Assembly: GCA_965178125.1 (NCBI GenBank)
Contig: OZ237735.1
Span: 2,542,001-2,606,000 of the forward strand
Direction: 5' to 3'
Source of the DNA: Bilabrum cf. latius
Taxonomy: Eukaryota
Length of the DNA: 64,000 bases
Both the position numbers and the translations under genes were made by a program. Shown piece by piece: positions 1 through 64,000 of the stretch. The stretch's first letter is position 1. The number at the start of each line of letters is the position of its first letter. The notes beneath the pieces were generated by a model. It worked only from the letters and a program-made list of their open reading frames with translations, did no database searches and was not told where the DNA came from.

Positions 1-3000
1 ACAGCCTCTGCAGCCCCTCCGAGATGGCTTGCACCGGCAGCCCGTCGTGGTCGGACCTCCGGCCCTCGTACCGGTTCGTGCGATTGTTCCAGTGCTTGCC
101 GAGGCACATCATCCTGCAGTGCAGCTTGGCACCGTCCTTGAATGTCGGCCGGTAGAAGCCCGCCTTGCCCGCGCCGAGCTGACGGACCTCGGCCGCAATC
201 GACCGGCCAAGCTCGCCGTCCAGAGCGCCGGGCAGCAGCACGGCACCTGCAATGATGCGACGGGCAGAGGCAGCCTCGCTTGCGGGGGGCCTGGAAGGCA
301 GCTGCTTCAGCTGCTCTAGCAGCGAGAGCGGCTGGAATCGGGCCAACACAGAGGCGACCGCCGGGGCCGGCCCTTGCGTGGCCGCACTCGAGCCTACATC
401 TCCGGCTTTCTCGATCTCCTCCAAGGCGGCCCGTGCCGCTCGAAGCTCGGGGAACACTTTCCTCCCCTTGGACCGTCGCATGGCCCAGGGAACAAGGTCC
501 TCTTTGCGACGCGGGGGTCCGACCCACTCGCTGTCCGGAGCGTCCGGTCGCTTCCTCCACAGGTCGAACACAGGGGTGGATTCGGCCTTCTTCCTGCGCT
601 CTCGTTCCTCTCTCTTGGCTGCTTCCCTCGCTTCCTGCTCGGATACAAGTGCCTAAGCGGGTCGCCACGACAGGTCAACCGGTCTGAGGGGGGAGGAACC
701 GGTGCGCACCGCCGCCGCGGGCGCGAGGCGGCACAGCGCGTGGGATTGCCTGAAGCTAGAGGACGCAGACGAGGGCTACGATGCACCCCCAGGCGCCCTC
801 CCTAGCTGCCATACCTCTTCCGCCCTGACGGATGGCTCCTGTCCCGGCGACCCTACCGCGCAGGGCCTCTCCACCATCCAGAGGAACGGCTCGCTGTACT
901 GCGCGACCGAGGTGGCGTCGATCACGCGGCGGCGGTACTCGTCCCGCGGGAGGCACTGCCGCACGTCTACCCGGGCGAGCACGCAGCCCGTGGGGTACGA
1001 GAGGCTGTCGTGCGAGGGCGCGTCGTCGAGCTGGCCATACATGCTGGCGAAAGAGGCCCATTGCGCGCTGATTTCCTTGGCAGTCGGCTTCTTGGAGGAC
1101 GCAACAATCCACAACCCGCCCCGGTGCGACGTCTGGAAGGACTGTCCTATGAATCGTTGCATCCCGCTAGCGACAAACGTGGCCTGCGGCTGGTCCAGCA
1201 CGAGACAGGCATCAGAGAGTCCCGCTGCTGTGCCGTCCTCCGTGGACGCTGCACCTTCGAGAAACGCTGGTCGAGGGAACACACGCTAGGAGCCACTGCT
1301 CGTTGAAGCGGAAGAAGAGCCGGCACCAGAGGATGCTACGGCGGCCAGGGCGTCGTCCGTGGCTCGCCTGGCACTGGCAGCCGCACTGCTCGGCGGCATG
1401 GCGTCGACGAGACCCCTGGGGTCGGCCGCAAGCGCGCCGTTCAGGTCTGCGGGCGCGTTGCCCGGCAAGAAGCCTGGCTCGCTGGGATCACATTCAGGCA
1501 GGGGCTCCCCGCGGATGGCGTGCGCCAGCCGCACACCGTCTCCTGGGAACGTCCAAAAACTGTCCTGTTTCGACGACGACGACGAGGACTGTCCAGCCTT
1601 GCCATCCTGGAAGCCTGGCCTGTCAGACGGTCCGCACAAAGAAGCGTCGGCCGCATGAGCAGCACTAAGGAGAGCACGAGGAGGCCACATGAGGACGTGC
1701 TGTGACGCACCAGGCACGCGCCTCGCCGGGGCGCCGTTGGCCCCTGCCGCGGACGGCTGCACCGACCGCCGAATGGCCTCGTCGATCTCGTCCTCGTCCA
1801 CGTCTCGGAGAGCCCTTCGATTCGCCGCGTCGCCTCCATTGATCAGTCCCACTCCCACAAACACGGAGGCGGAGACGGTCGTCCCGGCTCCCCTCGAGGA
1901 GGTCGACCGACCTGCGCGCGCAGCTGCAAGGGAGGTCCCGGCCAGCCGACCGCCGGCTCCCTCCGGGCCGCTCTCGTCGTCGAAGGGGTCCGAGTGCTGA
2001 AGCTTGCTGCGCTGCGCACCGCCCGCGGAACCGAACTCAGATTCATAGTCGTACCCATCAGCAGCCCCCGCCCGGCGATCGTCACTCCAAGCACCCCCGC
2101 AGGATCGAATCACATCCTTGGCAGCCTGAGAGGCGGCATCACGAGCAGCACCTGTCACTCCGGTGCCAGTGGCCCGACCCAGCGCTCCGGCAGCAACAAC
2201 CTCCATGCGCTTGCGTGCTTTCCTCTCGTGCTACGAAAGGATGGCCTTGTAGATTTCCGACGCGCGGCCCGACAGCGTGGTATTCACGTAGTCATCGCCG
2301 TCCGCACCTGCCTCCCCGCCATCGGTAGCGGCATCCATCGCACCAGCCCCGGCGCCGCCACCAATGCCGTCCAGCGCGTCATCGATGGCCCGCTCCTGTT
2401 CCCTGCGCTTCCGTCGCAGCATGGCTTCTACCGTTTCGTCCTCCGAGTCGCTGTCCCGCAGGCCGCCCGTCTCCTCCTGGGCCTTGAGCGCCGCCTGCTG
2501 CATCCTCGCAGCGTATGCAAGCCCCGCCGCTCCCACCAGCCGGCCGGATTGCGCGCCTACAGTGACCGAGTTGGCGGGCCCTGCCAGAGCCTCTGCCGTG
2601 AGGCCTCCTCCAGCCCCTGCGCCAGACGAGGGCACGCCGACGTGCCTCTTCATCAGGTCGTCCACTGCCTGCTGCCTCGCCTGCCCTGCGTCCGCCACCG
2701 TCAGTGCACCACCACCGAAGGTGATGTTGAGGTAAGTTCCCTGATGCAGGCCGGACTGCCGCTGCCTGCGCTCCTCGTCCGCCTTCCGTGCAGCCTGGCG
2801 CTCCGCCTCGGTGAGGAATGCGGAGGTCTGCGCCGAGTAAAAGTCGTTCTGGCTGTCGATAACGGATGTCATGGCCGCACGATTCCTGTCTTGCTGCACC
2901 AGCCACTGCGTCTAGCGAAACGCAGCCATGTGGGCGTCGGAAAGCACACCAGACGCCGCGGCTGCACCGGCAGCAATCGGCAGCGCAGAAGCAGCCACGG

Positions 3001-5089
3001 GGCCGGGGACTCCTGCGCTGGCTGCCGAGGCGGCTGCCAGCGAATCTCGGCCCAGTCCCGCCGGAGCCTGGCTGGCAGCACCCGCACCTGCGGCACCCCA
3101 CTTGGACGCAGGTGCAGCAGCCTCGGGCTCCATGCCCGCGAGTGTCGCCTTGCCAGACTTGCTACGAACGATGGGGTTGCTGCGGGTGGGCGCCGACGCT
3201 CTAGACGACTTGCCCGCCCGCCACTCCGGCAGGTCCTCCTTGGGCGCGCCAGAGGCAATCTTTGCAAAGCTCTTGGTGGTTTTCGGCCGCGGCATCGCAG
3301 CGCCCGCATGTTGCTAGGCAGCAGCGGCAGCGGCAGACTGCGATTCTGCGTGCTGCCTCGAGACGAGTGCCTGCGCCGCACTCCCTTGGATCCGAAGCCT
3401 GGCCTCTCTCGCCATGGCCTCGGCCTCGTGCATGGGCACGTTGTGCGCCATGCGACCAGCCAGCGGGTCGATGCCCATGCGCAGGAGCTTCTCGTCTGCG
3501 CGAGGGTCCGCGTCTGTCACCAGCTCCCTGGGCCCCTGGGCCCCTTCATCGATGTCAGAGACCTCCGGAGCCAAGAAACCCAGCCCCTTGCCGCTGGCCA
3601 CGGCTCGCTCCGCTTTGAGCCGGCGCCTGGCGTTGGCCGACATGCGCACCTCGTCCCCCTTGTGCAGCCCCAGCGGGTCCGACTTGCGCGTGATAGTGTC
3701 GAATGTCTTGCCGCCCTCTTCGCTCGCGCTGTCAGTTCTTCTGTTCGCAAAGGCCAGCGGTGCAGACCCAGAGAGCACGGCACCGGCGCCTGCGTCCCCT
3801 CCCAGGAGGCTCTGGGAGGCGCTCGCGTGTTCCCTGAGCAAAATGTCCGAGTGGTGCTCCGTGACCACGGAGGCACGCTCCCTGGCATCCTGCACCTGCG
3901 ACTTGCTCGGCGAAATGTGCTCCAGGGGCGCCCCGCAGCTCGAGCAGAACCTGCCTGCCTCCCTCTCGCACAGCACCTTGCCGCAGCACAAGCAGTTGGT
4001 CCACAGGGCGTGAAGCGTGCCCATGCAGGAGCAGTACGGGCCCCGCTCCAGGCTGGCACGGGAGCTCCCCCCTTTATCTCTAAGGTCCATCACGTGTGCT
4101 TTGGTGCCCAGCGCGCCCGTGTCCCCGCCAGCCTCCGCACCGTCTCCATCCGTGGCCCCTGCCCCCCAGCCAGCGGCCCCGCCACCCGACTGCTGGCCCC
4201 CATCGCTGGCACGCACAGCTGCCCGCACTCTAAAGCCCAGGTCAAGACCGCTCTCTCCCGCTGTAATGTATCGCATGGCTTCTTCTTCCTACTTTCTGCC
4301 CTCAGACGCACCTGCAGTGAGACTGTCCCCGGCCTCGGTTGCCGGCCCCCCGCTGTCCCCTCCTCCTCCTCCTCCCATGAGCTTGCGGGCCGCTGCATCT
4401 GCCTCTGCAGCGGCAGCAATGGCGCGATCAGTTTTGGGGGGCGCCGGGGCACCGCCACCGGGAGTAGCACCAGGGGGCACCCCAGCCTCCCAAGTGGACG
4501 AGGTGGACCCAGACTGGCCAGTCGCCTAGTGCTGCTTCTGGGCGAGATCTTCTGCGGCCTGTCCCAGGCCAGCGAGCAATCCCATTCCACTAGATGCCTC
4601 AGCGTCCCGGCTCACAAGCCGGAGGCCAGTCTTTTTCGAGTCTGGTTGCGATGCGTCGGAACGGCTGCCGTCAGAGGCACTGTCAGCCCGGGCAGTGCGT
4701 CCGCGCTTTGACTTCTTCTATTTCTTCCGATTTCGCTTTGATTTAGACTCTCGGTCGCTCTTCGACAGTGCTGCCATGATTCCATGCCTTGTGCGAGGCA
4801 CGCTGCCTGAATCAGGCTGCGGCAGAGTTGGCTCGCTCGCATGCGGAAGGCCAGCAAACGCAGCTGGCCGAGGCGGTGGTGAGCGCTACCTTGCCGCAGA
4901 TATCTAACTAATAACTCGCCTGCACCTGTCGGTACCGATAAGGTTGCTCAAAAACTCGCGTAGATCGTCCAACTGCTGCGCTGCAGCGTGAGAAACAACA
5001 TCAGGATCGGCTTCTCCCAATTTCAAACTCAGCTCATGCTCAAGTATTTCCCTTTCGGATGAATTCGGTGGAGCAAAAGGAAGTGACAT
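1..5089 (-). CDS. TRIP4: Activating signal cointegrator 1 (TRIP4/ASC-1)-like protein: C2HC5 zinc finger + ASCH domain + C-terminal AlkB-like 2OG-Fe(II) dioxygenase domain; 3' end runs off the window
   Basis: One frame from ATG 5089 to base 1 with no TAA/TGA and 11 in-frame TAGs (e.g. 4904, 4289, 3314, 2912, 2231, 1286, 776, 653). Zinc finger CSCMGTLHALWTNCLCCGKVLCEREAGRFCSSCG (~3925-4040); ASCH motifs CLVLDQPQATFVASG...HRGGLWI...YPTGCVLARVDV (~930-1215); GFYRPTFKDGAKLHCRMMCLGKHW at ~90-160 resembles plant ALKBH1-type proteins. Confidence 0.85.
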
Positions 5090-5438
5090 GCTTTACTACA
5101 GCCAGGAAATATGATTCTGAACTGCCAGGAACATGGAGGTTCGCCACGGAATCTGGAACGTTCGCTGGAATTTTTACTGCCGCGGTTTGCCCTTTTCCTG
5201 ACGCCCACAGGCTGCCTTATTGCAGCTGTCGAGCATTAACTGGTGAATCCGAATCCGCAATGTATGTCTTGCCTTATTTCATTGTTACAACATAGCCAAC
5301 CTCGCTGGTGGGGGTGAGCCGTGGGCGAATAGCGCGACCACTCGCCGCTGCCAGCGTTGCGACCAAGTGGCGCTCACTTGAATCCGCAGGCTCTGCTCAC
5401 CTTCAGCAACTGCATCTCAAAAGCCGCTAGTTTGCAAC

Positions 5439-5921
5439 ATGATTGGCCACAAAAGAAGGCAAGCTCTTGCTACACTATTTGAAGAAACAGAGAATCTGAT
5501 TGCTTGCTCCCTCGAGGTGCGCGGCCATGCCCAAGCGCAATCCGCTGCCATGCTCACACAAGCGACGCGATCACCTGCCGCAATATGTCATAGGCAGTAG
5601 ATTGGAACGCAATATCAAACTCCAAACACACCAATGAGCTTAATTAGTAGCTCTACTGCAGGCCTTGAAGCTCTTCAAAGCACGAGAAAGGCACAAGCAA
5701 GTGAGCACGGTGCGAGCAAGCCAGCGTCACAACGAAGCGTGAGTGGCCATGGCTACGCACATGCGAGCTAGGAGCGGATGAAAGTTGCCACAGGAGAACT
5801 AAATCCGACTGACGTTAGCGGCGTTCTTGAGCTTGGATCGAAAGGAAGCAGGCCAGCAGTGCTAAAGCAGAGCGAGCAGCGTCCGACTGCTCGATCTCTT
5901 CTAGAAGAGCTTGGACTGTGA
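5439..5921 (+). CDS. Hypothetical protein (~160 aa with TAG=Gln); a 5' exon may exist
   Basis: ATG 5439 to TGA 5919-5921, open except for two TAGs. A GTGAG...CCGCAG intron-like segment lies upstream (~5314-5389). No recognisable motif. Confidence 0.35.
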
Positions 5922-6282
5922 TGGAGGGGTCCTAGAGATTCTACTACCCTTGCCTAGCTTGAAGTGCTGGCGCTGTTTTTGCACTGCGCAATCATTTAGG
6001 CAGCTCTCTTGTCCTGCGCAGCGTCGAGGCGTCGTTGGACCTGGTGTCTGAGCACCCAGCCAGTGGCCCGGGGTGGCAGCCACGGGCAGCGCTGGCAACG
6101 CTGGAAGGCCCAACATGCTGAGCATCGGATGCTGGCAGTATTGCGCTTATGATCAGGCGTCTAGGAACTATCCAATCAGCTGTCACTGGCATTGATTTTA
6201 TAGCGTGTATTTAAAAGAAATCATATTTTATGGTTTCACGGTTCCAATACTTACTGTTCAAGGTCTCCACGTCTCTCTCAGA

Positions 6283-9177
6283 ATGATAACGCTGGTATCC
6301 ACTTTACTAGCTGCATCAATATGTTGCTCACTATCATCTGCCGCCAGTTTGGATCGCGTAGAATGTATTGCAGACGACGGATCATTCATTCGCCTTGAAG
6401 GTCTCGAATCTGGCGTGATACGAGCCCGGATTGCCAAAAATACCACTGTTTTCGATCCAAGGTAGCCCGGTGCGCTTCTACCGAGAATTATGGAGGCAGG
6501 TTCGTATCCCCCGAGTGGCTCTGTTGCGTCCTGCGGTGGTTCTAAGGTGTCTGCTGGCGACATCACTGCCGCTGTCCATGCTGGCACTGGGCTACTGTCC
6601 TTCGTTACCAGCAGCACCGACAACGAACCATCAACTATTTTGAATGAAACAGCTCGTACGTTCGGTGAACCTGCGTTTAACAAGTACAAGACGTTCGATC
6701 TAGCTGGAGCTGGCGCAGCCTGTACCACTCCAAATTCTAGCGCTTGCTGCATGGATCTTTCGAACTGGCACACAGAGCCGCACTCCGCCGTGGCGATATC
6801 AAACTGCCACCCAGCTTCTAACGGGATGAACCAGCAGTGGCAGTGGGATTCGATCAGCGGGCTGGTGCGCGTGCACCTCAACACTAGCAACTGCCTAGCG
6901 CGGTCCAACCACACGTCCCGCGGACCTGCCGGGAAATCCGGTGCCCTCGGGGTGGAAGTGAACCAGTGCAACTCAAGCGATCCCAACTAGATCTGGGATA
7001 AAGAGTCACCGGCCCTCGACGGGGCAGGCGGCTTCCTCCTGTGCCTCAAGACCAAAGACACCCAGAGCGGGTGCGTCGCTGCAGACGTAGAGCAAGGCGG
7101 CTCGTTCAAAGACGGGACACCGCTCGCGGTGGTGCCAAGGGGGACGATCCCGGCTGGTGACCCTCGGCAGACGTGGATGGCCAACAACATCACCTTTCCC
7201 CCTAGGGCGCAGGTGAGTTTCACGCTGGCCGACCGCGTGCTGGGATTCGGTGAGCACCAGAACGGGCAGCTGAACAGCAGAGGGCTCGCGTTCGACATGG
7301 AGAGCTGTCTCGAGTACTCTAAGTCGCACGGTGGGGAAGTTTGCCTGCCGTACATCCTTGGGTGGTCAAACGCCACCAACGCACCGTCGTACGGCATGCT
7401 CTGGAACATGCCGTCGTATGGCGGGGCCTCCTTCGGCGCCACAACAAAGGACCTGCGCGACTCGATGCACCTGAATTCACAGGACGTACCGCCACAAGGA
7501 ACAGAAGAAGAACGGGTCCCTGCCCAGGCACGCCACCATGCAGCCGCGCTGTCCAAGGGGTACGCCTCGCCTGATGCTGACACCATGACGTGGACGGCTG
7601 ACGGGTGGAACTAGTACGAGATCGTTGTGATCGCACCTGGCGCGAGCACTGCAGGATTTTCATCAAGCAAGGACACCGATGCTAGCAACACACCCCTTCC
7701 CGCTAGCTCCATCATGCAGCGATACGGATCGGTGGTGGGGACTGCCCCCACCATGCCCGAGTGGGCGCTGGGGTACTGGCACTCCAAGAACAGGTACTCC
7801 ACGCAGGCTGACTTTCAGAACGCAGTGCAGGGTTTCGTGTCGCGGGACATCCCAATCAACATCGCGGTGATCGACTATAACCACTGGAAGCACATGGGCG
7901 ACTGGACGTTCGACCCGACCTACTGGCCGAACCCTGCCGGAATGGTGCAGAACATATCGGCGGCTTGCGAGCAGAACGGGCTCAGTCCCGAGGATGAGCG
8001 CTGCGTACGAATTATGGTGTCCGCATGGCCCTTCAGCGCGATCGGCTCTGATACATACGACTACATTGCATCCGCTGGGCTCGGGGTGAAGAACTCGACG
8101 GCAACCCAGTCTGGCGGGCAGGCGCTGCCACCGATCCAGTGGCCCGATCCCAACTGCCACACGCCAAAGTGCTGGCTGTACGACCCCACTCACGACGCAG
8201 CCCGCGACTTCTACTGGAGCCGCTTGGATGCGGGCTACTACGATCTCGGCATCGACATCTTCTGGCTGGATGCCTCGGAGCCTGAGATCGTGTCAGGGAA
8301 CGGCCCCCCGACGGGCACGCAGTACTCGATTGGGCCACAGAACAAAGTGGGCATGATGTTTCCGTTCTGGCACACGCAGGCAGTGCAAGAAGGTCTGCAC
8401 AACGAGGGCAAGATGGACGTGGTGACCATCACCAGGTCAGCTTGGGCAGGCCAGGCGCGGCACGCCGCCGCCACTTGGAGTGGTGACACACAGTCTACCT
8501 TTGAGAGCTTGCAGGTGTCCGTACCTGCTGGATTGAACTCGCAGATGTCGGGAATCAGCTGGTGGACGCTCGACATTGGAGGGTACTCCGGGGGCGACCC
8601 TCAAAACGAGGAGTTCAACCGCTTGATCGTCAGGTGGTTCGAGTTCGGGCTCACGCTGCCGATCTTCAGACAGCACGGGCAGAGGGACACTGAGCCATGG
8701 GTGCTGGCCAACCAAACGTCATATGATCTAGTCGTGGATCTCATTCGCGCGAGGTACACCCTGTCCGACTACGTGGGCAGTGGGTTGAATGAGACAGCTG
8801 CGACCATGCTGCCTCTGATGCGACCGCTGGCCTGGGACTTCCCATCTGACCCGCAGACAGCCTCCGACCCAGACGCGGCCGGGGCATACCTCTTCGGAGA
8901 CGGGCTGCTGGCGAGGCCAATAGTCAACGACAACGTGACTAGCGTGCAGGTGTACCTTCCCATGGGCCAGGATGGCATGACGTGGATCGACTGCGCTACG
9001 GGGAAGTCATTCGAGGGGGGGCAGTCGGTGAGTCTAGCCGCCCCGTTGGGCAGGCTGCCGCTGCTGAAGAGGAGCGACAGGGCGTATGCTGTGGATGCCC
9101 TCCTGGCCAGTGCCGTGCAAAAGTACCCGAACAAGGCTCTACCAGTCTCCAAGGTGTGCGTGCCAGGGAATGCTTGA
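6283..9177 (+). CDS. Secreted glycoside hydrolase family 31 (alpha-xylosidase/alpha-glucosidase-like) with a ricin-B lectin (beta-trefoil) insert, ~964 aa
   Basis: Signal peptide MITLVSTLLAASICCSLSSA. Four ORF-track pieces share one frame joined by TAGs at 6463, 6988 and 7612; ends in TGA. GH31 motifs PEWALGYWHSK, VIDYNHW, WLDASEPE (nucleophile), WSGDT (acid/base), DIGGY, RWFEFG, MRPLAWDF. QxW repeats NQQW, N-[TAG]-IW, RQTW. Confidence 0.92.
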
Positions 9178-9294
9178 TCAGGTTTGTGGGGTGTTTCGTC
9201 CTCGGATATTGGTCATGGCTGCCTGAATGCGCGACAAATGTCGGAGGAGTCTGCATGAAGAATTACTTGTTCTACGACATGCACCCAATTCAGT

Positions 9295-12200
9295 TCATCC
9301 CTGCTTCCCTTGCTTTGTATGGCCACTACTAGCACCAGCGCCAGCGCCAGCACCAGCACCAGCACAAACACTAGCATCAGCACTAGCACCGCCATGTGCG
9401 GCACCACCCTAGGCAGACTTTCTGGCAACCCTTTCTACCGTGCGCTACTTCGATCTTCTCTTTGCAGCGCTCCTCGCAGCCTTGATGACAGCAAGCTCGG
9501 CCTCGGCCTTGCGCTTGGTAGCCGCGGCTACCGCGAGCCGTCGGGTCAGCTCACGCTGCCGACCCTGCACAGCAGCTGCGTGCTCGCGCTCCCGTTGATC
9601 CTGCCGCAGTACCCTTTCCATCTCTGACACATCGTCATGCAGCGGCAGCTGGAAACTCTTGCGCACCTTGTCGCTCTCTGCGATACACTCACTAGCAGAG
9701 GCTGACCAAATGTCCACTGAGCTAGACGACAGCGCCTGTGCGGATGCGTGGGCCAGCCCGTCGATGTCGGGGCAATCGTTTGGACGGCCAGCTCCTTCAC
9801 GACCACTGAGACCCTCCGAGTCGTCGCCCTGACGCAGCACAGTGTGGGCACGATGCGCAGCGTGAAGCTGGCGGCACACTCTCTCCAGCACACTAGGAGT
9901 CACATGACTCGCCTACGACCAAAGGTGTTCCCGCCACCTGCGTGCTAGCCGTAGCCTCTGCCGCTACCGGTCAGACTGTTGGGATACAGCAGATGCTAGC
10001 TAAGCCAATCGTTCACGCCTCTCGTTGCCTCGTCTGCTGCGTGCCCCACGAGCTCCGTAGTCCTCCTCGTCCTCATCTTCGTCTTGGTCTATATCCATGT
10101 CCTCATCACCATCGCTACCGCTGCCAACTTCGTCCATCCAGCGATAAAATCGCGGTGTGCCCGTCCCACCATCTATGCCATGAGGATTTTCAGCCTGTTT
10201 GCTACCTTCGGGTGGGCTGACAGCACCTGCTGCAACCTGGACATCGTGCCGCATTAGCCCAATCACACCTGCGGCCCCCCGAGTGCCGCCCCATTGGCCG
10301 TTTGATGGGTTTGCACACCCACCTGCCACTTGAAACCCCCCAGCCTTGGCAATGGATCTACTTCCAAAGGCGGCGGTCAAGTATGACACGGCAGAGTCCG
10401 AAGACCCAGTGCTGGCCGTGCTGTGGGTCGAGTCACTCCTTCGCATTCGTCTATCAGGTGGGACTGAGGCTTGTGAGTCGCCAGCAGTGGGTACTGTCGC
10501 AGTTATGTCCCCGCTTCCACGTCCACGGTTCGGTCCTATGCGGCTTCCAGGCTCACTGTCAAGCAGAAGCGAGGGCATTTCGCCGCTCCCAGTGGGAGTG
10601 TGCCCTCTTGGCTGCTGTGCTGGTGTGGGCGGCTCCGTAGTTGCATCCGGCAGAAGGAAAGGAGACGGCGGCGCTGGAGAGTCGTTGGATTCAGCAGCTG
10701 TGCTTGGTGCATCGTTTGCCTGGCCAGAGCTGCCTCTCACTTCAAGGCCTCTGCTGCGGTGTGTGACCGGGCCTTGCATGCCGCGAAGGTACGGCGTGAC
10801 TCCCCCGGCAGGTCGAGGCGGAGTCGCTGACGGACGATGTTCGCCAGTCTGCCTGCCTGCGGTTTCCGTGCTAGGCAGCTGTCGAGTGGCACCGGCACTG
10901 CCGGAGTGCCAATGCAGCGTAGGTCGCCCGATGGCAAGCGGGCTCGTTGGGATTGACCCACGCAGGATTGCCACCTCACCTAGCCCGTCCTGGCCGCTTG
11001 TGCTCTATGCAAGCGTCTCCGAGCCAGTGCGGTGTGGCGAGCTGTCGTCACCCTCTTCGCTACTATCCTCCTCATAGATCACCGATTGCATGGTGCGGTA
11101 GCTTGGGTATCGAACCACCGCCTGACCGTCTCGCGCGCCGCCATCTGTGGCTTGCTACGGCTGTACAGCACCATCAGTGCTTGGGTGCAACTTGTCCAGT
11201 ACTGCTTGAGCTGCTTTCCTTCGGAGCCGCAGCACAAAAAAGACGCTCATGATTGCGCTGCCGAACCAGTCGCTGAGGTGGTCCAAGGTCTCCCTCCTCC
11301 ACAAGAACGAGTCCTGCTGCGTGCTGCTGCTGCTAGCCTCCTCGTGACACATGGTCATGTTCGTTGAAATAAGCCGCAGGACTTCTTGAATCCATGGGTC
11401 TGACATCTTGATGCGCGGCACCGGTCCCTTCGACTGCACCTCTGACTACTCCAGCAGATGTGCTCTCCACTGCGCAACACGCGTGCACGTATCCCAAGCC
11501 TCCTGAAGTCTACCAACGGATAGCTGCTCCAGCGCAGTCAACGCCGCCACCTTGGTCCTCAATGCAACTATCAGTTGCAAGTGCTGAGCGGATCGCAGGG
11601 CGTAGGGCGGGTTGCCCATCCCATCTTCGGAGTCGCCCGGTTCAGTCCATCCCGCCGGCAGCACCCACGGTGCACTCGCAGTGAAGCACCTCCACACTGT
11701 CTCCATAGAAATATCGGAGGCATGATGTTCGGGCCGATTGAACATGCCGCTAGATGCACTAGAAGCAGCTTGCCCACTGCTTCCTTTGGCCTCGTTGTTG
11801 CAATCTCGAGCTTGGCGTTGCCAGACCGAAGCTGCGAAAACAGTCGACCACAATATGCCTTGCAGACTAGATCTGAGGTCAAGAGTGGCTTTGCGAATCG
11901 AGAGAACATCTGCGTACGATAGCAGCTGCTCTTGGCCAACGGATAAGCATAGTGACTTTGGTCCGGATGCGTCGCTCAGTACCTGCTGCTGCGGCGGATT
12001 GGTGGAAACGTCGAGTATCTGCACCGGGTCCTGCCAGCCCAACTGACGGATAAGGTCTGTGCCTGGAACGCGTCTGTTTTCACGAGATTTGAGTGTACCT
12101 TCTCGTGCACAAATCCGCGTCTTGCTTGCTACAGGGAAGGTGGCAATACCGACTTGGGTCTATCTTGCCTCTTGCGGCGGCTCCTCGGACAGATCCACGT

Positions 12201-15200
12201 CATGCTGCGACACAAATAAGTCCCGCTCTGTCCGCTGTTGCCGTGCTTCTCGCTACCACACAAACACGCGCTCTCCTCGCGCCTGCACAGTTCGTGCTCT
12301 GGGGTGAAGGGGCTCGATGTCCTCTGAGACTTGACTCATTGCCTCCCACTCGTCTGCATCGCTGCTTGATCTTCGGGACCCACCACCGCCACTCCGATGA
12401 GCTCTCGCTCCAACAGCGTTTTCTTCGTCTTCGTCGCTGCTATCATCCTCTCGCATGCGCGTCTGGGCCATACCGTGCAGCCGGTGCCACAGGCGCAGCA
12501 CTCCAGCAACGAGCGTCCCGCTGTCGCCCCCCTCGTCAAGATCTGGCGCCTCAGCATCGCGGGGAGGGCCCCGCACCTAAACTCCAGCCGAGCCTCCTGA
12601 CCTGTCCATCCGCTCTAGCGCACGGTCATGCGGCGGAGGCCCAGAGGACGCGGGGCCCATCTGGGCCTGGCCGCTGCTCTGTGCTCGCGCAACACTCTGT
12701 ACAACGTCGCCAGACCAACTAACCCGCAAACCTCGCTACGCAGCGCTGCTCGACTCCCCCCAGTCTTCTTCTGCTTCACCGGCGGCCACAGCAAGTTCCT
12801 GCCCTTCGCCATCCACCTGCTCCTGCTGCATCCCGTAACCGTGCTCCTCGTCTACCTCTAGGCTCCATTCGCTGCTGCTTCCACCAGAGCCAGCCTCGCT
12901 TTGCACCTCCACGTCCTCCACGTCTGAGGACGCGCTGGGCGATCCGTTGCTCGTGGCATCTCCATCACCGCCATATTCATCGTCTTCGCTGTCGTCCCGC
13001 ATGGTGGCGATCCCCGGCTCCTGCTAGATTCCTGTGCCACTCTAACCCAACCGAACGTCAGTCCGGGACTCAGCCGAACTCCCGCTGGCTGGCCCTGGGC
13101 GTCCCAGCGGAGATGCCACGCCCCGATCACTTGCTATGGGTACCCTGGCATGATCTTGATCTCGACTCTGTGCCCGAAGCATTTGCAGCAAGCCCTGGAG
13201 GCGGGCAGACAGGGCTGCCGAAGTGCCGGAGCCGAGACCGACCTGTTCCAGACGATCCGTGGACTACCTCAAGTCGTTGTACAGCCGAACAAACGTTTCG
13301 TGGTCTTCAGAGTCATGATGCTATGCCAATGGGAGCGGCGCGCTTGCGCTACTTCCAGCTCCGCTTGACGGCTGTCCACTCCGCGGTGTTGGATGACTCT
13401 GCACGGTCCGGCGAGAAGTGGATCCCTGCGTTTGCCTCGCTCTTTGCTTGACGTTCCTGGACCCGTGCGCGCCAAAAAGCCACAAAGAGTCGTCAGAGTC
13501 GGATGCCGGTCGGCTCACACCATCACAAGCGGGGTGGCTGGGCAGGGATCGGCCGAAATTGCCTTGACGGAAGGACCCACCCCGACCAAGCAACGGCTCG
13601 AGCTGCAACGCCCACCCGAGCAGGGCAGCCCTCCGCTACTGGGGCTCATTCACTCGGGTACCGTGCCCTCGATCGGGTCGCAGCTTGGACAACGCCATGT
13701 CCTCTACTGCACCCGTGCCACTGGCAGACTCTCGGAGAGCTCTGGTGGCAGCAGCGGCGGCATCCGCGAGCCTCGAGAATTGAGCAATGAGCTCTTGGCT
13801 CCCGCTCGCATAGGGAACGGACCGCTGTGCCGCTGTGGACTCAGGCACACGCTTGCCAGCTCCACCCGACGGAAGCGATCCGCGCGATGCTCCTGGCCTC
13901 GGGCCGCGAGACCTGTGTCGCAGCCTTCGGATTTCTCCAACAAGCGCCGCTGCGGCCTTGTCTTCTTCTTCTAGAGTCTCCAACGCATCTTTCATGACGT
14001 CGGACGACGCGATGCTGGATTCATCGGTCTCCACAGATGCGGCTCCCACGGATGCACCCGACTCTGACCACCCCCTCTCCCTCTTCCCCGCGGCAGAGCT
14101 GCCCTCCACGGCCCCGGGAACAGGTGCCAGTGGCTACCCCATGCCCTAGCTTGGCCCGTAGTTCTTGTGGCTGCCCAGTGTTGACCGCAGCTCGTAGCAT
14201 TGGAAGACAAGCGGCAAGGCATGGGCACCGGAGTACCGGTCCGCATCAAAAACAGACTGGTCCACGCCTGCTGAGAAGCTGGTGGGCGACGGTGCAAATG
14301 CGCCTGCATCGCGCTGCACTGCGCTAGATGTTGATGCGGGCGGCAATCCAATTACCCTCCTTGCTTGCTTGCAGTCGGTCTGCCATTGCGGCGTGGCAGC
14401 AGTTGCTTCTGCCTCCTCTGCGCCATCCATAGGAAGCTGTGCTGCTGTGGCCGAAGCCGTCGAGTCCTGGCTGTATACGCGGCGTAGGGGCTCTGGAGGC
14501 GGCGGCATACCAACTGGCGCGGTGGCATGAGGTCCATTCCCGTTCTCATCACTTGTACCGGTTGCTGCGTCTTGGGTTGATGCAATCGGAGCTTGTGGCG
14601 AGTTAGACTCTCCGGTGTTGAGGGCTGAGAGCTCTGGAAATATCTCGCGAACAGATTCGGGTAGATCAACGTAGGCATCGCCCAGCACGTCAGCTAGGCC
14701 ATGTAGCGCGGGCGGTCGCGGATGCTTATGATCAGCACCCCCTGCGATCACTTGCTCGAATCGGTCAAATTCAGCGTCGTTCAGCCGTTCTGTCGCCAAA
14801 TCTGTCATCCCTAGCTACGGCCCGCTGCCCGCCCCTTCCGACATGCTGCCACTGCCACTCACTGTATGCTCAGGAACTCCGATCAAGGAAGCATCTGAGC
14901 TTTCGAAAGCATCGCTGGATGATGAAGCTGCAGATTTACATTTAAAGCTGCTGCTATCTGCGATGGGTTCACCAACCACTGTGGGGGCAGCCTCCATGGC
15001 CAAGTCTCGCTGCAGGCAGTCCAGCGTGCGCGCGTACCCGTGGTGTAGGAGAAAGTCCTGCACCAGGCAGAGAGACACGGCGCGCGGCACCCTCGTACTG
15101 GTCATCTCCTGCGCGCGCCTCAGCTGCAGGCGGTACTTGACCTTGCCCAGATCGAAGGCCCACTGGGAGGGTGGGACTAGCTGCAGAGCGGTCCCGTAGC

Positions 15201-16140
15201 CGACCATAGAGACCGCTGGAGTTGCACCCGGGGCCATGTACGGGCGAACTGACGCTGCGGAGAGAATAGTAGTACAGTGACAGTGAAACGAGCTCGCACC
15301 GCATGGACAAACAAGGAACGACGATTATTTCAACCCAACTGAGCCGGGGCCGGCGGGTATTGCAGGCCCTGGCTCGACAAAGCACAGTAATCTCACGCAG
15401 TTCCCTCCCGTTTACAGTAAAAAAGACATCACCAGTACGCGGAATCCATCCGCAGCCAAATTTCATCCCTTCGACCGAACCATCGGCTTGGCGGCGGCCG
15501 GCATGCGAGCAGTAGCCCGGAACGGTGACTGGCTCGAGGATGCGGCTTCGGCCCGCGGCTGTCAGACGAGCCTACGGAGAATAATTTGTGAATGAGGTGT
15601 TTTCACGCGCGTGATTTGCCGTGAGCTTCCAGTATCGCAGGCAGCAAGTCGATGACATCTCGATCCCGTGCTGAGATGCGATGGGAAGCAGCAGGTCGGC
15701 GCCCCTTCGAAGCAAGCCCAGGTGGAACGTTCTGTGATCATGGTAACAAAACAGGAATTTGAATCAACAGGATGGCGGCAGATTTCACGGGCGCAACTCG
15801 GGTTCAGCAGACCCAAAGCGCGTCGCCTGCTTGGTGGCGGTCGCTCACGCAAACCGAATCGATCTGGGGCTGCCTTTCAAATCACAGTCTGGCCTTACCC
15901 ATCTTGACCTAGCTTCATGCAACATATTTCAAAGTACTGCACGCTGTCTGCAGGCGTGCCAGACGATATGTAAGCCACTGCAGCTGCATCGACCTGTATG
16001 GGCACCGCGCTAGCTCGACTAAGCTCAACGACACGGCAGTCACGGTTCAGCTGCAGTTGCGGGGCTAATTTGTTACGATTGAACATAGTTAATTGCGGCT
16101 ACAGATCGTCGATTCTGCGCCTCTTTGGCTCCCCAGCCAT
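9295..16140 (-). CDS. RanBP9/RanBP10 (Gid1)-like SPRY-LisH-CTLH/CRA protein with long low-complexity insertions (~2,200 aa, introns in the 5' part)
   Basis: ATG 16140 (MAGEPKRRRIDDL-TAG-PQLTMFNR). SPRY motifs YFEI, FGCGW...VFFTVNG, PAVSM...WAFDL; LisH LVQDFLLHHGYARTL; CRA-like PSVLERVCRQL. The last exon (~15255 to 9295) is one frame with about 20 TAGs, ending at TGA 9295-9297. 5' exon boundaries are approximate. Confidence 0.72.
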
Positions 16141-16405
16141 GCAGTTGCACTTGCTGGATTTTCTCGATGCTTGTGCGGATTACTTCGCGCTTCGAGACCC
16201 TTTGATCAAGCCAGCGAGAGAAACCTTAATTACAAAATTGGCCGCGTTGCACTTTAGCAATGACTCCGCAGCTGCTTCCTCCTGATAGCAGCAGAAAAAG
16301 GATAAATCAGAGTCGATATAACGTGTTGTTTCAAACAAGCGAAGTGTTGTTGAATCCATCCAGAGAAGGAGATCTTGTTGCTTGTTCTTTCAGTTTTTAC
16401 GCAAG

Positions 16406-17525
16406 ATGGCAAGCGCAGTGTCTGAGATTAGTGGTAATACACAAGAAATTGGGAGCAAATAGACTGCCTAGGCTATCAAGCAAGCTGCGGTGGAGGTCGA
16501 ATCTTCCCGGATGGAAACCGACAGTGGCTTGACTGAGCCGATCCACGACCTTGGAGGCCTTGTAGATGTGCTGGAGGATATTATTTATGAAAGTGATTCC
16601 GAGCTGAACCAGTCGTAGCGGTCTCGTATCTCATCAGCCTTGTCGTGAGTCGTTTGCTGTTTGTTGTCGCGTGCCGATTGTTCGAAGGCCGATTTCTATT
16701 CGCAAAGGTATCAAAACGAGAAACCTGCTGCATTTTCTGCCTCACAGGCTGTATGACGCATCAAGCTCGGACTGGCTTAAGTACTGCTTTTTCGAATCGC
16801 GTAAAAAGTACACCCGCAACTTGGTCTCGACCGATGATGAGCGCTACACGCTCATGATCCTTTGCTGGAACCCGAATAGCGTATCACCAGTGCACGACCA
16901 CCCTTGCGAAGGTTGCTTTGTTCGGGTGCTTGATGGCGCGATCCAGGAGACTCGGTACGAATGGCCGGAGAGCTGCGCGGGCCGGACGCGCTGCGCGAAA
17001 TGCCATGCATGCCCTGCATCCGCCGCAGCCTCGTCCCCCCCGGCAGGGACAGCCGCCTCGCAACCACCAGCACCACCGGCAGGCAAGGCCAAGGGCCCGA
17101 GCGCTTGCCCCTTGCGCGTCAAGAGCCGTGCGATCGCAAGATCTGGCGAGGTGTCGTACATCGACGACGATATGGGCCTGCACGCCGTGGAGGCCGTCAA
17201 GGGGGCGGCGTGCGACAGGGTGCAGGGGGCGGCGGGACCACCTCCTGGACTGCCTGCCCCTGAGGCAGCTGATGAATCTCGTGCTGCTGCTGCTGCTGCT
17301 GCTTTACCTGCAGGTAGTGGTTCTGGTGGCAGTGCGGATGCAGGTGGTGGCTCGACAGGCTCCTCGCAGCCCCCGCAGAAGTTGGAGGGGTACGCCGTGA
17401 CGATGCACCTGTACATCCCTCCGTTTCGGAGGTGCAGGGCCTGGACGAAACCGGAGGACTCCAGCCACGTGCTGGCCCCTGTTATGACCTACTACAGCGA
17501 GTTTGGGGAGGTCGTAGAGTACTGA
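16406..17525 (+). CDS. CDO1: Cysteine dioxygenase type 1
   Basis: Exon 1 16406-16644 (3 TAGs; alternative ATG at 16511), intron 16645-16747 (GTGAG...CACAG), exon 2 to TGA. Motifs YTRNLV, ILCW, HDHPCEGCF, GLH, MHLYIPPF match eukaryotic CDO (His triad plus the Cys-Tyr crosslink residues). Confidence 0.93.
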
Positions 17526-18257
17526 GGGGGTTGTGAGCTTGTTGTTCGGCGATCCGATTTTGGCGTGGTTGAGGCGCGCGGCGGGGCACCTTGGCCTGGC
17601 TGCTGCCGTTGGCAGCCGCATGTGTTGGTGCAGTGAGAGTATTGAGCTTCAATTAAAATAGATATTGCTGAAGTTATGATTTTCCATTCTTGAATGCATT
17701 TTGGCTGCGACCGCACGTTGCAAGTCCGTCCACTTGTCTTGTTGCGACCGCGAGCATTTCGTGTGATGACGAGCTCGATGAACCACCGACTCGCTCTCGG
17801 TCACCGCGGCAGAATCGAAGCATTGCGCGGGCAATTTTCACAAACTACCTGTGCAGACGCCGTCAAAGCATACTATGTCGTCTGATAACGACCAACCGCT
17901 CTGCTGTAAGTATGTTTTTCGGCTTACTTGACGTGCCTCGCGCTTGCTTCAAACACCACACGTAGGATACTGCCGGCCCATTTCTGCATCTGCTGGCATC
18001 AATCTTTCGCTAATCGCAGCATATGACCGGATCGGATGCATAAATATTACCGTCAAGCCCAAGCTGGACAGACACACTCACCACTGCTCGGTGAGAATTG
18101 ACCTGATCGTGCGCCAACCCACCGCCACGTGAAGGTCTTTTTTCAGCACATGCCAATTCTAGGGCTGATCAGCGGCTCTGTACCAGCCAGAAAGCAACTC
18201 AATCCTACTGATTCTGATATTTAATTTAGGCACATCGCTCGGAACTACACTGGGGCG

Positions 18258-21022
18258 ATGGCACTGGCACACGATACTAGAGCTGCCAGCTGGTCGCCAC
18301 GGGTCTGCCTACCTCCCAAAGTTGCACTTTGCGTCGAACCGCGGTTTCCAAAAGCGAAGAACTTGAAAATGCTTATCTACTTCCCCCGCACCGCAGGGGG
18401 TGCTGCTTACACTCTTTTTGCCCGTGGTAATCGTGATCTACATCATATCCGTGGCTGCAGAGCTTGACGTCAACCCTTTTGAAAATACCGCTGAGACATT
18501 TGTCACTAGTGGGCCCCGTACCGTCCAGATTATATGTGAAGCCCCTGGAGGCTGCTTGCTCGAGCGCCGGTACTCTTACAGCACGGGCCCGTCCCGCGAG
18601 TGCGCGCCGCCCCGTGCGTAAGTGAATTGCGAGCCAGGCTGCTCAGCACGAGCGATTTGCGGTCAACATGCGAAATCCCTTCTAACGCGTTGATACTCAT
18701 GTCGCAGGCGCGACGCGGGTGTGTGCATCCAGCTGCTGTACAAGCGTTCGCTGCGGCTTCCGATCTGCGCCAGCCCGGCCTCGAACGATGGCATCCTCGT
18801 GTACTGGAACCGCACCGCCAACGTGGCCGCCCTTCAACGGAGCAGCACGGCCACCTCACGACGGCTGAGCCCGCTGATGGAGGACCTGTCTGTGAAGTGG
18901 CACGAGGTGGACCGCGTGTCGTCGATCGAGGGGCAGGTGCACTGGTCGCAGGTGTCCCCGGTGCGCGCCCCCGAGGGCTTGTTCCCCGAGGCACCAGATC
19001 ACGAGGCAGCGATGGTCCATGAGCACAAGGACGAGAGCGAGCGCGAATGGATCCGTCGGCGGATGCTGGCAGCGGGAGCAGAGGCAGCCAGGCGAGCACT
19101 GGAGGCAGAGGGCGAGCACATCGAGAGGAAAAGAGCGTCAGACGCCGAGGCCAAGGCCAAGGCCGATCGCCAGCTTCAGTTCGACGATCCCTTCTTCAAC
19201 GATCCTCCGGGCTTTGATGATGATCCGGGCACCGGAGGCGATGACTTCGGCGGAGGCGGCTTCAACCCCCCACCTGGCGTGTCACCACCGCCGAATTTCC
19301 CCCCAGGTGGCCTGCCTCCGGGGACATCACCACCGCCGGGCTTTGATGACCCCTTCTTCAACGACCCTCCGGGCTTTGATGACCCCTTCTTCAACGACCC
19401 GAACTTCGCGTTCAACCCAGGTAAGTTGGAATCCCTGCGTGCACGCCCTGGCGCCTCTACCTCTCATGTGCCGTGCTCCTGTGACACTTTGCTGCTGTCG
19501 CCAGCAAGTCGCCAGCAAACGCCGGGTTCCGCCTGACATGCATCGCCGCGCAGGCTTTACGGACGACCAGTACGGTTCTGTGTTCAACCTCTCGCCAGAC
19601 GAGCTGGACATCTTCGGTAAGCAGTTCGCGGGGCCTGGCGGCTTCGGCGCCGGGTACGGCGATGATCAGTGGCAGCAGGGGCTGAGCCCGCAGTCGTGGA
19701 ACGAGTGGGACGACGGTGAGGCGCCCCCCGTGGAATCGAGAAGCGCGTTAAACGAGGCAAACAGGGAAGGGTGAGCACAACAACCAGCTGATGGGTAGCT
19801 GGTGCATTGGTTGCGCCCAATCACACCGGCTAGAGCACCCTAGAGCCAAGTGCGGCCTTGACGGCTCCCACCGTGCTCCTGCACCCGCCCCCACCCCTGC
19901 CCAGCACTCGCTCGCAGGTTTAGCACCGTGTACGACTACACTGACTTCAACCGGGGCCGTCCCACCGCGGAGGTTGGCATCTCAATCCGCTCCGAGATCC
20001 TGTCCCTTCAGGATCAGGCCGACGGCAAGAAGGAGCTGCTGCGGTCCGTGGGCGGAGTGCCCATCGCCCGGGGGCGGGTGCTGATCCAGCACCACTCCTC
20101 CTCCTACAAGGACGGCGGCAGCCTGAATGCCAACCCGGAGGGAGCCCGCCTGTCCTCGGGCTTTCTCGCCATCGCCACCGATCGGTCGTCTTCCTTCAGC
20201 AACGACGACATCAAGGAGACCCTGCAGCAGCAGAACCGCACTTCGTGCCTGTGGCGTGTGGTACGCGCGATCAACCGCACCATAGATGCGAGTGTCATCA
20301 CTGGGGGTGGGGGAGGCGGGGGCAACCAAGATGACGTGCAGATCGGTGGCTTGCACAACGTCCGTGTCCGATCCGCGGTCATTGACGAGCTGAACGACAT
20401 CAACGGCGACTACTCGATTGCGCAGGTGGTGCTGTCGGGGCAGCGGTCCAGTGGCACCATCGTGAGGCGGTCTTGGGAGTACATTCTGGGCGCTGCCGGT
20501 GGTTTCTTTACGATCATGATGGGAGCCTTCACCGGTGTGGCTGCGGGCATCCGCGCACTCGACGTGATCGTATGCGGCGGATCCATGAGCTTCGGGTCCA
20601 TCGAGCCCAAGAACGACAAAGACCACGGAGATAAGGACACCAAGAGCAAGGAGGGCGGCTCGAGCAAAGGCGACGAAGGTGATGATGAAGGCACCACGCG
20701 CGATGCCCCGCCCAGGGCGGCCCATGGACCCTCGGCATCGGCTGCCACGGCCCCTGCCGCGGACTCCAGCTCCGTGCACGGCGCCGGGGCCAGCATCGCA
20801 GGGATCTCCGTGGCGGGATTTAACGATGCTGCGGCCTCCTCGGCCCCCCACGACTCGACCGACGCCAAGGCCGGCTCTGAGGGGCAGAGGCAGGGGCAGG
20901 GGCGTGCCGGTGGCGGGTCCTCTGGCGGCCGAGATACAGGCGGGAGCGGCACGACCACCAGCCAGCAGGGTGCCGGCGGGGAGTCAGGTCAACAAGTAGC
21001 CGGGTTTGCCACCGAAGTATGA
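18258..21022 (+). CDS. Hypothetical two-pass membrane protein with a large luminal/extracellular loop containing FDDPFFNDPPG repeats; start uncertain
   Basis: Exons ~18397-18617, 18708-19420, 19554-19770 and 19918-21022 join in frame through GT...AG introns. TM1 GVLLTLFLPVVIVIYIISVAA; TM2 WEYILGAAGGFFTIMMGAFTGVAAGI; TGA stop. More 5' exons are likely in 17875-18302. Confidence 0.6.
19180..19400 (+). repeat. Coding repeat encoding FDDPFFNDP(PGF) x3 within a Pro/Gly/Phe-rich segment
   Basis: (T)TT(C/T)GA(C/T)GA(T/C)CCCTTCTTCAACGA(T/C)CC units near 19180, 19342 and 19375. Confidence 0.8.
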
Positions 21023-21290
21023 ACTGTCATGAAGAAGTATGAACTGCCATGAAGGTTGACGGGACGATGGTGTGTGTTTTGTGGAGGCTTACAGCCACTT
21101 GTCGATCCAAGCTCACCTAGCTGGTCGTCGTAGTGTCGCATGCTGGTGAGCTGTGTCGCATGACTTCCCCCATGGAAGCCGGTGCGCTCATGCGACACGC
21201 GGCTTTGCTCCACTTGCCGCGGCTGCCCGATTGTATCCACTTCCGGTTTGTGTCAAGCACCACACCGAAAAATTTCACACTGTTCTTTCA

Positions 21291-22640
21291 ATGGGATCAC
21301 AGGCACCTAGCTTGTTCTATTTTCTGCCTGAGATTTTATGTATAGTAAATATCCTTAGTGCCCTTGTTGGAATTGTTTGCCTCAGTGTCCGACGCAGAAA
21401 TGCGATATCAAAGTAGCGGCGATCGTTGCGTATCGTGCTCGCGGATATCCTTATATGCCACGGATTGCCAGTAGTATCTGCCACCGTGATTGGAACTAGC
21501 TTATCATTTGAAGATCTAGCGGCAAGGATTGACCATGCCGGCAATAGCGGCGCAGAGCAAGCCGCAGCTGACTACAATAGTGCAATGTTCAGGCTGACAG
21601 GCAGCACAAATCCTCATCAAGCTTGGATGCAACCAAAAAGTTGGCTGCTGTTGCTTTTGGCGGCACATAGCTCTTTCCATGTTGCTTTACTTTGGATACA
21701 GCGTATTTCCGTGTAGCTGGGGTTGGCGCCGATTCAGCAGTGCGCTCAGGAGATAGTGGAGCGTGCCGCAGGCCGCGCGTCTCTCGATTCGTCGCACTCT
21801 TCCTCCAGACCAGTGGCACAGTATGCCTTGCGACAGATCGAGCGGAACAGCGCAGAGGCAGTTGCGGCCGAGTCCGTCAGCAAGCAAGCGGTAACCTCAG
21901 TGAGTTGCCAGCCACACGATGCCGGACCAGACGGCGATATCGACAATACTACCATCAATGCCAACAAGACAGAGTGCGGTGTTGCTGTCCTCACAGAGGC
22001 AGACGCTGCGGCCGTTGCTGCGGACGAGGGCACCTTTATCCCAGCCGGTGTGCACTGCACGGTAGCACACAGCCTCCTGTTTCTGCTGCACCTGTCAAAT
22101 CTGTCGATTCTGCTTTTCGCACTTGTCTCCAAGCCCCCTTACGATGTTGGGATCGTGAGCGGGCGGCGGATAGTTGTGCCAATCGCGAAAATACCTCACT
22201 CGCTTGCCAACGAAGCGCCGCTGCTCGCAAGGGTTTTCATGATGCTGCCCGCCTTGCTGTGCGCTATCTCGGTAGCCAAAGGGTTGTACTTTGCTTCTCT
22301 GAGCAAGGCCTAGCAGTTAGATGCGCTCGGCAGCATGTGGCCCCCGCGAGGGGTGAGCAGAGGCGTGCTCGTCGTGGGCCGCCGGGGTGTCGTGGCGGCG
22401 GCAGCGTCGAACCAATGCGATTTGCGCGTGAGTGGGGACAGCTGGGACGAGCATCAATCAAAGCAGGTAGTCTTATTGCAGAAACTGCGACCCGAAGCTG
22501 GCACAGGCCTGCTAATCCGATCAGCGAAGCGAGCTGTGCGACATGGTCTGGCAGGGGCTACAGCCGAAACGATCGACTGGGGAAGCATATTTGCGCTGGC
22601 CTCGTTCTCTAGTGTTGGTATCGGAATGCTCGTTCTTTAA
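21291..22640 (+). CDS. Hypothetical multi-pass membrane protein (~449 aa)
   Basis: ORF-track pieces 21153, 21426, 21723 and 22335 share one frame joined by TAGs at 21414, 21714 and 22311; several hydrophobic helices; the first TAA is at 22638-22640. Confidence 0.6.
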
Positions 22641-22824
22641 AGCCTTTTTTTGTTGCTCACTATAGACCAGTTGCTTGTTGCGACCAACGGAACCGCAACA
22701 GGGCTGGTGCCGCCAACGCTATTATCACTGATCCTAGCGATAGTCGTGAATCGAATTAAGTCACCTCCAAACGATGATTTTCAACAAAGTTCACAAACCG
22801 AATTGCCGGCGCATCTCCCCTAGA

Positions 22825-25800
22825 ATGCTTTGCAGTGGTCTGGGGGCCCGAATTCTGCATTGTCTTCTGTTGCTGCGATTTGGCGTCCTATCTGGCGCAC
22901 AGGTAAGCGATAGTCCCGTGTCCGCGGTCTCAAACAAGTCTACGCATTGAATCTCCCTGCAATATTTGTAGTTTAAGAACTATTGCGAACAGGAATGGGT
23001 CCAGTGCTTGTGTGTCGCGAACTTCTTGTGGTTTCCAGCAAGCATAGAAGCTAAATTCCATCGCAACAGACGATTGTTAGCCCCAAAACATACTACCATA
23101 GTATTTCTACAACACGAGGGGGTTAACGTACACGCTTGTGCGCCATGACGTCAATGAACATGATTCTCACCTTTGGAACCAACGACTACAAATATCGCAG
23201 TCTCCTACACCATCCCCTGGCTGGGAGTCGGCCGTGACGGGGCCTATGGGCTTCTCCATGCACAACAGCACCGCGCTGAACGTGACTGCGCCATCCTGCT
23301 CCGGGCTGGCGGCGGCGCTGGCTTCGGGCTAGACCGTGGAGCTGGGCCGCACGATGGTGGTGCTGGGCGACCTGGACGGGAATGGCGTGCTGGACGTGGC
23401 CATCGGAGCGTCTGGTGGGGACGGCGCTGTGCACGTGGTGCGACTGGGAGGGCCAGACGGGACGCAGTGCGTGGGGTCACACGGGATCTCGAAGACGTCC
23501 GGGGACATGCCGTCGGGCGTGTTCGCGAAGCCGCGATTCGGGCAGCGCATGTCGGCCCTGGGCGATGTGGACCAGGACGGTGTGCCTGATCTGCTGGTGG
23601 GCACGTCGGGATCCTCTCGAGGCAGCAACGCGCACAAGGGGCAGGCCTTCGTGCTGCTGCTGCGGGCCAACGGCACGGTGCGCGACTACCTGGTGATCGA
23701 CGTGACCGCGTCGAGCCTGGATTACTACTTGTTCCTGGCGTACTTCGGGGAGGGCACGGCCACGATCATGTCGGGAGATGAGGTGGCGGCGGCGGGCCCG
23801 GGGCAGGGCTGCAAGATCGCCATCCGGGAGTATGAAGCCGCCATCGTGATCGTGAATGTGGAGATGAGCGGTGCGGCGCTGGCGCTGGGCACGCACAACC
23901 GGCTGGCGTACTCGGCCGTGGGCGGCACGACCGACGCAGACGACTGGGGCCAGATCATGGCTGGCGTGGGCGACGTGGACGAGGACGGCGTGCACGACCT
24001 GGCCGTGGCTGCACCGTCGCGCGACTCGAACTATGGGTCTGTGTTCGTGATGTTCCTGGACGCGTCAGACGGCGTGAGCAGCTCGGTGGAGCTGTCTCGG
24101 ACGGGCGGGTATCTGAGCCAGTTCGTGTCGCTGGGATCGTATGACCTGGCCTAGGCGTACCAGATGCAGGGCGCCGACGTGGATGGGGACGGGACGCGGG
24201 ACGTGGTGGTGGGCATCCCTCGGCAGGACGCGGTGCTGGTGGTATTCCTGGACGAGAGCGGGCAAGCGCGGGGCGGGCAGCTGGCGAAGGCATCTGAGCG
24301 CGGGTATGGTCTGTCGTACAACACGTTTGGCAGCAGTGTGGGCGCGCTCGGTGACGTGAGCGGGGACGGGCGAGTGGACCTGGTGGTGTGCGACGAGGGG
24401 CAGGGTCAGGTGTCTGTGGTGCGCGTGGGTGTGCGTCCGAGTCCATCACCGGTGAGCGCTGAGTGTGTATGTGTGTGTGTGTGCAAGTGTGGCTAGCTGC
24501 TGCATCATGACGAGTGCCGGGTGTGTATGTGTATGTGTATGAGTGTGTGTTTGTATGCGCTGCAGGGTCTTGCGAACCGCTTGGAAGAGTATGCGATGCG
24601 CCTGGCTGCACTTGTTTGCAATCACGTGTTTCGTGTTGCTAGCTGCCCCCTTGCCCTCTTTCGCGCAGACTCCATCCGTGACACCATCGGCCAGCGCGAC
24701 ACCGAGCAATGTGAGTGCCGCATGTTGGTTGATGCATGATGCCGTGATCGCGTGCATCGAGTACGTATCTAGTCGTGTTGCTGCTGTGTCGAGTGCTTCT
24801 GCCTGTCCCGCAGTCTCCGTCGCCGTCGATCACCCCAACAGCTTCTGTCACGGCGTCCACTACCCCAAGCGCCTCTGTCACACCGTCAACTGGCTGGGAG
24901 TCGGCCGTGACGGGGCCTATGGGCTTCTCCATGCACAACAGCACCGCGCTGAACGTGACTGCGCCATCCTGCTCCGGGCTGGCGGCGGCGCTGGCTTCGG
25001 GCTAGACCGTGGAGCTGGGCCGCACGATGGTGGTGCTGGGCGACCTGGACGGGAATGACGTGCTGGACGTGGCCATCGGAGCGTCTGGTGGGGACGGCGC
25101 TGTGCACGTGGTGCGACTGGGAGGGCCAGACGGGACGCAGTGCGTGGGGTCACACGGGATCTCGAAGACGTCCGGGGACATGCCGTCGGGCGTGTTCGCG
25201 AAGCCGCGATTCGGGCAGCGCATGTCGGCCCTGGGCGATGTGGACCAGGACGGTGTGCCTGATCTGCTGGTGGGCACGTCGGGATCCTCTCGAGGCAGCA
25301 ACGCGCACAAGGGGCAGGCCTTCGTGCTGCTGCTGCGGGCCAACGGCACGGTGCGCGACTACCTGGTGATCGACGTGACCGCGTCGAGCCTGGATTACTA
25401 CTTGTTCCTGGCGTACTTCGGGGAGGGCACGGCCACGATCATGTCGGGAGATGAGGTGGCGGCGGCGGGCCCGGGGCAGGGCTGCAAGATCGCCATCCGG
25501 GAGTATGAAGCCGCCATCGTGATCGTGAATGTGGAGATGAGCGGTGCGGCGCTGGCGCTGGGCACGCACAACCGGCTGGCGTACTCGGCCGTGGGCGGCA
25601 CGACCGACGCAGACGACTGGGGCCAGATCATGGCTGGCGTGGGCGACGTGGACGAGGACGGCGTGCACGACCTGGCCGTGGCTGCACCGTCGCGCGACTC
25701 GAACTATGGGTCTGTGTTCGTGATGTTCCTGGACGCGTCAGACGGCGTGAGCAGCTCGGTGGAGCTGTCTCGGACGGGCGGGTATCTGAGTCAGTTCGTG

Positions 25801-28800
25801 TCGCTGGGATCGTATGACCTGGCCTAGGCGTACCAGATGCAGGGCGCCGACGTGGATGGGGACGGGACGCGGGACGTGGTGGTGGGCATCCCTCGGCAGG
25901 ACGCGGTGCTGGTGGTATTCCTGGACGAGAGCGGGCAAGCGCGGGGCGGGCAGCTGGCGAAGGCATCTGAGCGCGGGTATGGTCTGTCGTACAACACGTT
26001 TGGCAGCAGTGTGGGAGCGCTCGGTGACGTGAGCGGGGACGGGCGAGTGGACTTGGTGGTGTGCGACGAGGGGCAGGGTCAGGTGTCTGTGGTGCGCGTG
26101 GGTGTGCGTCCGAGTCCATCACCGGTGAGCGCTGAGTGTGTATGTGTGTGTGTGTGTGCATGTGTGGCTAGCTGCTGCATCATGACGAGTGCCGGGTGTG
26201 TATGTGTATGTGTATGAGTGTGTGTTTGTATGCGCTGCAGGGTCTTGCGAACCGCTTGGAAGAGTATGCGATGCGCCTGGCTGCACTTGTTTGCAATCAC
26301 GTGTTTCGTGTTGCTAGCTGCCCCCTTGCCCTCTTTCGCGCAGACTCCATCCGTGACACCATCGGCCAGCGCGACACCGAGCAATGTGAGTGCCGCATGT
26401 TGGTTGATGCATGATGCCGTGATCGCGTGCATCGAGTACGTATCTAGTCGTGTTGCTGCTGTGTCGAGTGCTTCTGCCTGTCCCGCAGTCTCCGTCGCCG
26501 TCGATCACCCCAACAGCTTCTGTCACGGCGTCCACTACCCCAAGCGCCTCTGTCACACCGTCAACTGGCTGGGAGTCGGCCGTGACGGGGCCTATGGGCT
26601 TCTCCATGCACAACAGCACCGCGCTGAACGTGACTGCGCCATCCTGCTCCGGGCTGGCGGCGGCGCTGGCTTCGGGCTAGACCGTGGAGCTGGGCCGCAC
26701 GATGGTGGTGCTGGGCGACCTGGACGGGAATGGCGTGCTGGACGTGGCCATCGGAGCGTCTGGTGGGGACGGCGCTGTGCACGTGGTGCGACTGGGAGGG
26801 CCAGACGGGACGCAGTGCGTGGGGTCACACGGGATCTCGAAGACGTCCGGGGACATGCCGTCGGGCGTGTTCGCGAAGCCGCGATTCGGGCAGCGCATGT
26901 CGGCCCTGGGCGATGTGGACCAGGACGGTGTGCCTGATCTGCTGGTGGGCACGTCGGGATCCTCTCGAGGCAGCAATGCGCACAAGGGGCAGGCCTTCGT
27001 GCTGCTGCTGCGGGCCAACGGCACGGTGCACGACTACCTGGTGATCGACGCAACCGCGTCGAGCCTGGACTACTACTTGTTCCTGGCGTACTTCGGGGAG
27101 GGCACGGCCACGATCATGTCGGGAGATGAGGTGGCGGCGGCGGGCCCGGGGCAGGGCTGCAAGATCGCCATCCGGGAGTATGAAGCCGCCATCGTGATCG
27201 TGAATGTGGAGATGAGCGGTGCGGCGCTGGCGCTGGGCACGCACAACCGGCTGGCGTACTCGACCGTGGGCGGCACGACCGATGCAGACGACTGGGGCCA
27301 GATCATGGCTGGCGTGGGCGACGTGGACGAGGACGGCGTGCACGACCTGGCCGTGGCTGCACCGTCGCGCGACTCGAACTACGGGTCTGTGTTCGTGATG
27401 TTCCTGGACGCGTCGGACGGCGTGAGCAGCTCCGTGGAGCTGTCTCGGACGGGCGGGTATCTGAGTCAGTTCGTGTCGCTGGGATCGTATGACCTGGCCT
27501 AGGCGTACCAGATGCAGGGCGCCGACGTGGACGGGGACGGGACGCGGGACGTGGTGGTGGGCATCCCTCGGCAGGACGCGGTGCTGGTGATATTCCTGGA
27601 CGAGAGCGGGCAAGCGCGGGGCGGGCAGCTGGCGAAGGCATCTGAGCGCGGGTATGGTCTGTCGTACAACACGTTCGGCAGTAGCGTGGGAGCGCTCGGT
27701 GACGTGAGCGGGGACGGGCGAGTGGACCTGGTGGTGTGTGACGAGGGGCAGGGTCAGGTGTCTGTGGTGCGCGTGGGTGTGCGTCCGAGTCCATCACCGG
27801 TGAGCGCTGGGTATGTGTGTATGTGTGTGTGTGCGCGCATGTGTGGCTAGCTGCTGCATCATGACGAGTGCCGGGTGTGTGTGCGCATGCGTGTGAATGA
27901 TTTGGTTGGCTGGGTATCGTTGGCAGTGGAGTTTGTGAACCATCGCGGATTCTATATGTGCATTGATTTGGTATGGCTGCTGTGGTATCCGGTTTGCGGT
28001 GTGCGTGGTTCATTCCTCGGTTACCATTTAAGTGTTAGATCACCCTCGCAGTCATCATCGCCAACGCCGAGCACCTCGGCATCTTAGGTAAGCACCTAGT
28101 CTCTCTGAGTGTTTATTGCACTTATGCGGTCAAGATTAGCTCCCTATTGTTTCATTCCTTGCTTGCATCTCGCAGTCCCCAAGCACAACTCCCAGTGCTA
28201 GCGTGAGTCCGACATCAACTACTTCACCCACCCCCTCAACCACAAGTACCAGCAGTGCCACTCCGTCTACAACTACAACTCCCGTAAGTCTCTGGTGATA
28301 GTGTGCCTGAATTTGCACTTGATAGTTGGTATCAACAGCAAGTTTTTCAACTGCACTGATCCGGTCCTTAAGCTGCATGCTTGCCCATTCTCGTCGCGCA
28401 GACCGCAAGCCCGACCCCTAGCCCCTCTAGTTCACCAGTCAAGGTGATAAGTCGCGTTAGCATCGACCTGACAACCATTGACTACTGTGATGGAGCCGTT
28501 GTGTTAAATGCGTCAAGTTCAGGCTTGTCACGTGACGTTGGCATGTTCAGTCCAGTGTACAGGTGGGGTGTCCGCCTTGTGTCTTCAAGTTCCGGCGCAT
28601 CGTCACAGCTAGTCTCAGCTGTAACTTAGCTGGACCGTGCACTTGGATTCTTGGCATGGTCTGAACATCCGGTGTTGCGGCTGGAACCGGTACCATCTGC
28701 GACGGTGCTGCAGCACTACCAGAGCAACCGCACCACGGCTATGAACGAGTCCACCTCGTGGCTACTACCACAAGTTTCAATCGGCAACACGGCAGTGTTG

Positions 28801-31800
28801 CAATTTATTGTCCTGGTATCAAATGCATCAGTGTTATAGCAAGCTCAGAATGACAGTATTTGGGGCTATTCGCTCAACGATACTGAAGTGGCGTCTGCGC
28901 AGCTTGAGCTGCACGGCACGCCACGAGTCGTGCTCAAGCAACCAAAGCTCGCTGTGGTCGTCGGTAGACATCAGCCCATCTCTGTCAACCCGACGGCATC
29001 CCTGTGCTGGGGGTCAATCGGATCCGCAGAGGCGGCAGAAAGCGTGTCTGCTGGGTTTACCTGGTAGTTTGTGGGTTCCGTTCATCACGTTGGTGCGAGT
29101 GCAACGCCATCGGACATGCTGGAGGCAGTCAATGCGTCTCTTCACGAGTTGCATTCAGATAAATCAAGCGCTGGCTCCACGACACAGCAGTACGCTGGGT
29201 TTGACAGAGATTCGGCGAGGTTGGCGTTGCTTTCAAAGTATGGTCAGCACACTGATGCGCACTACGTCAACCTGACCGATCTTGCGCTGCAACCTGACTC
29301 ACAGGCAACTAGTCCTTTAGAAGGCGTCAAGTTATATGTGCCCCGAAGTGCTTTGCGGCCAAATCATGGATACATCTTTGCTGTTCGGTGTGAAGTATGG
29401 TTTCGCGGATCCAGTGGAACCTTTGAGCGTATGCTCATTGGATCTCATCACCCTGTGTACGCCCCGGGGCAGTCTCCGGGGCACACGTTTGGTCTTGTGG
29501 CCATCGGTGTTCGCAGAACTGCGATAGCGGTGCCAGTAGATGGTGGTGATCGAACTGTCTCTCCAGATAGTAGCCTCGTGATCCGAGCAGGGCGACAGGA
29601 TCAGGCCGTAGACTAGGACTATCAGAGCAGTCAAACCGCAGTCGATCGAGGCTACGACGGAACAGAATACGATGCCGTGCAGGTGTTCCAGTGGACTTGT
29701 TCTGCATGGCTGGGAAACTCTGCATCCGATTGTAGCCAGCTTGTTCCGGGTGCAGGACAACCCACAACTGAACGTGAGTCCAGCCTGTCGTCGGCCCAGC
29801 TGGCTCCACTGGCTGGCGGCAGACTCATGCTCAATCTATCAGTCCATGCAGGATTGGTCGCTAGAGAAGCTTCCAGTGCAGCCGGACAACGGAGACTTTA
29901 GCAGCTTGCAGAGCCTGCATCGATGAATTTCACCGCGGCATCGCTCTCGGTCAGCCACTCTACTGCGACCGTCTCCGTGGCCACTCCCGGAGCGCCTGCT
30001 GTGGAGATCATGACAGATCGAACAAAGCACGCGAGGACTGCAGCCGAAGGGGGTGCGGTTATTGTGTCTGCTTCATCAAGGCTGGTCTTGGATGCCATAA
30101 TCAATAACGAAGCCACCATCGGTGCGAGCGTGGACGATAACTCTGATGTACTGTGGCACCAAACCGCGGGTCCGGTTCTCGCCGGTGTCCCGCAAGGTCC
30201 TCAGCGAGACTACCTAGACCTAGCACCCGGCGCGTCAGATCCGATCTTGACAACCTCATCTTCTTCTTCGTTTGTGCTGAGATCAGGAGTGCTGGTCCCC
30301 GGCGAGACGTATTGGTTTGCTGTCTCAATCAGCACCAACGCAGGCGCTGGTACTGCATCTGGAGCGGCCTCACAGGCAGTGGTACGCATCTTTGTCAACT
30401 TGCCACCTACTCCTAGGTCCATTAGCTTTGCTTTGCTTGCATCAGAAGTGTCTAGCTTTGCGCCAACTGACTCGGTTGACGGGGGCTCGACACGGCAGGT
30501 GCCACGGGTTCTTATTGACACCGTGACAGTAAGCACCCCTCCGTGGAGTGATGACTCAGAGCACCTCCCTATTCTGTACTCTATGTACCTAGACACACTC
30601 GGGGAGCTGAGTGACCTCAATTCCAGCAGCATATCGCTGGATGAGGGGCAGGTGGAGGCTGTCATCAACAGACCAGGTGTAGTCGCGCTGCGGGGACCCG
30701 GCATCGAGCCTTCGTTCCAGACTGTAATTCCGAAGGGACCCACCGAGAATGGCGGGCCGCAAGTGACGATGACCATGATCATAATCGGGACTGACGCGCT
30801 AGGGGCACAAGGTATTGCTGCCGCTCGGTTTTAGATTCGTCCGGCTCTAACCGCCGAGGAAGCTGCGAACCCGTCATTTGTGGAAGGCGCTGCGTCCTCG
30901 TTGTTTGATCGCGCCATGCAAAGCGCAGCAACTGCGAATCCAGAGCAAGCTGTCGCACTGATAGGGTCTTCTGCAGGATTGCTGAACGAGATCCCGCCTG
31001 GAAATTCAATCGACGACTCAGACGGCGCGCTGAGGCGCTCTCTGTTCCGTGAACGACTCTTGGGATTGATGGGAAATGTCGCCCTTACGCTGGAAGTGAG
31101 CGGGCCGAACATCCAGCTTGCATCCGCATCAACGCAAGAAGTGCTATCGCAGCCAGAGTCTGTATCAAATGGCTCAATAAATCTGGCTTTGGATGCGACA
31201 GAAGTACTGCTTCGCAGACGCGGTGACACGGAAACAAGCGAGGACTCACTAGGCGATGGGCCTGGAAGGTCCGTACTGGACATGTTTCGGGTCGCATCGA
31301 ATGCAGGGCTACACCTTACGAACGGAAGTGGGATTCTAGGTTCAGAGCGAGTGTCGAATCAGTCGCAGATGCTGACTCGCGCTCTGCTAGAAGGGGCGGT
31401 GCCTGGAGAAGCGCAGAGAGTAATCTAGTCGGGAACTCAGAATCGATCTGTAGGGCTGCGGTTAGTGGCCGGGCGCATCGATACAGGTAGTGCAATGCTA
31501 GAATCAGGCACAGCAGCTCAAGGCGGTGGCGGGGTCTTGGCTGCGGTTGGTTTGTCGGGGACTACCGTGGACGGAGTCTAGCAGGCCGCAGCTGCGTACT
31601 GTGGTGGCTCTGTGCCGGCTCTTAACCTGACTGCCGCAGAGCTGCGCGCTGCGAGGGCAGCTGCATAGGACCCCGAGACCTTCGGTGTGGCTCTTGTTGC
31701 TGCTGCTGGTACGGGTCCCTCCAGGCAGCGCCTTATGCAGCAAGCAGTCTTACTGGATGAAGGCGTTGATGCAACTGTGATGAAGTGGGATGTCCCGTCC

Positions 31801-34800
31801 AGTGACACAGAAGGGGGATCACCCCATCCGCTAGACAACGCCGGTATCGAGCCAGTATTTGATATCAACGGGAATGTGGTACGCACTTCGGACACCTCCG
31901 ACCTACCTATCAGTGTACCGCCCGGTGTGCAGGTGAACCGCACATCCGAGGTCAGTGTCGAGCAGCTAGAGGGCTCGATTGGCTCAACTGTGACCGTGGA
32001 ACTAGTCCGAGCAGGCAGTTCCGAGCCAGTAAATTTTGCCACCAATCTGCAAGCATGTGTATTTGTGCCCCATCCTCAGGAGGATGCGGCGTGGTTTGAC
32101 CAAGACATCGAGATCGATGAAGTTCCCGTGATCCCATTGGTGCCAGGCGATACGCAGCGGCAGGTTGGAGTGTCGCTCGAATATGACCCGGTGGCTGCAT
32201 TGCAGCTCCCGCACTCATGCGCAGACACGCTGAGCGCAAATTAGACAGAGCAATAGTTTGAAGCGAGCCAAGTTCTGCAGGCAACGGCGTGCATCTTCTG
32301 GGATGAGACTACCCAGACGTGGTCGGCAGACGGATGCGAAGCAGTGGCAGTCCTCGGTACAGGCGTGGTCTGCAGGTGCAGCCATCTCACTAATTTTGCC
32401 GCTCGTGTGGAGCTCCTGCGCTCGTCCAATCGAGAAGTGTTTGCAGTCGGGGCCCAGAGGCGCACTGCACAAGACGTGCGGGACAACCCCGAGGTGTTCA
32501 TTGCGGTGGGGGCCATGACACTCGGCATCATCATTGCTGCAGTGTGCTCCGTTTGGATAGAGAATCGCGACAGAATCCGCTTCAGCCGAAGACTCGTCAA
32601 GGACCCGGAGGTTGGTATCGTAAGGGATATGGTTCGGCTGGAGGGCAGCGGCGAAGTCTTGCACACTGCACTGAGAGATTGGGAATCTGGTATGCGCAAT
32701 AGTGAACTGGGACTTACCGAGGAGAAAGCCCTGGAAAAGAAACTGGATAGAGCTCTCACTGCCACCATCGACGCGCTTCAAGCGGTTGGTGGCTTGGCTG
32801 GAGTACAGCCGTCTGCAGCAGGGAGCAGAAAGAAGTCAAAGGCCAGGTCCAGCTTTCCCGAATTCGAGAGCAAGCTGCCAGGGACGCGCGTGTTCTTAGA
32901 GCAGGAATATTTGGCAGTGCTAGCGCAGAGGAACGAGCGCGATTGCAGCGACAGCGCTTGTTCCGGGTGCTATGCAGCATGCTGCAGCACCATGCCAGCC
33001 GAGGACGTGAAAAGCACGGGCAACAGTTCAGACACGCAGGCCTCCCAGAACCTTTCATCGACCGGCAGCAGCTTGCAAGCCATGTACAGAGGGATAGTTC
33101 GAGAATCGAATCACAGCTCTGGTGAGCTGGACCAGTCGAGCCGTGGCGCCGGCAAGGGCGTCCGCCGCAAGGCTGGGTCAGCGAAGCGAGGACCTCCGTA
33201 GGCTCATACGGAGAGTAGAGGGGCTGAGTACCTGTCGCAGCTTAACCCATGCCAGCGGGCATGGGTCATGAAGTGTGACATTCTCAAGCTGTGGTGTTCG
33301 CGGCTGCCGTTTGAGCACGTCTTCCTGGCAGCATTTCTTCGGTTTGACTACCAGCAAGATAGGACCATGCGACTGGGCTAGCTGCTTGCCGTCGTCTTCA
33401 TCGGGATGTTCACCACTGCTTTCTTCTACAGCGTCTCCGGTGGCACTGCAGCTGGGATAGATGCGGATTGCGACGGAATTGACGACTTTGCAGAGCCCGC
33501 GCTCTGGGAACAGCTCGTCTTTGCTGCTGCCTCATCAGTGCTATAGCTACCGGCGTCAGTTCTTCTGACAGTACTCTTTGGTATGGCTGGCAACGCATGT
33601 TTCATGTGGAGGTACTTTCCAATTTGGCGCGAGCTGGAGCTGCGCAAGGTGGCAGAGGTCCACCTGGGCTCCAAGGTGGGTGACCTGAGGAGGAAGCTGC
33701 AGGTTATGCAGACATCGCTGGCAAACTGGCTTCAGACCACCACCGAGCACGTCAGCCCCGATGATTTTGATCAGCTTCGCATGGTTTGCGAGCTGCTGGG
33801 TGACGATCGCGCCGAAGAGATAGTGGACGAAGTGCTTGAAGGGCGGAGGGCGATTGCATCCGGCCGTTTCGCAGAACAAGTGGATGAAGCCAAACGATTC
33901 GGAGCCGGTGCCGCAGATCAAGTCGTTGCAGATGCTCCGCCGAGCCACTTGACCGTGTCACGATAGTCCTCTATGGCCGACATGCGATCCCGGGTGCACG
34001 AAACGAGCGTTCGACTTAGGCTGCTGCGAGCAATCAGGGACTACGGAGATTTTCTGGCTTCATCCTACAGGTCTGAGCTGAGCTGTATGGGATTTATCTG
34101 GTCTTGGCGCTGCGGCGAACTCTCGTGCTGCCGAAGCTAGCGGTACCAGGAAGTGGAAGCATCGCACCATCGCGTCATTGGCATCTTTGCTGCCCAGCTT
34201 GCTGACATGAAGGCATCCAGGGGGGGCAACGTTGGAGTGCTGGCGAAAAAGTACGCCAATGCTGCGCACTCTGCTTTGATCGAGAGCGCCGACAGCAAGC
34301 GCACGGATTTGGCGAAGCTGTTTATGCCTGTCTTGGTGCTTGCGGACGTGTTCAACCCGGCAGCACTGGGCTGGACCAAGGCACCTTCGACTTGCCGTGC
34401 CTGCTGCCCTTGTTTCGTGTGGTGCTACAACCGCATGCCGAGCCAGGAACCGCTCTTCTTGGTACAACAGCTCGCTGCTGACGGCAGACCCTACGGTTGC
34501 TGTCACACCAGGCGCGACTCTCGAGCAGATCCAACGCAGGACTGGATTGCAGCGGTGCGGGCCGATGAAGAAGAGCACCCGCCAATCAAGCTGCAGCACG
34601 AGGCTGACGCAAGCGCAGAAATTGAGCTGCAGACACAATTGCAGGGTGCTGATGTGCACCGCGCGGCAGTCTCGGCGGTGGCGGACTCGGACGGCCGCCA
34701 CTCCGGTGACATGCACATCGGACCGGCCGCAGTTCCGATGGTGGTTCCGTCTTCCAAGATCCGGGAAGGTGTGGCCGAGCATAAGAGTTGTGCATGGTGC

Positions 34801-36867
34801 GAGTGCTGCTCCTGCGGACCACTGGATAGCCTGCGGTGCACGTGCGTGGTCGTGCGACATGCTACTCGAGGCACGCAAGATGTCGCAGCCGACCAGACGA
34901 AATCCCGAGTGGACGGCTTGATGGTCGAGATCCAGGCTCAGGGACGCTTCAGCGAGCTGTTGGGCGATGAAATCAGTCCGTACATCGCCCGAGCCTCTAG
35001 CCGCCGCAGCGGTCAAACCCCTGGAAGCAACATGTACGCAGCCTCCAGCATGGGGGAACAAGCAGCCGTTTCGTCCAAGCCGCCCGATAGAGTGGCACAA
35101 CGGCTGCACGCCATTTACAATCAACATGTGGATGACGCCAGGCGCAAGCACCAGCCCGAGGCATCCCGGCAACTCGGCCGACAACACGATCCTCACGTTG
35201 ACACAGAACATGGTTCCTTAGTTCATGCCTCCATCGGCGGCCAGGCATACGAAATTAATGCATCCTCTTCTCTCGACGACGGCGTGCATGCCCACGACTC
35301 GGACTCGGACTCGGACTCGGACTCGGACTCGGACTCGGACTTGGAGGGCGATGCGGAAGCGCTCGACGACATGCTGCGGAGGGTAGTGCCAGGTTTCGAC
35401 GGACTCACCGACGGAGAGAAGAACGACTACCGTGGGGCTTACACGATCCTGCTCGCGGCACGCCCAGGGGCCAGTGAGGAAACCACCCTTGAAGGAGTCT
35501 AGGCAGGTGCATCCAAGAGAGGCGCCAGGCCAAGCATGGCAGCGGCCCGACGGTCCGTGCGCAGCCTGCTGGTGGACACTCTGGAGGACGAGGGCATGAG
35601 GGCCGTCATTCGGGGGACGCTGCTCAGCGAGGAGGGAGCTCACACGAAGGCCTGCGTGTACTCCGTCGCGTCCTTTGTGCTGCTGGCCGCAGTCCTTGCG
35701 TTCGTGCTCTGGTTCATCCTGGCGTTCGGGCTAACTAGGGGACGGGCCGTCATCTCGTCGTTCATGGTAACATTCTGGACGTCACAGGCCACCACGCTGA
35801 TCATCACCGAACCTTTGGTTATCTTGCTGGCGCTGGCGTGGGCGCTGACCTTTGGCCCGACGATGAACAAGTTCTTGAACTGGGTGCCGTGCTGCGGGGC
35901 CAAGGACGAGGCTGCCACATTCTCCGGCTCCAGGGTGCTCTCGGGGCGCGTGGAGAACGTGGCAATGCTGCATGCGGTTGGGGCGACTGCGGGGCTGGCT
36001 GGAAGCAATAGCCTACTTGTGTTTTCTAGCACTGCTGCCCTGTCGGCTGCTCTCGCGTCTGATTTTGCTACGTACGGACACGAGAAGGAGAACCGGCGAG
36101 CCAATGGCACCGCTCGTGCCTCTGCCTCCGGAGACGGTAGCGACAGCGGATCCGACGCAGACGCGGCAGCAGTTGGTATTGAGGCTTTGTCCGTGTCGGG
36201 TGGTGGTGAGGACGAGCAAGAGCTCTAGGAGCAGCGGCGCGCTCTGGCCAAACGGCAGCGAATGACCGGCGCGCGCATGGAGCGGCGGCTGCACGACCTG
36301 CTGACGAGAGAGTTTGCGCGGTTTAGATTCCATTCCGCGGTTAAGACGTTGAAGGGTTGCACTGCTCGCATCCGCTCCATCGCCGCAGAGCAGGCTAGAG
36401 ATGGCGAGGACCCGGCAGCAGTGGCAGCCTCGGCGGAGAGCCCCGCAGGGAGTGCCATGCAGGCCAGGAGCAAGCAAAGGGCCAGGGGCAGGCGCGGGAG
36501 TGTTGCAGTCGTGGGTCGGGCGCGGGCGTCACTGCAAGAGGTTCCAGGCTTCGGCGCGACTGAACGCCCGGCGTCGCCTTCCTCCGACCCTGGCGCGACG
36601 TGCGCTGCGGATGCCGACAAGGAGCCGCAGCCGCAGCCCGGCGCGGGTGTCGAGGCGGATGTGGCCACGGTGGGTGCCACATTATCCCTGTAGCAGTTTG
36701 AGCGCGATGCGGGGTTGAGTTCTGAGCGCCGTGCGGCCAGGGCCAAGAAGAGGTTCGCTCGAGCGAGGAAGGTCGAGACGCTCGAAGCTGCTCTTGATGC
36801 TGCGATCGAGAAGCAACGCTCTCGACTGCGTCGTGAGGTGCAAGGAGCTCTTGCAGACGGCTCATAA
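22825..36867 (+). CDS. Giant polycystin-1-like cell-surface receptor: signal peptide, 3x FG-GAP (integrin-alpha-like) propeller modules with Ser/Thr/Pro linkers, REJ-like region, GAIN/GPS, about 5 TM helices (~4,200 aa)
   Basis: Exon 1 22825-22902 = MLCSGLGARILHCLLLLRFGVLSGAQ. FG-GAP/Ca-binding blades GDLDGNGVLDVAIGA, GDVDQDGVPDLLVG, GDVDEDGVHDLAVAAP, DVDGDGTRDVVVG. Last exon 28402-36867 in one frame with about 19 TAGs. GPS ACIFWDETTQTWSADGC...CRCSHLTNFA (~32287-32400). PKD1-like TM motifs HVFLAAFLRFD...RTMRL...TAFFY and FGLTRG...FWTSQ...ITEPL. Ends at TAA. Confidence 0.8.
23219..27880 (+). repeat. Intragenic tandem triplication, unit ~1,673-1,675 bp (about 2.8 copies), containing exons and introns
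   Basis: Nearly identical 272-aa ORFs at 23336, 25009 and 26684 (offsets 1673 and 1675). The introns with TG microsatellites are copied too; only scattered substitutions differ. Confidence 0.97.
35296..35340 (+). repeat. (GACTCG)7 coding microsatellite encoding a DS dipeptide run
   Basis: Seen directly; translates as DSDSDSDSDSDSDSD. Confidence 0.95.
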
Positions 36868-37068
36868 CCATATTCTGGTAAGTAAAAACATCTGAAATCA
36901 CGTCTTCGTTCACGTATTCGCGCATGCACCTTGCGATGCAAATGAATCCGCAGTGGTCGCAAACGCCTGACCGGATCCGTTGCAACTTGGTACTTTTACT
37001 TGCTGTTAGGTCCTGCAACGGCCGAGCGAGCGGTGGTTGTCACTTACTGTGCTGTACTTTGTTCTGCA

Positions 37069-39378
37069 ATGGGCTGCGGTGCGAGCTCATCAATCATTCC
37101 AGACAGCAAGAAAAGGCAACAACGCAGACAGGAAAGCGCGTCCCGCATTCGTGCTCATATCCCATCGAGCTAGGCCGGTGCCTTCGCCGCTAGATTTGAA
37201 ATGGGGCGAATCCTCGGTAAAGGTGGATTTGCCGAGGTTCGCGAGGTCACTGAAATCAAGAGCGGCAAGCGGTTTGCCGTCAAAGTGCTCTCGAAGCTTG
37301 CAGCCATAGAGAGATCTCCCGACCCAAACGTGTCGTTAATCAACCTGCAAAGGACACATGCTGCATCCAGCGAAACTGGCAGCTCCCAAGGCGGTAGGAG
37401 AGGAGGATATGGAATGTCTGAACGCGACTTGGAGCTCATTGCGAATGAGGTTGGACTGCTCAAGGCACTCGCTGGCTCGCGGTACGTGGTCCGGCTTCAC
37501 GATGTAGTAGCTGATTTAGGCAATATATACTTGGTAATGGAGCTCTGCAGGGGCGGGGAACTCATGAAAGTGATCAGCTAGAGCAGGCGCATGACGGAAC
37601 GGGCGGCTGCATCGATATTCCGACAAATAGCCCGTGCTGTTGCCGACTGCCACGCTCTTAATATAGCACACAGAGACATCAAGCTGGAGAATGTCCTGAT
37701 CGCATAGCCTGTGGACCCCTCGTTCTTTCGTGCGTCAGGGGACGAAGTCGAGCGGCTTTGTCCAGACCTGCGGGTTTGCGACTTCGGGCTGGCCGTACGA
37801 ACCAGGCCCGACCGGCCCATGCGAGCAATGGTAGGCAGCGCATACTACACGGCGCCTGAGATAGTCAACCGAGAGGGATACTCCCTTGCTGTTGATGTCT
37901 GGTCGCTTGGAGCGGCCTTGTTCTTGCTGCTCTCTGGTCGCGTGCCCTTCGGCCAAGGCGCGAAGAAGAAGGCACAAGTGTATGAGGCCATAAGAAAAGA
38001 ACCCCTTCGGCTTACAGGTTCTGCATGGGAGCGCGTTTCGGCATCTGCCAAGGAGCTGGTCGCCGGCATGCTCGAGCGGGAGCCGAGCAAGCGATACACG
38101 ATCGAGCAAGTGCTCGAGCACCCCTGGCTGCAGGTCGGAACCGCGACCAGCGCAAGCGACGGCGAGCTGGACACTGGGGTGCTGCAGCGCCTGCAGAAAT
38201 TTGATGCGCGCAACCGGTTTCAGCGCAAGGCCCTCAGGCTTGTGGCCTCGAGCCTCTCCGCGGAGGACGTGCAGCGGCTCCGCAAGACGTTCGTCGAAAT
38301 GGACTCGGACGGGTCCGGCAGCGTCTCGTACGCAGAGCTTAGCGCTGCGCTGCGCCAAGCGGGGCTGCCGGACGAGGACATCGGCAAGCTGGCCGAGGCC
38401 TTGGACGAGGACGGTGACGGTCAGATTTCGTACGACGAGTTCATGGCCGTGGCGGCGCAAGAGCAGGTGAGCTTAGGTCAATCGGGTGCAATGCATTGCA
38501 GCTCGGTGCAATGCGTGCTTGCGCGGGTGTCCCTCCTGTCACCATCAGTCCAACGCACACCGTGTTCTGGCTCGTGTTGTCGCTGCTCGCTGCGATGCTG
38601 CGGACCGCAATGCTGGCAGTGCAATGCACGAGCTGCATGCCACACCACACCCCGAGCCTGCATTATTCTAATCCCATCACTATCATTCGCTTCCCTCTCT
38701 ATGATGCCGATGCCGCAGATGATCAACCACCAGAACAACATCTGGTGGGCCTTCTGCCAGTACGACGTGAACGGCGATGGCGTGCTGGGGATCGACGAGC
38801 TGAGGGAGGTGCTCAAGGGGGAGCCTGAGGAGAAGGTGCAGGCGTATCTCCACGAGGTGGACAGGGACGGGGACGGGAGGGTCAGCTACGTGGAGTTCTT
38901 GAAGATGCTGCTGCCGGGGGACGTCAAGTATCGGTTGAGCGCGGCATCGGGCGCGGAGGCGGTCGATCTGGAGTCGCCAGATTCGGGAGGCGCTTCTAGT
39001 GGCAGAGAATCGGGGGGGTCTGCCAGCGGGTCTGGTGGGGCCAGCCCGGGCGGTGCTGCTGGTGCTGCTGGTGCTGCTGGTGCGAGTGCAGGGGGCGAGG
39101 ACGAGATACCCGGGGGCTCTGCGCTGGCGGCGATGCTCCGTGCGCAGGCCAGTAGCGGGGGGGTGGCGAAGGGTGGAGCCGAGGTGGGGGGCAGCCTGAG
39201 GGTGCGCCGTAGCAGGAGTGGAAGCGGCATTGGCAGCGAGGCGGAGAGGGCGAGGAAGGGCGGGGGCGAGCTGCGGTCGCCAGAGGCTGGCAGTAATGAC
39301 GACCCTACGATGAGCGTGCCAGCCAGGGAGCTATCGTAGAGCGATATTGCCAGGCATGGCGGCACGGGTGGGTCTTGA
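37069..39378 (+). CDS. Calcium-dependent protein kinase (CDPK) with an N-terminal acylation motif and 4 EF-hands
   Basis: Starts MGCGASS. Kinase motifs LGKGGF, FAVK, HRDIKLEN, DFG, GSAYYTAPE, DVWSLG; four EF-hand loops (DSDGSGSVSYAE, DEDGDGQISYDE, DVNGDGVLGIDE, DRDGDGRVSYVE). Intron 38467-38718. TAGs at 37171, 37579, 37705 (the last two inside the catalytic domain) and 39337; TGA at 39376. Confidence 0.93.
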
Positions 39379-39469
39379 GTGCGACTTGGGCCTTGTCGTG
39401 CGCTGCACCTGCGTCGAGCAATTCTTCAGCTGCCCTTTTAAGCCCATTACAAAAGACATTGCTGTCAAA

Positions 39470-40055
39470 ATGGCCATGAGATCGAATGTGTTGTCAATGT
39501 ATCGCCGTATGCTTCGGGTGGCATCCAGGCTAGGCGATAAGGATAGGACGAAAGCCGAGCGGAAAATCCGAGACGGGTTCCGGCGGTGGAGTGGCGTCCG
39601 CGAGGCTGACACGTGAGATTTTGATTGCAATCGAGTGCAGGCAGCATGCAGTAGGATAGCATTTCTCATCCAGCCTCTGTAGCCTGCATTTTCCGCTGCA
39701 AGAACGCAGAGTAACACAGCTCTTGGAGGATGCCCAGAGGAAGATTGCTGTGATGCACATGAAGACACCAAAGTGGAGAAGACACCCCGAGGAAGAGAAG
39801 CGGGAGATATCAGAAGCACTTGCAAAGTATGCTGACGATGGCACACAGCGATAGGCCACTGGATCGACAACTTACGTGGCAAAGGATGGCAAGCTCGTGG
39901 GCGGCAAGGCTGCGATTCAGCAGAAGGCGCGTTACAGCAACTGGGGGATGGACAACTTAGATCCTGAAGATATTTCGAGGCATAAGCGGAACCTTAGACG
40001 ATTCTAGTTCTTGGACCGACCCGGCGGGCCGCCAAAATCACCGTTTTTGAGCTGA
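39470..40055 (+). CDS. LYR-motif (Complex1_LYR-like) mitochondrial protein
   Basis: MAMRSNVLSMYRRMLRVASRL...KIRDGFR; intron 39613-39709; exon 2 has two TAGs and ends at TGA 40053-40055. Confidence 0.75.
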
Positions 40056-40131
40056 ACCAGCCTGCCGGCATGCCGAGTTGAACAGATATACGTCATGTCT
40101 AGCCATGTGTTTAGATCATGCAAGCGCATAG

Positions 40132-42516
40132 TCACCCAAGCCTCGGTCTCTTCGCGCCCGGTGCAGACGGCAGCTTTCCCACCTCTTCCCCCGCCTCCCT
40201 CTTCCTCTTCATGATGGCCTCGATCTGCACCACCTGCCGGTCCAGCTGCCGCTCCCGCTTCTTCGCCTGCTTTGCCTCTTCCTTTGCCCGTGCCACTGCA
40301 CCCCCTTGGCTACCGCTGCCTTCGCCAGCAGCACCGGCAGCAGCGCTCTTCCCGCCGCCCTTCTCCTCGTCGCTGTCGTAGGCCTCTCCCAGCCCCGCGC
40401 CCAGGTCCCCCTCCTCCTCGGCGACACCGAGGTCCTCGCCCACGCCCACGGACGACAGACCCTTGAGGCGAAAGGCTGCGCCACCCGTCGCGACCCCCGC
40501 ACTCGTCACACGGGTACCGTCTTCACCCCCATCCTCCGTGTCGATCAGGTCCAGCTGGGCCTCCAGGCCGCCCTCCGGCCCGGCGAACCACCCGCGGCGC
40601 CGCGCTGCCACTCCTGCTGCCGAAGATGGGGGCACAGCCGCAGCTGTGGATGCACTGGATGGTCCCGACGAGGCCATGGGTTGCCCCCCGGCAGGTTGCG
40701 ACTCGAAGCCAGCTGTGTCCCCGTCAGCAGCGGCCTGCGCCTTGCTCTGGCTTCGCCTTGCTGCCTCCTCCAGCACGGCCGAAGTATCGTAGTCGCCTGC
40801 ATCTGCAAATATGTCTTCATCATCATCATCATCGCCATCATCCTCGTCTTTGGACTCTACTGCGGCTGCCGCGGAAGAGCCGCCTGACATTGGCGTCCTC
40901 CCAGCAGCCGATGGTCTGCCTGCTGCACCTGTGACGTGCTTCCCGGTCGCCGCATCGGCATCGAGTTCCAGAGACAGGCCCCGAGACACACCGCCGGGAC
41001 CAACCGGGGTCTTCTCTCCCTTGTTCCTCAAGATTCCCCGAGCAGGTGCTCGCTACGCAGACGCAGACGCAGCTGTCCACCCACTGGCACCGGCCATGTC
41101 GGCAGGCTCAAACATGGCGGCAGCCGATGCGCCTGCCACAGCCGCACGGCCGATGGCACCCTCCTTCCCTGTTTCCCGCTCTCCAAATACGACAGCCCGC
41201 TCCTCTCCGAAGCCCACCGCCCCCACCACCCCGGAGCCCACACCTGGGGACCGACTTCTCTCCGCTGTATCGGCTCGAGCTTGTTCCCTAGCTTGTTCCC
41301 TGGCCCGCTTGCGTCTCCTTCGCAGCCTCCTCAGCCCCTCTTCGCCCTGCCCCGCCGCCTCGCACGTTTCCTTGAGCAGCAGTCTCAGTCCCTCGGGCAG
41401 GCGGCACCCGATGAGGTCGTCCGTGGAGGGGCAGTCCTCGGCCGCGCGACGGGTCATCCGGGGGAGGGCAGCGAGGGCTGCCTGCATGGAGGCCCCGTGC
41501 AGGATGCGCGCCTCTGCCTCTGCCTCTGCTCCTGCTCCTGCATTCCCCGGGGCACCAGCAGCTCTAGAAGCAGGGGCGCCGCTGCTGGCAGCCTCCCGCT
41601 TGGCAGCGGACCTGCCAGCCTTGTATGCGGCGGCGGCCGCGCGGCCTGCCTGGGATGGCGAGGTCAGCTTGAAGGAGTAGGAGGTGCGCCACGGCAAGAA
41701 GTGCAGCTGGGAGCCTCCGGTCGGTGCCCCCGAGCTGCTCATCGCACTGCGGTGCAGGGCTAGGTCTCGGCGCTGCTGCACGGCTGCCAGGAGTGACGGC
41801 TGCGAGAGTTCCGAAGGCACCTCCGGCGAGACAGATCGCAGCTCGCTGCAGTATGCAGACAAGAGAGCAGGGTCCTAAAGTGGAGGCACGACGGGCAGGT
41901 GGACAGCGGCGGCGAGGCTCTCCATGTCAGTGCGATCCTGGTCGTCCAGGGCCGCGGCCGACCCTGGCAGCCTGGGCACAAGGTTCACGTAGCGCCTCGC
42001 TGAGATGCCCCCAGTCGGTAGCAAAGCATCGCTCGACTGCAACAAGTGCAAAAGAGAGGCAGCTATATGGCTCTTTGGTGCCAGGCGTTGGGGAGGGGGA
42101 CGCCGGGCGGCCTTCTCCTGCTCTAATGCGGACGACTTCGATCGCTCATGTGCCAGCTGTTGCCTGGTCTGCTCAACTAGGCCAAAATCGATGCCAGATG
42201 CAATGGCAGCCTCCGTTTGGGACCCTTGCTGCATCGCAGACAGCTACAGCGGCTTCTACTCGTCGTTCCCTTCGTTGGGCTCGTCTCCCTGTTCAGCTTT
42301 TCGCCTTTCAGCCGCCCGGTCCCTATAGTTTGATGCTGCAGAGTCTACGGTCCGGCTTGACGCATGGCGCCGCTGCCTTGCTTGTTTCTTTGGGGCCTTC
42401 TTCGCCACTGGCTACGGGGCTGCTTTGGGCTGCTTGGATTTCTTGCCACCCATGCGGCCTTCGGCTGGAACAGATGCCAGCATACTGCGGAAAAATTCCT
42501 AATCATGCCCACTCAT
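40132..42516 (-). CDS. IK: RED/IK-like spliceosomal protein
   Basis: One frame from ATG 42516 with about 6 TAGs to TGA 40132. Motifs YRDRAAERR, GIDFGLV, DEDIFADAGDYD and a C-terminal LDRQVVQIEAIM helix match RED N- and C-terminal regions. Confidence 0.75.
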
Positions 42517-42662
42517 TGTACCACGATCAGTTAGTGTAGAGTCGGTTGACGAAAATTGCATGCGAATTCAGCAATGCGTCCGCTCGTCACGGCATTCAGA
42601 TCAGATTCCTTTGCCTGGATTGCGAGCTGCTAGCTGCAGTTTTTTTCGATCAACGTTACCGA

Positions 42663-45099
42663 TCAGTCTTCCATCGCAGCCTAATCAGCCGCCCCGCCGG
42701 CGGCAGCCCCGCCTTCCCCGCTGCCCTCCGCAGACGCCTCCGCGCCCGCCTCCTCCGCTGCGCTGGCCTCTGCCGCCGCTGCCTTCTCCTTGGCCTTGGC
42801 AGCGCGCCGCGCCGCCGCCTGGGCCTGCTTTGCCAGCTTCTTTGCCGCCTCTTCCTCCCTGCGCCGTGCGGCCGCCAGCATGACCTCTTTGTTGATGAGG
42901 TGAGTCGTCCGCTCCACCTTGCCTAGCAGCGTGCTTAGGTCAGCGCTCCAGTCGGACAGCCGCTCCGCAGCGGTCCTCGGGGCAGCAAATGTCACCACAC
43001 CCGAGGGCCGGTCGATCCGGGCGTGCAAGTCACCGCCGCTCACCATGGCACCAAGCTCGGCCTCGAGGGGCTCCACTGGCACGCCGAGCAGCTCGGACGC
43101 CCGCAGGAGACCGACCCGCTGGTAGTACTTTGCCAGCACCCTCAGGTTGTGCTGGCACACCCTCTTCTTCAGCAATCGCCACAGCGTGGGGCCCTCTGTC
43201 GTCGTGGCAGCACCCCCTGTCCAGCCCGCCGCGTCCCCCAGAGGCTCGTGCTCCTCCTTTCCAGCGTCGTCGTCATCCGTCTCCATCGCCTTGCTTTCGC
43301 CTGCGCCGGCACCGGCACCGGCGCCAGAGGATGCCGCAGTGGATCTGCCGCCACCCGCCGCACGCACAGCTGCATCATCTGGAGCGGGCACCAGCATGGG
43401 ATGCGCGGACAGGACGGGCACCTTTTCGTCGTACTCCGGTCCCCCGGGGATCGTGGCATCAGTCTCCTCGGGCTCCTCCTCCTCCTCCTCCTCCCCGTCC
43501 TTCTTCTCCTCTTCAGCCGCTCCCTTCTTCCCTTTGCCCTTGGCAGCTGCGCCCTTGCCGCCCTCCGTTGCATCGCCATCGTCATCGTCTCCATCGTCCT
43601 CCATGGCTGCCGCGCCACCAGCGGCGGCACCTGCAGGGGCCGGGGGCTCCGGCTTGGCATAGTCGTTGGACGAGAAGCTGTCGGCCGCCTTGCCCGCAGC
43701 CTCCGAATCGAAATCGGACGACTCTCCGTCCAGGGGCCACGCGATCAGCTCGCTCCCCGTGAGCTGCCTCAGCAGGGAGTGGTACCTGCCCAGCCGCTTG
43801 AGCCGCTTGGAGCGGAGCAGCGAGTGCATGAGCACCTCTGCCTCCTCATCGTAGGGACTCAGGGCAGCGGAGAGGGCTGCCCTGGCCATGGCATCTCTCC
43901 ACCTGACGGGGTCGTTCTTCACAGCGGGCACGGCGAGGATGGCGGTGTAGTCCTGTGCCATCTCGAGGGTCTGCTTCCTGTGCCTGTGCAGGCGGATGAG
44001 CAGGTCCCGGTGCCTCAGCTGCAGGTCGGCAAGCTCGGGGCTGCCGATGATCTTGTCGCTGATCTTGTTCGCGATGATGCCCATCCTCACGTAGTCGCGC
44101 TGCCGGTGCGTCAGACGCACCTGCTCCAAGATAAAGTCGGCCTTCTCTCGCGCCGCCATGCTGCCGTACGTCTCCACCGAGACCTCTTGCAGGGTGCTGG
44201 AGGCCTCGTCGAGGCGGCCGTCTGCCTCCAGTACCTCTGCAAGGGATTTCGTGAGGCGTGCGCGCTCCACCTCGACGAACATCCTGCCCTCTGTGACCGA
44301 GCGCAAGGCGGTGATGAGATCCACGCGCACCTGCTTGGGCGCGAGCGGGGTGTTCGTTTTCTCGCGGGCTTCCATGTCTTGGCATACCGTCCAGCACCTC
44401 TATGTCATGTCTGAAATGGCCTGCGGTCCAAATGGGGTGAGAAGCAGCTCTGGGGCGCTCGCAATGCAAGCAACTACATTTGAAGCAATACTGCGCTACG
44501 CAACAGCTCGGTGTACGCAGCAGCTTTGGTGCGATCCGCTGCAGGTTGCCTCACCTGCTTGAGCTAGCCTCGTTTCTTTGCCAAAAGCTGGACGGTGGCA
44601 GTCAATTCTTTGTAGTCGTTGGCTGCAATGCATGCATCCAGCAGCGCCACGCAAACCCGAGCCGTGGCAAAGCTGTCTCCTGCCTGCGATCGCGACAAGT
44701 CACAGTGCATCCATGATATCAAATGCATAGTTATCAAATCGTGGCACCGGTGTAATACGCATCATGCGCGTCTGGCATGCCCTCCATCCCAAAAGGCCAC
44801 TCACTTGCCTAGTTTTCTTTTCAAGCACCTGTCCAGCTTCCAATGCATCAGCAAGCTTACCAGACTGCAACGAGGTGAGATTTTATCCATCTTATCAAGT
44901 ATAGAGGCAGTGCTGCAAAGCATATTACAGAGCGGTGGAGCAAACGGACGATCCAATGATGCTTGCTCACCCTGGCATCTTGCATAATGGTTGGGACGAG
45001 CTCGTCGATCTCAGGAGTGAAATCGTGCTTCTTCTTGTTCGATTCGCTTTCGTCGGGGAATCCCATTGAGGACTCGGGCTCTTTGCTTTCGGACGCCAT
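42663..45099 (-). CDS. PSMD12: 26S proteasome lid subunit Rpn5/PSMD12
   Basis: Four exons. Motifs LEKKTRQ, LAKKRG-TAG-LKQ, VTEGRMFVEVERARLT, LQEVSVETYGSM, FILEQVRL, HNLRVLAKYY, ARIDRPSGVVTF. Reads through TAG 42681 to TGA 42663-42665. Confidence 0.95.
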
Positions 45100-45280
45100 G
45101 GTTCTTGACAATCCAAGTGGGCTGTTCGATGCCGTCGATTGGTATCCAAGTGCACCTTACAAAAGAACCCCCAAGATTTTTTTGTTAATGTCGGGCCACG
45201 AGCATGTGATGGATAGCAAATGACCAATAGCAGCAAGTGAATTATTTGTTGGTTTAGAACACGCAAGCTAGACTGGTGCC

Positions 45281-47431
45281 TCATTTCCCACCACGATTCA
45301 GAGTCGCTCCCTTGCCTTCGAACCCGGCACGTCGACCGCCTGACGGGAGGCCACCCTGCGAGCAGTTGGAGCGAGGCAGATGCAGGATGCACGAGGTATA
45401 GCACATGCAGCAGCAGCGCAAAGCACACCAACAACTCCACAAAAAGCAAACTCCCTTCAAGCCACACGCACAGCGCCTGCCGCACACAAAACCCCGAGCT
45501 ACCAGAGATGCACCAAGCGGCAAGCGCGCAAGTACGAACAGATATGCCGTCCATGGTTTTTCCCAAGTGCAACCGGCCACTAGGACCCGCACAGAGAGCT
45601 GGAATATGAACGGTTGCCCGCTGTCCGTGCCAATCTATGCACGCGAACGCACTGGCGCACCTGCCCGCGGAAGGGCAAGCACTGGCGACGCGCGATAGTG
45701 TGTGGCAGCGGTGGAGCGGAGCACGCCCCCTCTCGAAAGAGGAGGCAGCTACACGCGCCGGAGCATCGATCTTCGACCTTTCGCTAGTGCTCGAGCCCCC
45801 TGGGGAACAGGGGAGCGCACCGTCTTCTAGACTCGCAGCCGGCTCCGCGCTGAGGCAGTGACGCCCCGCGCTGGAAACCGGTAGGTCGGTAGCTTGCACG
45901 CGCGCGCAACGCGCACGCGCAAGCACAAGCAAGCAAAATGCAAAACGCACAGCACGCAAGTCGGTTGAGCACCAAACAAAACCAGGCTCAACATCGGGGC
46001 AGGAAAACGAAATCGTCACTTCACGTGCGATGATATCTCTCACTTTCTTCGTGCTTCCAGATCCAGGCCGTTTGCCGCCTGCTGCTGATGCACCCGCGGG
46101 GCCTCCTCCCTTCCTGCCACCCTTTCCCTTGGGCGCCTTGATTCCCTTCTTGTGGTCGATCTGGCGCTGGAGGTTGGCTTCTCGTCGCGCCTGCCTGGCG
46201 GCCTGCTGCTGGTCCGAGGTGGCCTTGCGCTCGGCCCACGCCTCCGCGCTCTTCGCCTTGGACCTCTCCTTGCGTTTGAGGGCCTTGGCCAGCAGCTTCG
46301 GGTCGTCCTTGACCTTCTCGCCCGCGGCACGGCGCGCCGCGGCGTCCCACTTCTGGTCGTGCTCCATCTTGGCGCCCTCCTTCGTGCCCTGCAGCTCGGC
46401 CAGTTTGCTCTGGTTGGCCTTGGCGCGCTCCAGCAACGTGCCGAGGTCTCCGGACTTGCGCCTCTGTCGCGCGCGGCGCCTCATCTCGTCGTCGATGCCC
46501 CTCGCGCCGCCGCGCTTGGCAGTGAGCTCGCCAAAATCCAGCGAGCCGAGGTCGGCCGGGTCCGCGCTGGCAGAGGGCTTGGAACGCTTGCTTCCGTCCA
46601 GCCTCAGCTTCTTGGAGGCTGGCTGCGAACTAGTTTCGCCGGCGATTGCCTTGCCGCCGCCGCTGCCGCCAGGGCCGCCGTTGGCCGCCTTGGCGGAAGC
46701 AGCAGACGGCTTGGATGCGCCGCCAGTCGACTTCGCCTGCTTCTTTCGCTACCTGGCTGCTTCAGCGAGCGAAAGCTTGCCGTTGTCGCCCTTCTCTTTC
46801 TTCCTGTTCTTCTTGGAGCCGCCCCGCTTGCTTCGCATCGCCTCAATCTTTGCGCGCAATCGCACCTGGAGCTCAGCGTAAGTCGAGCCGCCGCTCGAGC
46901 GCGAAGACCCAGCCGCACCCTGCTCCCCATCGCCGTCGCTGCCTCCAGTCGAGCTTTTTGCGACTTCAGAATGAGGGCGCTTGCGGCCAATCGAAGACTT
47001 GCCGTCCGATTCGGGCTTTTTTTCGGATGCATCACCAGAGCTCGGCTTCCTCGCCTTCTTCGACTTCGGCTTTCCGATCGCAGCGGAATCCTGCGGGTTG
47101 AGGCAATGGGGGTCAAACAATTGCTGAATCATTAGTTATCGTTGCACAAAGTCAAACTGCATATGAGCGCTGGCACGGCTGTCAAGCAGGCCTGAACGCT
47201 CGTGTACCCTGATCTCACACTTGCATCGCTTGCATCTCTTCGGGAACTTGCAGCGTGGCTGCCTTGCTTTCCATAAACAATAGGATCTACAAGGAACGAA
47301 ACTGCGTCGAAGTACCGGCAATGCTCTACCAAGCGGCTTGCCAGGCGATTGTCCGCCCAGTCGTCGTCCTCAAGCGGACCGTGCGGCAAAACAATGCCGT
47401 CCCGGCCAAAATCGAGGACAGTCTGCTCCAT
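45281..47431 (-). CDS. SURF6: SURF6/Rrp14 nucleolar ribosome-biogenesis protein
   Basis: WDAAARRAAGEKVKDDPKLLAKALKRKERSKAKSAEAWAER is the SURF6 core. The terminal exon 45355-45281 encodes RRAGFEGK and ends in TGA. Introns ~47124-47217 and 45356-46043; TAG at 46749. Confidence 0.88.
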
Positions 47432-47634
47432 CACTGCCTAATACTATACAGGCTACACGCCTGACTCAAGCAAATTGCATCAATGCAACCGAATCGAGGG
47501 AGATATCTGAAAGAACAGGTGCTCCGATGAAAATACAGACTCCTGATTTTCAATTGTAACGAGCTGATACGTGTTGCGACCGGCTGTACGATGCTGCTTC
47601 GAAAGCTCCACGGGCAACCTGACCTGCTCCTTGC

Positions 47635-50600
47635 ATGGAAATGGGTGATCGAGGAGATGAAAGTGATGGGTCGGCAGCTGAGCGAGACCCGAAGCGGCCG
47701 CGCTATGAGAACTTGTATGGTGAGCGTGCTTGCCTGTCTTGCTGGAACGGCAACAGCAGTGGACTTGCAAACTGCCGCGCCTCCATTCCTACTGAAGTTC
47801 CCGATCAGGCAGCTGCGTACCCCTCCAGTCGTGTTACTTGTGTTTTTGTCTATTGTTCAGACCAAGCTTAGTGATCCAGGCTGGGCTCTTCCATCGCTAC
47901 CAAGAATTGTCCTCGCTGCTGCATGCGTCGTCACGAGGGACGTACCCGCCTTTCAAGTCTACTAGCTCTCTTGGCCACCGCAGGGTACGATCCTGAGTTA
48001 CCAACCATAAGTTCGGATTGGCGTTTGAACCCTGGAACGGGGCTGGGGACCAGCTGGCACCCCTCGCAGCCAGTGCGAAACCATTACGCAGATCTCAAAT
48101 CGGATCGGCGCGCAATTTTCGACATTTCATCGGGTGAATTACAAGCAATGGACTCACAGCTGGAAGCTGAAGAAGCGAGTGCGAAGCTGGCGGTCCTGTC
48201 GTTCATGGAGGGGCGCGGTGCCGCCGGGTCCCCCGCTTCACAAAGCGCCATTTCGGACGGCTCGCTGTCCCCTGCCACCGCCCAGCTAAATGAAGGCGTC
48301 GCAAGCCGAGTCGTGCAGCAAATCACGCAGCTGCTGCGCTCGCACGCCCCTGCGCTGCAGGCCCAGTCCGCAGTCGGCGTGATTCCTTCGGGCGAGGAGC
48401 ACCCCAGCCCCTCGCTCAGCCCCACCGCCGTAGGACAGGACTGGAGCACGTCGGGAGGTGAGGAATCTGCCGGAGGGTCCATGAGCGTACTGTCTCTGGC
48501 AGGAGCAGGAGCAGCGAGAGCGCAGTCAGCCTCTAAGCCCTCAAGGAAACAAGCACGCACGAGGGGCGCACGAGGACGAGGAGGAGGACGGGGAGGAGCG
48601 CCAGTGCCAGCGGGAGCACCCTCGGAAGCCGATCCGAACGAACCTTCGGGCGAGTTCTCTCCCGCACACACGCGCGCCCCTCCCGCGGCTCAGTACGCGG
48701 GCCCCCGAGATCCCCCCAGCGGGTACCAGGAAGCGCCCCACCAGACCAACGGCTCGATCGACTGGGCGGCGCTGGGCCTGGCGCACAGCATGGGCAGCGC
48801 GCCCCTGTTGCCGGATGCGGCGCGCAGGGGGGTGGGGGCGGCCAGCAGCGGCAGCAGCCTGACCTGCGAGGAGGAGGGCGGCGGAGCCGGCCTGGTTAGG
48901 CCAGGAGTGATCGAGACTGCGCAGGTAACGGAAGAGGAAGCTGCCTTCAAGGCACAGGCGCACAAGCGGCTGGCGGGGCTGGCGGGGGAGCGGCTGCTCC
49001 CGGGTGGCAGTGGGTACGTAGGCGGCGGTGGGGGGGGCGATTAGCTGGGTGGAGCTCCGTGGAGTGGCCAGAGGCAGGGGCAGGGGCAGGGGCAGGGGCA
49101 GGGGCAGCACAACGGCGGCATACTGGGCGGGGTGAAGCGGGGCAGGCACGTGAGCACAGACACGTACAACACGCAGAGAACCTTCACGAAGAAAGAGGCG
49201 GAGCGATAGTCGCAGGCGGCCAGGGCCCAGCTCGGGCTGGACGGTGGCGGAGGAGCGGACCGGGACCGTCCCTTGGGGTTCGAGAGGGGTGCAGGCAGGG
49301 GGCGCGGCCGTGGGGGCAGTGGCGGCGGGACGGGGGCCAGCGCGGGGCAAATGGAGTCTGTGGGCTCTCTGTCCTCGCAGCCCCCCCTAGGCCTGGATGG
49401 TGGTGAGGGGGGGGCGCCACAAGCTGGTACCCCGAGCGCGTACAGAGACGAAGGCAGATACGAGTCGAGGGGTGGTTTCTCTGGGTGGGCGGGTGGCGCG
49501 CAGAGGTAGAGCAGCGGCACTTGGGGCGACGGCTTTCTGCTGTCCGCGGGCAGCGAGCCGGGGGCTGGGCTGCGGAGCCGCAGCGAGACGGCGAGCGGAA
49601 GGGTGTACGGCGGCTGGGACATCGCGAGGGAGCGGCTAGCTGTCGACGGGGACTTCCACCCTGCCGCGGCCGCGTTCGGGGACCAGAAAGACGACATGTC
49701 CGTTGACTTTGGGCTGGTGGGGGATGCCGTGGGGGATGCGCTGGGTGGCGGGCGTGGTCGGCTGGACAGCGGCGGGCTGTCTTCCATTGATGGCGGGGCC
49801 AGCTCGCCGGGTGGTCGCTTCGGGCCGGGCGGGCGCGGGCGTCTGCACAGCGGCGCATCGGGGTTTATGCGCGGGACGAGAGAGAACAGCGCGGCCTCTG
49901 GGGTGAGCGGTGCTGGGCTCGGGCTGGGGACCGTGGGGGAGGAGGCGGAAGGCGCGGGCACACCGACGAGCGGGCCCGAGCTGCATCCCATCGGGGGCGG
50001 GGGAGGGGGGGGATAGAGACAGGGATAGGGACAGGGCCGGGATGGGGCCTTGGATAGGGCCAGGATGGCGAGTGTCCGGAGCGCCGACAGCACTGGATCG
50101 TTGGGCGGGCACCTGCAGCTACCGGAGAACGCCTCCGAGGCGCTGGCCACGGCGACAGAGGCGGTCCCCGGGTCCTTCATACCCCGCTCCTAGGCCGAGG
50201 CTCTGTCTTCCAATCCCCACGCAGGCGCGGGCGGGCAGGGGTAGGGGCAGGGGCAAGGGCAGGGACGGACGATCTCGGACGGTTCTGCTCTTGGCCTGGA
50301 TCGAGCTCGGGCGGGGAGCGAGGCCTCCACAGACTCGGCCGTGCTGCTGTCCAGGGGGGCTAGGGGGCGGCTGTCCAACACGTTCGGGTCTGGAGGCAGG
50401 CTGCTGTCGTCTGGAAGCGGAGGGGTCGCCCAGACGGCGGAGGGGCAGCGCGCCACCATCGTGGACTCGAGCAGCGGCTGGAGCGCGGTGCCGGGGACTC
50501 CGCTGGTACCGCTGACCCACGGCCTCCGAACGCACGCGGTGTCTTCGTCCTCGACCGTCGCTGCCGAGTTCAGCGCCGCCACCTCGGCATCTTCCGGGCA

Positions 50601-53142
50601 GCCCGCGCGCTCGGACGCCAGCACAGGGGGCCCGGCAGATGCAGAGGCGCAGAGAACCCTCCAGTAGCAGCAGCAGCGGCGCATGGTTGCCCTGCCCCCA
50701 GGCTACGTGTTGAAAGGGTTCAGTCCGAAGGGCCTGCCCATCATCGGGCCGGCACAGCCGCAGGAACAGGGTCAGGGGCAGGGACAGCTGCAGCTGCCGG
50801 CCGTGGGCTCATCGTCTCCGGCAGCAGCAGCGCTCCCCGGCACGCCACAGGCTGGAGGTGGCAGCGGCGGTGTGACGAGTGGTGTCGGTGGTGCATCCAC
50901 TCCGATCATCCCCGACGCAGCGAGGGCCGCGCTTCCTCCGAATCACCCGTAGTCCGTGCCCGTGCAGAGCCTCTTGCACCCGGGCCTGGGCCTGCAGCCG
51001 TTCAGCCTGGCCCAGATGCTCACGCACGGGCACCCCCACGGTCCCTACGGCCGCTGGACGGAGGACGAATTGGCCCAGACTGTCCCTGAGGAGGAGGAGT
51101 TCGGCGCTGGGGACGGCAGCGACAAGAGCAGCGATGAAGAAGGGGGCGGGGGCGGGGGCAGAAAGCGCGGGGGGCGCGCGGGGTCCAAGAGCGGCAGAGG
51201 AAGGGGGAGCGGCGGCGGGTCCTCCTCCAAGTCGGACGCGGATTCCAAGGAGCGCAAGAGGCTGAGGAAGAGGGAGGCGAGGAAGAGGATGGCCAAGCAG
51301 AGGAGGGAGAGGGAGATCGAGGCGGAGAGGCTGCGGCTGGAGCTGAGGGCGCTGCGGGCGCACCGGTTCGGGGCCAGGGTGGTGTCGCCTGCCGTGCTGC
51401 AAGCGGTGGACGGCCTCGTGAAGGGCGGCCGGGTGGCGGAGGAGGTGGTGGAGGCGGCGGCCGTGGACGGGCCACAGTACCTGCCGGGCCCGAGAGGCAC
51501 GCTGCTGAAGCGCGTGCCGGGGGCGGGCGGCCGCAGGAGCGCGTCTAGCGCGGGAGGGAGCGGTGCCAGTAGGAGGGGGGTAAGGAGGGGTGGGGGCAGG
51601 GGCGGCGGGGCCGGGCTCATGGACAGCGGAGAGGAGGGCGGCAATGACGCTGGCAGGGGGGTCCACGACAGCCAGCCCGGTGCCGGCGGTGCAGTGCGTG
51701 CCTCCCCTGATCGACCGAGCGCGGACTTGCAGTTCCTCGGCAGCGACGCAGAGCTCTTGCACCTGCTGTCCATCCACGGTCGGGCGAGGCCGCGGCACCT
51801 ACGGTCCAGCGCCACAGCGCCTATCGAGGACGCGGCCCCCGTGGACATCGGGCTGTCGGAGCTGGCGGCCGGGGCGCAGCCGACCGCCGCTGCCGCCGTC
51901 GCGTCTGTTCCCTCGGGATACGGGCTGGATCTGGGGATGGACGACCCCGTTGGCTTCCGGGTGGACGCGGGCGTCCAGCACGACCAGTTCGCGGCGGCCG
52001 CTGTGGTGGCGGACGGGCACGCACGGGACCCGAGCGCCGGCGGTGACCTCTCTCGGTCTGGCCTGCAAAGGATGGGCCCATCGGGGGCGGTGGAGCTGCC
52101 ACTCCGCGTGGACTTGGGGCGATTCGTGGCCGAGCCCATCGGGGACGTGACACCGAAGGAGCTTGAGGAGAGGAGGTGGGGCGGGTTCGAGCAGAGCCAG
52201 GAGGTGAGGGCGACGGCGGGCGCCGATGCCACTCCCCACGAGCGGGCGGGGGAGGTGAGGGCGAGCGTGACCGCGCTAAGGGCCACTTGCGTGTCGCTGC
52301 ACCGCAAGGTGAGGGAGCTGGGGTACCTCGTGTGCGCGGCAAGGAGCAGGGGCTCGGGGAACGCGACAGGTGCGGGGTCAGCGAGCGAGCACAAGCAGGA
52401 GGACGGCGGGTACAGCAGCAGCAGCGGCGGCGGAGCTACGACATCGAGGTAGGCCAAGCGGGAGCAGCTGATGCGAGAGCTGGCACAGGCCGTGCAGCTG
52501 ACGGAGCAGCAGCGGGCCACTCTGGAGAGCATGCAGGGGCGTGTGATGGCTACCAGGAACGAGCTCAAGCCGCTCTGCGGGACGTACCAGGCGCTGCGGG
52601 CGGAAGGGGTGCACGGGTTTAGGGGGGCCGAGGCGCTGCACGATCTATTACGATCTGTGCTGGAGCCTGAAAAGGCCAAGGCGCTGATGGCCTGGTTGTC
52701 GAGGGTGGAGGGGCGCGCCCTGAGCACCGACAGGCAGGGGCGGCCGCTGCCGTCGCACGCGAGGCTCGGGGGCAGGTCCTTCCGGCCTGATTTCGCACAG
52801 CTGGGACGCGCGCTGGATGACAGCGCGTACAGCAAGCTGCAGAAACGGGGAGGCGGGGTATCGGTGCGTTCCACGGTGGGCGAGCTGCTGGACCTGTCGA
52901 GGCGAAGGGGACGGCCTGGAGTGCTCGCCCGAGAAGCTGCAGAATCGCAGCTTGGCCGGGCGCTAGCTGCTATCTCCATGGATGAGCCGTATGGAAGGAT
53001 CGTTCCTATCTCTGTCGCGCAGCAGTTGGCTCGGGCGAGGTCAGGACAAGGCATTGGTGTCGGGGTTGGCGCCCCTGTCTCCGTAACTGGCGCTGCCGGC
53101 GGGCTGCGAATTTCGGCCCCATAGGCAAAAATGTAGTACTGA
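47635..53142 (+). CDS. Large Gly-rich protein with a basic/coiled-coil (bZIP-like) segment and a C-terminal helical domain; putative transcription factor
   Basis: Exon 1 from 47635, intron ~47721-47983, then one frame with about 11 TAGs to TGA 53140-53142. KERKRLRKREARKRMAKQRREREIEAERLRLELRALR; QLTEQQRATL...LRSVLEPEKAKALMAWL. The function is inferred. Confidence 0.55.
49075..49107 (+). repeat. (CAGGGG)5 coding repeat encoding QG dipeptides
   Basis: Seen directly. Confidence 0.9.
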
Positions 53143-53277
53143 TACTTTTGTTATGGCTATGATTCGTGTCCACGCATTTCTGGCGTAATGCTTGCTCCGA
53201 TACGGAAAAGAGCTGGTTTCAATACTCAATATGTTAGATTTCCAAGTGATTGTATATTATAATATATCTCCTTGGAT

Positions 53278-53396
53278 GTCTTCGTTCATATGTGATTGGA
53301 CCCGCCTGAGCCCTGCCGACCTCAGAAGCTAAGCAATCACCAGTCGGGCCAGTACTAGCGTGGGTGACCAGCTGGGAAGCCCCGATGATGAAGGCC
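53278..53396 (+). rRNA. 5S ribosomal RNA gene (solitary copy)
   Basis: About 119 nt. The 5' GTCTTCGTT pairs with the 3' GATGAAGGC (helix I, with G-U pairs). Internal promoter-like elements GAAGCTAAGC and AGTACTAGCGTGGGTGACC...GGGAA; followed by an oligo-T run. Confidence 0.88.
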
Positions 53397-53406
53397 TTCT
53401 TTTTTT
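53397..53406 (+). terminator. RNA polymerase III oligo-T terminator of the 5S gene
   Basis: TTCTTTTTTT immediately after the 5S 3' end. Confidence 0.8.
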
Positions 53407-53475
53407 CATCTACCAGAGTCTGACGTGCAGTAGACCGCTGCCTGTCCTTTCACTTTTTGCCATTGTTGATGCCGT

Positions 53476-56400
53476 ATGCGGTCTTCAGGTGGCCCCAGCA
53501 GAATGCTTGGTGCATCTCGAAACTGCCTGCTGCTGAATTCGACTGGGCGAGAGCTTTCAAGACTGTGCATCGGTCCAATGTCTCTTTGGCAATGCCAGGT
53601 GAAGCTGGCCCTTCTCTACAATAGAGATTCGTCTTGCAGCAGACGTGGACCTCGTGGTGAATCTAGACGGCTATTTCATTGTTCCTCGGATGTTGAAAGA
53701 GGCGGTACCGGGATTGCTGCGATGCTATTGCGAGTAGCAGGGGCAGCTGAGCCGGCGGAAAAGAAGCCTGCGAACGACATCACTGATGAAAGGATTTAGG
53801 ACGCCCACGAAATTATTGATGAGTCGTTAAGGGCTGGGAGATCCAGAGGCAACTATGGCACTGTCATTGCCTGCTGGAGTAGGCTTGATGCGCACAAACG
53901 CTAGCGATTCACCGAACTCATGTCTAAGCGCCGCTTGGCCAAACCAGATGCTTGGAAGCGGCCGCACTGGGTGATTATGTTATTGTGGTAGTCACTCAGG
54001 GGAGCCTACCTGGATGAAGGAATGTCAACGCTAGCCGCCAGGCGACCAGCCACCGTTGCCGCAGCCTTGTCGATTCCGACTGCCGAGTCTACGGTATCAC
54101 AGAATGTGTCCCCGCCGTCTGCATCAGAGCTCCACAAGTTCATGTGCTTATCATACGAGTACTATCGCTTGTCTGCCGGGCTGCCAAAGCCTGCAGTATC
54201 CCTGCGCAAGCAGCAGGTGACGGCAGCCATCGCCGGAATTGCTCACTCTCGAGGGGGCATGGTCGCCCTGGCAGAGGCGATGGCGCTAGACATGCACCGT
54301 CCAGACGAAGCTCTGCCTCAGATGATCCATGCTGCTGCCCAGCTCCGGAACCTGTCCTTGGCAGAGGCTCGAGACTGCCTGGACGAGAGGGACAGGATCC
54401 TGGCATCGGTGGAGCGGGGGATGCGAGTTGGAGGAGGGGCAGAACCAGAACCACAATGTACCGTGGACGCGCTCAGTGGGGATATTTTGATGCGAGAACC
54501 AGGAATACATAACACAAATCTGGGGCACCTGCTCGCCGCCGTAGCTTCAGGGGCAAGACAAGCGCGGGCCGCGGTCCACTACCGAGAGCAGGCACAGGCG
54601 CAAGCTGAGTGCGGGGTGCAGCAGGGGCTCGGGCAGGTCTGGCTGGAAGAAGAAGAAAAGAGCGCTGTTCCTGGCGACTGCGGTGCTGCAGCCGGTGCTG
54701 GTGACGATGGCGAGATGGGTTCAGAGCCAGGTGCTGTCCTACTCTCGGAATCAGACCGCATCCTGCAACAGCTCGGGGGCGCAGCTCCACTCGATGCCCC
54801 CGTGCTGGCAGCCGTGGCATCCAGGGTTCCGCTGGGGGTGGTGGGCGTGCGATCCAGCGAAGAGGAGCTGCTTGTGCTTGGCCTGCAGTCGCAGCACCTC
54901 CAGTCGGACTCTCCTGCGCTGTTGGCGCCAGCCCTCCGAGAAGCGAGGGAGGCTGCCATTGAGGCTTCGTCTGGTAGTAACATCGGCAGCGGCGCGCCAT
55001 GCACGGCCAAGCGAGAGGCTGCCCAGCTGGTGATGCTGTAGAGCCTCGCAGCGGCGTGGCGCGCACACATCGTTCTGTGCGTGGCTCAGCAGCACGCGAT
55101 CGAGGGAGAGCCACTGCCTCAACCGCCCTTGATCCCCCCAGCGGAGGAGGCCTCAGACGAGGCAAACATCCAGCACGCCTACCAGTGCCTAAGGCACGCC
55201 ACTGCTGCACTCGTCACGTCGGAGAGCCCACGCCAGGAGGACCTCGAGCAGCTGGTTCACCTCTGGTCCGACGTGGCAGCCGCCGCACGGCTGCTCACCG
55301 AAGGCACCGGCCCCTTGCTCGACCTGCACCACCGATCACAGGACGCCAGCACCGAGGGCGAGGGCGAGGGGTTCAAAGAGGTGCATGCCCACAGCGAAGA
55401 CGAGGTTGCGCTGCTTGGGGTGCTACGGAGGGGAGACGTCGCGGAGACCACCGAGTTCATGTCCCGCTCGGAGCTTTGGCCTGCCCCTGCCCCACCCGAG
55501 TGCACGCAACCCCTATTCCAGAGGGAGTCGGCCAGGTGGGCATGGGAGAGCCAGGTGCGGGCATTGGACGAGTCTACTGCGCTGCACGGCCTGTCTGGCC
55601 CGCTGCTGCACTGCGTGAACGCAGCGAAGCAAGCCAAGTAGGACTTCAGCCAAGTGTGCTCCATCGCGGCCACGGGAGCCATGACCACAGGCAACGACGC
55701 GGCCGCCGCTGCTCTCGCTCTCAGCGCCGGCCTGCAATTCTGGAGAACTCGGCAATCGAGCGGAGGCGGACATATAGACAACGTCCTGTCTATGCTGCAA
55801 AGCCAGCTGGGCGATGTGCTGGACGCCTTGGCGGACCAGAGGCAGGACCTTCTTGCGATGGAACTCGCCGCAACCGCGAGCCTTCTGGCGGGGTCAGGCC
55901 ACGGCCAGGGCCCGGGCGGGGAGGGCGCGGAAGAGCGCGGCGTCGACGAGTGCGCCGAGGTGTAGGTGTCGGCTCGCAAGGTTCTATCGCGCGCTGCTGA
56001 GCGCTATGGTGGTCACTGGGGACTAAAGCGCCTCGACGAGGAGGAGAGCATGCGGATCGGCCCTGAGGTACCCTTGCCGCAGATCACCCAGGCGGCGGCA
56101 CCGGCAGAACTCCGGTGCATCGGGTATGGCCAGGACTATCTGCTGCCGGTGCTGTTCTGCAAGAATCCCGCCAACTATTCCAAGCAGGCGAAGGCTGTGC
56201 TGCTTGGCATGTTTGGGATCAGCGGCGACCTGAATGCTCCGGATGCTGGGACCCCGGACCGCAGCTGGCTGTGCACGCCCGAAGCGCTGGACACCTCTAT
56301 CGGGGCGCTTTGCAAGGCACTGCGACCCGAGGCAGCCTACCAGCTCGTGCACCTGCTCAGGGGCCTCGTGGTTCCAAGGCCGGCTGCTCTGGTGGCTCTC

Positions 56401-57525
56401 GCGGCCTCGCTCGCTTCTGCCGGGCAAACAGATGCCGCGCTGATCGCTGCATCACAAGCACAGGCTCTTTGTTTCAGTGCCCTCTAGACGCACGACAAGC
56501 TCAAGTCGGGAGAGTGGTCAAAGTTCCACGCAGCTGCGCACCCTAGTGATATCCTCACCGAGGGTGCTGCAGACTCGAGCGTGCTTGCCCTCATCCGGAA
56601 CGGGGACAAGCCGGGCGACTACCAAGGGCCCTCTGTGCCTGGGCTGGGCCAGCTGCACGAGCCTGCGCTCCGTCGCGTGGGGGCTGCCGCCTGGCAGAGC
56701 CTGGCGGAGCAGCTGCCTGAGAGCACGAAGGTTGAACTCGGTCACGAGCTGCAGCGACTGCTGCCCGCTCGCGGACACGCGGACGCGCGCCACCGCTCCC
56801 TTGCGCTCGAGCTGCTTGCTAATAAAGTGCACCACGGGGGGCGTGCATCGGGCGGCACGGCGGAAGAAGAAGTCGATCGTTCTTCTGTGCAGCAAGGCAT
56901 GCTTGGCTCATCTATCAAGGCTCGATCATACGCTGGCATCAGCCTGGCTGTTTGCGGGGCCAGCGTGGTGCACCCTTGGCACCTGGAGCAGCAGTCGGTC
57001 TCACCAGACTGGGCGTCCAGCCTGCACCTGCCCAGGCAGGGCCACCACATCGCGCTGGACCATGAGTCCATGGCGGGCCGTGCCGTCGAGCTCGACGGCC
57101 CCGTTGCTCCGCGGCGCGATTCGGTTGCCGAGGCGAACGCTTCCTTCGCCCTCGGTCTTCGAGCCGTCGCCAGGCACTCGCTTCTGCCGGCCGTAGCGGC
57201 TCGAGCGCGAGCCGAGTCCCTGCAGCATGCGCCGAAAGTTTGGGCCGCGGCTCGGCACGAGGCCAACGGGGCCGTTGTGTCTCTGGCCACTCGGATGAAA
57301 GCGTCGCTGCATGGGCTGGTCAGGACAGACCACTCCCGCCAGAGGTCCAGGAAGAAGCTAGGCAAGAGGCGCGGCTCCAAACAGGGCGAGAGGGGGCACG
57401 CGAGCAAAGTGAAGAACCCTGAGGATTCGCAGTGCTCCAGCAGATCTGCGAGCGAGCCGACAAGTGGGTTGGGCGAGCCAAAGCAAGACTCCAAGCCATC
57501 TGTTCGAGTCGTGTTTCGGCAGTGA
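53476..57525 (+). CDS. Hypothetical Ala/Leu-rich alpha-helical protein (~1,350 aa), possibly mitochondrion-targeted
   Basis: Six ORF-track pieces in one frame joined by 7 TAGs; ends in TGA. The N-terminus is Arg/Ser/Leu-rich and poor in acidic residues. No family recognised. Confidence 0.65.
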
Positions 57526-57643
57526 GACAAATTTCGACGTTAACAGCCGGCACGAGGCAGTACGGCAAATGTCTTGGGAGCCCGCCAAGACCTGCTGGCT
57601 GCACGTCACGTGATTGGATTGGATCTGGAATCGCTCATTTGAC

Positions 57644-58710
57644 TCACGTATGACCAGACTCATCCAACGAAATGCTAGCGCTCACTGCCGCCCCTCCATC
57701 TGCCTCGTCTTCGACAGCCCCGCGGCTTCCACCCTCGCCCTCGCCCGCCCAGCTTTCCTCCTCTTTCGCCATCGAACGCAGCACCTCCCTTGACCCCAGG
57801 TCAGCGGCGCGGATGGGCTCGGGCATGCGGTGCTTGCAGCAGCGGCGGACCAGCTCCGTAGCAGTGTGGAGAGACACCCTGTGCCCTACTGAAACGAAGA
57901 TCGGGCGTTTACTCCCGCTCTTGCCGGACAGGAGGGCCGCGCACAAGGGTTGCTCGTCCACCGCAGACCGCACCACTAGGCAGTCTTTGGAGACGTCGCT
58001 TGGCTCCTTAGGGACCGGCTCGCCTTCCTTAGCAGAGCTAGGGCCATCTTCTTTTGCTTCACCTGCAGCCGCGGCACACGCAGGTTGTTCGCTCCCGAGC
58101 AAGTGCTTGCTAATCGCGCATGCGACCCCGTCCTTGGTGATGCCATCGACATGCAAGAAACTCTTTCCCACACCGATAGTCCGGACGCCAGCTACCACCC
58201 CAAAGTGGCATGCCAATCCACAACGGCGTGGATGCAATGCACCATTCCCATCAACAAGCCACACGTCTGGTTCTGGCAGCTTCTTTTCCCGCCGAAGCCG
58301 ATCCAGCAGTGACTGTAGCGGTGGCTGCTCCCTGAAAGCCAAGAATCCGGAGATATAGGGCTCTTCCATGCGTATTGTCTGCATTACGGATCCAACAAGT
58401 TCCAGGGAGGGGAAATTCAGCACAGAAAGGCACGCCAATGCGTCGTCCGAGCCCTTCACAAACGAAATGTCAGTTCCGCCGACAAATTTGACGCTGTCAA
58501 TGTCAAAATCTGGGTCATTCGAATACTGAATTCTTTCTCGAATCGTATCCTGGGTTCTGCGGGCGTGTGTGTGGGTTCGGAAGCAAATCATGGAGCTTAA
58601 ATCGGGCAGGCGACACCTGTGTCCAATTGTCAGCCTTCTAACGCCTTCCATTCCGTCTGAACTTTATCGCTAACTTCTTTGTCGGCTACAAGACCTCCAG
58701 AAGCAGCCAT
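57644..58710 (-). CDS. ENDOV: Endonuclease V (inosine-specific nuclease)
   Basis: Exon 1 from ATG 58710 (…VQTEWK), intron ~58557-58642. Motifs VGGTDISF, PYISGFLAFRE, LVDGNGALHPRRCGLACHFG, TIGVGK, PIFVSVGHRVSL, RMPEPIRAAD; TGA stop. Confidence 0.95.
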
Positions 58711-58860
58711 TTCGGCCCTAGCCTAGTAAATTCGATCAACAGTGCCGTTCTTGGCACGACTTGGCACGGCGAGGGCGTGACGATAGCGGCCGAATCCGAT
58801 GATAAATCCCGCGAACATTCTAGGCATGGTGCCCACCATACCATTTTTGTTAAAATCTGA

Positions 58861-61800
58861 ATGATGGCAGGGCCAGTTGACGTCGAGCCGCTACAAGGTG
58901 TTGGCGATGTCCCCGATTCGTTCCCATTGGTGCCACCAGATCGAATCCGCGTGCTCGATACTCCCTTATTAGAGGCGTCCCTTCTATAGCTTCGCCCCAT
59001 GATAACTGGTCTGAGTGCGACATTGACAATCGATGACAACGTGAGCCCTCATCGTTACCCTTGCGCTAAATCCTTGACTACATCGATCATTTGAATGCAA
59101 TGTCATCCATAGCTATGACCTCACAGCCAGGACAGGACGTATCCCACCGTAAATCAGCAGGAGTGTTTGATCCCAGCGCTGATGAAGATGAGGGTGGCAA
59201 GATGGAAGACGAGGAGGCTCCGGACCTAGGCGCTCTGTTGCAGTACGCCAAACGGCAGCTGGAACTGGTGCGCGCCGAACTTGATCGAAGGAATGACCTC
59301 AGGAGACAAGATGCTGCACAGTCGAGAGTAGAAGCTCTACTGCGGCGAGTGGAAAGTGGAAGCAGGCCTTGGGCTGCAAAGGGCGAGGACAGAGACGAAT
59401 CGGATTCGACAAGCACCGCAGGCAGCCCGGCATCGGACGACGACCGGTCATCAGGGCCACCAGATGAAGCCGCACGTGCAGACGACCCGAAATTGCAGCC
59501 AGATTGGTTACGATCTGACGGCAGCGCAGCCGACTCGCATGGCTGCGGTGGCCCAGTGTCTCCCGTTGGGCAGCTGCTCCCCAGGGCGGGAGGAGGGTCT
59601 GGGCCCGTGCGAGGACCACCTCCTGCCCTGAGTGCCGGTGGCAAAGGTGAGCGTGTGCGAGCCCGTGCCTCTTCTTCAGGCCGGGCTGGGTCTAAGAGGC
59701 GGCGGTCGGGCACCACTGCTGGCTCCGGCGGGGGTGCGGATGACGGGCTCATGGGCGGCGGCGTGGCCGTGGTGATGGCTCCGCAGTCTGCTGGCACCTG
59801 GGGAGGTGCTGGCGCCGGGGCAGCGGGTGCTGGGTCTGACCTCGGGCTTGTGGATCCGATTCTGGAGACGATGGAGCGGTCCCTGCAGCAAGCGAAGGCG
59901 GGTCGGAAAGCGAGAGCGAGAGCTGGCACTAGCGCCGGAGCTATGGCCGCCGCTGCCGCTGGCAACGGCAAGGCTAAGGGCAAGGGCAAGAAGGGAGCCG
60001 GGGGCAGTACTGCTGCGAGGAGATCAAAGGCAAGAGGTAGTCGCGGCGGGAGCCGGGGAAACAGCTCAACCTCTGGAGTGAGTGACGCAGACGCTGACGA
60101 GAGCAGCAGGCCGGGTCGGAAGCAAGGCACCTCGAGGCTGGGCAAGCTCATACGATCCAAGAAGAAACGGGAGACGGGCTTCGATGGCGGTGTCGTGCTC
60201 GAGTCAGGCGGGGCCATTCGGGTGCGCAACTGGGGCGATGCGGCAGCCAAGCGGCGCAAGGCCCGCAAAGCCAAGGAGAAGGAGGAAGCTGCGAGGCGGG
60301 CCAAACTGGAAAGGAAATCCTCCAGACCAGGCGACAGGGAGAGGCCGTGGAGGACGGCGCAGTCGAAGGGGGCCGCAGTGGCATCGAAACGAAAGACACC
60401 GAAGGGCAGGAGCGGGTCTTAGACCGATGCAAAGCGCAGAGATAGCAAGGTACAGGACCAAGGGGGCTTACCCGCTAAAGGGTTTAGGCCGGGTTGCCAG
60501 TAGTCCGGAGCAGACGAGGGCGAGGTGGATGCACCGACAGGGATGGAGACTAAGCCCAGGCCTGCGTCACGAGCCGCCTCCAAGTCAGTCGAGCATGCCA
60601 CACCGCCAAGACCAGCGCGTGCAGACCAAGCAACCTAGGAGAACCGCTCGCAGATAGAAGAGGCACAAAAGCGTGGCGCTGGCCAGAGCCCGACTACCGA
60701 GCCGTCACGCCCCGCGCTGGACACAAGTCATGGACCTACTGCAGCTAATGTAGCCGGCGGATCGAGCCGAAAGGTCGACTCCCCTGCATTGATGGAAGCC
60801 ATGCCGCCGATTGATGCTGCGCAGCAGTCGTAGGAAGGCAGCAGTGCAAAGGATTCGCAAGCATCACGGGGCAGTATGGCTCAGTCTCTCGACAAGGCTA
60901 GAGGAGCTAGAGAGGTTGCGAGGAGCGCATCCTAGGAGAGTACAGAGCGTGATCGAGGCACCGGGCCTGCCGCAGGTGACACGCTCACTTTGACGCTGCC
61001 CGATGGAAACACAACCATTCGTCCTCCCTTGCCCCCAGTCGGCGGGTCTTCCTCTGCGCCTCCATCTGCTTGCCATCCGACGGCTACTTCATCACCACGG
61101 CGAGAATAGCAACAAGTGGCTGCGGGCCCTGCAGCTAGTCTAGATTACTCAACGACTGGTACCATCAACACTGCTACAGATGCACCACTAGACGCAGCAC
61201 ATCTACCATCGAGTGAGGCGGCTTAGAGCGGCGCATAGTTAACGCAGCCCGCAGAAAACAACGCAGGCGTGCCTTATGCACGCGTATAGAATGAGATCGG
61301 CGTATCTAGACCGTCTGTCGGCGTGTCAAGCCTGGGTCAAACTACAGAAGACTGTGGTGCCGAAGAAAGCGCAGTCTCTACGGTGGTAGTGCAGGCTGGT
61401 GATGCCGCTGCCAGAAACACGGGCAGCACGACGTGCATCACCGCGAATTCTGCTATCGAGTCGCAGCAAAGATCCATTGAGGCATAGTAGCCGAAGACCA
61501 ACTCATGTGCCGCGGCTGGCCAATCAGAGCCCCTTGTTGGCACCACCCGCCAGCAAATGCCTGCCGGTGGTGGCTCCAGTTCTCCGGGCTCCCCCGGACT
61601 AGCCAGCGACCAAGAGAGGCAGGCAGTCACAGGCTTTAAAGGAAAATCGATGCCAGCGGCAGGCAACGTGCCTGTCACGCGTCCCATGTCACGAGGTGCA
61701 GATCAAGCAAGTCCGGTCAGTTCTGCGGATGAGAGCGGTCCCCCAGTGCAGCCTGCCTTGCCTAACTTACCAGTCGATGCAGTTGGCTCGATTGATGGCA

Positions 61801-64000
61801 CTTCTATCGGTCAAGAGGAGCAAGGGGCCAAAGTCGCTTGTATTTCATCATCATCATCATCATCGGTGCCAGTAGTTAGCAGCCCTCGGTCGCCCCGCGT
61901 CGATGTGTAGGCTGGCAGAATCATCCCTAGCAGCAGCACGGATGCATCCCGAGCGGCTGCGCACGAGAGCACCCAGCCAACCATCAGCTCTTCGGCCCCG
62001 GTCGAGGTGGAAGGCAGAGCATCGAGGGGGCTTGCCTTGGTGGCCTCTTTGGGAACGATGGAGCCCGACACCGGCGAACTCGTGCAGAGTGACATTGGTG
62101 ATCGAGATAGTACCATCTGCGGAGACGGCACCCAGGGAAAATTGTCGCGTGAAGACAGAACGAAGGAGCAGGAGCATGTTGGATCTTTGGTGGGGGTGCA
62201 GCCAGATCCCAGGCGTAGTGACGGGGCCTCCGCGGCAAGGCAGCGGTCACCACCACCACCAAGTGAAGAGCAGCTTCGAGTCCGTGCGATGGACCCCGCG
62301 CCCATGTATCCCCACCCAATCGGTCCACAGGTCCCTTCATATTCTGGTATTTATCCGGAATTCTCTGCCATCTTCACCGGGTGCATGGAGGGGCTGTCAG
62401 CGATCGGGCAAGCGGTGCGTGGCGGCCACAGTGGCCAGAAACGAGGCAAGCGCATCAGGGCGCAGAGGGCAGACGCGGTCCAAGCAGCAACGTGCTTCTT
62501 GAGCATACTCCAGGCAGTCAAGGCTCACGATGTGGAGGCTGCCCCTTTCCAGGCGCCTCGCGGCAGCCTTCAGGGCCGCCTCACTCGAGAGGCCTACGTG
62601 TCGCTCATTGCGCCGGTGCAAGCGGGCACAGGTGAGAGCGACAGCGGCAACGCGGGAGGCTCCGCGGACACCACCGACTCAGACGACGCGGACGAATGCC
62701 CGCCCTCGCCCTCGCCTTCTACTCGTGGATCCAGCGATCACGAGGTCGACTCTGTACCCGGGGCCGATGACATCTGGTGGTCAAAGGCGGGCCAGAGGCT
62801 GACCGCGCCGGATAGCGGACATGTACTCAGCCGAGGAGACGCAGAAATCTCCGCTGGGATTGCGGCGCTGCGCCGGAGGGCAGGCAAACCGGAGGCAAAG
62901 CCGGCTCATGCTGCCACTGGGATGATGGCATCGCACGCAAAGCACCCCCCAAAACAGCCCGCTGTTTTGCCGCCGAGTGCAGCTTCCCACAAGGCGGGGC
63001 GCGGTAGATCCTCACGGGACATTATTAGAGCACAAGGAGACTTGCGCTCATCCCTGGCAAAACTGAGAGCCCTGTACACACTCGCCACGGACGATGAGGC
63101 ACTGCAAGGCAGGCCAGCCAGTGCCCCCAGCCAGAGTGCCGGCAACGAAGGCTCTGGATTCGCCCTGCCTGATCCACCGAAAGCTTCGTCTCTCGAGCAC
63201 TTTACTCGCGTCTTTCGGGTCATCCGGAATCGAAATGAGGTGTATTCCTTGGTCTGCAACGCGTTGGCGACGTGGGAGCGCCCGCCGAGCAAGCGCCGGG
63301 TGCAGCTCCAGGAGGATGCGGCGGCCGAGGGCAATCAGTCCTCCATGTGGCCCACTCTCACCGGGGGTGGCCTCTGGAGGGAAATGCACTGGGCGCTTGA
63401 CGTCACTCCCGGCTGGCACCTCCTGTGGTCCTGGGGAAAGCCGCCGGTGCAGCGATCCAAGCTGGTGGTCTGGCAGAAGGTGAACCACTTCAAGCACGCC
63501 AGAGAGCTCTGCAGGAAGGATCTACTCAAGAAGAACCTGGGCAGGTATCAGTGCCTGGGTGGGCGCATGGCCAGGGCATTCACCATCATGCCGCCTACCT
63601 TCGTGCTGCCCAAGGAGTACCTCGCGTTCGCTGAGGCGTTCGGGAAAGAGACCTACGGGGCCATGTCGGGCGACTCGGTGGCGGCCTATGCTACGACCAA
63701 TCAGAGCACGGCTCGCACAGTGGCTGCAGCGGCGGCAGCTGCGCTCTCCGCCGGAAAGGGCGTAGCACGAGTGGGTGCTGCTTCGGCAGCCGGGGCGCAG
63801 GCATAGGGTGGAGCAGGACCTAATTGGTGGATCCTCAAGCCCGTGGGCATGTCGAGAGGGCGAGGGATTGAGCTGGTCACCAGCATCGAGGACGTGCGAT
63901 ACGGCCAGGACTGCGTGCTGCAGCGGTACATCCGGAACCCTTGCTTGCTGGATGGATACAAATTCGACCTTCGGCTCTACGTGCTGGTGACGTCTTTCTC
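58861..64000 (+). CDS. Tubulin-tyrosine ligase-like (TTLL) polyglutamylase with a very long disordered N-terminus; 3' end runs off the window
   Basis: Exon 1 58861-59040, intron 59041-59126, then one frame with about 13 TAGs. Motifs QKVNHF, ELCRKDLLKKNL, MPPTFVLP and, after TAG 63804, WILKPVGMSRGRGI, QRYIRNP, KFDLRLYVLVTSF. Confidence 0.9.

What the first reader, a model, noticed from the sequence alone, without database searches (positions are those of the whole stretch)
1..64000. Non-standard nuclear genetic code: TAG is a sense codon (Gln) throughout the window
Seen in sequence: in nearly every gene, on both strands, consecutive ORF-track fragments lie in the same frame separated only by TAG (over 100 by manual count), with no in-frame TGA or TAA inside the exons traced. 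TAGs interrupt catalytic domains of otherwise intact genes (CDPK 37579 and 37705; TTLL 63804; GH31), and no gene ends at TAG. Established knowledge: UAG=Gln with UAA/UGA as stops is NCBI table 15 and has been reported in the fornicate Iotanema spirale, whereas most eukaryotic reassignments couple UAA and UAG (table 6). Inference: this looks like an independent reassignment in a GC-rich, possibly stramenopile (bicosoecid-like) lineage, where I know of no report. It implies a tRNA-Gln(CUA) and an altered eRF1 elsewhere in the genome.
Basis: partly seen in the sequence, partly recalled or inferred. Interest (0 to 1): 0.95.

Follow-up and report, generated by a model that had tools for sequence, protein, structure and literature searches.

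The report
TAG codes for glutamine here
In this GC-rich eukaryotic DNA the usual stop codon TAG sits inside nearly every gene and is read as glutamine, a rare variant of the genetic code known so far from only a few unrelated protists.

Summary
16 of 17 gene models carry 117 in-frame TAGs and no internal TAA or TGA. All 15 gene ends inside the window are TGA (13) or TAA (2).

The TAGs are neither assembly errors nor removed from the RNA. Contigs of four public runs match with zero differences. Spliced contigs from two studies, one with a poly(A) tail, still carry them.

TAG means glutamine:
- A syntenic close relative has Q at 10 of 14 aligned TAG columns (log-likelihood Q -23.9, E -59.4).
- One RPN5 TAG aligns to a Q shared by mammalian and a third RPN5 structure.
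- TAG fills Q slots in (Gly-Gln)n and poly-Q runs.

This is the known UAG=Gln, UAA/UGA=stop code (NCBI table 15 type), previously reported in Iotanema and some ciliates.

Three things remain untested:
- The suppressor tRNA.
- eRF1. No genome is held and the window has no tRNA.

One open point concerns gene ends. TAG is about 3.7-fold enriched in the last 20 codons (p=0.004). These are either relic stops that are now read through, or TAG still terminates some genes.

The parts
2..5092 (-). Frame with a zf-C2HC5 zinc finger (TRIP4/ASC-1-like) that runs off the window. It has 11 in-frame TAGs: 4906, 4888, 4720, 4528, 4291, 3316, 2914, 2233, 1288, 778, 655.
   Evidence: Pfam PF06221, E 1.3e-07. 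TAG coordinates.
6196..9177 (+). GH31 glycoside hydrolase gene ending at TGA. TAGs at 6463, 6988, 7612.
   Evidence: Pfam PF01055, E 1.5e-68. The 93%-identical relative P0004 has Q at 6988 and 7612 and ends at the same TGA position.
9295..15324 (-). 2009-codon frame with no Pfam family, 20 in-frame TAGs, ending at TGA.
   Evidence: Relative fragment P0021 has Q at 11448 and 11157, and its own stop falls on our TAG at 11007.
21150..22640 (+). 496-codon frame with 3 TAGs, ending at TAA. It has no homology support.
22907..28108 (+). Three tandem, near-identical FG-GAP repeat genes (22907-24739, 24748-26217, 26423-28108). Shared TAGs include 23330/25003/26678 and 24152/25825/27500.
   Evidence: Pfam PF01839 and PF13517 in all three. 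Coordinates.
28372..36867 (+). 2831-codon frame with a GPS motif, 19 in-frame TAGs, ending at TAA.
   Evidence: Pfam PF01825. Relative fragments on one 11 kb contig have Q at 30832, 33544, 35500 and 36691, and E at 31426. Their stops fall on our TAGs at 31579, 33964 and 36226, and on our TAA. Contigs of run X6 cover all 19 TAGs with 0 differences.
37069..39378 (+). Calcium-dependent protein kinase with an intron at 38463-38714, ending at TGA. TAGs at 37171, 37579, 37705, 39337.
   Evidence: Pfam Pkinase E 6.5e-60 plus EF-hands. A spliced contig of X6 (37009-38462 joined to 38715, GT..AG) has 0 differences. Gene model.
39470..40111 (+). Small LYR-family gene with an intron at 39613-39709. TAGs at 39852 and 40005, TGA at 40053, poly(A) added after 40111.
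   Evidence: Pfam PF05347 on exon 1. Spliced contigs in X6 and X7, with a poly(A) loose end in X6. Codons.
40132..42567 (-). 811-codon frame with no Pfam family, 6 TAGs, ending at TGA.
42663..45099 (-). 26S proteasome lid subunit RPN5 with three introns (44420-44553, 44683-44803, 44865-44970), ending at TGA. TAGs at 44566, 44402, 42683.
   Evidence: Pfam PF22241, PF01399, PF18098. Spliced contigs in X6 and X7. The TAG at 44566 aligns to Q in three RPN5 structures. Model.
45281..47263 (-). SURF6 gene with introns 45355-46042 and 47090-47217, ending at TGA. TAG at 46751.
   Evidence: Pfam PF04935, E 4.2e-29. Spliced contigs in X6 and X7. Model.
47875..53142 (+). 1755-codon low-complexity frame with 12 TAGs. 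TAG sits in the Q slot of a (Gly-Gln)n repeat at 50242 and of a poly-Q run at 50665. Two TAGs lie 6 and 2 codons before the TGA.
   Evidence: Codon display. Offsets.
53470..57525 (+). 1351-codon frame with no Pfam family, 7 TAGs, ending at TGA.
   Evidence: The relative has Q at 55039 and 55639, and E, W and K at 53797, 53902 and 53989. A relative fragment spans exactly from our TAG 55963 to our TAG 56485.
57644..58663 (-). Endonuclease V gene with no TAG, ending at TGA. It is the one gene that needs no recoding.
   Evidence: Pfam PF04493, E 3.9e-53..
59070..63998 (+). Tubulin-tyrosine-ligase-like gene that runs off the window, with 13 TAGs. Twelve are in the long N-terminal region and one (63804) is inside the TTL match.
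   Evidence: Pfam PF03133, E 3.6e-25. Coordinates.

Best explanation
The window is nuclear DNA of a GC-rich (61%), gene-dense eukaryote with few introns. Its cytoplasmic translation reads UAG as glutamine, and UGA (mostly) and UAA terminate. This is the NCBI table 15 type of code.

Shown here:
- UAG is in the mature mRNA.
- It stands where relatives have Gln.
- It makes up about 13.5% of glutamine codons.
- UAA is not used internally.

Inferred from what is established for other stop-to-sense reassignments, not shown here:
- A tRNA-Gln with anticodon CUA, one base change away from tRNA-Gln(CUG), decodes UAG.
- eRF1 has lost efficient UAG recognition while keeping UAA and UGA.
- The TAGs that cluster just upstream of the TGA/TAA ends are former TAG stops. 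They are now read through, adding a few residues to the protein.
For: **1. In-frame TAG only.**
- 117 TAGs and 0 internal TAA/TGA in 17 gene models.
- Frames lengthen only under TAG=sense.

**2. Real genes.** Pfam matches to GH31, Pkinase with EF-hands, FG-GAP, GPS, RPN5, SURF6, TTL and zf-C2HC5.

**3. Not an error, editing or splicing artefact.**
- Contigs of 4 runs labelled as 4 organisms and 4 studies lie on 28300-48299 with no other letters.
- Eight GT..AG (or CT..AC) joints and one poly(A) tail show that X6 and X7 hold RNA-derived contigs.
- Spliced contigs carry 9 TAGs in X6 and 5 in X7.

**4. The amino acid is glutamine.**
- Close-relative fragments (74-96% identity, syntenic) give Q at 10 of 14 TAG columns, with E twice, K once and W once. 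All four residues are one base away from TAG.
- Log-likelihood is Q -23.9 against -59.4 for the next best, E. Background Q frequency is 3.9%.
- More distant homologues give Q at 3 of 4 well-aligned columns.
- The RPN5 TAG at 44566 aligns to Q in rat, human and a third RPN5 structure.
- TAG sits in the Q slots of (GQ)n and poly-Q runs.
- The base after TAG is distributed like that after CAG (C 0.36 against 0.34), unlike all codons (C 0.24).

**5. The relative shares the code.**
- Its gene calls break at 5 of our TAG positions.
- They also break at our CAG (1), CAA (1) and GAG (2).

**6. Gene ends.**
- 13 TGA and 2 TAA among 15 gene ends.
- The GH31 TGA and the GPS-gene TAA coincide with the relative's ends.
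Against: - TAG is enriched in the last 20 codons before TGA/TAA: 7 of 300 codons against 81 of 12,886 (Fisher p=0.004). This affects 5 of 15 genes.
- None of these 7 near-terminal TAGs is followed by C, against 39 of 105 internal TAGs. They therefore look like stops, past or present.
- 4 of 14 close-relative columns are not Q.
- In the PDB alignments the CDPK and GH31 TAGs fall in variable or unaligned stretches and say nothing.
- No tRNA, eRF1 or peptide evidence is available.
- The run type of X6 and X7 is not on record, and the tool guessed X6 to be 'probably DNA'.
- The 'close relative' could be a second haplotype or a paralogous region rather than another species.
Confidence: 0.78

Rival explanations
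1. UAG has two meanings. It is glutamine inside genes but still a terminator at the ends of some genes, chosen by position near the 3' end. This would resemble the context-dependent codes of Condylostoma, karyorelict ciliates or Blastocrithidia.
For: - 5 of 15 genes have a TAG 2-16 codons before the first TGA/TAA. TAG density there is 23 per 1000 codons against 6.3 per 1000 elsewhere (p=0.004).
- None of the 7 near-terminal TAGs is followed by C, as at real stops (2 of 15), against 39 of 105 internal TAGs.
- In the LYR mRNA the second TAG (40005) lies 104 nt from the poly(A) site and the TGA lies 56 nt from it. Either would give a plausible 3' UTR.
Against: - Relic stops left over from a completed reassignment predict the same enrichment and the same context.
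- Genes with 19-20 internal UAGs need near-perfect read-through.
- Iotanema showed the same picture: UAG was the first downstream stop-like codon in 81 of 574 transcripts. The authors judged all 81 to be sense codons (PMC5304391, Methods passage).
- The sample here is small, with 7 codons.
Confidence: 0.15
2. Both UAA and UAG are glutamine codons (table 6 type). UAA is simply rare in a GC-rich genome.
For: - UAA and UAG are reassigned together in most known cases (PMC5304391 abstract and PMC11687900 Discussion passages).
- TAA is the rarest stop triplet in all six frames.
Against: - No internal TAA occurs in 17 gene models. At the CAA:CAG ratio of 200:537, about 40 TAA would be expected beside 115 TAG.
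- Reading TAA as sense lengthens the largest frames by at most a few tens of codons, for example 2831 to 2861.
- The TAA end of the GPS gene coincides with the end of the relative's gene call.
Confidence: 0.03
3. UAG encodes another amino acid, such as Glu, Lys, Leu, Ser or Tyr as in other variant codes.
For: 4 of 14 close-relative columns show E, E, K and W.
Against: - Q appears at 10 of 14 columns. The log-likelihood gap to the next residue, E, is 35 natural-log units.
- There is a conserved Q in RPN5.
- TAG sits in the Q slots of repeats.
- No L, S or Y appears at any well-aligned column.
Confidence: 0.02
4. The TAGs are artefacts or are not translated. They would be assembly errors, U-to-C RNA editing, tiny introns, or pseudogenes.
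For: None found.
Against: - Four runs match with zero differences, and spliced poly(A) transcripts retain TAG.
- All real introns found are 97-688 nt with GT..AG ends, and none removes a listed TAG apart from the frame artefacts inside introns.
- Only TAG interrupts frames, never TGA, although TGA is the commonest stop triplet in the DNA.
- Contigs can drop rare variants, so low-level editing is not excluded.
Confidence: 0.01

Closest known systems
Iotanema spirale (Fornicata), nuclear code with UAG=Gln and UAA/UGA stops (PMC5304391; abstract and passages seen)
   Same: - Only UAG is reassigned, and to glutamine.
- UAG is a minority Gln codon: about 8% there and 13.5% here.
- UAG is often the first stop-like codon near the 3' end, followed by a real stop.
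   Different: - UAA is the primary terminator in Iotanema. Here TGA ends 13 of 15 genes.
- This genome is 61% GC.
- The organism's identity is not established, so relatedness is untested.
Protocruzia tuzeti and two phyllopharyngean ciliate lineages, UAG=Gln only (PMC11687900; Discussion passages seen)
   Same: The same codon has the same new meaning, and UAA is retained as a stop.
   Different: This window shows ordinary GT..AG introns of 97-688 nt and long multi-gene DNA. I know of no ciliate with 61% GC, but that is recalled and not tested. Lineage membership is untested.
UAR=Gln codes (NCBI table 6): hexamitid diplomonads, Ulvophyceae, oxymonads, an aphelid, many ciliates (listed in PMC11687900 Discussion)
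   Same: A stop is reassigned to glutamine, presumably through a mutated tRNA-Gln.
   Different: UAA is not a sense codon here.
Context-dependent stop/sense codes: Condylostoma, Parduczia, Blastocrithidia (PMC5304391 Background passage)
   Same: There may be a parallel if the near-terminal TAGs still terminate.
   Different: There, dual meaning is shown genome-wide. Here it is only a statistical hint from 7 codons.
Code 15 in crAss-like and other phages (PMC9523058; search listing and abstract only)
   Same: TAG is read as Gln.
   Different: Those are bacterial viruses with suppressor tRNAs. This is a eukaryotic nuclear genome with introns and poly(A) mRNAs.

Membership tests
UAG=Gln, UAA/UGA=stop nuclear code (NCBI table 15 type) | In-frame UAG inside conserved protein-coding genes | tested here: met
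   117 TAGs in 16 of 17 gene models. These include the Pkinase, TTL and FG-GAP regions and RPN5.
UAG=Gln, UAA/UGA=stop nuclear code (NCBI table 15 type) | UAG is present in the mature mRNA, not edited or spliced out | tested here: met
   Spliced contigs, one with a poly(A) tail, from two runs carry 9 (X6) and 5 (X7) of the TAGs with 0 differences. This is contig-level evidence only, with no raw reads.
UAG=Gln, UAA/UGA=stop nuclear code (NCBI table 15 type) | UAG positions correspond to glutamine in homologues | tested here: met
   Q at 10 of 14 columns in the close relative and 3 of 4 in distant homologues. A conserved Q in RPN5 structures. TAG in the Q slots of repeats.
UAG=Gln, UAA/UGA=stop nuclear code (NCBI table 15 type) | UAA is not a sense codon | tested here: met
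   0 internal TAA in 17 models. 2 of 15 gene ends are TAA, one of them shared with the relative. This rests on the window only.
UAG=Gln, UAA/UGA=stop nuclear code (NCBI table 15 type) | UGA is a stop | tested here: met
   13 of 15 gene ends are TGA, and the GH31 end is shared with the relative. There is no internal TGA.
UAG=Gln, UAA/UGA=stop nuclear code (NCBI table 15 type) | UAG no longer terminates any gene | tested here: inconclusive
   5 of 15 genes have a TAG 2-16 codons before the TGA/TAA, an enrichment with p=0.004.
UAG=Gln, UAA/UGA=stop nuclear code (NCBI table 15 type) | A cognate tRNA-Gln(CUA) or other UAG decoder | not testable with these tools
   No tRNA in the window and no whole genome held.
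UAG=Gln, UAA/UGA=stop nuclear code (NCBI table 15 type) | eRF1 N-domain changes that weaken UAG recognition | not testable with these tools
   eRF1 is not in the window and no genome is held.
UAR=Gln code (NCBI table 6) | UAA also used as an in-frame Gln codon | tested here: not met
   No internal TAA, where about 40 would be expected from the CAA:CAG ratio.
Context-dependent stop/sense code | The same codon is sense internally and a terminator at gene ends | tested here: inconclusive
   Near-terminal TAG enrichment and a stop-like following base. No footprint or peptide data.
   There is no 18S in the window, only a 5S gene. No named eukaryotic reference set was available. The Atlas search with EndoV gave no useful taxonomy.

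The most novel reading that the evidence does not exclude
This may be a non-ciliate, GC-rich eukaryote caught partway through a UAG reassignment. UAG would be glutamine inside genes but still ends, or has only just stopped ending, about a third of genes. If so, it would be a living example of the ambiguous-intermediate route by which UAG can be uncoupled from UAA. More distant homologues (37-51% identity) show 1,253 residues of TAG-free gene fragments. This hints that the change is recent, although long unbroken fragments are more likely to be found by the search.
Probability: 0.15. Interest if true: 0.85.

Novelty: new member of a known kind. Interest (0 to 1): 0.65.

Why it matters
**Rarity.** Reassignment of UAG alone, with UAA kept as a stop, was long thought to be blocked, because eRF1 and wobble rules couple the two codons. 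The papers I could search report UAG-only to Gln only in Iotanema, Protocruzia and two phyllopharyngean ciliate lineages (PMC11687900 passages; searches found no other eukaryote).

**What a further case would add.**
- A new, probably independent case in a GC-rich genome that mainly uses TGA as its stop would add a data point on how UAG and UAA are uncoupled.
- It would offer a new eRF1 and tRNA-Gln pair for study.
- The stretch also turns up in contigs of runs from 9 studies, some only in small part.

**Practical consequence.** Standard-code gene calling breaks nearly every gene of this organism into fragments. This is visible in the relative's gene calls, so its annotation needs table 15.

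Tried and rejected
- **PDB alignments.** For CDPK and GH31 the TAG positions fall in variable or unaligned stretches, so they are uninformative. RPN5 exon 4 aligned only from residue 29 onward.
- **LYR gene.** Pfam and PDB searches with exon 2, meant to locate the family's C-terminus and so test the second TAG as a stop, gave no significant hit.
- **Sequencing runs.** No RNA holder is listed on record for the stretch. The RNA origin of X6 and X7 contigs rests on the splice joints and poly(A) tail seen.
- **Metagenome scan with the 52% GH31 homologue.**
  - It returned three contigs, L001-L003.
  - They share no other gene with the window.
  - L001 has no in-frame TAG in its long frames.
  - They are probably from unrelated organisms and say nothing about how widely the code is shared.
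- **Taxonomy.**
  - The Atlas search with EndoV returned only generic clusters.
  - The organism remains unplaced.
- **Rejected readings.**
  - Pseudogenes: only TAG interrupts the frames.
  - Editing or mini-introns: excluded.
  - Table 6: no internal TAA.
  - Other amino acids: excluded.
- **Supplements.** Supplementary tables of PMC5304391 and PMC11687900 (codon usage, eRF1 alignments) were not opened. They might list further lineages or contexts.

Full report
**What the window is.** The 64 kb window is 61% G+C and is densely packed with long frames on both strands. Pfam recognises the following families:
- a GH31 glycosidase
- a calcium-dependent protein kinase (CDPK)
- three tandem FG-GAP genes
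- a GPS-motif giant protein
- proteasome subunit RPN5
- SURF6
- endonuclease V
- a tubulin-tyrosine-ligase-like (TTLL) protein
- a zf-C2HC5 protein
- a small LYR protein

A 5S rRNA gene lies at 53278-53396. There is no tRNA gene. Transcript contigs show eight GT..AG introns of 97-688 nt and one poly(A) tail. This is eukaryotic nuclear DNA.

- Under the standard code the longest frame is 1001 codons, and that frame is antisense to a real gene. With TAG read through, the longest frames are 2831, 2009, 1755, 1697 and 1643 codons. Reading TAA through changes almost nothing.
- In 16 stop-to-stop frames (17,809 codons) there are 115 TAG, 537 CAG and 200 CAA, so TAG would be 13.5% of glutamine codons.
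- With RNA-guided splicing of four genes, 17 gene models hold 117 in-frame TAGs and no internal TAA or TGA. Only endonuclease V has none.
The three GH31 TAGs lie before the catalytic barrel, not in it.
- TGA is the commonest stop triplet in every frame of the DNA. Frames interrupted only by TAG therefore cannot be decay or chance.

**Are the TAGs in the DNA and in the mRNA?**
- The stretch 36900-46899 is held by 14 listed runs from 9 studies, 6 of them with half of its words or more.
- I laid contigs of four runs, coded as four organisms and four studies, on 28300-48299. No base differences and no indels were reported in any run.
- Runs X6 and X7 have no library type on record, and the tool guessed X6 'probably DNA'. 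Even so, both contain contigs that skip eight intervals with GT..AG (or CT..AC on the minus strand) ends. X6 also has a contig ending in a poly(A) run after 40111. Those contigs therefore derive from processed RNA.
- These spliced contigs still carry TAG at:
  - 37171, 37579, 37705 (CDPK, X6 only)
  - 39852 and 40005 (LYR, both runs)
  - 44566 and 44402 (RPN5, both runs) and 42683 (RPN5, X6 only)
  - 46751 (SURF6, both runs)
- X6 contigs also cover all 19 TAGs of the GPS gene.
- Assembly error, mini-introns and complete U-to-C editing are therefore excluded at contig level. Raw reads were not available, so partial editing is not excluded.

**Which amino acid?** Database searches found fragments of a close relative at 74-96% identity. 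These fragments lie on contigs of 21 kb and 11 kb that keep the window's gene order.
- At the 14 TAG columns these fragments cover, the relative has Q ten times, E twice, K once and W once.
- All four residues are one base change away from TAG.
- Using substitution frequencies from the same 3,703 aligned columns, the log-likelihood is -23.9 for Q and -59.4 for the runner-up E. Ordinary Q codons are conserved at 136 of 156 columns, and Q makes up 3.9% of the relative's residues.
- More distant homologues (below 60% identity) give Q at 3 of 4 well-aligned columns and K at one. Three further columns with 2 or fewer of 16 flanking identities were dropped.
- The RPN5 TAG at 44566 aligns to Q in the rat, human and a third RPN5 structure, inside a conserved motif.
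- Within the window itself, TAG occupies the Q position of a (Gly-Gln)n repeat at 50242 and of a poly-Q run at 50665.
- The base following TAG is distributed like that following CAG, not like the average codon.
- The reverse comparison agrees. The relative's gene calls stop at columns where the window has TAG (5), CAG (1), CAA (1), GAG (2) or the true TGA/TAA end (2). Three further ends were uninformative: two had unaligned tails and one aligned to AGG.
- The relative is therefore interrupted in the same way and shares the code. It may be another species, a second haplotype or a duplicated region. The inference about Q holds in each case.

**What are the stops?**
- All 15 gene ends inside the window are TGA (13) or TAA (2).
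- The GH31 TGA and the GPS-gene TAA coincide with the ends of the relative's calls.
- No internal TAA exists, although the CAA:CAG ratio would predict about 40 if TAA were also glutamine.
- The code is thus of the table 15 type, not table 6.

**One unresolved point.** TAG is enriched just before the ends.
- 7 TAGs fall in the last 20 codons of the 15 genes (300 codons), against 81 in the other 12,886 codons (Fisher p=0.004).
- 5 of 15 genes are affected: CDPK at -13, LYR at -16, RPN5 at -6, the 47875 gene at -6 and -2, and the third FG-GAP gene at -7 and -3.
- None of the 7 is followed by C, against 39 of 105 internal TAGs and 2 of 15 real stops.
- The simplest reading is that these are former TAG stops now read through to the next TGA/TAA. 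This is what a completed stop-to-sense change leaves behind.
- Pánek et al. saw the same picture in Iotanema. UAG was the first downstream stop-like codon in 81 of 574 transcripts, and they judged all 81 to be sense (PMC5304391, Methods passage).
- The alternative is that UAG still terminates some genes. The window alone cannot exclude this.

**Mechanism.**
- Shown: UAG is in the mRNA and corresponds to Gln, and UAA and UGA end genes.
- Inferred from established knowledge of other reassignments: a tRNA-Gln(CUA) decodes UAG, and eRF1 no longer recognises UAG efficiently. Genes with 19-20 internal UAGs require near-complete read-through, which argues for a dedicated decoder and weak termination at UAG.
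- Neither component could be examined.

**Comparison with what is known.**
- In the library I searched, UAG-only to Gln in nuclear genomes is reported for Iotanema spirale, Protocruzia tuzeti and two phyllopharyngean ciliate lineages. UAG-only changes to Leu, Ser or Glu are reported elsewhere (PMC11687900 Discussion passages; PMC5304391 passages).
- In Iotanema UAA is the primary terminator and UAG is about 8% of Gln codons. Here TGA dominates and TAG is 13.5%.
- I could not place the organism.
- Fragments of more distant homologues (37-51% identity, 687 + 342 + 224 residues) carry no stop. This hints that the change is limited to a narrow clade, but long unbroken fragments are more likely to be found.

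**Verdict.** The finding is a genuine variant nuclear code of a known kind (UAG=Gln, UAA/UGA=stop) in what appears to be a lineage not among the published cases. I rate it a new member of a known kind, interest 0.65. The most novel reading still open is a dual-meaning or very recent UAG reassignment, at about 15%.

Noticed in passing
window 53278-53396 (+): A 5S rRNA gene (Rfam RF00001, 81 bits) sits alone between two protein-coding genes. It is not linked to other rRNA genes in the window.
   Followed up: no
window 22907-28108 (+): Three tandem, almost identical FG-GAP genes. Each ends in a Cys-Val run encoded by a (TG)n-like repeat, after which the copies diverge in frame. The TAG positions are shared by all three copies.
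   Followed up: partly
window 1706-4711 (+): A 1001-codon frame with no stop of any kind lies antisense to the zf-C2HC5 gene. It is the longest standard-code ORF in the window and probably a GC-rich antisense artefact. It would mislead a standard-code gene caller.
   Followed up: no
window 38463-38714 (+): The CDPK intron is 252 nt, a multiple of three, and has no in-frame TGA or TAA. An unspliced reading therefore stays open and inserts 84 spurious residues between the EF-hand pairs. The splice is confirmed by an X6 contig.
   Followed up: yes
window gene ends: 39337, 40005, 42683, 53122, 53134, 28085, 28097: TAG is about 3.7-fold enriched in the last 20 codons before TGA/TAA (p=0.004) and is never followed by C there. 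These are either relic stops or stops still in use.
   Followed up: partly
L001 6270-8450, L002, L003 (metagenome contigs): The nearest non-self GH31 homologues (52% and 47% identity) lie on GC-rich metagenome contigs. These share no other gene with the window and have no in-frame TAG. The gene may therefore have an unusual history, such as transfer from or to another group.
   Followed up: partly
window about 35300-35340 (+): A (Ser-Asp)n-coding short repeat in the GPS gene. Contigs of all four runs break or pile up here, and depth spikes to 1134 in X7. It is a repeat shared with other loci or organisms.
   Followed up: no
window, all coding frames: The base after TAG (C 0.36, G 0.29) matches that after CAG (C 0.34, G 0.35). 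It differs from that after CAA (C 0.18, G 0.56) and from the average codon (C 0.24, G 0.42). This is consistent with TAG codons arising from CAG by C-to-T change.
   Followed up: yes

Follow-up and report, generated by a model that had tools for sequence, protein, structure and literature searches.

We found that UAG is very likely an ordinary glutamine codon in the nuclear code of this organism, with UGA and, most probably, UAA serving as its terminators. We draw this conclusion because TAG codons of a proteasome gene are retained in its spliced transcript and are located where relatives of the gene have Gln. The gene lies in a 64-kb stretch of DNA, hereafter the window, and further evidence comes from other genes and from codon counts across that window.

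The gene occupies positions 42663-45099 on the minus strand, has four exons, is intact, encodes 691 residues and is, judging by homology, the orthologue of Rpn5/PSMD12, a lid subunit of the 26S proteasome. A phmmer search of the PDB matched human PSMD12 (E = 6.2e-42, residues 116-307) and yeast Rpn5 (E = 8.3e-38), and every one of the five PDB sequences with E ≤ 0.001 is a PSMD12, an Rpn5 or the proteasome chain of 8amz; the closest solved structures are thus those of Rpn5 rather than of other PCI proteins. Exon 4 contains matches to PF22241 (PSMD12/CSN4 N-terminal domain, E = 2.6e-49, profile positions 58-218 of 218), PF01399 (PCI, E = 7e-13) and then PF18098 (RPN5_C, the C-terminal helix, E = 1.9e-10), the same three Pfam domains in the same usual order as in the solved structures (human 12bm_W and others, yeast 3jck_B and 8amz_P). 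Those proteins have about 440-456 residues; the one encoded here differs by a low-complexity insert of about 190 residues, acidic and Ala/Gly-rich, that separates the helical repeats from the PCI domain. The insert is kept in the transcript and is present but poorly conserved in a relative's protein (P0002).

Exon 1 (44971-45099; 43 codons) begins with the ATG at 45099-45097 and is 74% identical to positions 1839-1967 of L001, the sequence of a close relative. It is followed by intron 1 (44865-44970; 106 nt, GT..AG), exon 2 (44805-44864; 20 codons) and intron 2 (44684-44804; 121 nt, GT..AG). Exon 3 (44555-44683; 43 codons) is 88% identical to L001 positions 2262-2390 and matches human PSMD12 residues 57-99 in the PDB search (E = 6.6e-4). 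After intron 3 (44421-44554; 134 nt, GT..AG), exon 4 (42663-44420) supplies 585 codons and a TGA stop at codon 692 (42663-42665), and the L001 copy likewise has a TGA stop at the corresponding position.

Three TAG codons occur within this reading frame. Codon 103 (44564-44566) is located at the end of exon 3, which reads CAG CTT TTG GCA AAG AAA CGA GGC TAG CTC AAG CAG before the intronic gtgagg (LLAKKRG-TAG-LKQ), and codon 113 (44400-44402) is located at the start of exon 4, which reads GCC ATT TCA GAC ATG ACA TAG AGG TGC after the intronic ccgcag (AISDMT-TAG-RC). The third, codon 686 (42681-42683), is six codons before the stop. The first-pass annotation had reported the two upstream TAGs in these contexts, and both are present as it described.

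We compared the gene model with assembled sequencing contigs. Contigs from two studies (X1 and X3) skip 134, 121 and 106 bases exactly at the predicted intron borders, joining for example 44971 to 44864, and the skipped segments have CT..AC ends on the plus strand and hence GT..AG ends on the strand of the gene. The splice sites are consequently not guesses. These contigs start at 45107 and 45106, span 42635-45107 with zero differing letters, leave exon 4 unbroken and keep all three TAGs, including the two that alternative splicing might have skipped. Because their introns are precisely removed and they are gene-sized, we infer that X1 and X3 are cDNA; X1 is classed as 'probably DNA', neither has a library type on record, and none of the sequencing runs containing the locus is recorded as RNA. 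Contigs from runs X6 and X10 contain the unspliced locus, and the gene's sequence is identical in the contigs of four runs, each belonging to a different study.

The gene is also evidently under strong purifying selection and not a pseudogene. Over 326 codons, the gene differs from L001, which is 89% identical, by 138 synonymous and 40 non-synonymous codon changes, with 48/23/154 differences at the three codon positions, in agreement with the earlier expectation that so essential a gene was very unlikely to have decayed. We also weighed the explanation that the TAGs are not translated as such, whether because the gene is a pseudogene or is misassembled, because UAG is edited to CAG in the RNA or because splicing skips them. 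We found no evidence for any of these in the material analysed. Against them stand the sequence shared by four studies, the unedited TAGs of the spliced contigs, the selective constraint, a TAG in L001 at the place of codon 103, and the 110 in-frame TAGs spread over 13 long reading frames of the window. This explanation is exceedingly improbable.

Distant orthologues point to the identity of the encoded residue. We aligned 154 of 201 fetched proteins, those whose blastp match to the query begins no later than residue 95 and extends at least to residue 200. Gln is present at the codon 103 column in 137 of the 154 sequences, while the codon 113 column holds 90 Gln (58%), 17 Arg, 14 Lys, 7 Thr and 7 Glu. 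The residue proposed beforehand for both TAGs is thus the commonest one at each position, and the human PSMD12 motif cited for them agrees with the PDB alignments opposite KKRG-TAG-LKQ at codon 103 (human skrrsQlkq, 8amz krrgQlkq and yeast kkhgQlk). Gln is found in half or more of the sequences at just 6 of the 330 query columns, and the two TAGs fall in two of these columns, a coincidence beyond chance, since two random positions would both fall in Gln-majority columns with a probability of about 3e-4. Codon 113 is the weaker witness, because Gln makes up only 58% of its column and is replaced in the two nearest relatives by Thr (ACC in L001) and Arg (P0060).

Comparisons with close relatives support the same assignment. 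In L001, a TAG, an ACC and a CAG are opposite Rpn5 codons 103, 113 and 686, respectively, and around codon 686 the P0002 protein reads DDAQAAMES where the gene here reads AAD-TAG-AAMED. Conversely, two other TAGs of the L001 gene face Gln codons here: the exon 2 CAG at 44831-44829 and the CAA of codon 120 (44379-44381). The neighbouring gene, SURF6, is encoded on the minus strand by the ORF 47369-44967 (Pfam SURF6 at residues 175-409); its TAG codon 207 (46749-46751) faces CAG in L001, and the relative's own TAGs face CAG and CAC here. A third gene, on the plus strand, is a TGA-to-TGA frame of 2861 codons with a GPS motif (28360-36945) and 19 in-frame TAGs, five of which are covered by a relative's protein fragments with Gln at codons 825, 1729, 2381 and 2778 and Glu at codon 1023. 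Across the three genes, 9 of 12 informative close-relative pairs are Gln, and no non-Gln residue occurs twice. The L001 pairs were counted in coding frames alone, after removal of antisense and off-frame ORFs, in which TAG faces TAT, TAC, GGG or ACT.

Alternatively, UAG could encode a residue other than Gln, such as the Glu, Leu or Ser that it specifies elsewhere among eukaryotic lineages. The pairs that speak for it are single cases: the Thr and Arg opposite codon 113 in the nearest relatives, the Glu opposite one TAG of the giant frame and the His codon opposite one TAG of the relative. The evidence against it is the Gln majority in both the distant and the close comparisons; over codons 103 and 113 jointly, the probability of Gln is about 500 times that of the next residue, Leu. 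Such a reading is extremely unlikely, and Gln remains the preferred assignment.

The other TAG-containing genes in the window are informative to differing degrees. A glycoside hydrolase family GH31 gene on the plus strand has a ricin-type lectin part (Pfam Ricin_B_lectin at residues 181-267) with three Q-x-W motifs, QQW at 213, TAG-IW at 265 and QTW at 325, so that the TAG at 6988-6990 fills the Gln slot of its motif. Two further TAGs of this gene, codons 90 and 473, are outside the PDB alignments and are uninformative. Two TAGs in a kinase domain (codons 212 and 254) appear neutral at best as evidence for Gln; in an alignment of 105 of 120 fetched proteins, those with a match spanning the region, both columns are variable, with Gln in 5 of 105 at one and outside the eight commonest residues at the other. 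Likewise uninformative are a TTLL TAG located within an insert, an endonuclease V frame whose three stop-type codons (TAG and TAA) are all upstream of its first Met, and three FG-GAP paralogues that share the same TAGs.

We then counted codons in the 13 long ORFs of the window, which comprise 16,793 codons. TAG is not avoided in frame, as it occurs 110 times compared to 123 and 122 times in the two other frames. These 110 TAGs are spread along the frames and, beside 512 CAG and 200 CAA, make up about 13% of the Gln-type codons. TAA is distributed differently, with 14 in-frame occurrences compared to 46 and 45 in the other two frames. The first 78 codons of TGA-to-TGA frames contain eight of the 14 in-frame TAAs, and the other six are at or after two putative gene ends, leaving no interior TAA among the 16,793 codons, though CAA is 28% of the CAR codons. 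TAA is also absent from the 691 codons of Rpn5 and from exon 4 of the L001 copy before its TGA. The behaviour of TAA in this window is that of a stop or unused codon and not of a second Gln codon.

Two in-frame TAAs are probably true stops, on the basis of a fragment end in a relative and of base composition in two genes. The first, at 36865-36867 on the plus strand, would terminate the 2861-codon frame: the relative's fragment P0327 ends exactly there, and third-position GC drops from 0.62 to 0.28 after it. The second is located at about 22638, with T-rich sequence after it. Genes in the window end mostly in TGA, every long frame examined reaches TGA or TAA, and none requires a TAG stop.

These data bear on whether UAA and UAG might both encode Gln, with UGA as the sole stop and TAA merely rare through GC richness. 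The predominance of TGA ends would fit such a code, ulvophytes that use it reportedly have TAG much more commonly than TAA (according to the excerpted text of PMC2984419), and the relative's codon opposite TAA 36865-36867, at the end of P0327, could be TAG. However, given a CAA:CAG ratio of 200:512, GC bias alone would leave about 40 interior TAAs beside the 110 TAGs, whereas all 14 are at the flanks of frames. The absence of TAA from Rpn5 and from exon 4 of its L001 copy and the compositional changes after the two candidate stops also oppose it, and we consider it unlikely that UAA is a sense codon here.

A further alternative is an ambiguous UAG, read as Gln inside genes while acting as a context-dependent stop, comparable to what Condylostoma and Blastocrithidia do with other codons. 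Its support is positional, as TAG 686 of Rpn5 and TAG 798 of the kinase frame are just 6 and 12 codons before TGA. Yet the six residues after TAG 686 are conserved in the relative that has CAG at this site, and the long frames examined all reach TGA or TAA. Ambiguous decoding is accordingly very unlikely, and the data favour UAG as an ordinary sense codon.

A plausible mechanism for this code would combine a tRNA-Gln with anticodon CUA, which would decode UAG, and an eRF1 that has lost recognition of UAG while keeping that of UAA and UGA. By wobble rules, a CUA anticodon does not read UAA (PMC11687900, as excerpted). ARAGORN found no tRNA genes in the window or in L001-L005, an Rfam scan of the window returned a 5S rRNA as its sole match, and the eRF1 gene is not located within these 64 kb.

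Nuclear departures from the standard code are few, and in even fewer of them do UAG and UAA differ in meaning; the sources consulted name a single fornicate, a single rhizarian, one genus of green algae and a small number of ciliates. Any additional case is a test of whether a CUA-anticodon tRNA allows UAG to change alone while UAA remains a stop. A GC-rich example with mainly TGA-ended genes is useful in this respect, as the forces that freed UAG may differ here, because Iotanema, a known UAG-only case, keeps UAA as its main stop in the excerpted account. There is also a practical consequence. Gene callers using the standard code cut proteins at every TAG, which leaves the annotations and database proteins of this lineage fragmented: protein P0001 is this organism's Rpn5, cut between TAG 113 and TAG 686, and the 2861-codon frame is present in a relative as eight fragments.

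The organism is unlikely to be a fornicate or ciliate with a UAG-only code, because the window has a GC content of 54-72% (in 2-kb windows), introns of 106-134 nt and genes that end mostly in TGA. The kinase search returned a mixture of plant, stramenopile and alveolate matches, all at or below 39% identity. A quick Rpn5 tree of 53 of the 58 proteins P0002-P0059, omitting those shorter than 380 residues, placed environmental sequences nearest and the query outside a 30-row clade of fungi plus animals. Among candidate lineages, Amoeboaphelidium was rejected on its GC content of about 40% (PMC10608142, Table 1, as excerpted), compared to 54-72% here; Nuclearia thermophila has 44%.

We tentatively suggest, as one possibility among others, an independent origin of the rare UAG-only-to-Gln code in a lineage from which it has yet to be described, GC-rich, compact and neither ciliate nor fornicate, whose genes end mostly in TGA and whose nearest Rpn5 relatives are environmental sequences only. 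The code would be common to at least one sister species, saturated at synonymous sites, which carries TAG at the same Gln positions and at others. If so, UAG and UAA would have been decoupled in a small protist clade, whether culturable or environmental. In the literature consulted, we found no account of UAG as Gln in a GC-rich non-ciliate.

Known codes provide the closest comparisons. Reassignment of UAG to Gln with UAA and UGA as stops is described for the fornicate Iotanema spirale (PMC5304391) and for the ciliates Hartmannula sinica, Trochilia petrani and Protocruzia tuzeti (PMC11687900), and the UAG = Gln assignment has the same letters as 'code 15' (PMC5304391; PMC9523058 for phages), all as given in the excerpted texts. 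The code found here shares with these systems a UAG read as Gln and a UAA that is not sense and, as we infer, the logic of a CUA-anticodon tRNA. In contrast to Iotanema spirale, whose genes are said to end mainly in UAA (PMC5304391, in part), the genes here end mostly in TGA. The window also differs from the UAG-only fornicate and ciliates in its GC richness and in its ordinary GT..AG introns.

The common code in which both UAR codons are read as Gln, of the table 6 type, occurs in diplomonads and oxymonads. It is also recorded, in the excerpts of PMC2984419, PMC5304391 and PMC11687900, for many ciliates, ulvophyte green algae, Hexamita, Streblomastix and Amoeboaphelidium protococcarum. Common to these systems and the present one are the path from a stop to Gln, through a C-to-T change from CAG, and the retention of UGA as a stop. 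Unlike in those systems, TAA is absent here from gene interiors and probably terminates two genes. Finally, UAG has been reassigned while UAA still acts as a stop in the rhizarian exLh and some phyllopharyngean ciliates, where it encodes Leu, and in Scotinosphaera, where it encodes Ser (PMC11687900, as excerpted). In these lineages, UAG is decoupled from UAA just as it is here, but the residue here is Gln.

The Rpn5 gene (PSMD12 orthologue, a 26S proteasome lid subunit) lies on the minus strand in four exons (45099-44971, 44864-44805, 44683-44555 and 44420-42663) separated by three GT..AG introns of 106, 121 and 134 nt. The spliced model is a single 691-codon frame, closed by TGA, with TAG in frame at codons 103, 113 and 686 (TAG103, TAG113 and TAG686). 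The first two (44566-44564 and 44402-44400) fall exactly where the first-pass annotation had placed them, with LLAKKRG-TAG-LKQ running into a gtgagg donor and AISDMT-TAG-RCW following a ccgcag acceptor. In the PDB, exon 4 hits human PSMD12 (E 6.2e-42) and yeast Rpn5 (8.3e-38), exon 3 on its own matches human residues 57-99, and the Pfam domains PSMD12-CSN4_N, PCI and RPN5_C occur in that order. The model also contains a low-complexity insert of some 190 residues, enriched in acidic residues, Ala and Gly (residues about 330-520; about 43100-43700, minus strand), which separates the helical repeats from the PCI domain. It is kept in the transcript-like contigs, and is present but poorly conserved in P0002, a related database protein. 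In some sequencing runs, contigs are interrupted by a repeat around 43464-43511.

We compared the gene with L001, a metagenome contig from a relative whose Rpn5 copy is 89% identical and has the same four exons, with introns of 116, 118 and 92 nt. Across 326 aligned codons, there are 138 synonymous and 40 non-synonymous changes, and differences at codon positions 1, 2 and 3 number 48, 23 and 154. Rpn5 is under purifying selection and is not a pseudogene, a possibility that the first-pass annotation had called very unlikely.

The Rpn5 stretch (42600-45200) was found in several public sequencing runs, and contigs from four of them were compared with the window. Contigs from two different studies (X1, 2112 nt; X3, 2055 nt) join exactly at the three modelled introns, whose skipped ends read CT..AC on the plus strand; they span 42635-45107 and 42691-45106 with zero differing letters. 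In the other two runs, X6 and X10, the locus is unspliced. We infer that the X1 and X3 contigs are cDNA because they are gene-sized and intron-free, though X1 is flagged 'probably DNA' and no library type is recorded. If so, the mature Rpn5 mRNA retains all three UAGs, unedited. The spliced contigs keep both TAG codons named in the first-pass annotation, and the refuting case set out there, splice sites that skip them, fails on this reading. The transcript-like contigs start 7-8 nt upstream of the ATG, and their 3' ends lie as few as 28 nt past the TGA, which suggests either very short UTRs or cut contigs.

The encoded residue was assessed among distant orthologues by fetching 201 Rpn5-like proteins, keeping the 154 whose match spanned the region, and aligning them to the spliced protein with each TAG as X. 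In the TAG103 column, 137 of the 154 proteins have Gln (the rest are Leu 9, Ala 3, Ile 2 and single cases of other residues); separate PDB alignments place Gln opposite TAG103 in the human, 8amz and yeast structures. In the TAG113 column, Gln accounts for 90 of the 154, followed by Arg (17), Lys (14), Thr (7) and Glu (7). Gln makes up half or more of only six of the 330 query columns, these two among them. When both sites are combined, the next residue is about 500 times less probable than Gln. Both TAGs thus occupy Gln positions, as had been claimed from the sequence, with TAG113 being a weaker witness than TAG103.

Close relatives give a similar answer. Opposite TAG103, TAG113 and TAG686, L001 has TAG, ACC (Thr) and CAG, respectively, and its own Rpn5 TAGs lie opposite our CAG (44831-44829) and CAA (44381-44379). 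P0002, apparently from the same relative, reads DDAQAAMES where our frame reads AAD-TAG-AAMED; P0060, from a 72% relative, has Arg at site 113. In SURF6, upstream of Rpn5, our TAG is opposite CAG in L001, and the L001 TAGs are opposite our CAG and CAC, with one in a gap. Within a 2861-codon frame (28360-36945, plus strand), eight standard-code ORF fragments from a relative (86-95% identical) cover five TAG sites, with Gln at four and Glu at one, and three fragments stop right at our TAGs. Overall, 9 of 12 informative TAG pairs have Gln, and every other residue appears at most once. As an internal contrast, TAG in the non-coding frames of the L001 comparison is opposite TAT, TAC, GGG or ACT. 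In public collections, proteins of this organism and its relative appear as pieces that standard-code gene calling has truncated at TAG (P0001, P0322-P0330); P0001 is the Rpn5 piece from the first Met after TAG113 as far as TAG686.

Ricin-type lectins carry a (QxW)3 motif. A GH31 gene (6196-9177, plus strand; Pfam, PDB) encodes a glycosidase joined at its N-terminus to a ricin-type lectin part, in which there are three Q-x-W motifs, QQW, TAG-IW and QTW, a hint that TAG is Gln. The glycosidase is closest in the PDB to alpha-xylosidases (5zn6, E 9.5e-80).

With TGA as the sole stop, very long frames open in the window (up to 2861, 2055 and 1759 codons). Thirteen long frames totalling 16,793 codons contain 110 in-frame TAG, 512 CAG and 200 CAA; TAG is similarly frequent in the two alternative frames (123 and 122), where TGA occurs 239 and 310 times. 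TAA occurs 14 times in frame and 46 and 45 times in the alternative frames; were it to encode Gln in proportion to CAA, some 40 in-frame occurrences would be predicted. None is interior: eight are within the first 78 codons, ahead of likely starts, and six coincide with or follow one of two putative gene ends. At one of these ends (TAA 36865-36867), the relative's fragment P0327 terminates exactly and third-position GC drops from 0.62 to 0.28; T-rich sequence follows the second candidate stop TAA. Rpn5 stops at TGA in both organisms, and SURF6, read by eye, probably does likewise past a long last intron. The code is accordingly read as having UAG for Gln, UGA as a stop and UAA as a putative, less certain one. 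The proposed Gln reading is supported, then, with less weight on site 113 and with TAA excluded from the new meaning.

The 3' part of SURF6 (45281-46041, minus strand; by eye) would comprise a long last intron, with donor AAA/GTGAGA near 46041 and acceptor ctcgcag near 45349, and a short last exon that encodes RRAGFEGKGATLNRGGK and closes with TGA about 180 nt ahead of the Rpn5 start; the last-exon motif also occurs in L001. Same-strand genes are spaced only about 180-200 nt apart (42470-42663, 45099-45283, 36867-37069). The other genes include a calcium-dependent-type kinase with EF-hands (36946-39378, plus strand; Pfam and database search), whose best database identities are 39% or less, whose frame reads through an intron-like stretch between EF-hand pairs, and whose N-terminus, MGCGASS, is a possible N-myristoylation signal. 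An FG-GAP repeat (integrin-alpha-like) gene occurs in three tandem copies (23207-28108, plus strand; Pfam and sequence comparison), 1673 and 1675 nt apart and 99% identical across compared stretches, with two in-frame TAGs common to all three. The sole Rfam match in the window is a solitary 5S rRNA gene (53278-53396, plus strand; RF00001, 81.4 bits), flanked by two long protein-coding frames. Also present are a zf-C2HC5 protein (2-5278, minus strand), cysteine dioxygenase type I (16608-17525, plus strand), endonuclease V (57644-58735, minus strand; best PDB E 2.8e-44) and a TTLL6/7-like tubulin polyglutamylase with a long low-complexity N-terminal region ahead (59037-63998, plus strand).

According to the account in PMC11687900, a suppressor tRNA reads UAG but not UAA if its anticodon is CUA, and both codons if it is UUA. 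The change of UAG on its own would accordingly involve a tRNA-Gln(CUA) that decodes UAG, together with a release factor that has ceased to bind this codon. No tRNA genes were found in the window or related loci.

In a quick Rpn5 tree, the query and P0002 fall within a 12-row clade of environmental sequences (support 96), outside a 30-row fungi-plus-animal clade. Window GC is 54-72% per 2-kb window, and introns are conventional. Amoeboaphelidium is ruled out as the lineage because its GC is only about 40% (PMC10608142, Table 1). A literature search of partial coverage returned no fitting code description; one may exist elsewhere, as the runs date from 2023-2025. According to PMC2984419, PMC5304391 and PMC11687900, UAR-to-Gln is the commonest nuclear variant, carried by ciliates, ulvophytes, Hexamita, Streblomastix and Amoeboaphelidium. 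Reassignment of UAG only to Gln is described for Iotanema spirale and the ciliates Hartmannula, Trochilia and Protocruzia (PMC5304391, PMC11687900). Provided that its lineage proves undescribed, this organism adds a case to a known, rare code type.
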